Source: a virus. Taken from it: DNA of 64,000 bases. Positions within the stretch are counted from its first letter, which is position 1, and every line of letters begins with the position of its first letter. Positions 1 to 64,000 of the stretch are shown one piece after another. The notes beneath the pieces were generated by a model. The model was given only the letters and a program-made list of their open reading frames with translations. It searched no databases and was not told where the DNA came from. Where the stretch lies: the IMG/VR virus record IMGVR_UViG_3300035682_001186, positions 1 through 64,000 of that record, one strand, 5' to 3'. Position numbers and translations under genes: made by a program.

Positions 1-2959
1 GTAATATCATATGACTTGGTGGAACAACAACTTGAGTTCCAGTTAAGTCATTAGTAATACCACTTGGATAATAGATACCAAGATATGTATTACGTGTTAC
101 AAGACCTTGTTCACCAGTACTTGATGCACCAGCTGTATTGTTTGTCCAGTCAAAGATTGATTGACCATTTGCTACTAAACGTAATGGTGTATCACCAATA
201 ATGTATGCAGTTTGACCGCGATCATTATTTAGTGTTACCATGTTAGGTTGTAACTCTGGATATTGAGGTGTTGCCATTAAGTTAAAGAATGTATCTTCAT
301 CACGAAGTTGTGTTGAAGTATCAATTGTTGTCTTAAGAGCTTTAACAATCATATTACGTTGAGCACTACGACCCATATATGGGGCACCATTTGTCTGTAA
401 ACCACTTACGCTAACCCATGCATTTGTTTCTTGTGGCAATGCTTCGTCTGGGAATGTTGTTCCATTAAAGTAGTTAACCATAAACTCTTTAATGTTATAA
501 CCACTACGACGAGTATTGAACAACAATGTACCTTGTGGATACAATTGAGAATCAGGAGCATCAATATCTAAATAGTTACTTGTTAATAAACTAACAATTG
601 TTGGAATCGGATCATCAATTGGATTTGTAGTTCCATTAGTTGCCCAACGAGCATCTTGGAATAAAATACCATTTTCTGTTGTCTGATCTGTATTGTCAAT
701 TAAAACCCATTGATCTTCGCCATTAACATTCTGCCAACGACTGATTACTGGATAATTTTCTAAATCATTAGAATCAATCCACAAATCACCATATACTAAT
801 ACACTGTTATCGCTTTGAGTTGTTGGTGCAGTTGCTGAAATGATAGGACCAGCTGGATCAGTACTAGGAGTACCAGATGCTTGTGGTAAACCATCAGATG
901 CATAACTTATATTTTTATAACCAGTCCATACTCCACCAACGTTAGTCATAATATCAACTTGATTGACAACGCTATAATACCATGGAGTTCCATCAGTTGG
1001 AATTGTTACTGGTGCGATTAGATTTGGTGTATAATTGAAAATTCTCCAATTACTTAACTGTACTGAATATTGTGGTGTTGCAAAATTTGCATACCATTGT
1101 ACACCTGTTATATTACCTCCCCCGCCAACTGTAGTAACTTGAACAGTATATGGATCAATCAAATAACCACCACCGTCAATTTCCAATAAATCACCAACAG
1201 CATAAGAAGAACCACCACCAGCTATTGTAAATGTAGGAATATATCCAAATGTAGTTACATACAATGAAGCACCGGAACCAGAACTAGACACATTGATTGC
1301 TGGGAAGTATGAATAACTAATGGTTTTAAATGGTCCCCATTTAGCACCTACACAACCTGTTGGAGTAGTAACATCAGTATTAATTGTAAATCCTGCTGCA
1401 GTAACTGCCGATGCAGGACTAATTACACCATTATCATTCATAATAATAACTCCACCTTCAGTATGAGTTAATACGATTGATCCAGTTGATGAAACTTGAG
1501 CCGTAGTATAAGGAATATTGGCAGATGTCCATGCGGTTACAAAATCTGATGCATCTAAAGTTCCAGAACTTGGCATTGTAACTGTATATGATACACTTAA
1601 ACTTGCTGAACTTGGAGTACTAACATAAACTTCAAATGTTGCATTATTTGCAAATGTTGGTGCGGTATTTGTTCCAACAAATACAGCTTCTCCAATACTT
1701 GAACGTTCAAACAATTGTAATGGTGATGAATTTGTCTCTTCATCAAAATCATACTGAGCGTATATTGATCCAGCGGGAATTGCTTGTCCACCAGAAGAAT
1801 CTAATGAATTACTAATAACCCAATCACTAGTAGATAGTGGGCAACTCTTAGCAGAGAATGTAGCAGTAGATGCGCTATATTTACTAATAACAATGTTAGT
1901 ACCTAAATTTGGAGAGTTTGTTTTAACCCAAACTGATCCTGTTGGATGAGGTTGACTATCAGTTGACTTCCATAATGGTTGTTGAGCATTGGTACCATAA
2001 ACAAGTTTTGGAGAGTAATATGTCTTTGCAGTAATTCCCAAACTTGTTAATGTCGCCGAAGTGCTTCCACTTCCAATAATTACAGTTGATCCATTATCTT
2101 GAAATATTTGTAATCTTCCATCAATATTTAGAGCTGTAACACCTAAAATATTGGCCCCGTTAATTTCCCCAACAACACCATCAACTGTGTTATTTGGACT
2201 CACTGGAACTGTTACAGTATTACTATTGATTATAATACTTCCCGCAGTTACTGTTACTGGAGTAGCAGTACCCTGAACTGTTGGCCAACTATTTTTCCAA
2301 GAGTGACCCCCAAGAACAACCCATTCATTATTTGAATTTTTAAACCAATAAGTATAATAACTTGATGGAGATCCATACTGTTCTGTCAATACCATAGCGT
2401 AATCGCCAATATTTCCAATATATTGTTGTGGTTGACCATCAGAACTAGCAACGTCAGCCACATCTTCAATAACGATTGGACTAATTACAGAGAATGTTCC
2501 TGTTGCCGAATTGAATTGAAACATACCCCATGTACTGGTAGTTGTATTCAACCAATAAGATCCATCTACTGGAGGTGCACTTGGACGTCCAGTTTGACCA
2601 ATATAATCAGCTAAGTTAATATTGGCACGAATTACATAACATAGATTACTTGTTCCAAGAACTGAATAAGCGGCAAATAAACCGTATTCATTTAGTTCAT
2701 AACCTTGAATTGCTGTTCCATCAGTTGTCTTATAGAAAAATGGTGTTCCAAAGAAACTTACCAAATCACGTTGACTTGTGACTCTGTATAGTTTATTAGC
2801 ATTGGCTGCCAATGTTCCGGGAGCAATTGCTGTTCCAGAAGGATCAGGTTTGTTTTGTGCGGTTGCCATGATAATAAGTGGAACCGATGCTGGTGGTGCA
2901 GGTAAGTATTGACTTTGGTCAATAATGGTGATTTCTACACCAGGCGATTCTAGAGCCAT
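1..2959 (-). CDS. gp18: Tail sheath protein (3' end runs off the window; >980 aa, with insertion domains)
   Basis: Not in ORF track because no stop falls in the window. ATG at 2959 after AGGAG; begins MALESPGVEITIIDQSQYLPAPP...VTSQRDLVSFFGTP...ELNEYGLFAAYSVLGTSNLCYVIRA, the sheath N-terminal SPGV motif. Late promoter upstream. Confidence 0.88.
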   Translation of the reverse strand, partial: MALESPGVEITIIDQSQYLPAPPASVPLIIMATAQNKPDPSGTAIAPGTLAANANKLYRVTSQRDLVSFFGTPFFYKTTDGTAIQGYELNEYGLFAAYSVLGTSNLCYVIRANINLADYIGQTGRPSAPPVDGSYWLNTTTSTWGMFQFNSATGTFSVISPIVIEDVADVASSDGQPQQYIGNIGDYAMVLTEQYGSPSSYYTYWFKNSNNEWVVLGGHSWKNSWPTVQGTATPVTVTAGSIIINSNTVTVPVSPNNTVDGVVGEINGANILGVTALNIDGRLQIFQDNGSTVIIGSGSTSATLTSLGITAKTYYSPKLVYGTNAQQPLWKSTDSQPHPTGSVWVKTNSPNLGTNIVISKYSASTATFSAKSCPLSTSDWVISNSLDSSGGQAIPAGSIYAQYDFDEETNSSPLQLFERSSIGEAVFVGTNTAPTFANNATFEVYVSTPSSASLSVSYTVTMPSSGTLDASDFVTAWTSANIPYTTAQVSSTGSIVLTHTEGGVIIMNDNGVISPASAVTAAGFTINTDVTTPTGCVGAKWGPFKTISYSYFPAINVSSSGSGASLYVTTFGYIPTFTIAGGGSSYAVGDLLEIDGGGYLIDPYTVQVTTVGGGGNITGVQWYANFATPQYSVQLSNWRIFNYTPNLIAPVTIPTDGTPWYYSVVNQVDIMTNVGGVWTGYKNISYASDGLPQASGTPSTDPAGPIISATAPTTQSDNSVLVYGDLWIDSNDLENYPVISRWQNVNGEDQWVLIDNTDQTTENGILFQDARWATNGTTNPIDDPIPTIVSLLTSNYLDIDAPDSQLYPQGTLLFNTRRSGYNIKEFMVNYFNGTTFPDEALPQETNAWVSVSGLQTNGAPYMGRSAQRNMIVKALKTTIDTSTQLRDEDTFFNLMATPQYPELQPNMVTLNNDRGQTAYIIGDTPLRLVANGQSIFDWTNNTAGASSTGEQGLVTRNTYLGIYYPSGITNDLTGTQVVVPPSHMIL

Positions 2960-3027
2960 TGTTTTCTCCTAAAATTTAGTATTACAACGATTAAATGTCA
3001 GCACTATGCGTGACAGTTTCATAATAA

Positions 3028-3035
3028 TATTTATC
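3028..3035 (-). promoter_or_regulatory. T4-like late promoter (GATAAATA) for tail sheath
   Basis: GATAAATA on minus strand; same octamer precedes most structural genes; variant of T4 TATAAATA. Confidence 0.75.
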
Positions 3036-3095
3036 TAAATTTAGAAAAAGTACTCTGTTACTGATCTCTACTAGTAGAGTTACTTTTCAAAGTAA

Positions 3096-3103
3096 CATAA
3101 ATA
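3096..3103 (+). promoter_or_regulatory. Late promoter variant (CATAAATA), leaderless
   Basis: 6 nt upstream of ATG 3110, no SD between. Confidence 0.6.
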
Positions 3104-3109
3104 GTCATT

Positions 3110-3454
3110 ATGAATAGACCGTTATGTACTGTTTGTAATAAATTACCAAGAGCAGCCGCCTATTATCGTAATGATAAACGATATTATCGCAGTCGTTGTG
3201 AAAGTTGTATCAGAAAAAATAAACAACTAAAAGCCGCTGATCCTCGTTGGAAGATTCGCGGCTATAAAAAGAAAACACATTGTGATCTTTGTAATTTTAA
3301 AGCTAGATATACTAATCAAATTCTAGTTCATCATATTGATGGTAACTTAAATAATTGTGAATTAATCAATTTACGTTCAATATGTTTAAACTGTGTTGAA
3401 GTTGTTAAACGAAATAATACTACTTGGAAAATAGGGGATTTAACAGTTGATTAA
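3110..3454 (+). CDS. Small Zn-finger HNH endonuclease-like protein
   Basis: Four CxxC pairs and HHIDGNLNN...NLRSICLNC HNH core. Confidence 0.75.
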   Translation: MNRPLCTVCNKLPRAAAYYRNDKRYYRSRCESCIRKNKQLKAADPRWKIRGYKKKTHCDLCNFKARYTNQILVHHIDGNLNNCELINLRSICLNCVEVVKRNNTTWKIGDLTVD

Positions 3455-4079
3455 TTTGACTATATAAGTCATCTATTGTACCATCATTATCTAAAATAGC
3501 ATCAAAATTAGTACCTATCCAAGAAGTTTCACTAACATGAATTTTATAATTATCTAAAAATGATTTGTTACTTGCCCATGATAAGTTTTTAGTAGGTCCC
3601 TTATTCACTATTTCAGCTGCATGATACCATTCTGGATCAGGTCCACGATGAGTTCTGATAACCATACCACCCGCATCTTTAATAGATTTTATTTCATTAG
3701 GAAATCTTACATCTGAGATTACAACATTATCTGATATCGTGGCAAGTTTATATTCTACGCTATGAATCCAAATATTGTCGTGAAAGGCTTTACGTGCCAC
3801 TTCTGTTCCCCAATATTGTAGAACCCAACGTGGAGTTAAATGTGGCATATTGAGCTTATTTGCCCACCACTTATCTACCTTCTCTCTCCAATCTCTACTT
3901 TCTGTGGTTCTACCCTCAAGTAGTTCACGATCCCAGCCAAATATAGCAGAGACAGCATCTTTTAATGTACCAGCGAAACTTATTCTTCTGAATCCGTGTA
4001 CGTTTACTAGATAATCAGCAACAGTATCTTTCCCGCTACCCTGAAATCCACATACACCTACTATAATCTTATTTGACAC
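3420..4079 (-). CDS. gp1: Deoxynucleoside monophosphate kinase
   Basis: GFQGSGKDT P-loop, SFAGTLKD, TPRWVLQYWGTE, ISDVRFPNE, H.SE motifs of T4 gp1-type dNMP kinases; GTG start after GGAG. Confidence 0.92.
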   Translation of the reverse strand: MSNKIIVGVCGFQGSGKDTVADYLVNVHGFRRISFAGTLKDAVSAIFGWDRELLEGRTTESRDWREKVDKWWANKLNMPHLTPRWVLQYWGTEVARKAFHDNIWIHSVEYKLATISDNVVISDVRFPNEIKSIKDAGGMVIRTHRGPDPEWYHAAEIVNKGPTKNLSWASNKSFLDNYKIHVSETSWIGTNFDAILDNDGTIDDLYSQINQLLNPLFSK

Positions 4080-4101
4080 AGTATCTCCACAATGAAATAT
4101 T

Positions 4102-4130
4102 ATTGTAATACTATGTTAATGATTAGTCAA
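4102..4130 (-). promoter_or_regulatory. sigma70-type early promoter for dNMP kinase
   Basis: TTGACT-17 nt-TACAAT on minus strand. Confidence 0.65.
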
Positions 4131-4138
4131 GTGTCGGA

Positions 4139-4894
4139 TTATCCAATTACCCAAGATAGTGGTTCAGAACCATCTACATAGGCTTTGAGTTCATCAATTA
4201 GAGCAACTTGTAATGCCGCACCTTCGGCTTTCATGGCAGCACCATTCAATGTTGTTCCACCCTGCGGACCAGCTATTGTACCAAATTTTTCACGAGCTTC
4301 ACCAATGGTAAGTTTACATTGGGCTAATGTCCAACTTGTAATCCAATTACCAATATTAGGGTCTTGAAGTAATGTAATTTCTGGCTTCATATTGTCAGTC
4401 CACAATAGAATTCTTTCACCAGTACCTTTAAAATCACGAACAAATTGAATCTCTTTTGTTACTGGATTAAATGTATAGATAACATATCCACCAAACATAC
4501 GTGCAGCTAATTCAACATATTGTGCATAAAAGTCATATGTGGCTAATCCACCAGCATAATTGTAGTTTAACAAATATGTATTTAAAATCGCTGATGAAAA
4601 TGGATCAAATGATGTAGCACTTGGTCCAGTTTCTAATCCAACAGTTCTACGAAATGCTTGTCTAACTCTAGTTACTTCTTGTGGTAAAATATAGGAATTT
4701 TGATTGGCTTGAACTTCTAATAACATATATGATTCTTCATATGCATTTTGACCACGTTGACGATATGTAGAAATAGCATAGCGATAAGCAGCCTCGTAGT
4801 GTTCAGGATCTAATTCTAGATCAATAATACCATCACCAAGACGATATCTGATACTATTAAATAATTGTTGTTTTAATTCTACGAGATTAGCCAT
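4139..4894 (-). CDS. gp13: Neck (head-tail adaptor) protein
   Basis: LG...IDLELD.EHY N-terminus; IGEAREKF...GPQGGTTLNG and terminal P...IG motifs typical of gp13; GATAAATA at 4920-4927. Confidence 0.88.
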   Translation of the reverse strand: MANLVELKQQLFNSIRYRLGDGIIDLELDPEHYEAAYRYAISTYRQRGQNAYEESYMLLEVQANQNSYILPQEVTRVRQAFRRTVGLETGPSATSFDPFSSAILNTYLLNYNYAGGLATYDFYAQYVELAARMFGGYVIYTFNPVTKEIQFVRDFKGTGERILLWTDNMKPEITLLQDPNIGNWITSWTLAQCKLTIGEAREKFGTIAGPQGGTTLNGAAMKAEGAALQVALIDELKAYVDGSEPLSWVIG

Positions 4895-4942
4895 AAAAAT
4901 ACCCTATCATAAGATAGAGTATTTATCAAATATTAAGTTGAA

Positions 4943-6154
4943 TCAATAAGCTTTCAGAATAATTAAATTATCACTAGTACGACCATTGGGTTGAGCCTGT
5001 ACAGCATTAATCTCGGCAAAAACTTTACGACTTGAAGGTTTTCCACCAGACATTAATTTCTTTAGAATCTCGGCTGGTTTACGTAGAGTTTTAACTCCAC
5101 TTTTCATAGAATCATACCCAATAATAGTTGTACCTTTGATTCCAAGAGTACCAATATGATCATCAGCAATGTAATAATGAAGTTTACGTTTGGCAGTATC
5201 ATATGCCCATACTTCTGTGGCATTAATAATCTTACTAGGATGAACACTGACAAGTTTAAGTGTTTCTTCTGACTTCTGATACTTCATTTTTGAAGCTTGT
5301 TTCTCTGGAGAAACTGGTTTACGAGCACGAACTGCTTTTGATGCCTTTTTAACCGAAACATAACTACTTAAACTAGCCAATACGGCTTCACAAAACTTAA
5401 TAACTGCCTTGATTTGTGTTTTAGTATAATGAGAATAGGCTTCATTGAGTTGTTTGTCTTTTCCCGTTTGTACTTCTTGAAACTCAGCCAATTTACGCTT
5501 CCATACATCAGTCAAAATAGACATATGTTGTGGCATAATATTACGTTCAGTTAACATTCCAACACTATTAACGTCAATATTAACAGGTTTTGCACCAAGA
5601 ATAATGAAATCGTCTAACCAACCTTCAATTTCTCCCGCAACTTCACGAGTACGCTCACGCATAATTTCTTGAATGTTTGGGCGATTTGATGAAATCGTTT
5701 CTACAACTTGTGGTGCAGTGGGACTAACTACTTTTGGTTTTGAGATTGATTCAATCAAGCGATTTAATTCATTAGTCAAACGAGTAGTTTCTTCAGTTGA
5801 AAGATTTAACCCACGCATGTACATACGTGCCAACCAACCTAATGTTGGCATAATTTCACGTTCTTCCACTTTACTTAATAATTTGGAAAGTTCTTTTCTA
5901 TCAGTTTTTTCGGCATAATCAATTAAAAAATCTTTAGAATTTTTAACACTACAGAAACGACTATACCAATTAAATGACATTCCTAATGCCAAAGACCGAT
6001 TATCTGAATCGGGTTGTGTCACAAACATAGGTTCTGTGCCATAATACTGAGTATCAGCGTCTTTTGGCTTAAAATCCGAAACAATTGTTCGTTCAGTAGA
6101 CGCTAAGACTTTTTTAGTAGATGCTAAAACTTTTTTAGTAGATTTTGTGGCCAT
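4943..6154 (-). CDS. Hypothetical basic protein, early-expressed
   Basis: Long ORF; likely start ATG 6154 (MATKSTKK) after GAG; consensus sigma70 promoter upstream; tandem KKVLAST duplication. Confidence 0.75.
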   Translation of the reverse strand: MATKSTKKVLASTKKVLASTERTIVSDFKPKDADTQYYGTEPMFVTQPDSDNRSLALGMSFNWYSRFCSVKNSKDFLIDYAEKTDRKELSKLLSKVEEREIMPTLGWLARMYMRGLNLSTEETTRLTNELNRLIESISKPKVVSPTAPQVVETISSNRPNIQEIMRERTREVAGEIEGWLDDFIILGAKPVNIDVNSVGMLTERNIMPQHMSILTDVWKRKLAEFQEVQTGKDKQLNEAYSHYTKTQIKAVIKFCEAVLASLSSYVSVKKASKAVRARKPVSPEKQASKMKYQKSEETLKLVSVHPSKIINATEVWAYDTAKRKLHYYIADDHIGTLGIKGTTIIGYDSMKSGVKTLRKPAEILKKLMSGGKPSSRKVFAEINAVQAQPNGRTSDNLIILKAY

Positions 6155-6183
6155 TTTATTCTCAAATTTAAGTAACAAAGTAC

Positions 6184-6212
6184 ATTATACTATAAACGGT
6201 ATTTATTGTCAA
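6184..6212 (-). promoter_or_regulatory. Consensus sigma70 early promoter
   Basis: TTGACA-17 nt-TATAAT on minus strand. Confidence 0.8.
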
Positions 6213-6236
6213 ACGTTTTTGGATAAATACTTAACT

Positions 6237-8102
6237 ATGCCAAGACTCAGCCTATATCGTCCAACCCAATCAAATGATTATTCATTTTTTGATAAAACAA
6301 TCAAAGAGATGTATACTGTCGGTGCAACTGATCTTTACATACACAAATATTTAGGCACCAATAATCCGGTTAATAATGACGCTACATTGCCTACCTATGA
6401 TAGTACTAATCCTACAAATATTCAAGATTTACTATTCTTAGAAAACCGTGATCGTAAGTATGATAATAATATTTATAGATTACGTGGACATTATAATGTC
6501 CAGAATTTAGACTTTGATCTAAGTCAATTTGGTTTATTTTTAACCAGTGATGTTATTTTCATTACCGTTCATTATAATCAAATGATTGATATCATTGGAC
6601 GTAAATTAATGGTTGGTGATGTATTTGAATTACCACATTTAATAGATTATCATCCGCTTAATGATACAATACCAATTGGTTTACGTAGATATTATCAAGT
6701 AACTGATTCAAATTATGCCAGCGAAGGTTTTAGTGCCACTTGGTTCCCACATATGTGGAGAATTAAATGTGAACCATTGGTCAATAGTCAAGAATTTAAT
6801 GATATTCTTAAAGATCCAATTAACAAAGATAATTATATTGGTGATTGGGATTCAACTACTTCATATGAAGTTGGATATACAGTAACATATGGTGATAAAA
6901 TTTATACTCCAATAAGATCAGTACCGGCAGGAGTTAGTCCTCCAGATCCATCGTTTTGGGCTGTCAGTGATGAACAAAATTTAATAGATATTATATCTAC
7001 TTACAATAAGAATATATCTATTAACAATGCCGTTATAGAAGAAGCTAAACGTGTATTACCAAAAAGCGGATATGACTTGAGTAATTTATATATTGTTCCA
7101 ACATATATTGATAATCAACCAGCACCACCAATTAATGTTGTAGTACCATTTAATACAAATTCAAATATTGTGGCAGCTTCATTAAAGATTGTTAGAAATC
7201 CAATGTATCTTAATGCTAGTCCAGTTCTTAGATTAAATCCAGTTGCAAAAAAGGCATTTAAAGCGTTTAATGTACTATCTCTTCAAATTGGAACAATAAC
7301 ACCAAAACTTAGTGAAACAGGTAGTGGTTTAGTACATTCAGATATGGCACTAATTACTGCTACCATATCTGAGAACATTACTGGCCCGTATGGTACAGCA
7401 GATAATACTTATGCCGAAGCAGATCAGTATGTTAATTCAACATTAAAGAATTTATTGGCTGTACCAGCCAATAGTTATAGAGTTACAATTCAAGGTATAT
7501 TAGATAATGATGTAAGTATTGGGTTGGTTATAAGAGCCACAGTGTTTAGTGCTAATGGTACATCAACTAGTGTATGGCCTAGTAATACTACAATTGTTGC
7601 CGTTGATTCAGATACAAACACATTAGTAGTTAGTAATCCTACTGGGGTTATTATACCAGTTGGAACTTCAATTGAAGTTAGTTATAATTTTACTGGTACT
7701 GTAACTCCAGTAATGGATTATAGAGCCGATGCTGATCCACAATTTAGTTATATTGCAAGAAGAAGTCCTCGTGACTTTGGATGGGTTAATGGATACTTAA
7801 CTGGTGATGATCAAGCTCCAAATGGAGAACCATATCAATCAGGAATTGTATTTCCAGCTACACCTTCAATTGGACAATATTTCTTACGTATAGATTATCT
7901 ACCACAACAATTGTATAGATATGATGGATCTATGTGGGTTCACATTAGTTCAAATGTCAGAACTGATACTGCATTTAGTGACACAGATCAAAGTCTATTA
8001 TCTGGATTTATCAATAATGATGCGGTTACTATGACAAGTACAGGTCAAACTGTACCACAACAACAAAGCCTATCAAATGTCTTACGTATACAACCAGACT
8101 GA
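6237..8102 (+). CDS. gp14: Neck/head-closure protein with CBM5/12-like insertion and C-terminal extension
   Basis: Likely start MPRLSLYRP at 6237, 7 nt after GATAAATA (6222-6229); LSQFGLFL...GDVFELPHL gp14-like motifs; located between gp13 and gp15. Confidence 0.75.
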   Translation: MPRLSLYRPTQSNDYSFFDKTIKEMYTVGATDLYIHKYLGTNNPVNNDATLPTYDSTNPTNIQDLLFLENRDRKYDNNIYRLRGHYNVQNLDFDLSQFGLFLTSDVIFITVHYNQMIDIIGRKLMVGDVFELPHLIDYHPLNDTIPIGLRRYYQVTDSNYASEGFSATWFPHMWRIKCEPLVNSQEFNDILKDPINKDNYIGDWDSTTSYEVGYTVTYGDKIYTPIRSVPAGVSPPDPSFWAVSDEQNLIDIISTYNKNISINNAVIEEAKRVLPKSGYDLSNLYIVPTYIDNQPAPPINVVVPFNTNSNIVAASLKIVRNPMYLNASPVLRLNPVAKKAFKAFNVLSLQIGTITPKLSETGSGLVHSDMALITATISENITGPYGTADNTYAEADQYVNSTLKNLLAVPANSYRVTIQGILDNDVSIGLVIRATVFSANGTSTSVWPSNTTIVAVDSDTNTLVVSNPTGVIIPVGTSIEVSYNFTGTVTPVMDYRADADPQFSYIARRSPRDFGWVNGYLTGDDQAPNGEPYQSGIVFPATPSIGQYFLRIDYLPQQLYRYDGSMWVHISSNVRTDTAFSDTDQSLLSGFINNDAVTMTSTGQTVPQQQSLSNVLRIQPD

Positions 8103-8156
8103 TTTATAGTTTAGTTGATATCGTCTGATAAATATTAACATCTCTAGGAAATTTTA

Positions 8157-9539
8157 ATGGCAGCTTACTTTTATGACGAACAAATAAAGCGTTTTTTATT
8201 ACAATTTGCACGCATATTCAGCGAATGGAGTGTGACTTTTGGCACCGATCCAGCTGGTAATACAATTTATCATAGAGTACCTATTATATATGGTGATGGT
8301 AGTCGTCAAGCCGCCACTATTATCGCTAATAACTCGGCAAGTAATATGCCTAGTGCTCCTCAAATTGTTTATTATATTTCTGGTCTAGAATATGATCAAA
8401 CTAGAACACAAGATCCAACATTTGTAGATGTAACAAGTGTCAGACAACGTGCTTTTAATCAAGAAACTGGAGAATATGAAACTGTACAAGGTAATGCATT
8501 TACAGTAGAACGCTTAATGCCTGTGCCATATACTCTCAGAGTCACTGTAGACTTTTGGACTACTAACTATCAACAAAAACTTGAATTAATTGAACAAATG
8601 GCTGTATTGTTTAACCCAAGTTTAGAAATACAAAGCACAGATAACTTTTTAGATTGGACCAGTTTAAGTGTAGTATATCAAGATGGTCTTACATTTACTA
8701 GCAGAGCAATACCAATTGGAACTGGTAATCCCATTGATGTATTGACTTGGAAATTTTACATGCCAATTTGGATCAGTGCTTCAGTTAAAGTTAAAAAACT
8801 TGGTATCATTCAGAAAATTATTGCCAGTATTTATAGTGGAAAAGCATTGAGTGATATTCAAGATGATGATTTGTTATTGGGTACTAGACAAAAGATTACA
8901 CCATATGGATATCAACTATTATTGTTAGGTGATAATTTACAAATTTTACCAGCCAATAATCCAAATCAACCACCTAATACTTCATATGAAGTACCAACAG
9001 AACCACCAGGAACTGTATTTTGGCATAGTGTATTAAACGTATATGGTGTAATAAGACCCGGAGTTAGTATGATAGCTTTAGAAAATCCATATCTAAGTAC
9101 AGAAATCATGGGTACTATTGATTATGATCAATTTGATGATAGTTTGTTAACCTATAATATTGATCCAGATACTTTACCACAAAATACATTGGATCCAGTT
9201 GATAGTATTATTGATCCAACTCAAAAATATCCAGGAGAAGGTTTACCATCATCTATTTCTGGTCAACGTTACTTAATTGTTGCTGATATACCACATCAAA
9301 TAACATATAATTCACTACCCAATGCTTGGCCTGGATTAACCACTGGCGCAATCGCTGGGTCTATTATTGAATATGATGGAACTGAATGGTTTATTAGTTT
9401 TGATACTACTCAAATACAAGTTATGCAATTTGTAACCAATTTAACTAGTGGTGTTCAATATCGCTATATAGCCGATCAAGGTTGGATGAAGAGTTATGAA
9501 GGTTATTATAACCAAGGTGATTGGCGTATTATAATATAA
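8157..9539 (+). CDS. gp15: Tail terminator / sheath stabilizer with C-terminal extension
   Basis: YFYDEQIKRFLLQF, VPIIYG, MPVPYTL, QKLELIEQ..VLFNP motifs; GATAAATA at 8127-8134. Confidence 0.85.
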   Translation: MAAYFYDEQIKRFLLQFARIFSEWSVTFGTDPAGNTIYHRVPIIYGDGSRQAATIIANNSASNMPSAPQIVYYISGLEYDQTRTQDPTFVDVTSVRQRAFNQETGEYETVQGNAFTVERLMPVPYTLRVTVDFWTTNYQQKLELIEQMAVLFNPSLEIQSTDNFLDWTSLSVVYQDGLTFTSRAIPIGTGNPIDVLTWKFYMPIWISASVKVKKLGIIQKIIASIYSGKALSDIQDDDLLLGTRQKITPYGYQLLLLGDNLQILPANNPNQPPNTSYEVPTEPPGTVFWHSVLNVYGVIRPGVSMIALENPYLSTEIMGTIDYDQFDDSLLTYNIDPDTLPQNTLDPVDSIIDPTQKYPGEGLPSSISGQRYLIVADIPHQITYNSLPNAWPGLTTGAIAGSIIEYDGTEWFISFDTTQIQVMQFVTNLTSGVQYRYIADQGWMKSYEGYYNQGDWRIII

Positions 9540-9967
9540 TGAGTAAAAGACAAGTTAACGGCGTAGGAGTAATGTTTTGCGCTCAATCTACTGGACGACA
9601 TTTATTTTTATTACGTAATGATAAGAATGTACATGTGTGGGGATTACCTGGTGGTAAAGTTGAACGCGATGAAACATTGTTAGAATCTTTACAACGTGAA
9701 TGTCATGAAGAAATAGATTATTGGCCAGAACAAGCTAAGTTATTTCCCATAGAACAGTTTACCAGCGAAGATAAAAACTTTGTTTATCATACATTTTATT
9801 GTATGTTATCAGATGAGTTTATACCAACATTAAATAATGAACATATTGGTTATGCATGGGTAGATGGTAAAACTTATCCAAAACCATTACATCGTGGATT
9901 ATTTGCTACATTGAATTATGATATCATTCAACAAAAAATAGATATAATTCAACAAGCCATTAAATGA
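9539..9967 (+). CDS. Nudix hydrolase
   Basis: Nudix box GGKVERDETLLESLQRECHEE; start ATG 9539 overlaps gp15 stop (TAATG). Confidence 0.9.
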   Translation: MSKRQVNGVGVMFCAQSTGRHLFLLRNDKNVHVWGLPGGKVERDETLLESLQRECHEEIDYWPEQAKLFPIEQFTSEDKNFVYHTFYCMLSDEFIPTLNNEHIGYAWVDGKTYPKPLHRGLFATLNYDIIQQKIDIIQQAIK

Positions 9968-9993
9968 CAAAAGCCGCTTAAGCGGCTTTTTGT
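9966..9993. terminator. Bidirectional intrinsic terminator
   Basis: AAAAGCCGC-TTAA-GCGGCTTTT between convergent genes. Confidence 0.85.
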
Positions 9994-10006
9994 TGTCAGT
10001 ACTATA

Positions 10007-10528
10007 TTAAACTGTAGGTAACAATAGTATTGGATATAGTCCAGGTGGTGTTAATGAACCAGGTTGTGGAGCGGCATTAGCAGCAACAAAACTTGGATAG
10101 TATGCATCACCCAACTCTAAATTCACTGATGTAACTGGGCTATTAGTAATATTTCCTTGATCGGCAAAAGCCACACAGTATTCATTTGTAACAACAGCAA
10201 GAATAACATTTGCACTTGCCGCGTCTGTTCCAACAATTGTCATTTGACCAGCTGATACTGGAGTAAGACTATTGGTTACATAACAAATTCCTTGTTGTTC
10301 TGGATTTGCAACGTTAGCCACTAGATACTTATATGTACCTTTTTGACGAACAATATAACTTGCTCCGCTGGCATATTGACTAGGAGCATATTCAATATTA
10401 GCGGTAACTTCCAATGTATTAATAGTGGCTACATCACCACCAACGATACCAATATTACCGATTTCTGTCTGATTTGATATACCAATGTCAACAGTAGTTG
10501 TTTTTGCGATTTTTAGTGGGCGACCCAT
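10007..10528 (-). CDS. Putative virion structural protein
   Basis: MGRPLK N-terminus, beta-rich, own GATAAATA (10571-10578) and AAGGA SD. Confidence 0.65.
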   Translation of the reverse strand: MGRPLKIAKTTTVDIGISNQTEIGNIGIVGGDVATINTLEVTANIEYAPSQYASGASYIVRQKGTYKYLVANVANPEQQGICYVTNSLTPVSAGQMTIVGTDAASANVILAVVTNEYCVAFADQGNITNSPVTSVNLELGDAYYPSFVAANAAPQPGSLTPPGLYPILLLPTV

Positions 10529-10595
10529 GTTATTTTCCTTATGAATTATAGAGTGTTACTCTGTTATATATATTTATCATTTTGAACCAAAATTA

Positions 10596-11348
10596 CTAGT
10601 TCATGTTTGTAAATTTAGGAGTCATGAAAACCCATGTCATGGTACTAGGTCTAGACTCACAACATAGTAACATTTTATCACTATCACATAAATCAAAAAG
10701 AATGTCAATATAAGGATTTTTAGCACTTTGAGATATAGGATAAACATCATGAGTATCTTTAAATCTTTCTATAATTAAATCTGTAGTCCCAGATATATTA
10801 CAATCATGACTTTCTACAATAACTGTAGATTTAATTAACTCTGGAATCAAATCAAAATCTAATAAAACTCGCTCATGACCTTCTACATCCATTATAATAA
10901 AAGGTCGTTCGCTTTTTTCTAAATAACTACGTATATTTTCAACAGAACAATCTGTATTAAATTGTACATTGTTTATATTATTTTTATTGGCATTTTCTCT
11001 ACAAATAGAGATTGCCGTAGAGTTAATATCAAATAATACACATAATGTATTAGGAAGATTTCTTGCTATTCCCAATCCATAATATCCTTCCGCACACCCA
11101 ATATTGAGAACAACATCAAAATTTTTAACTTTTGTTAACTGATCAATAACAGGATATAATTCATTTTCATAAATTCCTAATAACTTACCAGCCGTATCAC
11201 CATCACCCCAACTAAATTTACGAACAATAGACATTCCAGTAAAGGGACCTTGATAAACTTTACCATTAGTTCTTTCGTAAATAATATCTAACAACTCAGT
11301 CTTACGTTGCCAACCCCATTGAATATAATTGTTTAATGCTTCGCTCAT
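10596..11348 (-). CDS. SAM-dependent methyltransferase (FkbM-like)
   Basis: VLNIGCAEGYY motif I, IMDVEGHE, IVESH; likely start ATG 11348 (ATGA overlap). Confidence 0.8.
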   Translation of the reverse strand: MSEALNNYIQWGWQRKTELLDIIYERTNGKVYQGPFTGMSIVRKFSWGDGDTAGKLLGIYENELYPVIDQLTKVKNFDVVLNIGCAEGYYGLGIARNLPNTLCVLFDINSTAISICRENANKNNINNVQFNTDCSVENIRSYLEKSERPFIIMDVEGHERVLLDFDLIPELIKSTVIVESHDCNISGTTDLIIERFKDTHDVYPISQSAKNPYIDILFDLCDSDKMLLCCESRPSTMTWVFMTPKFTNMN

Positions 11349-12226
11349 TGTACTAACTCCACCCAATATTTAATTACATTAGACCAATCATATAGTTTGG
11401 CATGTTTTTGTGTTTCCAGACATTTTTTACGATATTCTTCTGGATTATCTTTATAATATGTTAATAATTGTTCTGTTTCATTTAAGAAATGTTTTTCATC
11501 TATTGATACTGTATGACCAGTATTACCTGATTTAGATAACCATATTCCCACTGGTGTACTAATTACTAATTTACCAGCAGCACTGGCTTCTAATGCTGGT
11601 AAACCTGCTCCCTCTTCTGTACTAGCAATAATTACAGCATCAACTGTTTTATAATAACCTTGCATAGTTACATAATTGTTATGATATGTTACCGCTGGTT
11701 TAAGATCAAGATTAGTTCTTTGTGAAACTTCTTCAATTAACCAATAACGCTTGATATCTTTATGAATAGCATTATCACTAATAGTTCCGGAATAACCAAT
11801 AGTTTTTAATTCTATACTTGGCTCACTAACAAATGATTCATAGTTAATACCAATTGGAACTACCATTGGAACTCTATCAATATTAAGTAATATACTTTGT
11901 TCAAGTAACCAATCACTAACTACACCATAATTATGTAAACGTTTTCTATTATCTGGAGAAAATATATTTAAATGATGTAAGTCACGAACTGCATGTGCTA
12001 CTACTATACATTTTTCTGGGACAATACCAAATTTGTCAATCAATAAAGAAATACCATAAGGATTAGCAACAAAGTAATCAATATTGTCGCTTAATTCCTG
12101 AATTTCTTGTTTATTATAATTTATATTCCATGATAGAACAGTAGCGTTGACTTCATGTTCAAATAGATACTTAGTTAATTCATAATGAATTACACCGAAA
12201 GCCCATTCAGGCTCGGTGTAAAACAC
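11345..12226 (-). CDS. GT-B (GT4-like) glycosyltransferase; start ambiguous at A9 tract
   Basis: STEEGAGLPALEASAAGKLVISTPVG (EX7E); YDW C-terminal helix. Confidence 0.85.
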   Translation of the reverse strand: MFYTEPEWAFGVIHYELTKYLFEHEVNATVLSWNINYNKQEIQELSDNIDYFVANPYGISLLIDKFGIVPEKCIVVAHAVRDLHHLNIFSPDNRKRLHNYGVVSDWLLEQSILLNIDRVPMVVPIGINYESFVSEPSIELKTIGYSGTISDNAIHKDIKRYWLIEEVSQRTNLDLKPAVTYHNNYVTMQGYYKTVDAVIIASTEEGAGLPALEASAAGKLVISTPVGIWLSKSGNTGHTVSIDEKHFLNETEQLLTYYKDNPEEYRKKCLETQKHAKLYDWSNVIKYWVELVQ

Positions 12227-13386
12227 TATTCTTTTTTTTTACTTTCATCTACTCTGAGATGTTCAAGATGTGTAGGATATGCTTTGTATAACCAATCAAG
12301 ATTTTCTCTTTCTGGATGATCTTGATACCAACCTTTTCCTTCATGAACATCTAATACCATTTGAAAATATTCTTCATACATTGGTGCAACTTTATCTAGT
12401 GTAAAGTTCTCGGCATAATCACGACAATTACGTGGATCAATTTTATCAATGTTTTTGGCTGCCCAAACAAATTGATCAAATGTACGACAACGATATCCAG
12501 TTACACCATGAATATTGTTTTCAACAAATGAACCCCAATCACATGTGATTGTTGGTGTTCCAGACATAAGTAATTCAACTTGAACTCCACCAAACGGTTC
12601 TATATATTGACTAGCAATAAAAGCACCTTTGGCATTAGACATTAAATCTTTACGTTTTTCAACGTCAGCATATCCAACAAATTCTACATGTGGCGGGAAT
12701 GTACGACCCTCAGGATTTTGACCCGCAATAATCAATTTAGCACCAATTTCACCTGCTACTTGAACTGCAATATCAACACCTTTGCCACTATATACTCGAC
12801 CTAAGAATAAGAAGTAATCTTGTTTCTTTTCTTTAAATTCAAAGTCATCTGGATCAAAGTAATTAGGTATAACTACATCATACCAATCTTGCTTACATGT
12901 ACCAACTGCATCAAGACCATAATAGGCATGATAGATAGCATAACTTTCAAAAATCTTCCAACGTGCCCAATGACCGCCTGCATATCCAATACCTGGTTCT
13001 ACACAAATCAAATCTGGATGAGCATCACATACTGGTCTTGTACCAGAACCCCAAAATGGTAAAATAAAATCATTTGGTTGTTTACGTTTACCCACTTCTT
13101 CAATGGCATTTTTAAAGAATGTTTGATAAGCATGATCACCCATATCATACGTGAAGAAGTTTGTTCTCCAATCATAATCACCATAAGCGATTTTAAAATC
13201 TTCATTAGTTAGTACTGACACATGTTCAGTACATATTAAATCACTATCTTCATGACCATAGTGAATAACTGTATGACCACGTTCAGTCATCATTTTACCA
13301 AACTTAACTACTTTTTGTGTATAGGCACAAGCGTTAAATTCTTTACTACTTACCGTGTGCGGTAATCCTAAGATATGAAAGCGCAT
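12226..13386 (-). CDS. GT4 glycosyltransferase
   Basis: [28 protein letters not shown] (EX7E). Confidence 0.9.
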
Positions 13387-14190
13387 TTATTTTAGTCCCA
13401 TTTTTTTACGAATTTGTGTACCACTAATACTAGTAATGTTTTCATCAAAATATTCTTCACCACTAGTATATCCAACACCACGACCCCAACCAATATGTAC
13501 AATATTTGGAACAACTTGTATTTCATATTGACCCTGATATAATGGATCTAAATCTTTACGAATAAAGTTTTTAACTTGAGTAACTGCAAATGGATTACTA
13601 TCATTCCAACCCTGTACATCACGAATTTGAATTACTACTTGACCAGATTTTTCTAACAATCTTTCAAATAAGGCACGATGACCTTCATGCCATGGTTGCC
13701 AACGACCTAACATTTGTACTGTTTCTTTTTTCCAATCAAATACTGGTCTACGTTGATTATTTAAAATTTTCAAAGCAATATATTCACACCATTTGTTGGC
13801 ATCTTGTTCAGTAACTCTAAAATCATAAATTTCAGGTTGAATAAAAACTTTGTTAGTATCTTCAAACCGACCTTGTTCAATAGTATCTACCCAAATAGTC
13901 CAATCAGCTTTAAAGTTATTACGCATTTCTACTAATGGTGCAACGAAATCACAAATAACATAATCGGCAGTTGACTTTTCAGCCAATTCTGCCATACGTA
14001 AACTTTGACGAATACGACCTGTTTCAGTGAAATCCCAATCGTTAAACTTTTTTCTAACATCATCAGCATTAAACCATTCTACAGTAATGCCCATGCCTTC
14101 ATATTTAATATCCTGAAGATAATTCTTGAGTGATATTGCCAATGTAGTTTTACCTGCACCAGGCAATCCCATAATTAATATCTTTTTCAT
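13387..14190 (-). CDS. APS kinase (CysC-like) fused to HIGH-type nucleotidyltransferase domain
   Basis: GLPGAGKTT, NADDVRK, DFVAP in N-half; GRWQPWHEGH and SISGTQIRK in C-half. Confidence 0.8.
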   Translation of the reverse strand: MKKILIMGLPGAGKTTLAISLKNYLQDIKYEGMGITVEWFNADDVRKKFNDWDFTETGRIRQSLRMAELAEKSTADYVICDFVAPLVEMRNNFKADWTIWVDTIEQGRFEDTNKVFIQPEIYDFRVTEQDANKWCEYIALKILNNQRRPVFDWKKETVQMLGRWQPWHEGHRALFERLLEKSGQVVIQIRDVQGWNDSNPFAVTQVKNFIRKDLDPLYQGQYEIQVVPNIVHIGWGRGVGYTSGEEYFDENITSISGTQIRKKMGLK

Positions 14191-14204
14191 GTTAGACCTT
14201 TTGA

Positions 14205-14426
14205 TTATTCTGATGGTTGATCTGTTTGTTTTGCGGCGTCAATAGCGGTCAATTGTTGATTAGTTTGATCAACAATAACTTGTCTTAATGGCCAGACACC
14301 AGTTTCAGTTGGTAATTTACCAAGTGCATTAACAACTGCATTAATTTGTTCAAAATTCAATACTAATTGAATAATAACTGGGTCTGGTTGTTGTGATACT
14401 TCTGGTTGTTGTGTTTGTTCTGTCAT
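14205..14426 (-). CDS. Small helical hypothetical protein
   Basis: 73 aa, AGGA SD, same strand as operon. Confidence 0.7.
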   Translation of the reverse strand: MTEQTQQPEVSQQPDPVIIQLVLNFEQINAVVNALGKLPTETGVWPLRQVIVDQTNQQLTAIDAAKQTDQPSE

Positions 14427-14435
14427 GATGTTTCC

Positions 14436-15335
14436 TTAAAGTTGTTTGTTTAATCTAGGTAACGATTTTGTTACAGTTGATTGTTGTCTGACGATATTAT
14501 TTATATCGCTTGAATTGATCCAATTTAATTGTTTACGTAAATCATCAAACCCATCCTTCCAAAAAGTAGATGATGAATATTGATGCCATAAATCATTTGG
14601 TAAAATTGGTCTACGTTGTTTAAATTCTACACGCTTTCTGACTTTATGTAATCCTTCAATCTTGACACCAACATCAAATTCATCATATGAATCTTCTACA
14701 TTATTAAAATCATGTTCAAACCATGATTCTCCAAGAAAATTATAAATCTTCTTCATAACTATTAATGGATTTTTAACCAAATCATCATATTCAACATAAC
14801 AAATTTGATCACGTTCATTACAAAATAATGATTGTTTAACATTTGCTAATGGCCCAGCAACATATCCAGTAAAATTAGGTAAATTACCCATTAACATATT
14901 AGTTCGTTCATATACAGATAAATTCGGTTGATGATGATATAATGCTTTAACTGTATATGGATTCTTAGCATTCAATTGTTCAAAACTATCTAAAATCCAT
15001 GGTATTTCTCTAATACATATAATCATTTTAAAATCTGGATATAAATCTTTTAATAATGATGTGGCTCCAGACCAACCACGATTCGTATTAAAACAAACTT
15101 CATTACTTTCATTATAAAATGTATCAAATATATTTCTAATAATTTCTTTACGTTTTTCAATTGTAATAGTAGTATCTATTCCAACAGATGTATTAGTAGA
15201 ATCTATAATTGCAGTTGCATATCCTTGTATTACATCACTGATACCAGCAGTAAATCTAGGATTTTGTTTTAAAATTGCACTTAATAGTGTTGTTCCACTA
15301 CGAGGCAATCCAGATATGAAATTATATTTTCTCAT
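14436..15335 (-). CDS. Sulfotransferase
   Basis: ISGLPRSGTTLL 5'-PSB loop; IICIRE...S 3'-PB; VEYDDLV...P...MKKIYNFLG. Confidence 0.9.
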   Translation of the reverse strand: MRKYNFISGLPRSGTTLLSAILKQNPRFTAGISDVIQGYATAIIDSTNTSVGIDTTITIEKRKEIIRNIFDTFYNESNEVCFNTNRGWSGATSLLKDLYPDFKMIICIREIPWILDSFEQLNAKNPYTVKALYHHQPNLSVYERTNMLMGNLPNFTGYVAGPLANVKQSLFCNERDQICYVEYDDLVKNPLIVMKKIYNFLGESWFEHDFNNVEDSYDEFDVGVKIEGLHKVRKRVEFKQRRPILPNDLWHQYSSSTFWKDGFDDLRKQLNWINSSDINNIVRQQSTVTKSLPRLNKQL

Positions 15336-17029
15336 TATTTACTAATTAGTTTTCCAATTTCTGGCAAATACAAATAATTAATATCACTATTCAGAATAGT
15401 TACAAAAGCATCAACTAAACTTTCTACTAATGGTTGACCAGCTAAATTAAAACTTGTATTCATTACCATTGGAATTTGTGTTCTATTATAAAATGCTTCA
15501 ATCAAACGATAGTAATGTAAATTTTGTGCTTCAGTAACAGTTTGAACACGACATGTATTATCTACATGACATACGGCAGGAATTTCATTTACTTTATCTG
15601 GCCAAACATTAACTGCATACATCATAAATGGACTTGATTTCATTCCAGCCATATCAAACCATGTTGAAGCATGTTCTTCCATAACACTACCAGCAAATGG
15701 TCTAAACCATTCTCTACGTTTAACTTGATTAACAAAATCTTTACCATCTACTCTACGTGGATCAAATAATATTGAACGATTACCTAATGCTCTTGGTCCA
15801 GCTTCCGCGGCCCCTTGAAATAAAGCAACAATATTACCATCATCAATCAATTGTGCTACAGTATCATATGTTACATCTGATACTTTAAGATTTGGTACTT
15901 GTTGTAATAAATTATCTAACTGATCATAGTTTGGATGTACACCAAGATATACACTAGTTAACTCTCTTAATTGTACTTCATTTGAGTGATTATGCCAAGC
16001 ATATTTGGCTAAACCAATAGCAGTTCCACCATCATGTGCAATTGGATCAATATAGAAATTAATATCGGGAAAATGTTTAACATACTTATAATTGGCCACA
16101 CAGTTTAAACCAAATCCACCACTAATAATAATATTACGTTCACCAGTAATATCAATTGCCTTTTCAATAAGAGCAATCATTTGTTCTTCAGTTTGTCTTT
16201 GAATCTTATATGCCAAATTCTTATCAATATCACGACATAATGAAAAATCATTATGCCATTCTTTTGGATCATTAAATCGTTTTAAGTATGGATTATGATT
16301 CTCGTCAATATGTGCACCAGCAGGATATCTAGGAATCAATAAGTTCTTATTACCTTTTCCATTAATAAAGAAATCTGGAATATCTACATCTTCTGTACCA
16401 TATGGACTTAGACCCATAGTTTTACCAGCTTCAATAAATCCAAAACCAAGATAATCTGATACGGCCTCATAGGCTTTAGTAATGGTTACAGTATTATCAA
16501 ACTCTTGTATACCATTATCATAGTACATGGCATTACCATCGCTATAACGCTTGTATACAGCGTTAAACTCATGTGGATATGAACAGTAGTAAATTGATTC
16601 AGTTTCGTATCCAGATGCAATTGGACCATTTTCTCCAATTTGTTCTTGATGTACTGAACCAGCACCATCTACAATTACGGCTGCAGCAGTATCAAAACCA
16701 CTACTATAAAAACTGGCACTAGCATGACCCAAATGATGTAAATGTCCAAGATTTGTTACTTTAACATTTGGACAACTTTTTCTAACCAATGCTGTATATG
16801 GATCTTCTCCAGTCCATGGTAATTGTGGTAATTGTGAATTAGTACCACCAATAATTAACTCATCAACTACATGATTATTCAATACATGAACAATAGCCTT
16901 AAATGGATTACCATCATATTTACTTCTAGATAGTCGTTCTTCTTCTGTATAGTATACTAATTCACCATCAACTACTAATGCCGCTGATCCATTATGTCCT
17001 GGATTAATTGCTAAAATTGTATATCCCAT
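15335..17029 (-). CDS. O-carbamoyltransferase (CmcH/NodU/TobZ family)
   Basis: GHNGSAAL, EEERLSRSK, HHLGHA, VDGAG, GKTMGLSPYG, GGFGLNCVAN, GPRALGNRS, KRREWFRPFA, NTSFN. Confidence 0.95.
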   Translation of the reverse strand: MGYTILAINPGHNGSAALVVDGELVYYTEEERLSRSKYDGNPFKAIVHVLNNHVVDELIIGGTNSQLPQLPWTGEDPYTALVRKSCPNVKVTNLGHLHHLGHASASFYSSGFDTAAAVIVDGAGSVHQEQIGENGPIASGYETESIYYCSYPHEFNAVYKRYSDGNAMYYDNGIQEFDNTVTITKAYEAVSDYLGFGFIEAGKTMGLSPYGTEDVDIPDFFINGKGNKNLLIPRYPAGAHIDENHNPYLKRFNDPKEWHNDFSLCRDIDKNLAYKIQRQTEEQMIALIEKAIDITGERNIIISGGFGLNCVANYKYVKHFPDINFYIDPIAHDGGTAIGLAKYAWHNHSNEVQLRELTSVYLGVHPNYDQLDNLLQQVPNLKVSDVTYDTVAQLIDDGNIVALFQGAAEAGPRALGNRSILFDPRRVDGKDFVNQVKRREWFRPFAGSVMEEHASTWFDMAGMKSSPFMMYAVNVWPDKVNEIPAVCHVDNTCRVQTVTEAQNLHYYRLIEAFYNRTQIPMVMNTSFNLAGQPLVESLVDAFVTILNSDINYLYLPEIGKLISK

Positions 17030-17961
17030 TATCGTACCTTTTTCTCAATATCTGCAACAATAGTATTAAACATATCGTCTAGTTCTTTTGTTGTAAAATT
17101 AATTGTTCCTTCATTTAATCTATTACTTAAAGTGGCATCTAATCCGGCAATACGTATTGGTGTATATTTTCTAACTTGTTGTGTTTCAATGATTTTAAAA
17201 TAATCTGGATAACTAGTATTGATTGGAAATGTACTACCAAAAATTACAGTACCTGGAGTTCCAACTGCACGAGCCATATGTTGACCTACACTATCACATC
17301 CAATAAAATAATCGGCTTCTTGAACCAATGCACCCCATTGTCTAAGATCACATGTATATTTTTGTGATACTGTATCTTGTTTCAATTGAAAATCTGGTTC
17401 ACCAAAGAAAATAGTATTATATCTCATGGCAATTTTCTTAACAAGATAGAGATAATCTTTCTGACTTAAACTACGTGATTCTTCATCAAATACACCTTGA
17501 CGATTATCTATTTTGGCACCGCGACCAAATGGTTGAAAGATTACTGTTTTTTGTTTTTTCTGTGCAGCTTTCAAATCTTCAAGTGTATTCTTTGCTACCA
17601 TAACTTCTTGTTGATTAAATTTAAGAACTGGTATACCTAAATCACTATGATCTTTAGTATTATTAATTTCTCTATCAAATCCTTCTACTAAACTAATCTC
17701 TTGTCTAAAATAAGCTGGACAACGATATGGTTCTGGTGTAATAATTTGATCTGCATTTTTAATTACATTGTCAAATACACCTTTAGTATCAATTCCATAT
17801 GTTCTGTCTTGTAGTTCTGGAATACCCCAATATAAGAAATCCCATGCGGCTACCATAACTGCCCAATCAACATCTGGATTTAATTTACCAAATTTAATAA
17901 GTGCTGGAATTGCTGCAATTGCACGACCAGCACCACCATCAATCCAAAATATCTTTTTCAT
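17029..17961 (-). CDS. GT9-like (heptosyltransferase-like) glycosyltransferase
   Basis: DGGAGRAIAAIPAL N-terminus; FIGCDSVGQHMARAVGTPGTVIFG. Confidence 0.75.
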   Translation of the reverse strand: MKKIFWIDGGAGRAIAAIPALIKFGKLNPDVDWAVMVAAWDFLYWGIPELQDRTYGIDTKGVFDNVIKNADQIITPEPYRCPAYFRQEISLVEGFDREINNTKDHSDLGIPVLKFNQQEVMVAKNTLEDLKAAQKKQKTVIFQPFGRGAKIDNRQGVFDEESRSLSQKDYLYLVKKIAMRYNTIFFGEPDFQLKQDTVSQKYTCDLRQWGALVQEADYFIGCDSVGQHMARAVGTPGTVIFGSTFPINTSYPDYFKIIETQQVRKYTPIRIAGLDATLSNRLNEGTINFTTKELDDMFNTIVADIEKKVR

Positions 17962-18024
17962 TGTTTAACTCTCTTATAATAAAACTTACTATTATTTACA
18001 TCATAACAATGACATTCAAATATT

Positions 18025-19416
18025 TTATTTGTACCAAAACCAAACATTAGATTGTGTAAATCTGATCTCATTAGTAATATTATTCTTTTGTCTAAACTCA
18101 TTAACTGCTTGATTTACTGCTGGTAAATTCCAATCATGACCAGCAAATATACCACCTGTTTTGACTTTATCCCAATAATTATCTAAATCTCTAACTACTG
18201 CTGAATAACTATGATCACCATCAATAAAGATATAATCTAAACTTTGATCTGGTATATAGGATGCTGCCGTAGTAGCATCCATTTCTAATAATTCTATTTT
18301 ATCCATATATGGATTTAATAGATTCATAGCATATTCACGCCATTGATCTACCATTGATTGTGTAACTGGTCCCCACCAATCCATATATGGTGTCCAACTA
18401 TCAATAGCATATACTTTACTAATCTCTGGTGCCAAATCAAAGAAATGTCTAAGAGTATATCCTTTACAAACACCTAATTCACATCCGATAAGATCAGTAC
18501 CTAACTCTTTGATATATGATAGTAAACCATATGCCGATACGTCTTTCAATGATACTATACTATTTCCATCTCTAACTGATAATAAAGTTTTAATCATTTC
18601 AGTTATTGTACTATTTTCTAATAAATATTTTTGAACAATTGGTTGAGGTTGTCCACCTACTAGTAACAGATTTGATAAATCTGATCCCCATTTTTCAATG
18701 AATCTATCAAAATATATTTTGTCTCTTTGTTTAGTTTCATCAGAGGTTTCACCACTGTCCCATAATGATTTACCTTGAAAATGTAATAGATATGATTGTG
18801 TAGTATATTTGACATTGAATCCTAATTGAATTGCACGAATTCTATAATCAACATCTTCACCACCACCTACACCAAAACTTTCATCAAATAATCCTATCTT
18901 AGAATATATCTCATAAGGTAATCTAAATGCATAAAATGGCATTAATAATCTTTCATAAAATCCAGCTGGATTAAGTTGTTTATGTCGTCTAACAATATCA
19001 CTTAAAGTATAAAAATTATTATCAAATTGATTCATTGACATTGAATTTGTCAATGTTAATTGATCTGTAGTATATTCATGTGTTTGATTACAACTAGATA
19101 TAACAATAACATTATTATGTTGAGTTAATGGTTGTAACCAATTTTCAGTAAAAACAATATCATTGTTTAGAATAATAAGATCCTTACCATCAGATATACT
19201 AATAATATCATTGATATTTTTGGCAAAACTTTTTGGTTGTTCATTGACAATTACAGTAACATTTGGTCTTTGAGTAGTAACTATCTGATCATTATCAATC
19301 AAGTAAAATACATCATTTGATTTTAATTTAGTAAATCTAAAAAAACTTGAAATAGCCAAATCAGTATAATGATCAGACTTTTTTGTAGTGATCATTAAAA
19401 ATACTATTGGTCTCAT
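18025..19416 (-). CDS. GT2 glycosyltransferase fused to class I methyltransferase (Methyltransf_24-like)
   Basis: IDN, LNNDI, GLFDESFG..GEDVDY..R (GT2); ELGVCKG, YIFIDGDHSY, GGIFAGHD (MTase). Confidence 0.9.
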   Translation of the reverse strand: MRPIVFLMITTKKSDHYTDLAISSFFRFTKLKSNDVFYLIDNDQIVTTQRPNVTVIVNEQPKSFAKNINDIISISDGKDLIILNNDIVFTENWLQPLTQHNNVIVISSCNQTHEYTTDQLTLTNSMSMNQFDNNFYTLSDIVRRHKQLNPAGFYERLLMPFYAFRLPYEIYSKIGLFDESFGVGGGEDVDYRIRAIQLGFNVKYTTQSYLLHFQGKSLWDSGETSDETKQRDKIYFDRFIEKWGSDLSNLLLVGGQPQPIVQKYLLENSTITEMIKTLLSVRDGNSIVSLKDVSAYGLLSYIKELGTDLIGCELGVCKGYTLRHFFDLAPEISKVYAIDSWTPYMDWWGPVTQSMVDQWREYAMNLLNPYMDKIELLEMDATTAASYIPDQSLDYIFIDGDHSYSAVVRDLDNYWDKVKTGGIFAGHDWNLPAVNQAVNEFRQKNNITNEIRFTQSNVWFWYK

Positions 19417-20213
19417 GATTTATTCCAAAAATCCAATTTCATATCTGTATATAATTTTGTCAATTCTTTACCAATGACTAATTCTGGTTCTGGACTCACT
19501 CGTTCCATTACTGATCTGACATCATGTAATCCATTTAAACCACCATGATAATCATCATTTTCTAACATTGATTGCATATTATTAATATCAACTTGATATG
19601 TTTCTATACCAATAAATTCACAAATTCTATTCATTGTATATTGACTGTTATTAACAATATCATTATATTCAACAATACACATATCAATGTCAAATGAATT
19701 GTATCCCATTCTGAAACTTGTATATGGATGATTGATATATTTTTCCCACAATATACGACAACGATTTTTGTTATTGATTGCTAAATTATTGTCAATTAAA
19801 TCTTGATCTACAAATGTAATTTTATCTGAATTTTTATTAATCAACAAGATGTAAGATGATAGAATTTCTGGTATACTTCTAGCCGTACAGATGATTTTTG
19901 GTTTTGATCCTAATGCATTAATCATTAACTTACCGTGTCTAGGCCATAATCTATTTTTATCAATGATAACAGGTTTGTCTATATGATGATAGGCACCTGC
20001 GATCATACCATTTATAATATTTCCGTATTGATCTGGATGTCTGTTGACATATGCAGCTGAAATATTATTCCAATTATTGTCAATGATTTCTATTAAATCA
20101 ATAACTGGACTAGTAGTACTGGAATGAATTAATGGATGTTGATTTAATAACGATCCTAGAACAGAACTTCCTGATCTGGGAATTCCGGACATCATAATAA
20201 ATTGTTTATTCAT
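19413..20213 (-). CDS. Sulfotransferase
   Basis: SGIPRSGSSVL, IDKNRLW, IICTARS..EILSS. Confidence 0.88.
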   Translation of the reverse strand: MNKQFIMMSGIPRSGSSVLGSLLNQHPLIHSSTTSPVIDLIEIIDNNWNNISAAYVNRHPDQYGNIINGMIAGAYHHIDKPVIIDKNRLWPRHGKLMINALGSKPKIICTARSIPEILSSYILLINKNSDKITFVDQDLIDNNLAINNKNRCRILWEKYINHPYTSFRMGYNSFDIDMCIVEYNDIVNNSQYTMNRICEFIGIETYQVDINNMQSMLENDDYHGGLNGLHDVRSVMERVSPEPELVIGKELTKLYTDMKLDFWNKS

Positions 20214-20917
20214 AATTGTTTTTTCATTACTGGTAAGATTGGTTTAGTAATGTGAACTGTTTTATTATACCATTTTTCAAAGTCACCTGTAAACTTATAT
20301 GGACCAATATGATTACAAGTGATTTCTTGATCTAACCAAATTTTAAATCCACCATCTTTAAGTTTATTAAATGCATGAATATCTTCACTAATCATTTGAT
20401 CTACACCGGCGACATTTTGAATCACAACATCAAATATCATTCTACGTTCTTTGTCGTCTTTTGGATCCATATATGATTTACTTACGTCCCATAAATGTTG
20501 CATGGCAACTTTACTAAATTTTACAAACCCAGTACCAAGACCATCAACTTCAATTAATTTAGTTATTGGATCTCGTGGTTTCTTCTGTAATTGTCTAACA
20601 ACATATTCTTCTTTATCACCTTTTTTGCGATAGGTACCACCTACTACATCAACTGGATAATCTAATAGTTTGAAAAATTGTTCTGGTTGCCATTCAATGT
20701 CACTATCAATCCAAACTAAATCATCTACATTAGATTCTAAGGCAACATGAATAGTATCATTACGTGCACGTTGAAGTAATGCATCAAAACTTACCCACAT
20801 AGGTATAATTTCAATATCACGTTTAATAGCCATTTTAATAGTGTTCATTAAAGCATTGACATACCAAACATCAATTCTACCATCATAACATGGTGTGCCA
20901 ATCATTACTTTACGCAT
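20210..20917 (-). CDS. GT-A fold glycosyltransferase
   Basis: IGTPCY, QRARN, WIDSDI (DxD), GTGF, SEDI..F, HIG. Confidence 0.82.
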   Translation of the reverse strand: MRKVMIGTPCYDGRIDVWYVNALMNTIKMAIKRDIEIIPMWVSFDALLQRARNDTIHVALESNVDDLVWIDSDIEWQPEQFFKLLDYPVDVVGGTYRKKGDKEEYVVRQLQKKPRDPITKLIEVDGLGTGFVKFSKVAMQHLWDVSKSYMDPKDDKERRMIFDVVIQNVAGVDQMISEDIHAFNKLKDGGFKIWLDQEITCNHIGPYKFTGDFEKWYNKTVHITKPILPVMKKQL

Positions 20918-21801
20918 AATTCACCAAAAAATTTATTCCATTCTGTTTTACGAATATTCCATGAATATCTTAGATTGAACCAATCACTTTGTTCTAATAG
21001 ACCTTCACTGGAATAATTATTTATAGCGTCATTTAGAGCTTGAGAATAATTGTGTGTGAGTTCTTGTCTATCATCACTATAGTCTACATATGTGGCATAG
21101 TCATCACACGTTTCGGATAATGCCCCATAATTAGTTGTTACTATACGACAACCAGCTGCGCCGGCTTCAATAGCGGATAAACAACTTGTTTCTTCATATA
21201 TACTTGGATAGGCTAATATATGAGATTGTTGAAGTGCATATCTAACTGCCTGATTCATACCAAAACCTTTATAGATAACATTTTTCATTGTACGACAACG
21301 ATGAAACAATTGTTCTATATGTGAATTAGTGGCATATCCTTTACCATAGATAATATTGGATGAATAGACTGTCAATTCAACATCCGATCTGTTGAGTAGT
21401 TGAAAAGCGTCTAGTAATACTTCTAATCCACGATTAGGCATACTGGTATAAATCAATCTTATTTTATCAGTTGGTTTATATTTAAATTCAATATCTTCAA
21501 TGGCATTTCTGATAACTAGATTTTTAGATTCATCTACTGGAAATCTATTTTGAAATTGATTTTTTTGCCATTCAGATACATAAACAAATTTATCTATATT
21601 ATCGGTAAAATTTTTATATAACATACCGATAATATTTTGTTGATCGTATGATAGATGTTGCCAAACAATGTTTGCACGATTTGGATCTATTAGACCTTCA
21701 TAACAAACAGAAACAATCAAATTGATCTGATCAGACCAATCTGTTCCTGTATATTTAATTAAGTTATTGTAAAGTAATTCTGTTCCGCCGATAGGTTTCA
21801 T
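20905..21801 (-). CDS. GT4-like glycosyltransferase
   Basis: GGTE, IYTSMPNRGL, YPSIYEETSCLSAIEAGAAG (EX7E). Confidence 0.88.
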   Translation of the reverse strand: MKPIGGTELLYNNLIKYTGTDWSDQINLIVSVCYEGLIDPNRANIVWQHLSYDQQNIIGMLYKNFTDNIDKFVYVSEWQKNQFQNRFPVDESKNLVIRNAIEDIEFKYKPTDKIRLIYTSMPNRGLEVLLDAFQLLNRSDVELTVYSSNIIYGKGYATNSHIEQLFHRCRTMKNVIYKGFGMNQAVRYALQQSHILAYPSIYEETSCLSAIEAGAAGCRIVTTNYGALSETCDDYATYVDYSDDRQELTHNYSQALNDAINNYSSEGLLEQSDWFNLRYSWNIRKTEWNKFFGELCVK

Positions 21802-21873
21802 ACATATATTTAATATGAAACTTAGTGACAGAAAATTAAAATTTAGATGATTGATTTATAAAAATATGTGACG

Positions 21874-22113
21874 CTATGAGGCGGGCGGATTTATAGGTTC
21901 ATCAGTATCCAAAATTCCATTCAATTTCCACAGTTCTGTATGTTCAAAAATTTGATCTACTGGATACGCTTGTACTGCTTCCCAAATAATTGAGGTTCCA
22001 TCATATGGAGTTCCAATAATCAGATTATTTTCTTCATCTGTATCTGCATTCAATCCAACTGCAGTATGTTCAGGGTTGGCCCAAAACATTGAATGTATTT
22101 GTTTAATTTTCAT
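21874..22113 (-). CDS. Small protein, possibly tail-fibre assembly chaperone
   Basis: Likely start MKIKQIH at 22113 after AAGGA; W.NPEHTA motif; follows adhesin-like gene. Confidence 0.55.
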   Translation of the reverse strand: MKIKQIHSMFWANPEHTAVGLNADTDEENNLIIGTPYDGTSIIWEAVQAYPVDQIFEHTELWKLNGILDTDEPINPPAS

Positions 22114-22126
22114 TTTAATTTCCTTT

Positions 22127-24319
22127 TCAAGAGGGTGATCTAACAATATTTGCACCAGATCCCAAAATAAAAAATTGAAATCCGTTGTAATATGAATATA
22201 TAGGATATTGAGATGATCCAAAAGCTGTAGTGAAGTTAGGTCTTAAAACCCATGTAACTGCGTCTGTTGATGTAGCGCACGTGCCAAGTAATCCGCTAGC
22301 AATAAAAAAAGATCCAGTCCAACCAATTGTGGTTATGTTTTGTGTAGTTACCGCTGCAAGACCAGGCCGCGCTGTCCAAGAAATTCCATCAATTGACGAA
22401 ACACAACTACCTTCGGAACCGACTACCACTATCAGAGAACTGTTCGTGCTTACAGCAATAGAGTTCGGGGTCATTGTTGACGATGAGTAGGCTGCGTTGA
22501 ATGCAGTAGACCGATTTGTCCAAGTAATACCATCAGGTGATGTACTTAACGCTCTGCTAGATGAACTTAGTCCATTAGTAAGAATAAATAAGCCTAATGT
22601 GGGACTCCATGCTAATGCATGCCCGTTGGCAAAGTTTGCTTGGAAACTAGGAAATCCAGGAGATGAGAATGTCCAAGTAATACCATTGGTTGAACGAACG
22701 ACTCTAGGGCTGGAGCCGCGCGATTCGCCAACTAAAAATGTTGTTCCATTCCACACCAAATTAGTAGTAGATGACGAGAGGAAACTGGTAACGGAAGTAA
22801 AACTGTTTGAACGAGTCCATGTAATTCCATCAGGAGAATAACAAGCAAAACAAGTTTCGCCTGATCCCTCCAGACCAGTTGCAACATAATTTATTCCATT
22901 ATAATTAATAGATTTAAGACTTGCCAAAGAAGTGGTGTTGGTTACAGCAATTGCTGCTAAACCAGGTTGTGAAGTCCATGTACTTCCATTGTTTGTTGAT
23001 GTGGCACAAGTACCATTATTTCCAACAACAACTGTCAATCCCGTCGATGAATTTCTTATAATACCAGATACGGTCATGGCTAAATTTCCAAGTGACCCAA
23101 TTGGAAATGTGGTCCCATCTGTTGATCTATAGTATAGTCCGATAGAACCAGTATATGATATCTGACTTGATGATCTAGAAAGTTGTGCTGGTGACTGAGT
23201 AGTAGAAAAAGTTACTCTGGTTGTCCAATTAACTAAATCTGTTGATGTTGCAATTCGCTGTTGCGAAACAGCTACGTAAGTTGATCCCAATTTTAATATA
23301 TCAAACTGTCCCCCAATAGCACTAGTAGACATTTTTGTATAATTGATTCCATCAGATGTGTAAACAGTTGGGTATCCAGGTGTTCTGCAAAAGGTTATAT
23401 TGTCATATGTTATTGAAGCTGGACCACTTGGGGTCCCAAAGTCGGCTGTTCCATAAGCAGTAGCACATCCAGACCTATACGCCCAAGTAATACCGTCATC
23501 AGATGTAATTGCTATCATTTGATAAAAACTACCAGAACCGTTTGAAGAGTAGCCAAAGCTTATAAAACGACTTCCATTCCAAACACATCCCCAACCGCCA
23601 ATCTTAGTTCCACCATTATTTGGAGCTAAAGCAACTTGTGCAGCATATGACGCTGATGAACTTGTCCACGTAATACCATCAGTGGAATACGCTGCAGCGC
23701 CGCCATATGCAACAACACACCAACGGGTTAAGCTAGAAGAATATGCCATCTGTATATTGTTTGGTCCGAACGCGCCAAATACTGCTGCCAAAGTGCCTGA
23801 GGTCCATGTTACACCATTATTTGAAGAATAGAAATATAATGGTGTTAAAGGTGATGTAATAACCCATCTACCATTAGCAAAGTAAAGTCGTTGTTGCAAG
23901 GTGCGGGCGAGTAAACTGTTAATATTAGGTAATTCATTTAGATTACTTGAAACCGTATTCCAATTAACTCCATCCGATGATGAACGAATAGTCCAATTTG
24001 GTGCTGAAAAACTCAAAGCTAAAAATATAGATCCATTCCAAGCCGTATTATTAATATTTGATGTAACATCTGATACTGTGAAGTTTGTTGAAAAATTAGT
24101 TAGATTTGCAAAAGTTTGCCCAAGAATACCGGCATTAGTACCATAAAAATTAGAGATACTAATTGCGCCAGAGCTTGGTACTGCGCCATTAGTTCCAGAT
24201 ATGCCAGTAGCTACTAAACCTCCTCCGGCATAGTATTCGCTTAAACTGATTGGGTTAGTTCCACCAAATTCAGTTTGTATATCATTTAATGATAATGCAC
24301 CAGTAGTTGGTAATGTCAC
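22127..24319 (-). CDS. Fibre-tip adhesin-like protein with Asp-box beta-propeller repeats
   Basis: MTLPTTGALSLNDIQTEFGG...SISNFYG N-terminus; many S.DG.TW repeats. Confidence 0.7.
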   Translation of the reverse strand: MTLPTTGALSLNDIQTEFGGTNPISLSEYYAGGGLVATGISGTNGAVPSSGAISISNFYGTNAGILGQTFANLTNFSTNFTVSDVTSNINNTAWNGSIFLALSFSAPNWTIRSSSDGVNWNTVSSNLNELPNINSLLARTLQQRLYFANGRWVITSPLTPLYFYSSNNGVTWTSGTLAAVFGAFGPNNIQMAYSSSLTRWCVVAYGGAAAYSTDGITWTSSSASYAAQVALAPNNGGTKIGGWGCVWNGSRFISFGYSSNGSGSFYQMIAITSDDGITWAYRSGCATAYGTADFGTPSGPASITYDNITFCRTPGYPTVYTSDGINYTKMSTSAIGGQFDILKLGSTYVAVSQQRIATSTDLVNWTTRVTFSTTQSPAQLSRSSSQISYTGSIGLYYRSTDGTTFPIGSLGNLAMTVSGIIRNSSTGLTVVVGNNGTCATSTNNGSTWTSQPGLAAIAVTNTTSLASLKSINYNGINYVATGLEGSGETCFACYSPDGITWTRSNSFTSVTSFLSSSTTNLVWNGTTFLVGESRGSSPRVVRSTNGITWTFSSPGFPSFQANFANGHALAWSPTLGLFILTNGLSSSSRALSTSPDGITWTNRSTAFNAAYSSSTMTPNSIAVSTNSSLIVVVGSEGSCVSSIDGISWTARPGLAAVTTQNITTIGWTGSFFIASGLLGTCATSTDAVTWVLRPNFTTAFGSSQYPIYSYYNGFQFFILGSGANIVRSPS

Positions 24320-24346
24320 GCTTCTGTATCCTTATCTAATTAGAAT

Positions 24347-24946
24347 TTATTTCAGAAATTTGCACTTCAAATTCTTTAATAAATTCATTATTAAACCAAT
24401 CATAGTAGTACTTTTAACATTTTTACTCTTAAGTTCATCAATTTCTGTCTTGAGTTCAACAATTGATGCAAATGACAATGCTACTAATTTTTCATAATCA
24501 ACTGCTAATGTACCATCTTCACGAGTACGAACGGCTTGTGGAAACACTGACTGTACATCTTGTGCTATAACACCAAAGTCTGACTTTTGAACAAAATAAC
24601 CGTCCTCACCTCCGCGTTGTGCAACATAATCATCAGTCCAGTCAAATGTTTTACCACCAATCGCTGATACTTTATTAAGAGCATCGGGAATATCTTGAAT
24701 GTTCTCTTTAAATTTACGATCTGAAGAGTAAAAAGCAATTATATTATTAGTAGAACGAATCTCTCCAGTGGTCTGGACCACATTGTTAATATTCATCAAA
24801 ACTTGTGATGAAGTCACAGTGGTGCCGCCCACAGCCACTTGCTTGTACAATGTATTTGTACTGGCATCAAACCATTCATCACCCAGCTGTTGACTAACAG
24901 GCTGGGTGTTTGCAGTACGATTTACAATATACGGTCTGCTGCTCAT
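24347..24946 (-). CDS. Short fibre protein with C-terminal intramolecular chaperone (peptidase S74)
   Basis: YSSDRKFKENI, GVIAQDV, VDYEKLVALSFASIVEL coiled coil. Confidence 0.85.
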   Translation of the reverse strand: MSSRPYIVNRTANTQPVSQQLGDEWFDASTNTLYKQVAVGGTTVTSSQVLMNINNVVQTTGEIRSTNNIIAFYSSDRKFKENIQDIPDALNKVSAIGGKTFDWTDDYVAQRGGEDGYFVQKSDFGVIAQDVQSVFPQAVRTREDGTLAVDYEKLVALSFASIVELKTEIDELKSKNVKSTTMIGLIMNLLKNLKCKFLK

Positions 24947-24958
24947 TGTTCTGTATCC

Positions 24959-27838
24959 TTAAGCCTGACTTTCTGTCCAACCTAAACGAGCATTGACTGA
25001 GTTAGTTGCAACTGCTGTAATATTAGTAGCACACAATGTCAACACATCTGGTCCATCTGGATACTTACCCTGGTCGGCTGTGGGCACGTTGTTGTTTAGA
25101 CCACCGCCTAGAATACTAGTTCCCAAGTCTCTAACTCCATCCAAAGCTGTAGTAGTTACACCCGGAGTATTGGTAAAGAATCCAAAAATGTCTTCGCCAC
25201 CTGATATAGTCTGTCCACTAGCATGAAATGCAATCTGACTCAAACTAGATCCACCTAAGTTTTGAAATGTTCCAGCACTAAGACGACCATTAAGACGACC
25301 CGTAATCAACAACGACACACTAGCACCTGTACTATAAACCCCGCATTGTTTTAACACCAACTGCATACGATTTTGAAGTTCGCGTATGCCCATGGTACCA
25401 ACAAGACCAGAGTCTACGCTAGGCGATACACGTAGACTGATTAGTGGTTGTGTGACACCTGCGCCAATGTTGGTAATGGCATTTCGCATACCTGCCACGA
25501 ATTCAAATTGCTTGTCATCGTCAAACCCACCATCCATAATTACTGAACTACCCCAGTGATTGATCGCAGGCGCAACTTGCGGACTGTATTGTTCTACTTT
25601 GACAGGCGCTGTTGCACTGAATGTAAATGTAGTGGCAACTCCTGTTCCACCCCCACCAGTAAGACCACCAGGACCAGTTAGATTGATGACATTTCTCGTT
25701 AGACCAGTAAATGTAGTTGCTGTTTTACCAGTATAGGATATGTACTCTATAGCACCAGTTGTGGCTGATGCAATGACTGCCAACACTCCCGATGGTGCAA
25801 AAAATGTAGTATCAGCCACACTCATGCTTGCCGTAATACCAGATGTCAAGGTTGCTGTCAAATATGTGTAATAAGGCAAACTACTGGTTTCGTATCTGGC
25901 CGGCAAGTTACCCGACCGGAAATAGGCTTCTGTGTTGAGGTTATTGTTGATTATACGATGACAGTAAATCACTTCGCCACGATTATTTTTAAATCCAAAT
26001 CTCACAGAACCAGCACCATACCAGCTGTAATCCATGTAAAGCATCTGAATACGAGCCAAGTTAATGTTGTAAAGACTGGCCCCTGTTCCATCACAGCGAT
26101 CAATGTTCCAGTTGGTCTGTGCAAAACGTGTGTCTACCGTTCTACTGATTACACAGTTAATAGCTGTAGCACCACGATATTCTGGGTAAATAGTCATACT
26201 GGTATCTGATGCTATATGTTGTATAATGTAGCTTTGTCCACGTATTACAATAAAATCGCCTGGCTTAAATTCACTAGAAAACTTAGTTGAAGTGCCTGTA
26301 ACAGTGGGACTGTCTTGAGTCACTGATGATGTTCCAGATGTTTGCAGAGTACTACTGCGTCGTACTACCCACAGAGTTTGTCCATCAAATTCAAAAAATG
26401 CTCCATTCTGACTGTCAAACATGCCTACACGAATTGGACCTCCATACCAAGAATTTGGAGCCACAGTAATATTGTTACCAGTGGCAGGTGTTGCTGACGG
26501 AGTACTTAACGCTGTAAATGTAAAAACATAAAAATTTGTAACCGCAGTTACAGTAAATGTTCCATTGTAAGCAGTTTGATCGGCTCCAGTGATAATCACT
26601 GTAGCACCAACTCCTAGACCATGACTCAGACGAGTGGTTACTGTTACTGTAGCGCCAGAACTGGTTATGTTGTTTATTGTCAGATTTGGTTTCAGAATAG
26701 TTCCAGTACTGAACTGTATGGCTTTACCAGACTGATAGCGAAACTGTCGGCGTGACTGACGTATAACTTGACCGCCGTGATATGGAAGTTGATTACTACT
26801 TTGTACTCCTCCATCAAAAGGTCTGTGTTCTATATAACCCAGAGTTCTAGTATAAAGTGAAGCGTTGAGCACTGCTGTAATTGTTCCGGTAGCTGTACAA
26901 GCAAAAGTAAATGTGTTTGCAGTGGGTGTGGTGGCCACAGTCCAACTGGAGTTTAGTCTACCAGTAGCACCTGTAGTACCTATTATGAAAATACCACTGC
27001 CTACTCGTAGTCCATGTGGATTGGTGGTGGTTACTGTGCCTATAGTACCATTCAACACAATAGAATTAGTAGCAGCAGGAATAGCAGCACCTGTGAAAAA
27101 GTCTGCAATAAACAAATAAGTTTTAGTAGCATCAAACAAAGCTGCGGCCGGACTTGTGACTGCGCTATAGGTAAAGCTAGTGTTGGTTGTTACACTTTCT
27201 ACTATCCAATATCCGTCAGCATTAGCAGTATCTAGCGTACCTTGTATGAATATGGGTCTGCCTACAGTAATACCAGTGGTGTTATTGATAGTCACTGTGA
27301 CTGTGGTGGTACTGGCAGTCACGTTGGTCATGGTATAAGAACCTGAAGCGCCACGATATGTGGGTACGCTGGCCACGTTGCTGATACCCTGACTGGAATC
27401 ATAGAATGATGATGGACGATTGTTTACAAGAGTTTGACTTTCCCATTTAGTTGGTTGAATACCATATTCAAAGTCGGTATCAATCAAGGCTTGAGGTGTA
27501 CTGACTCGTAACTTGTCTACAGGATCTCTAAGAGTTTCGTTGGGTTTAACTTCGTAGTAACTTTCTTCAACCATGACAGAAATTTTATCAGTACTGTTCA
27601 TAGCCGTGGTGTTATACGCCAACACAATGGTGGTAGTTTCTAAACCAGTGGTTGAATCCACCGCGTTAACATAACTACTAGCACCTAGACTTGGGTCCGA
27701 AAAATTATAGATCACTGTATCGGTAGTGGTATTAGTGATCAACAATAGTTGTTCTCTACGAATATTTTTACCGATAACTTGTACTGTACGAGTTCCTGGG
27801 GTAAAAGTATATCTTTCAATTATAACGTTCTTTGCCAT
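24959..27838 (-). CDS. Large virion structural / fibre protein
   Basis: 959 aa Thr/Gly-rich beta protein with repeated T..HGL.VG..(I/V).I.G modules; DTDFEYG.QPTKWE. Confidence 0.7.
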   Translation of the reverse strand: MAKNVIIERYTFTPGTRTVQVIGKNIRREQLLLITNTTTDTVIYNFSDPSLGASSYVNAVDSTTGLETTTIVLAYNTTAMNSTDKISVMVEESYYEVKPNETLRDPVDKLRVSTPQALIDTDFEYGIQPTKWESQTLVNNRPSSFYDSSQGISNVASVPTYRGASGSYTMTNVTASTTTVTVTINNTTGITVGRPIFIQGTLDTANADGYWIVESVTTNTSFTYSAVTSPAAALFDATKTYLFIADFFTGAAIPAATNSIVLNGTIGTVTTTNPHGLRVGSGIFIIGTTGATGRLNSSWTVATTPTANTFTFACTATGTITAVLNASLYTRTLGYIEHRPFDGGVQSSNQLPYHGGQVIRQSRRQFRYQSGKAIQFSTGTILKPNLTINNITSSGATVTVTTRLSHGLGVGATVIITGADQTAYNGTFTVTAVTNFYVFTFTALSTPSATPATGNNITVAPNSWYGGPIRVGMFDSQNGAFFEFDGQTLWVVRRSSTLQTSGTSSVTQDSPTVTGTSTKFSSEFKPGDFIVIRGQSYIIQHIASDTSMTIYPEYRGATAINCVISRTVDTRFAQTNWNIDRCDGTGASLYNINLARIQMLYMDYSWYGAGSVRFGFKNNRGEVIYCHRIINNNLNTEAYFRSGNLPARYETSSLPYYTYLTATLTSGITASMSVADTTFFAPSGVLAVIASATTGAIEYISYTGKTATTFTGLTRNVINLTGPGGLTGGGGTGVATTFTFSATAPVKVEQYSPQVAPAINHWGSSVIMDGGFDDDKQFEFVAGMRNAITNIGAGVTQPLISLRVSPSVDSGLVGTMGIRELQNRMQLVLKQCGVYSTGASVSLLITGRLNGRLSAGTFQNLGGSSLSQIAFHASGQTISGGEDIFGFFTNTPGVTTTALDGVRDLGTSILGGGLNNNVPTADQGKYPDGPDVLTLCATNITAVATNSVNARLGWTESQA

Positions 27839-27840
27839 TT

Positions 27841-28518
27841 TTATTCATCTCCTAGTGCGATTGTTTCTGGGGCAAACGGGTACCTGCGTGTTTGAATTGT
27901 TGACGAATTATCAGTAATAATTATAGATGATTGATCGCCAATTGCTGGCGAATTATAAATGATAACATTACTACTAACTGAATCACTTTTAATTCTAAAT
28001 CCTCTCCAACTATCATAGTCTACAAACCAAGGCCAAGTTAATTGTGTTACATATGGTGCCAAAGTTTGCCCACCTACTGTGACACTTACATCTTTACTAT
28101 TTACAATATTTGTTACATTAGATTGATTATTTTTCAACGAAAACACTGAAGTTACATTGTCAAATTGATTTGATATATCATTAAGAACTACATTCAGATT
28201 AGGCGTAATCAAATTACCATAAATTTCTACATTACCGCCATATTGTGTCATTCTAATAGTGCTATTGGCAAATACTTCAATGATAGGTATACCAGATACA
28301 TCATTGACTGAAAATATAGTACCAGTTAAACTATTTGTTATTGACAATAACTGACCTGCTGTTCCACTAAAACTTAACGTTCCATTACTATCTGGAAGAG
28401 TTGTAAGTGTAATATTTTGAGCAGCAAGTGTAGAATTAGCCCCACTAAACACAATAGTTGGATCAGTAGTTTGTCCTATGTTTGGAGTAATTACTATATT
28501 TTTGTCTGAATTTGCCAT
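27841..28518 (-). CDS. Virion structural protein (fibre-associated)
   Basis: MANSDKNIVITPN..., FSVNDVSGIP; in fibre operon. Confidence 0.65.
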   Translation of the reverse strand: MANSDKNIVITPNIGQTTDPTIVFSGANSTLAAQNITLTTLPDSNGTLSFSGTAGQLLSITNSLTGTIFSVNDVSGIPIIEVFANSTIRMTQYGGNVEIYGNLITPNLNVVLNDISNQFDNVTSVFSLKNNQSNVTNIVNSKDVSVTVGGQTLAPYVTQLTWPWFVDYDSWRGFRIKSDSVSSNVIIYNSPAIGDQSSIIITDNSSTIQTRRYPFAPETIALGDE

Positions 28519-28535
28519 TCTTTATCCTAATGCAT

Positions 28536-28573
28536 TATTTATCATATGTATTTATCATATGTATTTATCATAT
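28536..28573 (-). repeat. Three tandem 13-bp units each carrying the late promoter GATAAATA
   Basis: TATTTATCATATG, TATTTATCATATG, TATTTATCATAT on + strand. Confidence 0.85.
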
Positions 28574-29245
28574 TCCATAACGTGATCTTAAGGCTGTAAA
28601 GTTTGTTTGTATCTCTGTAAAACTCAATCCTCTATTATATATTAGCGCAGTTGCAATATCTCCCTGAAGATATTCTGTTGAATATGTTTTTGCAACTTGA
28701 ATTGTAGTTGAGGTTACATTATGTGAAGTTGGAGTATCACTACCAACATTAGTAGTATTTGCCCATACTCTTCTATTGGTCCCATCAAATTGTGCTGTTG
28801 CCATAAACCAAGTTCCCACAGACAATCCTGCATTATTATTTGTAATTGCAAGATCATTATTCCACCAATAATGTGACAAATATCCAAGAGTACTGGTATA
28901 AGTTCTTAATGCATTTGATTGATTATTTGTATCAAATCCACCAATGGACATAATACCTTTACCATCTGTCCAAGATCCAGTAACTCTTACCCAACAAATC
29001 ATAGTATAAGGAGAATTTCCTGTGGGTATTGATGCACTCCCATCACCAGTAAAGTATCCAGTTAAACCTGTTGAAAAATATCCAGAACTGTTCCAAGTTG
29101 GTGAATTAGTTAAAGTTAAATTATTTCCATTACCACTCAGATCAGTCCAAGTTGTACCTGTACCTGGATAACTTCTAATGTTTGCAGCATCCACACACAA
29201 ACTTAGTCCATTGGTTATTATGTAGGGTCCATCATACGCACTCAT
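28568..29245 (-). CDS. LamG/concanavalin-A-like lectin domain virion protein
   Basis: TNGLSLCVDAAN..SYPGTGTTWTDLSGNGN; YNR.L...EI..NF.ALR.RYGI. Confidence 0.82.
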   Translation of the reverse strand: MSAYDGPYIITNGLSLCVDAANIRSYPGTGTTWTDLSGNGNNLTLTNSPTWNSSGYFSTGLTGYFTGDGSASIPTGNSPYTMICWVRVTGSWTDGKGIMSIGGFDTNNQSNALRTYTSTLGYLSHYWWNNDLAITNNNAGLSVGTWFMATAQFDGTNRRVWANTTNVGSDTPTSHNVTSTTIQVAKTYSTEYLQGDIATALIYNRGLSFTEIQTNFTALRSRYGI

Positions 29246-30546
29246 ATTCCAAATCTCCCTCTTAATGCATTAAAATTCTGAGAAATTTCTGGAGCTGATA
29301 ATGTTCGGTTATACATTTTCATATTGGCTACTGAATTCTTAGAGTATAACAAATAAAAACTAGCTCCGGGAGCAACGTTTTGAGTTTTTCCCAACCAAAG
29401 TTGATTACTAGTGAATACTCCTGAGACACTGGTTACTGTTGTTGATCCTGATCCAAGTGGAGATCCGTTGATATAGGGCGTAAATACATTACCTGATCTA
29501 GTTACTACTATTTGATACCAAGATCCTTGATTTATTTGAGCCCCAGTATCACCTAGAGTCCATGATGCACAAGTAGGACCAGCTGATCCATTCCATATTA
29601 CATATGACATTACAGTAGCAGTATACATAAATCCAGCGTGATATCCAGAATAAAGTGCTAACGTACTAGAACCTTCAGTTACATCACCGTATCCTCCAGG
29701 ATTTCTATCATCTATTCTGAACCAAACTTCCCAAGTATGATCATTATACAAAAAGTTAGTAACAGATAATGGACCTGATGTACTAACAAAAGACCCTCCT
29801 CCATCTTTTGGTATAGCGGCAGTACGAGTAAACTGCATATAACTATTTGTAGTATTAATATAATAAGCATTATTACCATAACTATCCGACATGTTATATC
29901 CGCCAATCGTATCTATTATATTGGTTGATCTAACAGTAGTAGTGGCTGTTGTTGCAGTATATTCATTCATTGACGAATTAAGTTCTAGTTGTGATCCATA
30001 TAGATAAACTGATCCAGTTGAATTTAAGTATATCTGCCATCTTAATACACTATTTGCTGCAATTGTTCCTGTTACGGTAGTATAGATTCTATACCATCCA
30101 TCTGCATAAGATACTGAATAACCAGTGGCAGTCCCGTTTGAAATCACTCCTGTACTGGGAGTAAAATTAAAACTAAAAGGTTGAGTTGAGCTCCCAAGAA
30201 AAAACGCAGCTAAAGTAATGGTTGTTGGTGGAGTGCTGGTTGCTTTGACAAAAACAGACAAGGTAACAGTTCCAGTTCCCGACAAACTGACATCTTGATA
30301 TATACTATCTCCAGAAACATATGAACTTGTAGCTAATGTATCGGCGTTTAATTGAAAATCAAGTGGATTTGATGTGGTATTTTGAGTTACTGTTACATTA
30401 GGTCCAATTGTAGCCCATGGACTATTAACGAATTGATCTGAATATTTTAATAAGTTCTGAGCAGGATTGAAACTTTTTATATTAGCAAAATCGTAGTTGG
30501 CTAATAAACTGTTTGTTATTACTGATGGAGAATGATTTAATCCCAT
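29242..30546 (-). CDS. LamG-like lectin protein with inserted carbohydrate-binding-like module
   Basis: Paralogous ends; NLLKYS...GWYRI...YGSQLE insert. Confidence 0.8.
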   Translation of the reverse strand: MGLNHSPSVITNSLLANYDFANIKSFNPAQNLLKYSDQFVNSPWATIGPNVTVTQNTTSNPLDFQLNADTLATSSYVSGDSIYQDVSLSGTGTVTLSVFVKATSTPPTTITLAAFFLGSSTQPFSFNFTPSTGVISNGTATGYSVSYADGWYRIYTTVTGTIAANSVLRWQIYLNSTGSVYLYGSQLELNSSMNEYTATTATTTVRSTNIIDTIGGYNMSDSYGNNAYYINTTNSYMQFTRTAAIPKDGGGSFVSTSGPLSVTNFLYNDHTWEVWFRIDDRNPGGYGDVTEGSSTLALYSGYHAGFMYTATVMSYVIWNGSAGPTCASWTLGDTGAQINQGSWYQIVVTRSGNVFTPYINGSPLGSGSTTVTSVSGVFTSNQLWLGKTQNVAPGASFYLLYSKNSVANMKMYNRTLSAPEISQNFNALRGRFGI

Positions 30547-31735
30547 TATATTCCATACCTTCCACGAAGAGCATTAAAGTTTTGTGAAACTTCAGTAGCA
30601 GTTAATGCCGTGTTATAAAATTTTGTAGTGGCTATTTTAGAATCTGAATATACTCCGCCACGTTGTCCTATAGTCACTACTTGTGTAGTATTGGTCACGT
30701 TAACTGTTGATTCTATAGAACCAATTAATACTCCATTTCTATAAAAACTCAACGTAGTTCCATTGTATGTTGTGCAGTAACATTGCCAGTTATTGAAAAA
30801 AACAGCATCAGTAAGTGTTGTGCCAACGCTGTTTTGTGTACCAGTTCCAAATCTTTCAGTTGCAACTAAATTAGATCCGGCTGCAACTCCGACTTTGGTA
30901 TAATATAAATTATATCCGTCGCGACCAGTACCAGTATTAGATTCTCTGTTGATGAAACCAGGATAATTGGAGCTGGTATCTGTTCTTGGATACACCCAAA
31001 CTTCAAAGCTATATGCGGATCTATTTAAAAATTGTAATAAACTAGAATTTGGTAAGTTTACACTGGCATTAGTTCCGTTAAATGACAAGTTTCCTTGATT
31101 TGAACCATCATATAATGGATTGTTAGAAAAAGTTCCAGTCAAACCATTGGAAGTTAAATCTCTCCAAAGATTGACATTGGCAGTTGCAACAGATCCAGTG
31201 GTTGTTGTCAATTGAGTGGCAGAAAAACCTGGCTCAATTTGTAGTCCCCAAAAATCTAATACATAATCTCTTGCACCGTCACTTAATAAATCTACAAAAG
31301 ATTTTGCAACAGCGGTAGATACAGCCGAAGATTGTACTCTAACCCATTCTCCTGTTATAAGACTGGAAGTATAATCTGCATTTGGAGTTCCATCTGCTAG
31401 ATCAAAGTTAGTTACACCAATTGATCCTGATACTTTTCTAACATAAAAACTCACAGTCCAGTTACTGGTCCCATTGGGTGTAAATGACGGTAATAAAACT
31501 CTTAATAGACTGTTGCCACCAGATGTACACGTTATTCTAACTGCGGTTGCAGTACCATCTGGCGCCACAATTCCTGTTGTCAATGTTGCATTAGTTGGAA
31601 AGTAGTTTGTCCAAGTAATAGCATTATAGTTACTATAGGATACATAGTTAATTCCACCGTAACTTTTTATATTAGCCGCATCTAAATAAAGAACTAAACC
31701 ATTAGTTACTATTTTAGGATTATAAGCTACTGCCA

Positions 31736-31736
<1 letters not shown>
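30546..31736 (-). CDS. LamG-like lectin protein with inserted module
   Basis: TNGLVLYLDAAN..SY; WGLQIE insert; NFNALRGRYGI end. Confidence 0.8.
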
Positions 31737-42490
<10,754 letters not shown>

Positions 42491-42586
42491 CTTCGTTTCC
42501 TTTTGGGTACTAGGCTATCATGTTTTAAATATGATTTATCTCTGTATTTATCAGTATGTTATAATTAAATTATTGACATTTTTAAT

Positions 42587-42610
42587 AAAAATAGCGTCTA
42601 GAGACGCTAT
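42587..42610 (-). terminator. Intrinsic terminator after 42664-46167
   Basis: ATAGCGTC-4 nt-GACGCTAT stem followed by T run on minus strand; GATAAATA at 42545-42552 restarts transcription. Confidence 0.65.
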
Positions 42611-42663
42611 AATTATGTATTATCAAATATATATTATAACCCAACTACGTTCAAATTTGAACG

Positions 42664-45600
42664 TTATTTTATCTTTCTTATTTCATCAATTTGTTTTTGT
42701 TGTTCCTTAACTGCTTCAATTAAGATAGCAATTAATGGCAAATACGAAACTGATAATCCATTTTCATTTTTTGATACCAATTCTGGTAAAATTTTAGCAA
42801 CTTCTTGAGCAATTACTCCATAAGATTTCTTACCCCATTCTTTCCAATTAAAAGAAACTCCAGTAATTTGATTCAAAATAGTTAACGGACTAACAATATT
42901 TTTAATATTTTCTTTCAATGTTCCATCGCTAGTAGAGTTGACTTCTACAGCGTTTAGTTGACCAGTACTAGGATTAAATGTTAATTTACTACTACTTACA
43001 TATATCGTAGCTAAGCTACCAGTAAAAATATTTGAAAGAGCAGGATAAAATGTATTATTATCAACAGTATCAGTAATTATTGATACCCCAGTACCAGTCG
43101 CTCCAGTTAATCCAGTAGCACCAGTTGACCCAATACTACCAACACCACCAGATAATCCAGTGGCACCTGTAGCGCCAGTAAATCCAGTTGATCCATCAAA
43201 TCCAGTAGAACCGTCAAATCCAGTAGCACCCGTACTTCCTATAAATCCAGTAGCCCCCTGTAATCCAGTAGCTCCCTGTAATCCAGTAACACCAGTAGCA
43301 CCTGTTGATCCAGTAAATCCAGTTGATCCATCAAAACCAGTAGCGCCGTCAAATCCAGTTGATCCAGTAAATCCGGTAGCTCCATCAAAACCAGTAGCAC
43401 CAGTAGATCCAATATCACCTTGAACTCCAGTGGCACCGGTAGATCCGTCTAATCCAGTAGATCCTGTGGCTCCAGTAAATCCAGTAGCACCTATGTCGCC
43501 CTGAACTCCAGTAGCACCAGTGGCTCCATCTAATCCAGTAGCACCAATATCACCCTGTAATCCAGTAGCACCAGTAGATCCGTCTAATCCGGTAGCACCT
43601 GTGGCTCCATCTAATCCAGTAGCGCCAGTGGCTCCGTCAAAACCAGTGGCACCTATATCACCCTGAACTCCAGTAGCACCAATATCACCCTGTAATCCAG
43701 TAGCACCAGTGGCTCCGTCAAATCCAGTAGCACCAATATCACCCTGTAATCCAGTAGCACCAGTGGCTCCGTCAAATCCAATTGGTCCAGTGGCCCCATC
43801 AAATCCAGTAGCACCTATGTCACCTTGAATTCCAGTAGCTCCAGTGGCTCCGTCAAATCCGGTAGCACCTATGTCTCCTTGAATTCCAGTAGCGCCAGTT
43901 GATCCATCTAATCCAGTAGCACCAGTAGCGCCATCAAATCCAGTGGCACCTATGTCGCCCTGTAATCCAGTAGCACCTGTGGCTCCGTCAAAACCAGTTG
44001 CCCCAATATCACCTTGAATTCCGGTTGCGCCAGTGGCTCCATCAAAACCAGTAGCGCCAGTGGCACCATCTAATCCAGTAGCACCAGTGGCTCCATCAAA
44101 ACCAGTAGCACCTATATCACCTTGAACTCCAGTTGCGCCAGTTGATCCATCTAGTCCCGTGGCTCCAGTAGAACCAATAAATCCAGTAGCACCTATGTCA
44201 CCTTGAACGCCAGTTGCTCCTGTGGCGCCTGTATATCCAGTAGCACCTGTATATCCAGTTGGACCCACAATAGTTCCAACATTGACCCAAAGTGTACCAT
44301 CATAAACCCATAAATTACCAGTAGCTTGATCTATAACTCCATTTCCAAGTACTGCAGATGGAAATGCAGCATTAAGTGTTGTTTGTGGATTATTAGGAGG
44401 ATCAACGTTTACATTTGGTACTGATCCTATTATGGAAACTGACGTACCTGCTACTCCAGTAGCACCAATATCACCTTGAATTCCAGTGGCACCAGTGGCA
44501 CCGTAACCAGTAGCACCTGTGGCTCCAGTTGATCCATCTAGTCCTGTTGCGCCAGTGGATCCTTCAAAACCAGTAGATCCAGTGGCTCCGCTTCCTGTAG
44601 CACCGATGAATCCAGTGGCTCCGATAAATCCAGTGGCTCCATCTAATCCAGTAGCGCCAGTAAATCCAGTAGCACCTGTACTTCCAGTGGCTCCATCTAA
44701 TCCAGTGGCACCCGTAGAACCAGTAAATCCAGTGGCTCCGTCAAATCCAGTAGCACCTGTACTACCAGTAGCACCTGTAAATCCAGTACTTCCTGTAAAT
44801 CCGGTACTTCCGGTAAATCCAGTACTTCCGGTAAATCCAGTTGATCCAGTAGCACCTGTGGCTCCAGTAGCACCTCTGAATCCAGTTGCACCAGTTGATC
44901 CAGCAGTACCACCACCTCCAGCACCCCAATATAAATTACCTAATCCGTCAGTACTGACTACTAGTCCACTAGCACCACCAGTAATAACTACATTCCCAAT
45001 ATCTCCTAAATTGGCACGAGTATATACTACCAATTGATTTGCCGTAGCAATATTACTACTAGAAATATTTGATGTAACATTACTAGAATCAATATTAGTA
45101 ATGTTTAATGTACTAGTCTCAACATCAAATATAAAATTACTACTACCATCTAATCCGCTTGGTATACTTAAATCAGTCCAACTAGTTCCATTTACACCAC
45201 TGATAATTACGCCGTCTGTTCCAACTATATAATATTCACCACTACCATATATACTATCAATTAAATTACTAGTTGTTCCAGTACTACTAGTAGACCATGA
45301 TGTTGCACCATTGTTACTAGTGATTTGAATTCCATTATCGCCAGCTGATACCAATGTAGGTATAGTTGATACAGTTGCCAACGTAATTGTATTAAGATTT
45401 TCAACAGTTCCACTAATTGATGATGTCCATGTTATACCATCAGAACTGACAATTACTGTACCATTATTTCCAGTTGCAATATAATTGTCACCATCAAATA
45501 CCACGCTATTTAAATTATCAACAACTCCACCATCTTGGATAATCCAATCTATTGCGTCTTCACTTAATAATATTGTACCAGCATTACCAACTACAACATA

Positions 45601-46167
45601 TATACCATTGTCTACATCATAAGCAATACCACGTAAATTTTCTAATACTCCAGTAGCCTGTAAAGTCCAAGTAATAGCATTTAAACTAGTTAATATTGTT
45701 CCATTTTCACCAACCGCAACATATAATCCAGTAATATCAGTATAATATACTCGTAATAAATTTTCTGTTGTTCCGCTTGTTTGTACTGTCCATGTAGTGG
45801 CAATATTACTACTTGTGATAATAGTACCATTATCTCCAACTGCAATAAATCCTAATGGTGTTGGAGTTACTGAATTTATTGGTTGATTAACTGGACTAGT
45901 TTGATTACTGTAATTTATTCCATCTGTACTGTAAAAATATCGTAATGGTGTACCAAATATTACCCATGTACCGCTATTATAAGCAATTGTATCTAGATTA
46001 TTTGTGGCCGCAAATTGAACTGCGCCTGGTGGTGGAGCCGCAGTTCCACCGGATCCTAAACTATATAGTTGAGTAAAGTTTTCATTAATCTTTTCAAACG
46101 CAAGTCTTAGAGGATCGCCATTACCATCGTTTGACGAAGCTCCAATGTTAATAATTTGTTGTGCCAT
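42664..46167 (-). CDS. Collagen-like fibre: gp9/gp10-type anchor, beta-propeller, collagen, S74 chaperone
   Basis: IINIG...[23 protein letters not shown]; AVG.NGTI.TS repeats; GAT/GFD/GDI triplets; [10 protein letters not shown]...GVIAQEV...IEAVKEQQ. Confidence 0.88.
43090..44910. repeat. Collagen-coding tandem repeats
   Basis: Gly-X-Y triplet-coding repeats interrupted by a short domain at ~44270-44450. Confidence 0.9.
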
Positions 46168-46256
46168 GCTTTATCCAGTTATAGTAATATTTATCGTATT
46201 ATATTTAAATTAATCGTCAAAACTAGGGTCCCATGACTTATAACATAAATATTATA

Positions 46257-46574
46257 ATGCTAAAACAACAATCTATCAGACCCATGTGTAAAGAATGTAA
46301 TAAATTACCATCAAGACCAAATGGTCGTAGTGTAAGTGGATATCAGCGATGGCATACTTTATGCAATCATTGTGCAAAATTAAAATATACCAAAAAGAAA
46401 AAAGATTCAAAGTGCAATATATGTAACTTTGAATCAATTGATAGTTGTCAATTATGTTTGATTAATGGAGAAACTATCTGCCAAAATTGTAACGCCCTCA
46501 GATTGAAAAATATCAAAAAGAGGGCGGAATTAACAGTGGATGCCACCATTGATTGGAGTAATATCAGATTGTAA
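46257..46574 (+). CDS. Zn-finger protein, paralogue of 3110-3454 lacking the HNH core
   Basis: RPMCKECNKLP, KKKDSKCNICNF, CQNC, LTVD; likely start 46257, 5 nt after CATAAATA (46244-46251). Confidence 0.7.
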   Translation: MLKQQSIRPMCKECNKLPSRPNGRSVSGYQRWHTLCNHCAKLKYTKKKKDSKCNICNFESIDSCQLCLINGETICQNCNALRLKNIKKRAELTVDATIDWSNIRL

Positions 46575-48038
46575 TTAGTCTAAATCAACAACCCAACCAC
46601 CAGTTTTAGAATCAAAATTAGCCATTAACGTATTACCAGATGCAAATGGAGATGAAACTTTCATAACCGGACGTCCATAATTATCTAATGTAATGCTACC
46701 AGCTTGAACTGTCTTCATACCTAACTGTTGACCAGTTCCACTATTGATAAAGTTAACTTCAATCTCACCATTACCATAAGTTTCATTCATTTGTTTACTT
46801 TCATATTCAGGTTTACGAATATCTTTTGTTGGATAATCAATATCATCATTACGTGACTGATGATCATCAGGATCATAATCTTGATAACCTCTACCACGAC
46901 GACCTTGTTCACCCTTACGCATTGAATGATCAGTATAACTAGAATTTCTAGCTCTAGGTGTCTTTTTATCTGTTGGTGCACCTTGTTGTATTTTTCCACC
47001 ACGTGCTAAGAAATCTTCTACATCACCTTCATTAAGACCAATATATGTCATAAACTTTCTACTATTAAAACGTGAATTATTACTTTCAAAAATCTTACAG
47101 TGACGCTTAGCTAAAATCTTACGATTATTTTCAGGTAATGTTTTGAGAATATCAGCTACTTGACGAAATTTGTTAAGTCTAACACCTTCTGCCAATGCAC
47201 CTTTCTTCAAATGAGCAATAAAAGATTTTAATGTTCCTTCTGGATTACTAGTCTTATATTTCTTGTAGTTTTTTGCAAAATTAGGATGTTTTGGATCCCA
47301 TTTATCATATCCTTCATCACTGTCACTGACAGATTTTTCACGAGTAGAAGAATTCCCTTCACCAGACTCTGACAATTTATCTTTACAATCAGCTACCATT
47401 TGTTTTAATTCGGCACGATCACAATCAGGATGCATTTTACAAATTTCTGCTACAGTTTTTCCATCTTTACACATTTTTTTAATATGTGCCATTGATGGTA
47501 ATTTTCCAGTTTTAGATTTTACTGATTCAAATTGATTGCTACGTGTATTACTATCAGATTCTTCATCGTCTACACCGTTAATATTGTCCCAGTATTCTTC
47601 TGCTTCTTCTGAGCTCAGAAAAATCGCCCCGTTGCGTCGCATCGCATTTGCAACAAAATCATCTTTCTCCATAGACATTGCTTGATTTATAAGCCAACGC
47701 TTCATAGCGCCTTCATCTAAAGTTTGTGAATTATCGTCTTCCATATTTTTATATTCAAACATGACATAATCAGCAAAAATCTTTTCTACAGTTATACCAT
47801 TTTCTCCACTAAAGAACATACCAGCTGGACCACCATCTGTAATTCCAAGTTTATCTTGAATATATGCGGCAGCGGCATCAAGTGCTTCTTCAGCTAAACT
47901 TTCTGGATCTTGATGAGTATCTTCTACATCTTCAGATACTTTCTCTTCAATACTTTCATTTAAATTAATTTTTTTACCTTGATCTACTGACTCAATTAAA
48001 TCTAGCATTGATCTCATACGTGTTTGATTGTCTAACAT
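46575..48038 (-). CDS. Putative internal head protein, multi-module, gp21-processed
   Basis: Shares N-terminus with 48083-48412; repeated (L/M/F)xE-(S/G/T) sites; own GATAAATA (48061-48068); just downstream of capsid gene. Confidence 0.65.
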   Translation of the reverse strand: MLDNQTRMRSMLDLIESVDQGKKINLNESIEEKVSEDVEDTHQDPESLAEEALDAAAAYIQDKLGITDGGPAGMFFSGENGITVEKIFADYVMFEYKNMEDDNSQTLDEGAMKRWLINQAMSMEKDDFVANAMRRNGAIFLSSEEAEEYWDNINGVDDEESDSNTRSNQFESVKSKTGKLPSMAHIKKMCKDGKTVAEICKMHPDCDRAELKQMVADCKDKLSESGEGNSSTREKSVSDSDEGYDKWDPKHPNFAKNYKKYKTSNPEGTLKSFIAHLKKGALAEGVRLNKFRQVADILKTLPENNRKILAKRHCKIFESNNSRFNSRKFMTYIGLNEGDVEDFLARGGKIQQGAPTDKKTPRARNSSYTDHSMRKGEQGRRGRGYQDYDPDDHQSRNDDIDYPTKDIRKPEYESKQMNETYGNGEIEVNFINSGTGQQLGMKTVQAGSITLDNYGRPVMKVSSPFASGNTLMANFDSKTGGWVVDLD

Positions 48039-48082
48039 GTTAGTATCCTATATTATACTGTATTTATCTTTTTTAATAATAT

Positions 48083-48412
48083 TTAAAAATCGTCATTAGG
48101 TGGTGCATCACCATTATGTTGAGCATCAACTTGATGTTCAATATACTCAACAAAAATGTCAAGTACTGTTTCAGCATTTTCGTCACGAAAATATTCATAA
48201 GCAATTTCTTCATCTTCTTCAGATACTTCTAATGCATCTTGAATGTATCTTACTGCTGCACTAAGTGCTTCTTGTGCAAGTTGACGAGGATCAGAACCAC
48301 TATCTTCAGATAATTCTTCACCAATACTTTCATTTAATTTGAGTTTTTTACCTTGATCTACTGATTCAATTAAATTTAACATTGCTCTCATACGTGTTTG
48401 ATTGTCTAACAT
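48083..48412 (-). CDS. Putative internal head protein (acidic), paralogue of N-terminal module of 46575-48038
   Basis: MLDNQTRMR.ML.LIESVDQGKK..LNESI; GATAAATA at 48435-48442. Confidence 0.65.
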   Translation of the reverse strand: MLDNQTRMRAMLNLIESVDQGKKLKLNESIGEELSEDSGSDPRQLAQEALSAAVRYIQDALEVSEEDEEIAYEYFRDENAETVLDIFVEYIEHQVDAQHNGDAPPNDDF

Positions 48413-48459
48413 AGTAGTATCCTATAATATATAATATTTATCTTGATTGATCATATTTG

Positions 48460-48488
48460 TTGACATTTAATGAATGACAGTGTATAGT
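48460..48488 (+). promoter_or_regulatory. sigma70-type promoter upstream of HNH gene
   Basis: TTGACA-17 nt-TATAGT. Confidence 0.6.
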
Positions 48489-48535
48489 TAAAGATTGAAA
48501 AGTAATATTAGTAACAGCGAAAGATAAATAAACAT

Positions 48536-49324
48536 ATGAACCAATTTAACAATACAAAATATACACGATGGTACTATGGTATCATCCAAAAACGAGCCAT
48601 TTTAGATAAAGATTCTCGTGGTGAAATACATCATATTATCCCACGTAGTATGGGTGGCAATGATTCACCTGAAAATCTTGTCAAATTAACTGGACATGAT
48701 CACGCTTGGTGTCATTGGCTCTTGACTAAAATGACTACTGGATCAGCCAAAGTATCAATGATATATGCCTTTAATATGATGGGTGTCTCTGGAGAACATA
48801 TGGAACGTCAGTCATCATATGCTATTGTCAGAGCGTATGAGAAGAACAGAATAGAGTGGAGTAAGAATCATAGTGAAACTATGAGTGAACAATTTATAAA
48901 TGGTCGAGAAATTTGGAACAAAGGTCGTAAAGAAGATCGTCCTGAAGTTTTAGCCAGAGTAAAAGAAGCGGCTCAGAATAGACCAAAATTAACAGATGAA
49001 AAATTAAAAGAAAAAGTAAGAAAGTCAGTTGACACAATGAAGAAAAATGGTACGGATAAACGATCTCAAGAAACAAGAGATAAGCAACGAGATTCTATGA
49101 TAGGGTTAGTTCGTGGGCCGATGAATGACGTTCATAAGAATAAGATTGCCATATCTTGTCGTAAGCCTAAATCAGAAGGACATGGTGACGCTGTTGCTGC
49201 GGCTAATCTAGGTGTTGTTAGTATTAATAGAAACGATGTCGAGAAAAAAGTCAAACAAGATACACTTCAATCTTGGATAGAACAAGGATGGCAACTTGGT
49301 GGTAGACCACGTAAGAAAAAATAG
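48536..49324 (+). CDS. Free-standing HNH homing endonuclease with NUMOD-like DNA-binding repeats
   Basis: EIHHIIPRSMGGNDSPENLVKLTGHDHAWCHWLL; WNKG and S.ET..K repeats; GWQLG end; opposite strand next to gp23. Confidence 0.88.
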   Translation: MNQFNNTKYTRWYYGIIQKRAILDKDSRGEIHHIIPRSMGGNDSPENLVKLTGHDHAWCHWLLTKMTTGSAKVSMIYAFNMMGVSGEHMERQSSYAIVRAYEKNRIEWSKNHSETMSEQFINGREIWNKGRKEDRPEVLARVKEAAQNRPKLTDEKLKEKVRKSVDTMKKNGTDKRSQETRDKQRDSMIGLVRGPMNDVHKNKIAISCRKPKSEGHGDAVAAANLGVVSINRNDVEKKVKQDTLQSWIEQGWQLGGRPRKKK

Positions 49325-49327
49325 ACA

Positions 49328-49357
49328 ACAAAAAACCCGCCGAAGCGGGTTTTTGTT
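49328..49357. terminator. Bidirectional intrinsic terminator (capsid gene / HNH gene)
   Basis: AAAAAACCCGC-CGAA-GCGGGTTTTT (TTCG loop on minus strand). Confidence 0.92.
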
Positions 49358-49395
49358 TTACTATATTCAAAAAGTTCTTGAATAGTGGTAAAATA

Positions 49396-50592
49396 TCACT
49401 GAAACGATATATTAGTTACCGCGATCTCACCAACGTAGTCAGCAGCATTACCAAAGCTGGATGCTGTGTTTGTCAATTCCACGTAGCCGTATCTCGTCAT
49501 AAACGAAACGACTGGTTCGAATGTTGACGGATCTAGAACAACACCACTGCTCATCAACGGAATGTATGGGCAATAGAATGCAGCTGCGTCTGTTTCTGAA
49601 GAACCCTTATAACCAACTAGAACTGGTGTTCCACTTGGAGCATATGAGTCAACGAAAACGCGCATTGCGTTGTTCAATGTACCGACTAATTTTGTATTAG
49701 TAGGTGCTTCGAATGTACCTTCTGTAGTACGGGCAAAAGCTGATGTTGTAGCAGACTGAAGAACAGTCAGCATTTCTGAAGAAACAACACACCAGTTACC
49801 AGCGCCACGACGAGTACGTTGGGCGATTAGGTTAGCAACACGGTTAATTAGAACAGCTAAAGCAGCGTGTTCGTCACCAACGTATGTAGCGGTACCAGAA
49901 ACGGTAGCTTGGTTATATGTAAACTCAGTAGCAGCCAATTGACGTAATGAAAGAAGAATTTCTTGGTCGATTTCAGCAGTAATTTCTTGTGCTAAAGCGG
50001 CCATGATTTCGGCTTCAACGTCGATACCATGCATTGATTGTGCGTCTTGTGCAGCTTCGAATGTCCAACGAGCTTGTAACTTACGGCTCTTGGCTTCGAC
50101 AGCTTGACGTAGAATCTGTACAGAGATTGCTTTTCCGCCGTTACCTTCAAGAGTAGCGGTTGGAGCTGCGGTATAACTGTTTGCTGTATTATCGCTAGAC
50201 TTTGTACGTGAATACGCTTGAGCGATCAAGAATGGTGATAGAGCTTCGTCACCAGCCACAACCGAAGTTTGAGCTGCTGAATTGTCTGTCAAGTTTTGAG
50301 CATAGCGAACACGTAGTGTATGAATCTGTCCAACTGGACCAGTCATTGGTTGAACACCAATTAACTCGTTAGCGATAACAGTAGGCATAACACGGCGAAT
50401 AACTGGAAGAATGACACGATTTAGTGTGGCAATATTACCAGCGGTTGTAGTTCCAGCATTACTTTCAGAAAGTAGTTGCTTTTTGGTGTTTTCTAAAATA
50501 ACACCCATTGATGAGCGGCGGACGCCTTTGAGACCTTCAAGGAGGGCTTCTTTGGTTTCATTCCAGCGGCTCTCTAATAGTACTTTTGACAT
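49396..50592 (-). CDS. gp23: Major capsid protein
   Basis: IGVQPMTGPVGQI, AKSRKLQARWTFEAAQD, EITAEIDQEI, IAQRTRRGAGN, FYCPYIPL, FMTRYG. Confidence 0.97.
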   Translation of the reverse strand: MSKVLLESRWNETKEALLEGLKGVRRSSMGVILENTKKQLLSESNAGTTTAGNIATLNRVILPVIRRVMPTVIANELIGVQPMTGPVGQIHTLRVRYAQNLTDNSAAQTSVVAGDEALSPFLIAQAYSRTKSSDNTANSYTAAPTATLEGNGGKAISVQILRQAVEAKSRKLQARWTFEAAQDAQSMHGIDVEAEIMAALAQEITAEIDQEILLSLRQLAATEFTYNQATVSGTATYVGDEHAALAVLINRVANLIAQRTRRGAGNWCVVSSEMLTVLQSATTSAFARTTEGTFEAPTNTKLVGTLNNAMRVFVDSYAPSGTPVLVGYKGSSETDAAAFYCPYIPLMSSGVVLDPSTFEPVVSFMTRYGYVELTNTASSFGNAADYVGEIAVTNISFQ

Positions 50593-50621
50593 TTAATTAT
50601 CTCCTGTTAATAGTATGTCGA

Positions 50622-51725
50622 TTAAAGCCCTGCCAGACGCTTGATATCAATCACGTTATCACGTTCTTGGGTCTCAACTTCTGTTTTCTTGGCAGATTTA
50701 TCACCAGTAATTGCTACACTTTCAGAGATCATTTGTTTTTTAGCAACTGGTCTTTGTTCTGTTAATGTATTCAATACTGCTGGTAGATACTTGTCGAATG
50801 CGCCTTTCAATTTTGGTGTTTGGACGCTTTCTAGTAAGTTCTTCATTACATGGGCTTTGTCTTCATTTAGTGTTCCGAGTAATTCACTCATAGTACGTTC
50901 ACGAAGGTTACTTTCTTTAATAATGCGAACTTCACGGTTTTTACTTTCTACTAAACGTTGTGATTGTTTAGCAGTTTCGATAGATTCAGCTAATTGTTGA
51001 TCTTTTTGATCTAAGATTGCTAGAAGTTTACGTGTCTCTGCTTTTTCGTTCAAGTGTGTTGAACTAAATTCAGCGGCAAATGCTTCAAACAAACGACGAC
51101 CAAATGTGTTTTCATTTGCACTTTGGATGTCTTCTTTCAATTGACTGATTTCGCCTTTTAAATGTGTACTGATTGCTGAACTAACTTTTCTTGCACTTTC
51201 AGCTACAAATTTAGCTTTAAGTGAATCAAGTTGGTGTTTAGCTTCTGCAACTAATTTGACCTTGGCTTCTACTACAGCACGTTTGTCAGTTTCAAATTCG
51301 CCAATTTCACGGGCTAGAGCATTTACTACGAATTGTTCTAGTTTACCACGGGCTTCCATTTGAACTTTACGATCATTACGTAATTCTTTGATTTCTTCGG
51401 CTAGTTTAGTAACCATAAATTCATTGAATTTTTGTACATTTTCACGTAATTTAACTTGTGCTTTGACACGATCTTCATTCATTGCTTGTCTTTCTGTTTG
51501 AAATTCTGTAATTTCACCAGTTAGACCTTCAGTAACCATCTTATCAAGGGCTTCTACCATTACGTTCTTGTCATGCTCATATTTCTGTGCGAATTCCTCT
51601 CGGAGTTCTGAACGAACTTGTTCGCGAGCTTCGTTTAATTTTACTTCCCATGCCTCATTAATGGCTTGGGCTGTATCTTCAGTAACGATTCCGCTTTCAA
51701 GTAATGGTTTGATGGCATCAAACAT
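50622..51725 (-). CDS. gp22: Prohead core scaffold protein
   Basis: Coiled-coil, Glu-rich, many LxE sites; between protease and capsid genes. Confidence 0.88.
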   Translation of the reverse strand: MFDAIKPLLESGIVTEDTAQAINEAWEVKLNEAREQVRSELREEFAQKYEHDKNVMVEALDKMVTEGLTGEITEFQTERQAMNEDRVKAQVKLRENVQKFNEFMVTKLAEEIKELRNDRKVQMEARGKLEQFVVNALAREIGEFETDKRAVVEAKVKLVAEAKHQLDSLKAKFVAESARKVSSAISTHLKGEISQLKEDIQSANENTFGRRLFEAFAAEFSSTHLNEKAETRKLLAILDQKDQQLAESIETAKQSQRLVESKNREVRIIKESNLRERTMSELLGTLNEDKAHVMKNLLESVQTPKLKGAFDKYLPAVLNTLTEQRPVAKKQMISESVAITGDKSAKKTEVETQERDNVIDIKRLAGL

Positions 51726-51737
51726 TGATATCCCCTT

Positions 51738-52379
51738 TTATAATTTCAATTCCTTGATAAGACGAACTACTTCATCTTTCAAGAATTTTTGAACTCTAGC
51801 ATCCTTGTCCAAATTTGTACCTTTTAAGTTTTCTAAAACACGATGGCCATTTTTCATGTTCATCAATGATTCATAAATTGCTTTTGGGTATGCATTTGGA
51901 GCACTGGGTTGTGCCACGATGTCCACAGTAACTATTTCAAAGTCACTGACTTTGCCTGTAGCTTCATCAACGTTACCGCTGCCTCTACTACTAACGCCGA
52001 GTTTGACTCCATTCTCCAACATGGTGGCAGCTAACTGTCCCATGGGAGTTGGAATAATTTTTAATTTACCGAAACCATTAGCGCCATCCATCCACATTTC
52101 TGTAATGATATGACTAACTCTATCTAAATTGATTTTTAAATCATCTGGGTGATCGATTTCACCCAATACTGAGTTACCGCTTCGGATTTGTTCGTTTAAG
52201 GTTACTACGGCTTGTTCAATTTCAGGAACGGGGTAAACACGCTCATTTGCGTTCTTCACCCCACCCTGGATAAAAATTCCTCTCATATAAAGAGATTTTT
52301 TATCACCTTCTTCCTTAACTGATTCGACTATGAGGTTCGCTCTGTCGAATGTTAAGTTCTCTCTAAGATACAAAGCCAT
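51738..52379 (-). CDS. gp21: Prohead protease
   Basis: GIFIQGGVKNANERVY, LGEIDHP, GVSSRGSG, DIVAQPSAPNA. Confidence 0.96.
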   Translation of the reverse strand: MALYLRENLTFDRANLIVESVKEEGDKKSLYMRGIFIQGGVKNANERVYPVPEIEQAVVTLNEQIRSGNSVLGEIDHPDDLKINLDRVSHIITEMWMDGANGFGKLKIIPTPMGQLAATMLENGVKLGVSSRGSGNVDEATGKVSDFEIVTVDIVAQPSAPNAYPKAIYESLMNMKNGHRVLENLKGTNLDKDARVQKFLKDEVVRLIKELKL

Positions 52380-52393
52380 TTATACCTTATCCT

Positions 52394-53221
52394 TTAAATT
52401 CTACGCTTGGTAGTGCGACGGCTTTCTGGAACCGCACTGCGCTCATTTGTACCACTAGCCTGTGTTTTAGTTGGCTTAGGAGCACTTTCACCTTTACCTG
52501 AACCGTTGCTAGCATCGCCACCAACTTTGTTCTTGAATGATCCAGCACCTTTAACTTCTGTTTCGCCTTTAGCGCCATAATTTGTTGGCTTCTTTGGGCT
52601 AGTAGGAACTGATTCTGAACTACCACTAAAATTAACTGGCTTTGATGCCATACCTTTTTGACCACTGTTAGCATCTACTGTACTTTTCTTTGATGAACCA
52701 TCGGCGCCGTCAGTGTGTGTTACTGAAACCTTTTTTAATTCAACGGCTTCCATAACGTCACTTTCTTGGTCGTCTTTATCATCCATTTGACTACCAAATT
52801 CTTCTTCGTCACCACCGAATTCTTGTTCAAATTCAGCCATTAATTGGTCAAGTTTGTCTTCAAGATCAACAACACGATCTTCAAGTTCTTCTTCTTCGTA
52901 TTCTTCACCTTCTTCATCACCGTCTAGTTCAACTTCATCGTCAAACTCATCTTCTTCACCATCAGTATCATAGTCGCCGTCCATTTCTTCATTATCCATG
53001 AATTCATCGTCGTCTTCCATCATTCCTTCCATTCCAATTTCTTCACTACCCATTTCATCAGAAACTTCGTCCATCATACCTGTTACTTCATCTTCACTAA
53101 TTAATGATTCATAAATATCACGAGATTTTTCAACTACAATCTCATGAAATAATTGTTCTGCTCTTTCATTGTCTTCATTGATAATAAGATCAATAAGTTT
53201 TTCAAATTTTGCTGTAGACAT
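52394..53221 (-). CDS. Acidic prohead core protein (gp67/gp68-position)
   Basis: Very acidic centre, basic tail, IxE sites; between portal and protease; GCTAAATA at 53256-53263. Confidence 0.7.
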   Translation of the reverse strand: MSTAKFEKLIDLIINEDNERAEQLFHEIVVEKSRDIYESLISEDEVTGMMDEVSDEMGSEEIGMEGMMEDDDEFMDNEEMDGDYDTDGEEDEFDDEVELDGDEEGEEYEEEELEDRVVDLEDKLDQLMAEFEQEFGGDEEEFGSQMDDKDDQESDVMEAVELKKVSVTHTDGADGSSKKSTVDANSGQKGMASKPVNFSGSSESVPTSPKKPTNYGAKGETEVKGAGSFKNKVGGDASNGSGKGESAPKPTKTQASGTNERSAVPESRRTTKRRI

Positions 53222-53328
53222 TTAAAATCTCCTTATGTAAATGGCTTTGTATTAATATTTAGCGAATAGCCAAAAAAATAGCGTAATATGTACGCATTTT
53301 ATGGGTTTTTTAAATATATAGTATAAAT

Positions 53329-53553
53329 TTACAAACCGCCGCTCTCGGCTGGTGGGGCACCATATTGTTTTCTGATGTTTTTTAAATCAATCGCTCGTTC
53401 ATAACTTTGAACTTCGTTCATTTTACGAATCTTGGATATCATACCAAGTGTTAATTTGGTTTTGCGTGACTCACCCCATTCTGGTTGAGATTTATCATCT
53501 TCAACATCTTGATATCCTTGAGGTGCATGTGAGTAAAATTCAAATAGCATCAT
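53329..53553 (-). CDS. Small head-assembly protein
   Basis: 74 aa, RKTKLTL..I.KIRK...QY; late promoter at 53575-53582; in head module. Confidence 0.65.
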   Translation of the reverse strand: MMLFEFYSHAPQGYQDVEDDKSQPEWGESRKTKLTLGMISKIRKMNEVQSYERAIDLKNIRKQYGAPPAESGGL

Positions 53554-53574
53554 GTTAATTAAAGTCCTTTATGT

Positions 53575-53596
53575 TATTTATCAAATTTGATAAATA
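53575..53596. promoter_or_regulatory. Back-to-back late promoters forming a perfect 22-bp palindrome
   Basis: TATTTATCAAATTTGATAAATA. Confidence 0.8.
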
Positions 53597-53601
53597 CTAT
53601 T

Positions 53602-53658
53602 GTAGTTCGCGGTGATCAGACCCAACTACTCTAATGCTTATTAGGAGCAATCAGCATG
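53602..53658 (+). promoter_or_regulatory. Structured 5' leader of homing endonuclease gene
   Basis: GTAGTT..GGT-GATCAG-ACC..AACTAC stem, then pairings covering AGGAG and ATG. Confidence 0.55.
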
Positions 53659-54357
53659 ATTATTTATCTAGTAGTCAAAACTCACAATAAAACCGGTTTA
53701 AAATACTTATGTCAGACAATAAGAGATCCATTTAAATATAAAGGATCAGGAACATATTGGAAACGACATCTTAGAGAACATGGCAATTCTCATTCTACTA
53801 TAGTAATTAAAGAATGTTTAACAAAACAAGAACTCAAAGAATGGGGAATGTATTATAGTAAATTATGGAACATTGTTGATGATGTAGATTCATATAACAA
53901 AAAAACATGGGCCAATTTAAAACCGGAAGAAGGAGACGGTGGAGCGTCTGGAAAATATAGTTCATGTAAAAAACAAGAAGTAAAAAATAAAATTTCTAAA
54001 AGTTTAATAAATCTTGGAAATAATCATCCATCTAGAAATAGAACTTCAGAACAAACAAAAAATTTACGTGACAGAATGAGTGGGAATAATAATTTTGCAA
54101 AGAGAAAAGAAATTAGACAAAAAATATCAGAAAATAATCCAATGAAAAGAGAAGATCAAAAAGATAGACAAAGAGGAAGTAAAAATCCAGCTTATAATTC
54201 TACTCTATTTACTTTTAAACACAAAATTACAAATGAAGTCGTGACATACACATGTCATGATTTCTGTAAAATAATTTTATCAGATAACGATAGACCAAAC
54301 ATTTGCAAATTAATAAAAAACGAAGCAAAATCCGTAAAAGGTTGGATATTAATTTAA
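53656..54357 (+). CDS. Free-standing GIY-YIG (Seg-like) homing endonuclease
   Basis: IYLVVKTHNKTGLKYLCQT, YKGSG..W, NLKPEEGDGG; basic NUMOD-like repeats; opposite strand after portal. Confidence 0.8.
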   Translation: MIIYLVVKTHNKTGLKYLCQTIRDPFKYKGSGTYWKRHLREHGNSHSTIVIKECLTKQELKEWGMYYSKLWNIVDDVDSYNKKTWANLKPEEGDGGASGKYSSCKKQEVKNKISKSLINLGNNHPSRNRTSEQTKNLRDRMSGNNNFAKRKEIRQKISENNPMKREDQKDRQRGSKNPAYNSTLFTFKHKITNEVVTYTCHDFCKIILSDNDRPNICKLIKNEAKSVKGWILI

Positions 54358-54358
54358 A

Positions 54359-56128
54359 TTATACCGGAGGGGGAGTTGCCAATGCACCTGGACTGGCAGT
54401 TTGATCATTAGCACCAACTGGAGCAGTAACTTCTGGAGCTATACCTTCTTCTCCTTCACTATCACTTTCAATATTGTCGGCAGTTTCCAAATCACTATCA
54501 ATATCACCAGTACTAATACCAACACTACGTAAATCAGAACCTTTAGCTTCTTGATCTTCTGGCTCAGATTTCTCTTCTTTCCATAATTTCTGATTTTCTT
54601 TGATTTCTTCTTGACTTAATCCCAAGAATCTTTCCATGGCAAATCTAATACTCATATATGGTAAAGCTGCCATAGTAGTAAATGTCTGAACTCTAGATGT
54701 ATCCAATTCTGATTGACGATAACTAGCAAAGTTTTGTGGTGGAGTAAAGTGAATGTCAAACAATCCACTATCAATATTAAATCCTCTCCAACGCATAAAC
54801 AATTTAAACTCTTCATTGAGTTTTTTGCTCATATAACCTTGTAATCGCTCACAATACTTATTGAATCTAAACTCTTGAATCATAGCGGTACCAACACGAC
54901 CATCACTTAATGGTGTTGGATTATCTTCTGGACCAGTTGGCAAGTAGCTACTTGGAACACGTAAACCACGTGCCAATCTATTATTGAAGTAACGTAAGTC
55001 ATCAATCTCACCCAAGTTTTGTCCACCGGGCATAAGTTCTACACTAGATCCACGACCATCGGCTGTTACTGGGAAGAAATAATCTTCATTTGTTGACAAT
55101 GGATTGTAAGTAGCATCAACAATACTTTGACCACCTTGAATACTTGGAATTCTACGTTGATGAATTTCATCTTTAATACGATTGACAAATGCCATAGCCA
55201 TATTACTTGGCATATTACCAACGTCAATCTTAAAAATTCTACGTTCTGGTGCTCGTTGAACACGATAGATCAGAACCGCATCTTCTAACAATTCTTTTTG
55301 TTTATAAACTTTGAAAATATTTTCTAATACACTTTGACCAAATGGCCAATAGCGATCTAGACCTTCTGTCAATGATAAGTGTACAACATGTTTGGCATCA
55401 ATTGCCATTTCATTAACACCTAAACTAAAACGTGTACCTGTTGTACCATATGGTTCATTTGGTACAGTATATGAATATGGTGCACTATATCCAGCAGTTG
55501 GTGGTTGTGCTTGAAAATCTGTACTGGTCTTTTCTGCTACCGTTAGATTTTGTAAGTTTGGATTGATATCTTTAACTACATATTGTTCTGGTAATTTACC
55601 TGCACTTTCGTTTACAATAACTTTAACTACTTTAGTTGGATCAACCCAAAACAATTTGAATGTTTCTGGATCACGTAGAAATACTTGATCACCATATTTT
55701 ACAGTGTTTCTAAATATTTTGAATGCTCTGACATCCATTTCATTTAATTTACACCATTGTTGTAATTGTTTACCAATCAACTCTACTTCAGTTTGTGTTG
55801 GTTCACCATTAAAGTGTATATCAAATGGAGTTTTGTTATGTTCATTTAACTGTGTAGAAAATTCACTTAAAATATCTAAACATCCATTGATTTCTGGATC
55901 ACAATCCATCATTTCATATTGATTATATCGTTCAATACGATTTGGATGACCAGTATATACTTCTGGTAAACGACTTTGATAGTTTCTAAAGGCAAAATTA
56001 TTATCCCAACCACCTGTTGGTGATTGATTCATACCAGCTCCGCCATTCCAAGAACCTTCGTTACTGTTGGCTCCTGAAATTGGACTTAGTGATCCGTGTT
56101 TATTAGTAAATTTTTTCTTGTATGACAT
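54359..56128 (-). CDS. gp20: Portal protein
   Basis: LLEDAVLIYRVQRAPERRIFKIDVGNMP, EDYFFP, LMPGGQNLGEIDD, LRVPSSYL, EFRF.K; GATAAATA at 56149-56156. Confidence 0.96.
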   Translation of the reverse strand: MSYKKKFTNKHGSLSPISGANSNEGSWNGGAGMNQSPTGGWDNNFAFRNYQSRLPEVYTGHPNRIERYNQYEMMDCDPEINGCLDILSEFSTQLNEHNKTPFDIHFNGEPTQTEVELIGKQLQQWCKLNEMDVRAFKIFRNTVKYGDQVFLRDPETFKLFWVDPTKVVKVIVNESAGKLPEQYVVKDINPNLQNLTVAEKTSTDFQAQPPTAGYSAPYSYTVPNEPYGTTGTRFSLGVNEMAIDAKHVVHLSLTEGLDRYWPFGQSVLENIFKVYKQKELLEDAVLIYRVQRAPERRIFKIDVGNMPSNMAMAFVNRIKDEIHQRRIPSIQGGQSIVDATYNPLSTNEDYFFPVTADGRGSSVELMPGGQNLGEIDDLRYFNNRLARGLRVPSSYLPTGPEDNPTPLSDGRVGTAMIQEFRFNKYCERLQGYMSKKLNEEFKLFMRWRGFNIDSGLFDIHFTPPQNFASYRQSELDTSRVQTFTTMAALPYMSIRFAMERFLGLSQEEIKENQKLWKEEKSEPEDQEAKGSDLRSVGISTGDIDSDLETADNIESDSEGEEGIAPEVTAPVGANDQTASPGALATPPPV

Positions 56129-56158
56129 ATCTCATCTTCAATGTCTAGTATTTATCAA

Positions 56159-58366
56159 TTAAGCCATTGTTGCTTGCATTTTCTTTTTAGTCATTGAGTT
56201 ACTTGATTCTAGTAAATCAATTAAAAGAGCAAATTTATCATTAAGATTCATAGACATATTTTCTATATGTTTATTATCTTGAGTTGCAATATTCAATGAT
56301 CCTGGTAATGATCTTTGAGAAACATTTGTTCCTTTGTCAGATTGATCGGATTCATTTGTATTTTGTACAATTCCACCGGTGTTAGCTGCAAAACCAGTAT
56401 CAGATATTAATTCAGACTGAGGTGTGGCTGAGGGAGATTGCGGTAAATTATTTTTTGGAGCAACAGATGTTGCCGCAACAGTTGGTTTACTTGTTGAGCC
56501 AGTAGATGCACTGGAGTTTGTCGCAGATGATGTTACTGCCGATGCTGCTGTTGGAGCTGCAGGTGATGTTACTGTCGAAGCTACTGCAGTAGATGGAGTT
56601 ATTTGAGTTGTTGATGAAGTTTTTGGTTGAGTTGGATTATTTTTTTGATATTCTTCTATCTGTAATCTAGTTGTTTCATCAAAATCATTTATATTTTTTC
56701 TTTTTTCTTCTATTTCATTGGCATAATTTTTTATTTTTAAATTATGTTCTTGTTTTTTCAATTCTGCTAATTTTTCGTCATACTTTTTTAAAAGTTTTTT
56801 TGATTCATCATCAACTGAAGTGCCCATATTAGTAATCAAAGATTCTAATATATCTTTTTCTGTTGGTGGTTTTAAATTTCTAATTTCTTTTTGAACACTG
56901 TTTAATTCTCGCTGAATTTCCAAAGATTTTGGTCCTCCTTTTCCAACCATCTTAGCTAATTCATCCATAAAATCTTTCATTGTATCGCTCATAACATTCA
57001 TCAATGTTGCAACGGTTTCACTACTAGTAGCTAATTGTTCCATTCTAATACTAGTATCTCTCATGTATGTTTTAGTATCTGCGATTTCAGTATTTAAACC
57101 AGTAGATTCTGCTGCAATCTTTTTATTTTTATCTAATTGTTCCTCATATTGTTGTTTAGTTAATCCATCTTTTTCAGTGATGAATTTTTGCATTTGAGTG
57201 TATACTGCATATAATGGATTATCTGAATTTATTACGCCGACTGTTTTTTCTGCATAAGATACCATTCTTTTATACGTGTCAATCGTTTTTTGAACTGCCT
57301 GAAACTCGTCTATTTTTCCAGATGTTAAATCTTTTGTAAGATTCATCATATCGGTTCCTGCTGCTGCCATCTGACTAAAAAAATCCTTTTCAGCTTGAGT
57401 TCTTCCTATTCCAAAATTAGACAATCCTCCTAAAGTCATTTTTGCTAGTTCTGGACTAGATGCATTTAAAATATGTAAGAAATTTGTTACTGACTTTTTA
57501 ACTGGTTCAGATAAATCTGTTCTTCCTTGTATACCAAATACATATTCAGCACTATCCATTAATTTTTTATTATATTCATCATGTTGTCTGATAGACATTC
57601 CAGTTAAATCTGCTAATGTTTTTAGCTCTAATGCATAATTTTCAGTTATTTTTACAGCATCATCGTCAATTTTAATTTGAGTGCCCTGATATCTTTGTCT
57701 TTGATTTAGTGCACTAATTTGAAATTCTGTAAAATCAGTTGCACTAATTCCTAATCTTTGCATTCGTTTTCTTGTTTCTCTACTATGAATTCCTAAGTCT
57801 TCAAGCTTAGCTCTACCGCCCGCAGCTGAACCTCCAAGTAAAGCGATATCTTTTGAACTTTTAGTGAACAATGTTTCCATTTCTGAAATACTCATTCCTA
57901 ATGAAACTCCAGCTTTTTGCATATCAGTAAAACTAGAAACAACTCCATTCTGACTCATTTTTTCAAATGAAGCATATGCTTTATCCATTGATCTGATCAA
58001 ATGAGCCGCAACAGCGCCAGTTGCTTCGGAAGCTGCTCCAAAAAATGCTCCAATTGGACCAAATATTCCCAAAAAATTTCCCATAGTGCTAGAAACTAAC
58101 TCTACAATTGCCGCTAATGGTTCAAAGCTTGAGCCGCTATTCAATAAACTTTTAGTGAATGTCCCAAACTGAGCAGTTGCGTTTTTGGTAACTCCCTTAA
58201 GTTTTTTAAGCATTTCGGCCGATTCTTCTTCTTCCGCTGCAACTTTTGCAGCATTTGATGTTAAAATCAGATTGGTGTTAGAATTTTTTAATAAAATTTT
58301 ATTAAAACTAGATAACTCACTAATAGTTTGTTCTAATTCTGAATTAAAATTGTCAATTGTGGACAT
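56159..58366 (-). CDS. Tape-measure-like / baseplate hub protein (paralogue B)
   Basis: Helical, with a glycine-rich hydrophobic segment; N-terminal similarity to 58385-61234; Ser/Thr/Ala-rich linker. Confidence 0.65.
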   Translation of the reverse strand: MSTIDNFNSELEQTISELSSFNKILLKNSNTNLILTSNAAKVAAEEEESAEMLKKLKGVTKNATAQFGTFTKSLLNSGSSFEPLAAIVELVSSTMGNFLGIFGPIGAFFGAASEATGAVAAHLIRSMDKAYASFEKMSQNGVVSSFTDMQKAGVSLGMSISEMETLFTKSSKDIALLGGSAAGGRAKLEDLGIHSRETRKRMQRLGISATDFTEFQISALNQRQRYQGTQIKIDDDAVKITENYALELKTLADLTGMSIRQHDEYNKKLMDSAEYVFGIQGRTDLSEPVKKSVTNFLHILNASSPELAKMTLGGLSNFGIGRTQAEKDFFSQMAAAGTDMMNLTKDLTSGKIDEFQAVQKTIDTYKRMVSYAEKTVGVINSDNPLYAVYTQMQKFITEKDGLTKQQYEEQLDKNKKIAAESTGLNTEIADTKTYMRDTSIRMEQLATSSETVATLMNVMSDTMKDFMDELAKMVGKGGPKSLEIQRELNSVQKEIRNLKPPTEKDILESLITNMGTSVDDESKKLLKKYDEKLAELKKQEHNLKIKNYANEIEEKRKNINDFDETTRLQIEEYQKNNPTQPKTSSTTQITPSTAVASTVTSPAAPTAASAVTSSATNSSASTGSTSKPTVAATSVAPKNNLPQSPSATPQSELISDTGFAANTGGIVQNTNESDQSDKGTNVSQRSLPGSLNIATQDNKHIENMSMNLNDKFALLIDLLESSNSMTKKKMQATMA

Positions 58367-58384
58367 ATTATTTTCTCATAAAGA

Positions 58385-61234
58385 TTAAGAGGATTTCATT
58401 CTTTCTTGTAATGATATTTTATCATTCATTAAATTTATCATTTCATCAACGTTTGAGTCAATCATACTAATTAAATTAGCTAATAATTTGTCAGATTGTT
58501 TTTGTTTTTTACCATAAAACATATTACTATTACCATCATTATCAGGTATAATCATCATTCGTTCACGACCATGTAATTCAATTAGATACCCAGTACTTGG
58601 ACCATCAAATATACCACCAGTTCTGGCGGTTACTTCTGCATGTATGTGACCGCCAGTCGCTTGGCTAGATGGGTCATTATATTCATCTATTGCTTTTGAA
58701 GCACCTGAATTTTTTAAGAAATCAGTTATTTCTTTACTCATTGCTTTTGATATTTTTCCTCCTCTTGGTACTCCCTGTAAGGTGTAATCAAATGCCAATC
58801 CATCTTTATGTGCTGTAGTGCCTCGTTTCATTGTATCATTGAATGCGCTAAATGTTCCACCAGGATACATATTTTGAAATTTTCTGGCAAGAGCAATTAT
58901 GTTGTTACTCGCTGATCCACCGGCAATTGCTTCTCCTGGATATTTACCACCTATATTCAATCCTTGATAGTCTTTTGAGTTGGCAGCCTGACCATTCTGA
59001 TTATTTTCGTTTTCTTTTGAAATTGCGCTAGAATATATTGAACTTAATTTTTTAGCATAATCTGGATCAGTTGCATATCCAGATTTACCCTGAGCAGCTA
59101 TAGCCTCTGATGCAGTTTTTGCCGCCACCACATCTTTATATCTGGAGTTTGAAGTAAGTAATCTTACATAATCTGCTGCAGATTCATTCATATTACTATA
59201 AGTCATAAATGGCTGGTTTATAGTTACCATTTTACCATTAATAAATTCTTGAGTAGATTGAGAATTCTTTCTTTTTCCACTAAAATCTTTTATACCAAAA
59301 TAGTTATTTCCACCACCTAAACTCTTACCATATCCTGTTTCTAAAGCTGATTGTGTTGCTCCCAACATTGCAATAGCTTCAGGATTTGGAACTCCAGCTT
59401 TTTTTGCTTCTGAATATATTGCAGTATATATATTTTGAAAAAATTCTTTTTGAGGACCCTTAAATGACGGTGATCCGCCAGATTGAGATGAGGATGATGA
59501 ATTAGGTCGCGATCTTTCCGCCTCGGTTTTATATCCTTTTAGTATTTCAAGTTCTAATTTTTTTGCAGCAAGTTCTTTTTCTCTTTTTTCCAAATTTCTA
59601 AGATTAATATTTTCTAATATAATTAAATTTTTAGTATCTTCTATTTCTTTTTTATCAGATTTGTCTACAAAATAACCGCTTTTTCCAGCTGCTTTTCTAG
59701 CATTTATTTTTTCTTGAGCTTTAATTTGTCTTTTATTATATTCAGCCAACTCGGTAATTGAATCTGTTATTTTGTCTCGTACATTATCTTGATCTTCCAT
59801 TACAATTAAAAGTTCAGGTATATTTTTTCCAACTTGATTAAAAACCCCTTTGATTAATGAATTCATTGCCTTAGATATTAATCTCATTGATTTAGTAACC
59901 AATGGAATACTCATTGACAATCTTTGAATTGTCAAATTGTTGTCACCCATGTCAATTCTAGCTCTAGCTAAAGCTTCATCTGTTGTGGTTGGTGGTTTAG
60001 TTTTACCCGCCTGAATCATATCTTCTATATCTTTTTGATTTAATTTGGCAAATTGAGCACCTTTACGTAGTTCAACTGCAACTTTACTATCTAGTGTATC
60101 ACCGGCCATCATTGCTTGATTCCCTATAACCTGTACATTTTTTACATTGGTTCTTTTCATGGTATCTACTACATTATTAACTTGACCCAATGGGGAATTA
60201 ATATGTTTTTGTAAATCTGCTAGAATATCTATGCCAAGTCTACCATAGTGTTGTCTGACAACATCAGCCTCATCTGATGTTGCAATGACTCCTTGTTTAA
60301 GACCAACCATTAAATCTCTAATACCTTTTTCAGTGATTGGTCCAAATGCAAATTTAGTTACTTCAAGTAATTTGTTATCTGCTAGATTTTGTTCTATAGT
60401 TCGTTTTCCTACAAATATTCTATAACTAGCCTCTTCTTGTCTGGCATCAATTTCTTTTTGAACTTCTTCTCTTCGTTCACCAGTCATTATACTTATATCA
60501 GTAATATTGTTTAAATATTGTTTAAATCTTTCAATATGTTTTGCATCAAATTTTTGTCGTTCTCCGGTAATTTTTCTTTCATAATCCATATACTTTATCT
60601 GACTTGCAGCTAATTCTTTAGTCGTAATTCCAAGTAATTGAAAATCTACTCGTGAAGTTAATAATGATCCTGATAATTTTTTAAATTCTTGAATCCCGTT
60701 AAATGCAGTACCACTCCAAGAAGATAATATTTGACCTTGTCCTTCAAGAAGTTCAGATAAATCATTTATTGTAATCATTGTAGATGATGATATATCATCT
60801 ATTTCATCAAAACTACTTACTAAACCACTTTGACTAAGTTTTTCAAATCCAGTATATGTTTTCTCAAATGTTTCAATAGTTGTATTGGCAACTTTTCCCG
60901 CAAGTTTAATTGCCTGACCAACAGCTTTACCAACACTACCAAATTTACTAGCCATACCACTAGCTAGTGATGTTAGTAATGTTATTGTTTTTGTTAACGG
61001 ACCAAAACTACTAGAACCAGTAGTTAAACTTTTTCCAATACCAATTAACTCTTGTCCAAATTTCTCTCCAGAATCAATTAATTTCGCTAATTTTTTCTCT
61101 TGATCTTTTTCTTCATTGATTAGTTTTTGTTGACCACGTTCATAACTTGTCATTCCAGCAGTATTCAAACGAAGTATATCGTTGAAAGACTTTAAATTAT
61201 CAATATTGATGTTATCTAAATTATTATTGGCCAT
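58385..61234 (-). CDS. Tape-measure-like protein with GH73 glucosaminidase and M15-like peptidase domains
   Basis: QSALETGYG..NNYFGIK...GYATDPDYAKKL (GH73); AHKDGLAFD...GGHIHAE (M15-type Zn peptidase). Confidence 0.8.
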   Translation of the reverse strand: MANNNLDNINIDNLKSFNDILRLNTAGMTSYERGQQKLINEEKDQEKKLAKLIDSGEKFGQELIGIGKSLTTGSSSFGPLTKTITLLTSLASGMASKFGSVGKAVGQAIKLAGKVANTTIETFEKTYTGFEKLSQSGLVSSFDEIDDISSSTMITINDLSELLEGQGQILSSWSGTAFNGIQEFKKLSGSLLTSRVDFQLLGITTKELAASQIKYMDYERKITGERQKFDAKHIERFKQYLNNITDISIMTGERREEVQKEIDARQEEASYRIFVGKRTIEQNLADNKLLEVTKFAFGPITEKGIRDLMVGLKQGVIATSDEADVVRQHYGRLGIDILADLQKHINSPLGQVNNVVDTMKRTNVKNVQVIGNQAMMAGDTLDSKVAVELRKGAQFAKLNQKDIEDMIQAGKTKPPTTTDEALARARIDMGDNNLTIQRLSMSIPLVTKSMRLISKAMNSLIKGVFNQVGKNIPELLIVMEDQDNVRDKITDSITELAEYNKRQIKAQEKINARKAAGKSGYFVDKSDKKEIEDTKNLIILENINLRNLEKREKELAAKKLELEILKGYKTEAERSRPNSSSSSQSGGSPSFKGPQKEFFQNIYTAIYSEAKKAGVPNPEAIAMLGATQSALETGYGKSLGGGNNYFGIKDFSGKRKNSQSTQEFINGKMVTINQPFMTYSNMNESAADYVRLLTSNSRYKDVVAAKTASEAIAAQGKSGYATDPDYAKKLSSIYSSAISKENENNQNGQAANSKDYQGLNIGGKYPGEAIAGGSASNNIIALARKFQNMYPGGTFSAFNDTMKRGTTAHKDGLAFDYTLQGVPRGGKISKAMSKEITDFLKNSGASKAIDEYNDPSSQATGGHIHAEVTARTGGIFDGPSTGYLIELHGRERMMIIPDNDGNSNMFYGKKQKQSDKLLANLISMIDSNVDEMINLMNDKISLQERMKSS

Positions 61235-61314
61235 TTTTGCTCACTAAATAGTGTCTGAATCAGTGCACTTATAAGTATTTATTCTACTATTTTTATCGTT
61301 AAAAAGGAACCAAA

Positions 61315-62139
61315 ATGTTAGCCAATAACCCATTAAAACAGTATTTTCGCCGCCCATGTTTATATTTCAAACTTCCAAGTGAAGGGAAATATTATTTGCC
61401 AGGAGTTGTAGATATTCCGATAAATGGAGAATTGCCTGTTTATCCAATGACCGCTATTGATGAAATGACTATTAGAACACCAGATGGATTATTTAATGGT
61501 GCGGCTGTTATTGAATTGATTAAAAGTTGTATTCCAAATGTGTTAGATCCATGGAAATTAAATAACGTTGACTTAGATGCCGTACTAATAGCTATTAGAG
61601 CCGCTGCAAATAATGGTAAAATGTCTATAGATTCAGAATGTCCATCATGTAATGAAAAAACTGAATATGATATTGATTTGATGCCAATGTTGGCAGATAT
61701 GAAAGATGTAAACTACAATCAAGTATTAAAAATTAGAGAATTAGAAATAAAATTTAAACCATTAACATTTGAAGATACCAATAAAAATGGATTAGATCAA
61801 ATGGATATTCAAAGAGCATTAATGAATTTGGATTCTTATTCAGATGAAGAAAAACAAATTGCAATGAATAATACACTTAAAAAATTAAATGATATGGTTA
61901 TAAAAGTTATATCTGATACCATTGATTATATTAGAACTCCAGAATTAACAGTTACAGAAAAAGAATATATTATTGAATTTTTAAATAACTGTGATAGAGA
62001 AACTAATAACACAATTAAAGATTATAGTATAAAATTACGAGAGGCAAGTGAACTTAAACCAATTAATGTTCATTGTCCTCAATGTCAACATGAATATCAA
62101 CAAAAAATTGTATTAAATGTTACGGATTTTTTCGCCTAA
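61315..62139 (+). CDS. gp26: Baseplate hub assembly / tail assembly chaperone
   Basis: LPSEG, PMTAIDE, DLDAVLIAIRAA, CPSC and CPQC, ends DFF. Confidence 0.85.
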   Translation: MLANNPLKQYFRRPCLYFKLPSEGKYYLPGVVDIPINGELPVYPMTAIDEMTIRTPDGLFNGAAVIELIKSCIPNVLDPWKLNNVDLDAVLIAIRAAANNGKMSIDSECPSCNEKTEYDIDLMPMLADMKDVNYNQVLKIRELEIKFKPLTFEDTNKNGLDQMDIQRALMNLDSYSDEEKQIAMNNTLKKLNDMVIKVISDTIDYIRTPELTVTEKEYIIEFLNNCDRETNNTIKDYSIKLREASELKPINVHCPQCQHEYQQKIVLNVTDFFA

Positions 62140-62186
62140 GGCTTCTTAATCTTAATCCTGACGAGATTAGGAAGCTGACAGATGAT

Positions 62187-62363
62187 ATGGAAAAGGAACG
62201 TTGGAATATATCCTTCAATGCACAAAAATTGGCTTGGTATATGCGAGGTGGCATTGATTACGTTGATATCTTAAATATGAGTCATATGGAAATTGACAAT
62301 CTAAATGTTATCATTGATGAACATATGGAAACTACTAAGAAAACTAAATTACCATTCTTTTAA
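62187..62363 (+). CDS. gp51: Baseplate hub assembly catalyst (gp51-like), 58 aa; possibly also a -1 frameshift extension of gp26
   Basis: Below ORF-track cutoff; MEKERWNISFNAQKLAWYMRGGIDYVDILNMSHMEIDNLNVIIDEHMETTKKTKLPFF; frame open back to the slippery site at 62127. Confidence 0.75.
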   Translation: MEKERWNISFNAQKLAWYMRGGIDYVDILNMSHMEIDNLNVIIDEHMETTKKTKLPFF

Positions 62364-62370
62364 TACAAAT

Positions 62371-62552
62371 GGATGAACTAGTTCATCCGCCAGTGACCTA
62401 TCGGTACACTGGCATTTTCTTTTATGTCTTTGAAATTATATACGTAAAAGATGTTTTGTGTCACTGCTAGCGAGTGATAACGAGCGATGTGACACAATAC
62501 GGGTTGTTGAGCGTAGCGATACAACCCATTACTTAGATATCTATATAAGTAA
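62371..62552. other. Array of consecutive hairpins (terminator plus origin/primosome-site-like hairpins)
   Basis: Six adjacent inverted repeats; loops contain GAGCGTAGCGA and CGAG-N6-CGAG. Confidence 0.6.
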
Positions 62553-62579
62553 AATTATTTAACTCACTGAATAAATTAC

Positions 62580-62876
62580 AATCACCCCCCTCTTTTTCTT
62601 CTATTAAACCAGATATTTTCTCTGGGGGAAGAACGTTCGCCGAAGCACCGATAAAACCCTACTACAATTTGTCATTGATCTGTTGACGCAGTAAAATTCC
62701 TTCCGAGAGGATGGTTACGTTTAGAGACTAGTTGCGCTTAGTATTGTCCACGCTTTGGTCTTACTCCACAGACAGTGGTCGGATTGTCTGTAACGTTTCT
62801 AGTTATATTAGACAGGTAATTGTTTGACCTGTGGGCTACATGATGTTTCATGTGCCTTGCTCTGTTTAGTGTAGTT
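62580..62876 (-). ncRNA. Candidate structured non-coding RNA (unassigned)
   Basis: No ORF of 60 aa or more; GC-richer than other intergenic DNA; multiple stems; directly downstream of resolvase gene. Confidence 0.35.
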
Positions 62877-63473
62877 TTAGATTGTGTTTAAAGTGTTGTT
62901 AGACTTGATGTCAGTTGAGTATTTTGTAGATTGTTGATTAGATGAGAGTAGTTTGACCAAATATCCATATCTCTGAAAAAATGGTTCAAACGAGTATATA
63001 TTCCAAGCACCATATACTCTAGTTGAATAGGTTACATGATTTAAATCCATCCATATCCCAGTTTGTTGTTTCTGATGATGTAGAATAGCGGTCTTGGATT
63101 GTACTGCTACATAGCGACCTTTACGATTAAACTTCATTAATAAGATATTGAAATCATCTGGATCACTAGCGGTCATCAATTGATCTATCCACGTTTCTAA
63201 TTGTTTGGATTCGTCAAATAGTTGATGAAATTGAAAATCAGCATAAAACTTACATTCACAATTGAACAATGGAAAACTTTGACCAGGAATAATATCTCCT
63301 TTGAAGTTTCTAATTTGTCCTTCATGTAATATTTGTTTACGATGACTATTAGTGCCACCAGTATAAGCTCCAGAACCAGGCGCTCTCATGAAGTTCTCTC
63401 CATATAACTCTGAGAGAAATTTGGATACTTCACGTTCAAACCCGCTTCCTTTGTTTTTACTTTTACTTGGCAT
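62877..63473 (-). CDS. Holliday junction resolvase (Hjc-like PD-(D/E)XK nuclease)
   Basis: Likely start MPSKSKNKGSGFERE at 63473; RAPGSGA, GDI, ECK. Confidence 0.82.
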   Translation of the reverse strand: MPSKSKNKGSGFEREVSKFLSELYGENFMRAPGSGAYTGGTNSHRKQILHEGQIRNFKGDIIPGQSFPLFNCECKFYADFQFHQLFDESKQLETWIDQLMTASDPDDFNILLMKFNRKGRYVAVQSKTAILHHQKQQTGIWMDLNHVTYSTRVYGAWNIYSFEPFFQRYGYLVKLLSSNQQSTKYSTDIKSNNTLNTI

Positions 63474-63510
63474 GGTAATACTTATCTCTTTATTGTTAAA
63501 TTTAAATATT

Positions 63511-64000
63511 TTATACTGTTGTTTCTGTAGTAGTTTCATATGATGTGAAACCACCTTCTTTAATAACTTTAAGTACGCTAGACACTCTATTTGTTAGTTC
63601 ATCTCTATGTGATACAAGCCAAACTGATTTGTTACGTCTACGTGCCATATCTTTGAGTAGTGCAATACTGTTTTCAACACCAATAGTATCTAAACCATTA
63701 TCAATCAACTCATCAACAAATAATACATTGATAGGACTGTATAATGATTCGTATACATCTCTGAATGAAAAGGATAGCCCAAGGATCAGTCTATTACGCT
63801 CACCACGACTTAGATTATCAAAGTCTAACTCACGTCCTAGCTCAGTGATTTCAACTGTTAAATCATTCTGAAATACAACTGTATGTGGTAAACCCATGGA
63901 ATCCAAATAAAATGATAGACGACTGTTCAAATAAGTTAAATTTTGTTCAATAATCTTTTTACGAACAAAAGATTTTTTGCTTGTCAATAAGTCTAACAAG
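63511..64000 (-). CDS. gp46: Recombination endonuclease ATPase subunit (SbcC/Rad50-like), C-terminal part
   Basis: LSRGERNR signature, LFVDE Walker B, GLD D-loop, VSH switch; 5' end outside window. Confidence 0.92.
   Translation of the reverse strand, partial: LLDLLTSKKSFVRKKIIEQNLTYLNSRLSFYLDSMGLPHTVVFQNDLTVEITELGRELDFDNLSRGERNRLILGLSFSFRDVYESLYSPINVLFVDELIDNGLDTIGVENSIALLKDMARRRNKSVWLVSHRDELTNRVSSVLKVIKEGGFTSYETTTETTV

Follow-up and report, generated by a model that had tools for sequence, protein, structure and literature searches.

An uncultured jumbo phage, of which a window of 64,000 nucleotides was analysed, carries on its minus strand 11 enzyme ORFs (21801-10596) that lie within the virion structural region, downstream of and in the same orientation as genes for giant collagen-like fibres. 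The block is probably a phage-encoded cytoplasmic pathway that glycosylates and tailors the phage's own fibres. Since the enzymes travel with such fibre repeats across genomes, these fibres, rather than the host surface, appear the most likely target of the sugar coating. The benefit for the phage could be triple-helix stabilisation, shielding from proteases or antibodies, or adhesion.

Enzymes of the block

The initial annotation had described a block of glycosyl-, sulfo-, carbamoyl- and methyltransferase genes; all 11 ORFs of this region are present, with families assigned by Pfam (gathering cut-off) and the GT9 and GT-A folds by structure models. They comprise three GT4 enzymes, one GT9-fold and one GT-A-fold enzyme, a GT2 joined to a TylF-like methyltransferase, two sulfotransferases, a TobZ/NodU-type O-carbamoyltransferase, an APS-kinase-like/NMNAT-like fusion and a further methyltransferase. 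These families also serve lipopolysaccharide (LPS), capsule and natural-product pathways.

In transcriptional order, the first gene of the GT9 cassette (20905-21801) encodes a GT4-family glycosyltransferase of 298 aa (GT4_298; Pfam Glycos_transf_1/Glyco_trans_1_4). The following 235-aa product (20210-20917) has no valid Pfam match; its model (pLDDT 84) shows a clear GT-A fold, best matched by STIV A197, human COLGALT1, LH3 and Mimivirus R699, and its D71-x-D73 is conserved across 11 homologs. Next come a 266-aa sulfotransferase (19413-20213; Sulfotransfer_3, 43.4 bits; Sulfotransfer_1, 36.9 bits) and a two-domain enzyme of 463 aa (18025-19416), whose N-terminal GT2-like match is marginal (23.5 bits; cut-off, 23.3) and whose C-terminal domain is a Methyltransf_24/TylF-like sugar O-methyltransferase. 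The 310-aa heptosyltransferase-like product of 17029-17961 is likewise a marginal Pfam match to GT9 (23.9 bits; cut-off, 22; 46 residues aligned), and an AlphaFold model (pLDDT 78.6) backs the GT9 fold, its PDB matches being, best first, WaaF, Veillonella GT9, WaaC and then TibC.

The O-carbamoyltransferase (15335-17029, 564 aa; Carbam_trans_N and Carbam_trans_C) matches the PDB sequences of TobZ, novobiocin carbamoyltransferase and GdmN (E = 1e-47 to 1e-55). It is followed by the second sulfotransferase (14436-15335, 299 aa; Sulfotransfer_3, 57 bits) and by a small conserved ORF of 73 aa (14205-14426) that accompanies the cassette, with copies 48-76% identical in loci L412-L414. Neither sulfotransferase reaches an NCBIfam equivalog (NoeE, 19.5 bits; cut-off, 500). 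The 267-aa fusion (13387-14190) combines an APS-kinase-like P-loop kinase (APS_kinase, 38.4 bits, residues 4-95) with a NadM/NMNAT-like nucleotidyltransferase bearing the motifs GRWQPWHEGH and ISGTQIR. It may be a PAPS synthase, a doubtful role. The block ends with GT4_386 (12226-13386, 386 aa), its conserved partner directly downstream, GT4_293 (11345-12226, 293 aa), both with the same Pfam assignment as GT4_298, and a class I SAM methyltransferase of 256 aa (MT256; 10596-11366; Methyltransf_31) that is often near the GT4 pair in relatives.

No membrane segment is predicted in any of the 11 proteins, and none of the 11 genes encodes a flippase, a polymerase, a ligase or an initiating phosphoglycosyl transferase. 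Whatever accepts the sugars must therefore be accessible in the cytoplasm. Peripheral LPS glycosyltransferases also have no membrane segments.

Fibre genes and late promoters

The order of the genes bears out the earlier claim that the block is co-oriented with, and downstream of, fibre genes. The first of these (42664-46167, minus strand, as are the genes between it and the end of the block) encodes a 1,167-aa protein with an N-terminal domain, a Gly-X-Y stretch and a C-terminal Peptidase_S74 intramolecular chaperone; 549 of its residues are in Gly-X-Y, and Thr occupies Y in 113 of 183 triplets. The second (31736-42490) encodes a giant fibre of 3,584 aa. Gly-X-Y runs make up 1,956 of its residues, or 652 triplets; Y is Thr in 550 of these, and X is Pro in just 2. 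Pfam Collagen is matched at E = 1e-77 and 1e-243, respectively. The collagen of the giant fibre is broken by three non-collagen modules (residues 1-371, 1913-2202 and 2784-3300) made of a 17-residue repeat (..NTTGsNNxAIG..; NTTG..NNxAIG). For the two genes combined, the nearly Pro-free Gly-X-Thr composition claimed initially holds, although the length counted is ~2,500 residues rather than ~2600. Lys is rare in the collagen repeats of the window.

Between the giant fibre and the block lie three LamG/concanavalin-like proteins of 396, 434 and 225 aa (28568-31736; Laminin_G_3; phrog_8510, virion structural protein), which are probably fibre-associated or receptor-binding, and then (22127-28518; Pfam, PHROG) a 225-aa protein, a 959-aa virion structural protein (phrog_5838), a 199-aa S74-chaperone protein and a 730-aa fibre-like protein. 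A small ORF of ~79 aa, read from the sequence (21874-22112), separates these from the enzymes.

The window holds 17 copies of GATAAATA, the late-promoter consensus of this phage, where 6.0 would be expected (0 of 100 shuffles reach 17); most of them lie ~20-25 nt upstream of structural-gene starts. Copies at 46188-46195 and 42545-42552 precede the two collagen fibre genes, and none lies within the enzyme block. The initial annotation had cited two late-promoter-like motifs there, of which ATTAAATA is just 5 nt ahead of the ATG of 20905-21801; both exist, but they mismatch the consensus, so that late expression would depend on read-through only. Upstream of the block, the coding strand has its nearest GATAAATA at 28536-28569, in triple copy; from this we infer a transcription unit that starts there, covers 22127-28518 and continues into the enzyme block.

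Association of the enzymes with fibre repeats across genomes

When hundreds of other phages and some bacteria are compared, the block falls into two modules according to what its enzymes co-occur with. Module A comprises GT4_386, GT4_293 and MT256 (13386-10596). In viral contigs, a collagen ORF lies no more than 10 kb from GT4_386 homologs (71-92% identical to the window's enzyme) at 34 of 80 loci, as against 2 of 80 control loci anchored on the neighbouring gp15-like backbone gene (Fisher p = 3e-10); many related loci share ancestry and are not independent, so these statistics overstate the support. The other 46 loci have no collagen within the available DNA, and many of them are short. The collagen ORF is often <100 nt from the homolog; at ~15 loci the two are directly adjacent, and there Thr dominates at Y. 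In one contig (G049) a fibre operon ends with a homolog 73% identical, which lies 75 nt past a gene for a Gly-X-Thr collagen of 980 aa. The cultured cyanophage S-CAM7 has a 77% identical homolog, gp016, downstream of the collagen proteins gp014 and gp015; after it come a homolog of GT4_293 and a 2OG-Fe(II) oxygenase. On the chromosomes of two Acidobacteriota, a homolog 43-44% identical adjoins a Gly-X-Thr collagen ORF.

A search starting from the collagen gave a related picture. A run of 8 or more consecutive Gly-X-Thr triplets occurs in 37 viral records, of which 21 have a GT1- or GT2-family enzyme and 16 have neither. This enzyme is within 3 kb of the collagen and co-oriented with it in 13 of 18 examined, where our own estimate for random placement is ~2.5. 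Many of these enzymes have a GT2+TPR architecture like that of SgtA. In this window, GT4_386 is the candidate collagen O-glycosyltransferase.

Module B (21801-13387), the GT9/carbamoyl/sulfo cassette, is shared by 26 viral contigs. Of these, 15 extend far enough upstream to show what precedes it, and in 14 the gene immediately before it encodes a giant fibre built of the same 17-residue repeat as the modules of the 3,584-aa fibre; in relatives, module B was not seen beside collagen. The proposed co-occurrence of the whole block with Gly-X-Thr collagen thus holds for GT4_386, whereas the sulfo/carbamoyl cassette goes with the 17-residue repeat instead. In P-SSM2 and S-CAM3, the related carbamoyltransferases (47-50% identical) lie among tail-fibre genes, with heptose-synthesis genes and without collagen. 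Genomes of the lineage that lack the enzymes, two of them 95-100% complete, lack both collagen and the 17-residue repeat.

Proposed pathway, known systems and alternatives

The block would then be a fusion of the two modules. Module A most likely initiates and elongates O-glycans at Y-position Thr of the Gly-X-Thr collagen, in a way that would resemble SgtA acting on BclA3 of Clostridioides difficile and BclA glycosylation in Bacillus anthracis. Module B most likely either glycosylates the 17-residue-repeat modules or lengthens the module A glycan, and decorates the product with methyl, carbamoyl and sulfate groups. Late timing would come from read-through from the triple GATAAATA at 28536-28569. 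The enzyme families and folds, fibre repeats, gene order and co-occurrence are observed; the fibre as acceptor, the residue bearing the sugar, the sugars and the order of steps are our reading of them. The observation of the initial annotation is thus partly confirmed, and its fibre-glycan interpretation is partly supported: enzymes track fibre repeats as it implied, but the promoter motifs do not fit and the 'APS kinase' fusion is elsewhere mostly found without sulfotransferases.

In the SgtA-BclA3 and BclA systems, too, a glycosyltransferase gene lies beside a collagen-like Gly-X-Thr gene whose repeats are O-glycosylated on Thr; in vitro, SgtA attaches beta-O-GlcNAc to the Thr of GPT repeats (PMC7157674). 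Collagen neighbours in other phage contigs share the size and GT2+TPR architecture of SgtA, whereas the collagen-linked enzyme of the window is a GT4 (GT-B fold), and Pfam finds no TPR domain in any of the 11 block proteins. Here a phage fibre takes the place of the spore coat as carrier, Pro is nearly absent from the repeats, and ten more enzymes, including sulfo-, carbamoyl- and methyltransferases, accompany the GT4. Mycobacteriophages are described as modifying their own virion proteins in the cytoplasm with phage-encoded glycosyltransferases (Freeman et al. 2023, as cited in PMC12619734); on that account the acceptors are capsid and tail-tube subunit C-termini and the enzymes one or two, whereas our candidate acceptors are giant collagen and 17-residue-repeat fibres served by 11 enzymes.

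Giant viruses (Mimivirus L230 and R699; PBCV-1 A64R) also combine viral glycosylation machinery with collagen-like proteins, and the GT-A model resembles human COLGALT1, LH3, Mimivirus R699 and PBCV-1 A64R, at a fold level generic to GT-A. However, their collagens are glycosylated on hydroxylysine, while this window has no lysyl hydroxylase and few Lys in the repeats, and the host here is a bacterium. TibC/Aah (BAHT), acting on TibA/AIDA-I, offers a GT9-fold enzyme beside a repetitive beta-structured adhesin-like protein with, as in the phage fibre, a conserved Ser/Thr in each short repeat; yet WaaF and WaaC fit the model better than TibC, the BAHT model TIGR04414 has no match in the contig, and the block has no heptose-synthesis genes. 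With Nod factors (NodU, NodH, NodPQ, NodS) the block shares O-carbamoylation, methylation and sulfation with a putative activated-sulfate supply of its own, but not the backbone enzymes NodC, NodB and NodA; the two are alike in the kinds of reaction and not as systems.

The main rival, to which we give roughly a one-in-five chance, is that the enzymes remodel the LPS, O-antigen or capsule of the infected host, for instance as a block to superinfection. Glycosyltransferase-rich 'LPS/cell-wall' clusters of marine cyanomyoviruses and pelagimyophages, likewise inside the tail-fibre hypervariable region or 'host recognition cluster', are usually assigned to the host surface, or else to DNA modification (PMC7029224, PMC12801897). 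GT4, GT9 heptosyltransferase-like, GT2, sulfotransferase and carbamoyltransferase genes are typical of surface-polysaccharide loci, and the cyanophage carbamoyltransferases adjoin heptose-synthesis genes. But such remodelling leaves unexplained why GT4_386 adjoins collagen in jumbo phages, T4-like cyanophages and Acidobacteriota, and why module B follows one particular repeat fibre; the export and assembly genes named above are absent from the block, its position and orientation match the virion genes, and co-occurrence points to the fibres as acceptor.

Appreciably less probable is that the enzymes produce a small glycoconjugate, free or nucleotide-activated, or act on a virion protein other than the fibres (capsid decoration, sheath), the fibre linkage then reflecting just a shared hypervariable insertion site. 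The block does sit at a plastic spot beside a gp15-like gene, where 80 lineage relatives lack it; a second, lineage-wide cluster (radical SAM enzymes, carbamoyltransferase, kinase fusion) has no collagen; and TobZ/NodU relatives work on small molecules. Against this, the block holds no scaffold-forming enzyme (NodC-like synthase, PKS or NRPS), and one insertion site cannot explain the linkage because the GT4_386-collagen association crosses families and domains. DNA hypermodification, with glycosylated, carbamoylated or otherwise decorated bases countering restriction, is very improbable, even though glycan-hypermodified DNA made by phage glycosyltransferases is described among the work cited in PMC12619734. 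The window is 29% of the genome, so base-modification genes could be elsewhere; no hydroxymethylase, dNMP kinase or other base-precursor gene is found in or beside the block, which sits in the structural region with its enzymes linked to fibre repeats. We know of no role on DNA for sulfotransferases or TylF-like sugar methyltransferases, both of which the block encodes.

Fibre genes and block enzymes

Read along the minus strand from 46167 to 10596, the region passes through two fibre genes, three LamG genes, four structural or fibre genes and then the 11 enzyme genes of the block (10596-21801). The first fibre (42664-46167, minus strand; 1,167 aa) has 549 collagen residues and an S74 chaperone domain. 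The second (31736-42490, minus strand; 3,584 aa) has 1,956 collagen residues, with Thr at Y in 550 of 652 triplets and almost no Pro. Long uninterrupted Gly-X-Y runs occur in both, with 183 and 652 triplets respectively in runs of at least five, the Collagen family model (PF01391) matches at E = 1e-77 and 1e-243, and both appear to belong to the collagen triple-helix repeat proteins. Residues 1-371, 1913-2202 and 2784-3300 of the 3,584-aa fibre are built instead of a 17-residue repeat (..NTTGsNNxAIG..), which keeps a Thr/Ser pair in each copy, goes unrecognised by Pfam and resembles YadA-head/Hep_Hag repeats on visual impression only.

The enzymes named in the initial annotation were largely borne out, their families by Pfam and two weak cases by structure prediction; the promoter motifs that it proposed were not. 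A 310-aa protein (GT9_310, 17029-17961) is predicted to have a GT9 fold, with WaaF, a Veillonella GT9, WaaC and then TibC as best matches. A 235-aa protein (20210-20917) is predicted to have a GT-A fold, best matched by STIV A197, human collagen galactosyltransferase COLGALT1, LH3 and Mimivirus R699. The carbamoyltransferase (15335-17029), earlier likened to NodU/CmcH, has Carbam_trans_N (YrdC/Kae1-like, 78.1 bits) and Carbam_trans_C (199.4 bits) domains, both above the family cut-offs, and PDB sequence matches to TobZ, novobiocin carbamoyltransferase and GdmN (E = 1e-46 to 1e-55), so that membership of the TobZ/NodU/CmcH O-carbamoyltransferases appears sound. The two claimed sulfotransferases score 57.0 and 43.4 bits with the Sulfotransfer_1/3 family models (cut-off 27), and their sole PDB sequence similarity is to the PSB (5'-phosphosulfate-binding) loop of tyrosylprotein sulfotransferases; with this N-terminal loop included, they too are probably what they were called, PAPS-dependent sulfotransferases. 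For every glycosyltransferase, sulfotransferase and methyltransferase of the block NCBIfam gave only sub-threshold, family-level matches, those of GT9_310 being weak and to RfaQ and heptosyltransferase III. No membrane segment is predicted in any of the 11 proteins, and megablast of the block against isolated phages found no match.

Supply of PAPS is less clear. A bifunctional PAPS synthase combines an APS kinase domain with an ATP-sulfurylase catalytic domain. In the kinase fusion (13387-14190; 267 aa) the APS_kinase match is above cut-off and covers only residues 4-95 (about 90 residues), and the C-terminal domain matches NadM/archaeal NMNAT (NMN adenylyltransferase), not ATP sulfurylase. 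Homologs at 69-82% identity occur in at least 598 viral stretches; they abound in this phage group, mostly beside a radical-SAM/carbamoyltransferase cluster. Since they adjoin sulfotransferases in only 3 of 80 loci, a role as PAPS supplier is uncertain; NAD salvage (NadR-like) or some other role in nucleotide activation fits the data just as well.

Two modules and two fibre repeats

The block had been proposed to accompany Gly-X-Thr collagen. This holds for its last three genes, here module A: GT4_386 (12226-13386), GT4_293 (11345-12226) and a methyltransferase (10596-11366). It fails for the rest, module B (21801 to 13387), which tracks the 17-residue repeat instead.

In metagenomes, homologs at least 78% identical to GT4_386 number in the thousands; many lie on contigs of 160-350 kb, and fusion to methyltransferases is frequent. 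A collagen ORF, counted when it had at least 15 Gly-X-Y triplets, lies within 10 kb in 34 of 80 GT4_386-anchored viral loci versus 2 of 80 control loci anchored on the gp15-like gene, a backbone neighbour of the block (Fisher p = 3e-10 for 80 versus 80 loci; p = 5.5e-4 with only loci of at least 18 kb), p-values that overstate independence because the loci are related to one another. Thr is dominant at Y in these collagens, and in about 15 loci the collagen ORF directly abuts the GT4_386 homolog, before or after it. In one contig (G049) a 73% identical copy begins 75 nt after a 980-aa collagen gene and is the last gene of an operon that also contains LamG genes and two further collagen genes. 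The cultured Synechococcus phage S-CAM7 (NC_031927.1, 12914-20410; L411) has, between its baseplate and tail-fibre genes, collagens gp014 (204 triplets) and gp015, followed by GT4 gp016 (77% identical to GT4_386), GT4 gp017 (a GT4_293 homolog) and gp018, a 2OG-Fe(II) oxygenase of the P4H type (PF13640). In two Acidobacteriota genomes, one of them a 4.7-Mb contig, a homolog (43-44% identical) adjoins a Gly-X-Thr collagen ORF in divergent orientation. The association spans virus families and extends to bacteria, and it is the strongest single argument for collagen as the acceptor. In S-CAM7 the collagens gp014 and gp015 contain Pro, so hydroxylation together with glycosylation of phage collagen is conceivable there.

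We also surveyed Gly-X-Thr collagens directly. A DNA pattern of eight consecutive Gly-X-Thr triplets matched at least 120 viral stretches, and among 37 records searched for glycosyltransferase genes a GT1-family gene was present in 4, a GT2-family gene in 17 and neither in 16. In 13 of the 18 contigs examined, glycosyltransferase and collagen ORF have the same orientation and are no more than 3 kb apart; we estimate that random placement on these contigs would give about 2.5. Many of these neighbours are GT2+TPR proteins of about 355 aa, 34-66% identical to one another and encoded 0-3 kb downstream of Gly-X-Thr collagen tail-fibre genes in phage genomes of 20-58 kb, several of them complete (loci L233, L235, L238, L239 and others, on contigs G018, G022, G030, G032, G044, G045, G048 and G054). 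The collagen-glycosyltransferase link is frequent but not obligatory. An obligatory link is ruled out by the 16 records with neither family and by the carbamoyltransferase loci of P-SSM2 and S-CAM3, which have tail-fibre genes and heptose-synthesis genes and no collagen, a weak point for the view that the block acts on fibres.

Module B encodes GT4_298, the GT-A-fold protein, a sulfotransferase, a GT2+TylF-like methyltransferase protein, GT9_310, the carbamoyltransferase, the second sulfotransferase and the kinase fusion. This gene set recurs with small rearrangements in 26 viral contigs (GT9 64-93% identical). Of these, 15 have enough upstream DNA, and in 14 a giant fibre gene immediately precedes the set; one such gene, a 2,378-aa ORF that includes an S74 chaperone, stops 12 nt short of the first glycosyltransferase. 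The fibres preceding it in these relatives lack collagen and are built of the 17-residue repeat, and module B therefore tracks the repeat rather than collagen. One contig (G001) has module B with neither collagen nor the 17-residue repeat in its 58 kb, which is not decisive because the contig ends 13 kb upstream of the cassette. The 3,584-aa fibre unites both repeat types, as the phage unites both enzyme modules.

The probable acceptor of a proposed glycan

Thr-glycosylated collagen is known from BclA and BclA3. In Clostridioides difficile, the gene beside that of BclA3 encodes SgtA, which modifies Thr residues of the BclA3 collagen repeats with O-GlcNAc (PMC7157674). Enzymes of the SgtA type measure about 358 aa, with a GT-A (GT2) catalytic domain and C-terminal TPR repeats, and are encoded beside a Gly-X-Thr collagen gene (PMC7157674); the GT2+TPR neighbours of about 355 aa in other phage contigs share this size and architecture, judged by description, and no block protein has a TPR domain. 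The GT9-fold enzyme was also considered as a TibC/Aah-like BAHT (TIGR04414) and rejected: no match was found in the 109-kb contig at E <= 0.01, and WaaF and WaaC rank above TibC by fold. The Nod-factor backbone enzymes NodC, NodB and NodA are absent from the block and from the scanned ORFs of the 109-kb contig.

Taken together, the gene associations partly support the interpretation that the block glycosylates the phage's own fibres, which we regard as probable with some reserve. The main rival is remodelling of the host surface. All of the block's enzyme families are also found in LPS and capsule pathways, and where marine and lake myoviruses have glycosyltransferase clusters in their tail-fibre regions, the routine reading is host LPS or cell-wall 'auxiliary metabolic genes', or DNA modification (PMC7029224, PMC12801897). 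A Pfam search of the 11 block proteins found none of the Und-P-dependent O-antigen or capsule parts, namely an initiating phosphoglycosyl transferase, Wzx, Wzy or ABC exporter, and ligase; we rate host-surface remodelling as unlikely. The co-occurrence argues that at least two glycosyltransferase-rich modules of such clusters may serve the virion itself. If they do, readings of glycosyltransferase clusters in viromes would change, host recognition, the stability of virions and their evasion of grazing or immunity would gain a post-translational layer, and the stability of Pro-poor Gly-X-Thr triple helices of this length would be explained. In its full form, a coat of sulfated, carbamoylated and O-methylated glycan over collagen fibres of micrometre scale, made by two separable modules each matched to one repeat type (Gly-X-Thr collagen or 17-residue NTTG), glycosylation of the fibres is a tentative proposal, rather less probable than fibre glycosylation as such. 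Were it true, a large share of the 'LPS genes' in marine and freshwater myoviruses would be virion-glycosylation genes, and a sulfated glycoprotein would, as far as we know, have been described on a bacteriophage for the first time.

Virus-encoded glycosylation of virions is described for mycobacteriophages and giant viruses (both cited in PMC12619734 and PMC9614988). In our literature searches no paper tied the collagen fibres of phages to glycosyltransferases that phages encode, and none described the action of a phage sulfotransferase on virions. Fibre glycosylation is directly testable, because the 77% identical enzyme adjoins collagen genes in the cultured cyanophage S-CAM7.

Source genome, expression and a second cluster

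The window makes up the first 64 kb of an IMG/VR contig of 109,270 bp, estimated by CheckV at 29% of a genome; the G+C content of the phage is about 33%. Its major capsid protein shares 63-67% identity with those of Rak2/GAP32/PA5oct-type jumbo myoviruses, and sheath, portal, prohead protease, capsid and fibre proteins were identified by PHROGs. The source is an uncultured jumbo phage of roughly 340-370 kb, and from the capsid likeness and the virion proteins around it the block is located in the structural region. A 341,863-bp metagenome contig carries identical or nearly identical copies of the block enzymes. The proteins of a 3.6-kb contig (CAZYEM010000351.1; L439), from a MAG labelled 'uncultured Bacteroides sp.', are 98-100% identical to those of the window genes at 8157-13386; the contig almost certainly derives from this phage and was placed in a bacterial bin, and it is no evidence for the host.

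The structural genes reveal the late-promoter motif that this phage uses, GATAAATA, which has 17 copies versus 6.0 expected (no shuffle reached 17), mostly 20-25 nt before gene starts. The block contains none. The nearest on the coding strand are three tandem copies at 28536-28569 (minus strand) with 13-nt spacing, before the 225-aa gene that opens the fibre/enzyme transcription unit. ATTAAATA and TGTAAATA, which the initial annotation took for late promoters, mismatch the GATAAATA consensus, one lying only 5 nt from an ATG, and were discarded. Late expression of the block is therefore plausible by read-through only. Scans for sigma-70-type promoters (79 sites versus 93.9 in shuffles, thus fewer) and terminators (8 versus 4.9) were uninformative.

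The block is untypical of its lineage. The neighbouring gp15-like gene (50-68% identical) led to 80 relatives; at that site the block is missing from all of them, and a single one has a GT4_386 homolog. Block and collagen are both missing from a syntenic relative of 157 kb whose capsid is 83% identical. Two relatives estimated to be 95-100% complete have no Gly-X-Thr collagen, sulfotransferase, GT9 homolog or 17-residue-repeat fibre. They hold another biosynthetic cluster after a giant fibre, with radical SAM enzymes, a second carbamoyltransferase and GT-like genes. Gly-rich (GGxGGx) fibre-like ORFs take the place of Gly-X-Thr collagen in the related contigs G001 (L019; about 50056-51957) and G002 (about 86396-87433). 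The second cluster is also present in this phage, beyond the window at contig positions 96149-109270 (L006:2549-15670) after a 4,170-aa fibre-like protein, with several ORFs that lack annotation, a second carbamoyltransferase truncated where the contig ends, and five enzymes of the radical SAM type, of which one is B12-binding and two have SPASM. Conservation across the lineage sets this cluster apart from the block: a complete relative of 367 kb has it too, and the copies in relatives usually include a kinase-fusion homolog.

Follow-up and report, generated by a model that had tools for sequence, protein, structure and literature searches.

A leader followed by seven small modules with prohead-protease-type motifs at their joints in a protein of a giant freshwater phage

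Two genes with a common late cassette adjoin the head genes

The stretch of DNA analysed here, which we call the window, is 64,000 nt long (positions 1–64,000 of IMGVR_UViG_3300035682_001186) and comes from an uncultured giant freshwater phage, Rak2-like and roughly 370 kb in size. Two of its genes, encoding proteins of 487 and 109 aa, adjoin a gp23-type capsid gene, and both are of the late-promoter type (Table 1). In each the order is the same: a late-promoter-like GATAAATA, about 13 nt, the ribosome-binding region TAGGATACTA and ATG. We counted GATAAATA 17 times against 6 expected, mostly 20–30 nt ahead of the start of a structural gene; it precedes the portal and fibre genes too. The two cassettes are nearly identical in DNA up to the end of the leader and divergent beyond, and the 109-aa protein is 57% identical to residues 1–95 of the 487-aa protein. 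An earlier note on this DNA, made from its letters without database searches, had described a duplicated cassette of promoter, Shine-Dalgarno sequence and leader of about 30 aa; the cassette is indeed shared, but that extent is too short, since the paralogy takes in the leader together with the acidic module behind it. Orthologues of the 109-aa protein are present in the relative L003, and P0127 and P0227–P0231 belong with them.

Table 1. Features of the locus, in window positions; a slash marks the bond after the candidate cleavage-site Glu.
Feature	Position	Strand	Remarks
Late-promoter-like GATAAATA of 109-aa gene	48435–48442	-	
TAGGATACTA ribosome-binding region of 109-aa gene	48415–48424	-	AGGA 7 nt before ATG
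109-aa paralogue	48083–48412	-	leader and acidic module M1 only
Late-promoter-like GATAAATA of 487-aa gene	48061–48068	-	
TAGGATACTA ribosome-binding region of 487-aa gene	48041–48050	-	
487-aa gene	46575–48038	-	seven-module chain behind leader
Leader, aa 1–28	47955–48038	-	amphipathic helix, LIE16/S and LNE28/S
M1, aa 29–109	47712–47954	-	acidic helical, pI 4.1, charge -18, ends LDE109/G
M2, aa 110–171	47526–47711	-	Met/Trp helical and acidic linker, ends QFE171/S
M3, aa 172–224	47367–47525	-	four-Cys three-helix HTH-like, ends LSE224/S
M4, aa 225–284	47187–47366	-	aromatic/basic, ends LAE284/G
M5, aa 285–337	47028–47186	-	basic helical, pI 10.7, ends LNE337/G
M6, aa 338–419	46782–47027	-	disordered, SutA-like motif at start, ends MNE419/T
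M7, aa 420–487	46578–46781	-	C-terminal beta module, small SH3/Tudor-like barrel
Major capsid protein, Gp23 family	49396–50592	-	PF07068 at 1.1e-96
Scaffold-position helical protein	50622–51725	-	between protease and capsid gene, as in T4 and PBECO4
Prohead protease, T4 gp21 type	51738–52379	-	presumed processing enzyme; phrog_207 at 2.8e-60

The locus lies near the portal gene as well as the capsid, protease and scaffold-position genes. The window's major capsid protein is 63% identical to that of PBECO4, and its prohead protease 48% identical to the PBECO4 ‘prohead core scaffolding protein and protease’. As the earlier note had stated, the capsid protein carries a matching LSE-S site, LLSE43/S, which aligns with MLTE/S of PBECO4. 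The protease has LIVE19/SV at its N-terminus, and similar N-terminal starts (LLE/S, LLE/SG, LIVE/SV) are found on other head proteins of the window; the scaffold-position protein ends in ..IDIKRLAGL. A 275-aa protein neighbouring the 487-aa gene is strongly acidic and has no detectable similarity to PBECO4 gp521. We considered gp517 of PBECO4, in the same position after the capsid gene, as a counterpart of the 487-aa protein, and rejected it as unrelated and without such a leader.

The 487-aa gene thus stands among late and virion genes: it has a capsid gene as neighbour and a late-promoter-like motif, and a fibre gene (42664–46167, 1167 aa, collagen-like) follows it. The last of these neighbours bears on one alternative, namely that the protein is an accessory of tail or fibre (a whisker component or fibre chaperone, for instance) whose gene is transcribed together with that of the fibre. 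In relatives, whose genomic contexts were taken from viral-contig loci, a gene bearing module M3 lies directly upstream of a fibre gene starting MAQQNIDFG.. in at least 14 loci, and the window's 1167-aa fibre shares this N-terminus with the fibres of distant relatives. This placement of the 487-aa gene and its distant relatives runs counter to the reading that we favour below and could point to another location in the virion. We nevertheless rate a tail or fibre role as very improbable: the leader, the pattern of sites and the scaffold-like C-termini of relatives (see below) point to the head core, Pfam and PHROGs give no similarity to fibre chaperones, and in the window a convergent Zn-ribbon-like gene sits between the two genes.

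The 487-aa protein is a chain of separate small modules

Behind its leader the 487-aa protein consists of seven modules of 53–82 residues (5.9–9.5 kDa, predicted), the first of which is also found alone behind the leader, in the 109-aa gene. The leader is nearly invariant in 25 proteins with differing downstream parts, at least seven different modules following directly on MLDNQTRMR..LIE/..LNE/. The shared-cassette, jointed-module anatomy that the earlier note described is confirmed.

The chain does not form one fold. The AlphaFold model has a pTM of 0.24, with domain islands of pLDDT 70–85 separated by linkers below 50 around E28, E109, E171, E224 and E419, as expected if, as had been claimed, the modules are distinct units. 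M3 is modelled with a pLDDT of 79 as three helices and M7 with 75–85 as five strands, while M6 reaches 30–35. Several candidate sites lie at helix ends. The leader forms a helix at residues 3–19 with E16 inside it, and E284 lies inside a helix (270–287) that spans M4 and M5; these predicted positions, as well as the leader's dissimilarity to T4 targeting sequences, count against the reading favoured below.

Searches gave few names. With Foldseek the top matches of M3 are all HTH domains, albeit at E>1, and neither M3 nor the whole model has a match at E <= 0.001. The resemblance of M7 to chromo, Tudor and integrase-CTD barrels (VIA-align Z 4.5–5.2) is within noise, as is the wide VIA-align search (Z <= 5.7, within the tool's stated noise), and the ESM Atlas search returned no usable match. 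Pfam searches with 53 M3 representatives gave mostly single stray matches, some on likely false-positive members (P0199, P0221), which we set aside; DUF433 matches 4 of the 53, with a best E of 8.7e-6. The M3 superfamily carries no Pfam or PHROG name. A match to SutA-RBD (PF20661) at the start of M6 was rejected as an assignment (E 4.6e-4, 19.9 bits against a cut-off of 29.3, 14 residues aligned); a sub-threshold match to the same family occurs in P0009. Pfam and PHROGs matched no module to a known anti-defence or effector family, and Pfam found neither polyvalent hub or effector domains nor an embedded peptidase in the 487-aa protein or 10 relatives.

The joints carry a conserved motif of the gp21 type

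The eight candidate sites listed in the earlier note, two in the leader and one at the end of each of M1–M6, are all present (Table 1), and there is one further, unlisted site, IFE318/S, internal to M5. The motif [LIM]xE[GSAT] occurs 8 times in the 487-aa protein against 1.5 expected from shuffling, a count reached in 0 of 10,000 shuffles. Among the 43 window ORFs scored, strong enrichment is seen only in this protein (z 5.6) and in the scaffold-position protein (10 sites, z 6.0). Motif specificity was examined in a set of 81 representatives, clustered to 50% identity or less. In these, [LIM]xE[GSAT] is enriched 2.6-fold (z 19.5), whereas the control motifs are not: replacing Glu by Asp gives 0.58 and by Gln 1.0, and registers moved to P2 or P4 or reversed give about 0.8–1.05. 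The signal is specific to sites that combine Glu at P1 with hydrophobic P3 and small P1' residues, a pattern that agrees with the published rule for T4 gp21, L/I-x-E (PMC9026906).

The joints are also retained in homologues (15/16, 16/16, 8/9, 10/10, 15/15, 13/13 and about 10/10), these counts including 15/16 and 16/16 for the leader sites E16 and E28 and 15/15 for the E284 joint. LxE sites away from joints are poorly retained, with 0/15 for LAE50 and 2/16 for MFE95; that LxE sites would be conserved at module boundaries, as the modular reading demanded, is thus borne out.

These results bear on the possibility that the chain is never cut and serves intact, as a DNA-binding or virion-associated late protein built like beads on a string, the motif being a signature of helix ends and linkers or a recombination joint. 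Such a protein would be in keeping with the fact that no cleavage has been observed, with the location of several sites at helix ends, where Gly and Ser are common C-caps, and with distant relatives that adjoin a fibre gene and not head genes. However, the enrichment depends on Glu and on the P3 register, with Asp depleted, Gln neutral and the other registers flat, and a generic cap or linker is therefore an inadequate explanation. Moreover, the only protein of the window with which the enrichment is shared is the scaffold-position protein, and Glu is retained at every joint across module exchanges. We consider an uncut chain unlikely.

Modules are gained, lost and replaced at the joints

In homologues, the gain, loss or replacement of modules falls exactly at xxE joints. 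To locate homology break-points we used an all-against-all comparison in preference to single-query HSP end-points, which acidic linkers make too fuzzy; 306 of the break-points fall on [LIVMF]xE where 76 would be expected, the pairs being non-independent. Within the close family the order of modules is constant, and variation takes the form of presence or absence without reshuffling. The helical part of M2 is missing from P0002, P0004–7, P0010–11 and L003, and M6 from P0003, P0005, P0006, P0011 and L003; in P0014 and P0015, M5 follows M2 with no module between them. Of the 25 leader-bearing proteins, 17 have M7 at their C-terminus, and leader and M7 make up the most constant pair in the family, with a variable middle. 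A near-identical relative phage, whose capsid protein, protease and scaffold are 98%, 96% and 94% identical to those of the window, encodes a 400-aa version in which a Gly-zipper module has been added, the M2 helices and M6 have been lost, and M7 is 33% identical. The claim that modules are not always co-linear stands in part: they behave as independent units that are gained, lost and replaced at joints, yet their order does not change within the close family.

Searched for separately, as the earlier note had proposed, M3 and M4 turn up in quite different proteins. More than 100 further proteins, otherwise unrelated, carry M3 at 75–92% identity; the M3 profile gathers 95 cluster representatives with at least five different leaders. 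M3-bearing relatives have other leaders resembling the T4 capsid-targeting sequence, for example MDFKSLLSQLDQLNE/A, and C-termini resembling that of the scaffold. M4 is found in other contexts in L038–L042 and P0141. A tblastn search with the 487-aa protein and a 956-aa relative gave no match among 50,697 cultured phage records. On the contigs of five larger relatives (15–29% complete) there was no match to the protease or Gp23 families, but the Pfam control was silent too, so that this absence carries no weight.

The uneven conservation of the modules matters for a further alternative, that the 487-aa protein is a core protein for assembly only, which is cut into scaffold, spacer or propeptide pieces that are expelled around DNA packaging, with at most M7 staying behind and nothing delivered. 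In favour of this, the chain is as densely set with sites as the scaffold-position protein; strong acidity, frequent among core proteins, is seen in M1, M2 and the 275-aa neighbour; a constant leader and M7 around a variable middle resemble SPN3US head proteins (PMC10052503); and T4 core fragments mostly leave the head (PMC9026906). Nonetheless, it is the middle modules that are best conserved: between the window and L003, M3–M5 are about 93–100% identical, M1 about 45% and M7 33%, and M3 keeps its high identity across otherwise unrelated proteins. In the models the modules fold as small separate domains with no coiled-coil scaffold, and a separate gene already occupies the scaffold position. 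On this evidence we regard a role in assembly alone as rather unlikely.

A precursor that would be cut apart in the head

Judged from its sequence, the 487-aa protein probably goes into the capsid and is there cut into its modules: its joints match the head-protease motif, and relatives swap modules at these very points. The case for a leader plus protease-separated modules, and with it for head targeting and gp21-type processing, is good but inferential; it draws on the independence of the modules, their separate predicted folds, the conservation of the joints and the specificity of the motif. What the sequences show is the anatomy, the statistics of the sites, the turnover of modules at joints, the late-promoter motif and the setting among head genes; targeting, cleavage, retention, ejection and any effector role are what we infer from them. 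The anti-defence or host-takeover cassette proposed in the earlier note finds no direct support, as the modules match no known anti-defence family, M3 is only HTH-like and the SutA-like motif falls below threshold. On balance, we favour a late-expressed precursor that would enter the prohead core and be cut into modules, some of which would be retained and ejected with the DNA.

In such a scheme the 28-residue amphipathic leader would act like the T4 capsid-targeting sequence and bring the chain into the scaffolding core. After assembly of the shell, the gp21-type protease would cut after Glu at (L/I/M/Q)-x-E before G, S, T or A, at sites that mostly lie in predicted flexible linkers, removing the leader and freeing seven mini-proteins of about the size of mature T4 IPI. 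Of the freed modules, the basic M3–M5 (M3 being HTH-like) would most probably remain with the packaged DNA and accompany it out of the head at infection; the acidic M1 and M2 might be lost from the head, or serve as counter-ions or DNA mimics. Retention cannot be assumed, since the multiply cut core proteins and propeptides of T4 and SPN3US lose most of their fragments from the head (PMC9026906, PMC10052503). The 109-aa neighbour would be the single-module form of the same leader-cargo device. As every joint is a candidate cleavage site, modules could be added, dropped or exchanged by recombination without harm to their neighbours.

If this is true, the T4 paradigm of capsid targeting and gp21 cleavage would no longer stop at one cargo per gene but would extend to polyproteins of a plug-in format, which would explain how large phages diversify the cargo they carry into the cell. 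A bolder generalisation, which we put forward tentatively and hold to be doubtful as it stands, is that giant freshwater phages use the prohead-protease motif as a universal joint, one leader loading exchangeable mini-proteins of 50–80 residues that the protease sets free inside the head and that are co-injected with the DNA as a mixture. The highly conserved M3 would then be injected by many such phages and act on transcription or on the nucleic acid of host or phage, and the whole arrangement would parallel, in phages, the polyproteins of other viruses and the precursors of neuropeptides. M3 in any case defines an uncharacterised superfamily, with about 95 clusters for this module alone, and the anatomy suggests a design rule for bringing several small proteins into T4-type capsids from one construct.

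Comparison with known systems

In the literature, of which our coverage was incomplete, we found no published description of prohead-protease-jointed polyproteins; several known systems share parts of the arrangement.

The T4 core proteins gp22, gp67 and gp68 resemble the 487-aa protein in its probable location in the prohead core and in having many L/I-x-E sites per chain. Unlike them, it lies off the scaffold position, has no coiled coil and, in the model, contains beta and HTH-like domains, and its content varies between near-identical phages. We rejected a gp22-like scaffold identity: the scaffold position is held by 50622–51725, and the 487-aa protein has small separate domains and a beta module.

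Mobile promoter cassettes mediate gene shuffling in T4-type genomes (PMC2839356), and the T-even ip locus is described as polymorphic (Repoila et al. 1994, as cited in PMC12373910). The likeness lies in a repeated unit of promoter, ribosome-binding site and leader before neighbouring variable genes; the differences are that the repeat here includes the coding leader and first module, and that further exchange points lie inside the ORF, at protease motifs.

Polyvalent proteins (Iyer et al. 2017, PMC5512222) likewise combine many unrelated domains in one polypeptide, in a late virion context and with mosaic exchange, and delivery with the DNA and proteolytic release of domains have been proposed for them, as we propose here. 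The 487-aa protein has a comparable architecture, with seven modules, presence, absence and replacement among relatives, and M3 in many arrangements. Polyvalent proteins are, however, large chains of mainly enzymatic or DNA-binding domains, 2 to 15 distinct ones, often with an embedded peptidase (a zincin-like MPTase or a C-terminal assemblin-like domain; PMC5512222), whereas the modules here are of 50–80 residues, with no recognisable enzyme or embedded peptidase, and it is the prohead protease that would separate them, acting in trans on the motif present at each joint.

SPN3US, phiKZ and 201phi2-1 (PMC10052503, PMC9026906) are also giant phages; their gp21-related protease recognises a short motif and cleaves behind its Glu, several times per head protein, and their heads contain a large mass of protein. 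SPN3US head proteins have N-terminal propeptides of 111–254 residues that are cut several times (PMC10052503). In those phages an N-terminal propeptide is mostly removed and one mature domain is left, whereas the pieces here are separately folded (as predicted), strongly conserved and exchanged between proteins. The frequent C-terminal place of M7 recalls that propeptide architecture, yet M3–M5 are better conserved than M7; the source phage, moreover, belongs to the Rak2-like and not to the phiKZ-like group.

The T-even internal proteins Ip1, Ip2 and Ip3, together with Alt (PMC9026906, PMC3012670, PMC12373910), are likewise products of late genes in a phage with a gp21-type protease, and the phage studied here encodes both a gp21-family prohead protease and a gp23-family capsid protein, as for T4-type capsid-targeted internal proteins. 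Pfam, PHROG and tblastn searches (the latter of 50,697 phage records) gave no homology to IPI, IPII, IPIII, Alt or the targeting sequence, and the leader here has 28 residues and two sites. The parallels lie in the format: a short N-terminal leader ending in L/I-x-E and common to otherwise unrelated proteins (T4 Ip1–3 have only the leader in common; PMC12373910), small predicted mature products, a locus that is hypervariable between close relatives and, in the 109-aa gene, a single-module form. A T4 gene encodes a single cargo; the 487-aa gene strings several modules together in one ORF and has a protease motif wherever two of them meet.

Joint sites and module turnover in the 487-aa protein

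The 487-aa protein consists of a leader (residues 1–28) and seven modules, M1 (29–109), M2 (110–171), M3 (172–224), M4 (225–284), M5 (285–337), M6 (338–419) and M7 (420–487), and is most economically read as a precursor that would be directed to the head core and that a gp21-type protease would cut into mini-proteins, the 109-aa gene encoding a putative single-module sibling. All eight protease sites listed in the earlier note are present (LIE16↓S, LNE28↓S, LDE109↓G, QFE171↓S, LSE224↓S, LAE284↓G, LNE337↓G and MNE419↓T; arrows mark predicted cuts), as is one further site, IFE318↓S. The motif [LIM]xE[GSAT] occurs 8 times versus 1.5 expected from shuffling, and strong enrichment is found in only two of the 43 window ORFs: the 487-aa protein (z 5.6) and the helical protein in the scaffold position (10 sites, z 6.0). 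Mild enrichment marks two proteins that may be additional protease substrates, one of 830 aa on the contig beyond the window (G000 69882–72374 (+); 6 sites versus 1.8, z 3.4) and one of 310 aa (window 17029–17961 (−); 3 versus 0.7, z 3.0).

The 487-aa protein matched no Pfam or PHROG family and nothing in the cultured phages searched; it has 246 metagenomic relatives, and the contig's remaining 45 kb holds no further family member. The same leader is carried by 25 close relatives, which differ by whole modules bordered by xxE sites. At least five different inserts directly follow LNE28↓, M2 helices are present in some and absent from others, losses of M3 (QFE↓ to LSE↓) and M6 (LNE↓ to MNE↓) are exact, M2 can join M5 directly, and alternative C-terminal modules occur. 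Homology break-points fall exactly on [LIVMF]xE in 306 cases versus 76 expected (120 family proteins; related pairs are not independent). As the earlier note anticipated, the sites at module boundaries are conserved: homologues retain the joints in 15/16, 16/16, 8/9, 10/10, 15/15, 13/13 and ~10/10 cases, whereas non-joint LAE50 and MFE95 are retained in 0/15 and 2/16. Its reading of the protein as a set of separate modules is borne out by gain, loss and replacement of whole modules at joints; strict reshuffling is seen for M3 and M4 only, and module order is invariant within the close family.

The contig L003 is close to the window in its head genes (identity 98% for the capsid protein, 96% for the protease and 94% for the scaffold). 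Its polyprotein is a 400-aa version that has gained a Gly-zipper module and lost the M2 helices and M6; M3–M5 are ~93–100% identical, M1 ~45%, and in place of M7 stands a variant with 33% identity. Judged from this sequence comparison, mosaic turnover of the polyprotein is much faster than that of the head genes. An assembly-only role for the 487-aa protein is a serious rival to the precursor reading, since in T4 and SPN3US the head loses most of the fragments that multiple cuts produce; the strongest counter-argument is that the internal modules M3–M5 are the best conserved parts.

The Gly-zipper-like hydrophobic module (GGALTGGAIGSMVGGLPGAAIGGWLG), which could be a membrane-active peptide, is inserted directly behind LNE28↓ in many leader-bearing relatives, P0002, P0003, P0005, P0010–12, P0014–16, P0122 and P0142 and in L003 5111–6313, and is missing from the window copy. 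In P0141 (192 aa), M4 (YEKWDPKHPHFVKNYKK..) precedes a 2OG-Fe(II) oxygenase fragment (PF13640, 1e-06), so at least one module of the set is fused to an enzyme domain.

Genomic setting and the duplicated cassette

The window covers the first 64 kb of a 109-kb IMG/VR viral contig, 29% complete according to CheckV, which implies a genome of ~370 kb. Among cultured phages, the Rak2-like Asteriusvirus group is closest; compared with PBECO4, gene order is the same and the capsid protein and protease are 63% and 48% identical. Downstream of the capsid gene follow an HNH homing endonuclease gene on the opposite strand, the 109-aa and 487-aa genes, a convergent Cys-rich gene and a collagen-like fibre gene.

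Features of the head-gene region and polyprotein cassette in the window
Feature	Position	Strand	Match or remark
Sheath gene	2–2959		contains the contig end
Collagen-like fibre, 1167 aa	42664–46167
Cys-rich ORF, 113 aa	46233–46574	+	several CxxC pairs, Zn-ribbon-like; convergent with the 487-aa gene, abutting its stop codon
487-aa gene	46575–48038	−
Module M3 (aa 172–224)	47367–47525	−
109-aa gene	48083–48412	−
HNH homing endonuclease	48536–49324	+	phrog_655, 1.1e-35; between capsid gene and cassette
Capsid protein, Gp23-family	49396–50592		PF07068, 1.1e-96
Helical protein, scaffold position	50622–51725	−	between protease and capsid genes
T4-type head maturation protease	51738–52379		phrog_207, 2.8e-60
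Portal	54359–56128

L003 carries, at equivalent places, a 69%-identical HNH endonuclease and a 92%-identical copy of the Cys-rich ORF, for which no family match was found. The HNH position is occupied by a different, nuclease-like 266-aa gene in the viral contig L038 and by an annotated GIY-YIG nuclease in PBECO4, and the region looks like a homing-endonuclease hot spot. Two paralogous 233-aa ORFs with similar N-termini (window 53656–54357 (+), MIIYLVVKTHNKTGLKYL..; G000 80264–80965 (+), MTIFLYKKTHLVTGLNYL..) gave no PHROG match at E <= 0.001 and may be further homing-endonuclease-like insertions among structural genes.

Both cassette genes are preceded by GATAAATA, ~13 nt, TAGGATACTA and ATG, and their DNA is near-identical up to the end of the leader and divergent thereafter. 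The earlier note was right about the shared promoter, Shine-Dalgarno sequence and leader and underestimated the extent of the duplication: residues 1–95 are 57% identical to the 109-aa protein, which is thus leader plus module 1. GATAAATA differs by one base from the T4 late consensus TATAAATA; its excess (17 occurrences versus 6 expected) and its position 20–30 nt upstream of the starts of portal, fibre and other structural genes indicate late-promoter-like behaviour. Three tandem 13-nt units (ATATGATAAATAC), each with a late-promoter-like GATAAATA, lie at 28536–28569 (−), just upstream of a gene starting at 28518 and overlapping the end of gene 28568–29245.

M3 defines a wider superfamily

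M3 recurs at 75–92% identity in over 100 proteins, whose lengths range from 62 to over 1200 residues, and a profile search retrieved 95 cluster representatives from 1.84 billion proteins. Its invariant residues, four Cys and one His, lie on helices 1–3 (C-x9-C ... C-x11-C, His between); in distant members two Cys become Leu/Ala (e.g. ..MLKMHPDADKDKL..), so metal binding or disulfides are not universal. At their N-termini, M3-bearing proteins have five or more other leaders, many of which resemble T4 targeting leaders in having a short amphipathic segment that ends with hydrophobic-x-E (e.g. MDFKSLLSQLDQLNE↓A), and in 52 of 67 occurrences hydrophobic-x-E lies a few residues behind M3, followed by many different modules.

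Among 81 representatives sharing no more than 50% identity, the enrichment of [LIM]xE[GSAT] is 2.6-fold (z 19.5). Such sequence specificity is expected from the published gp21 rule, L/I-x-E with cleavage after Glu (PMC9026906), and argues against a composition or helix-cap effect alone.

Motif frequency in the 81 superfamily representatives
Motif	Observed/expected
[LIM]xE[GSAT]	2.61
Control, Asp at P1	0.58
Control, Gln at P1	1.00
Control, Lys at P1	1.27
Control, hydrophobic residue at P2	0.76
Control, hydrophobic residue at P4	1.05
Control, reversed motif	0.83

The larger M3 proteins come from related giant phages (CheckV sizes ~350 kb; the sheath of locus L010 is 68% identical to that of the window). 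At L010 4768–7638 and ~25 other loci (L005–L037) a fixed block comprises a 160-aa gene (MTKKL..ELFELP), a 207–209-aa gene (MKSLKHYI..), an M3 polyprotein of 735–1371 aa and a fibre gene beginning MAQQNIDFGTFPDDP, an N-terminus common to the window's 1167-aa fibre; this conserved fibre adjacency could point to another virion location. In L010 the sheath and tube genes precede the block. Since the window's contig ends inside its sheath gene, the sequence immediately past that end may encode a second polyprotein.

Many larger M3 polyproteins end in ..DWKKLAGIK, ..DWRKLSGIK or similar, the scaffold-position proteins in ..IDIKRLAGL (window) and ..LDVLSGINKK (PBECO4), and the upstream 160-aa gene in ..LLKILAGK... 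The likeness hints at a common way into the core, and the shared sequence may be a short core-incorporation motif. The two loci given for this motif are the C-terminus of the window's scaffold-position protein (50622–51725 (−)) and L043 9395–10510.

Predicted structure and products

AlphaFold, run on the family alignment of the 487-aa protein, gave a pTM of 0.24 and thus no global fold; in line with the earlier note's separate modules, no single-domain fold was seen, and M2, M3, M4, M5 and M7 form islands of pLDDT 70–85. Residues 21–43, 94–111, 157–178, 224–243 and 346–421 fall below 50, which would place E28, E109, E171, E224 and E419 within or bordering low-confidence linkers; of the others, E337 is modelled at a helix start, E16 within the leader helix and E284 inside a helix spanning M4 into M5. 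M3 modelled by itself is a three-helix fold (pLDDT 79) whose best structural matches are HTH domains throughout (E>1); Pfam DUF433 matches it weakly. The M7 model resembles a small SH3/Tudor-like barrel (Z ~5, within noise), and M6 opens with a SutA-like motif that scores below the Pfam threshold. The predicted products are of 5.9–9.5 kDa, M1 and M2 being acidic (predicted pI ~4.1–4.2) and M3–M5 basic (8.9–10.7); no module could be linked to anti-defence.

Comparison with known systems

By our analysis, each step of the precursor reading has precedent. The T4 internal proteins have only a leader in common, by which they are guided to the core and which is cut off at L/I-x-E; the proteins are ejected, and each of the three inhibits different GmrSD enzymes (PMC9026906, PMC3012670, PMC12373910). 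Head proteins of giant phages undergo several cuts after Glu (PMC10052503), and phages concatenate cargo in polyvalent proteins (PMC5512222). We found no published description of such protease-jointed polyproteins in the literature. What distinguishes the 487-aa protein from all three systems is its combination of features: small non-enzymatic modules, a trans-acting protease motif at every joint, and module exchange at the joints.
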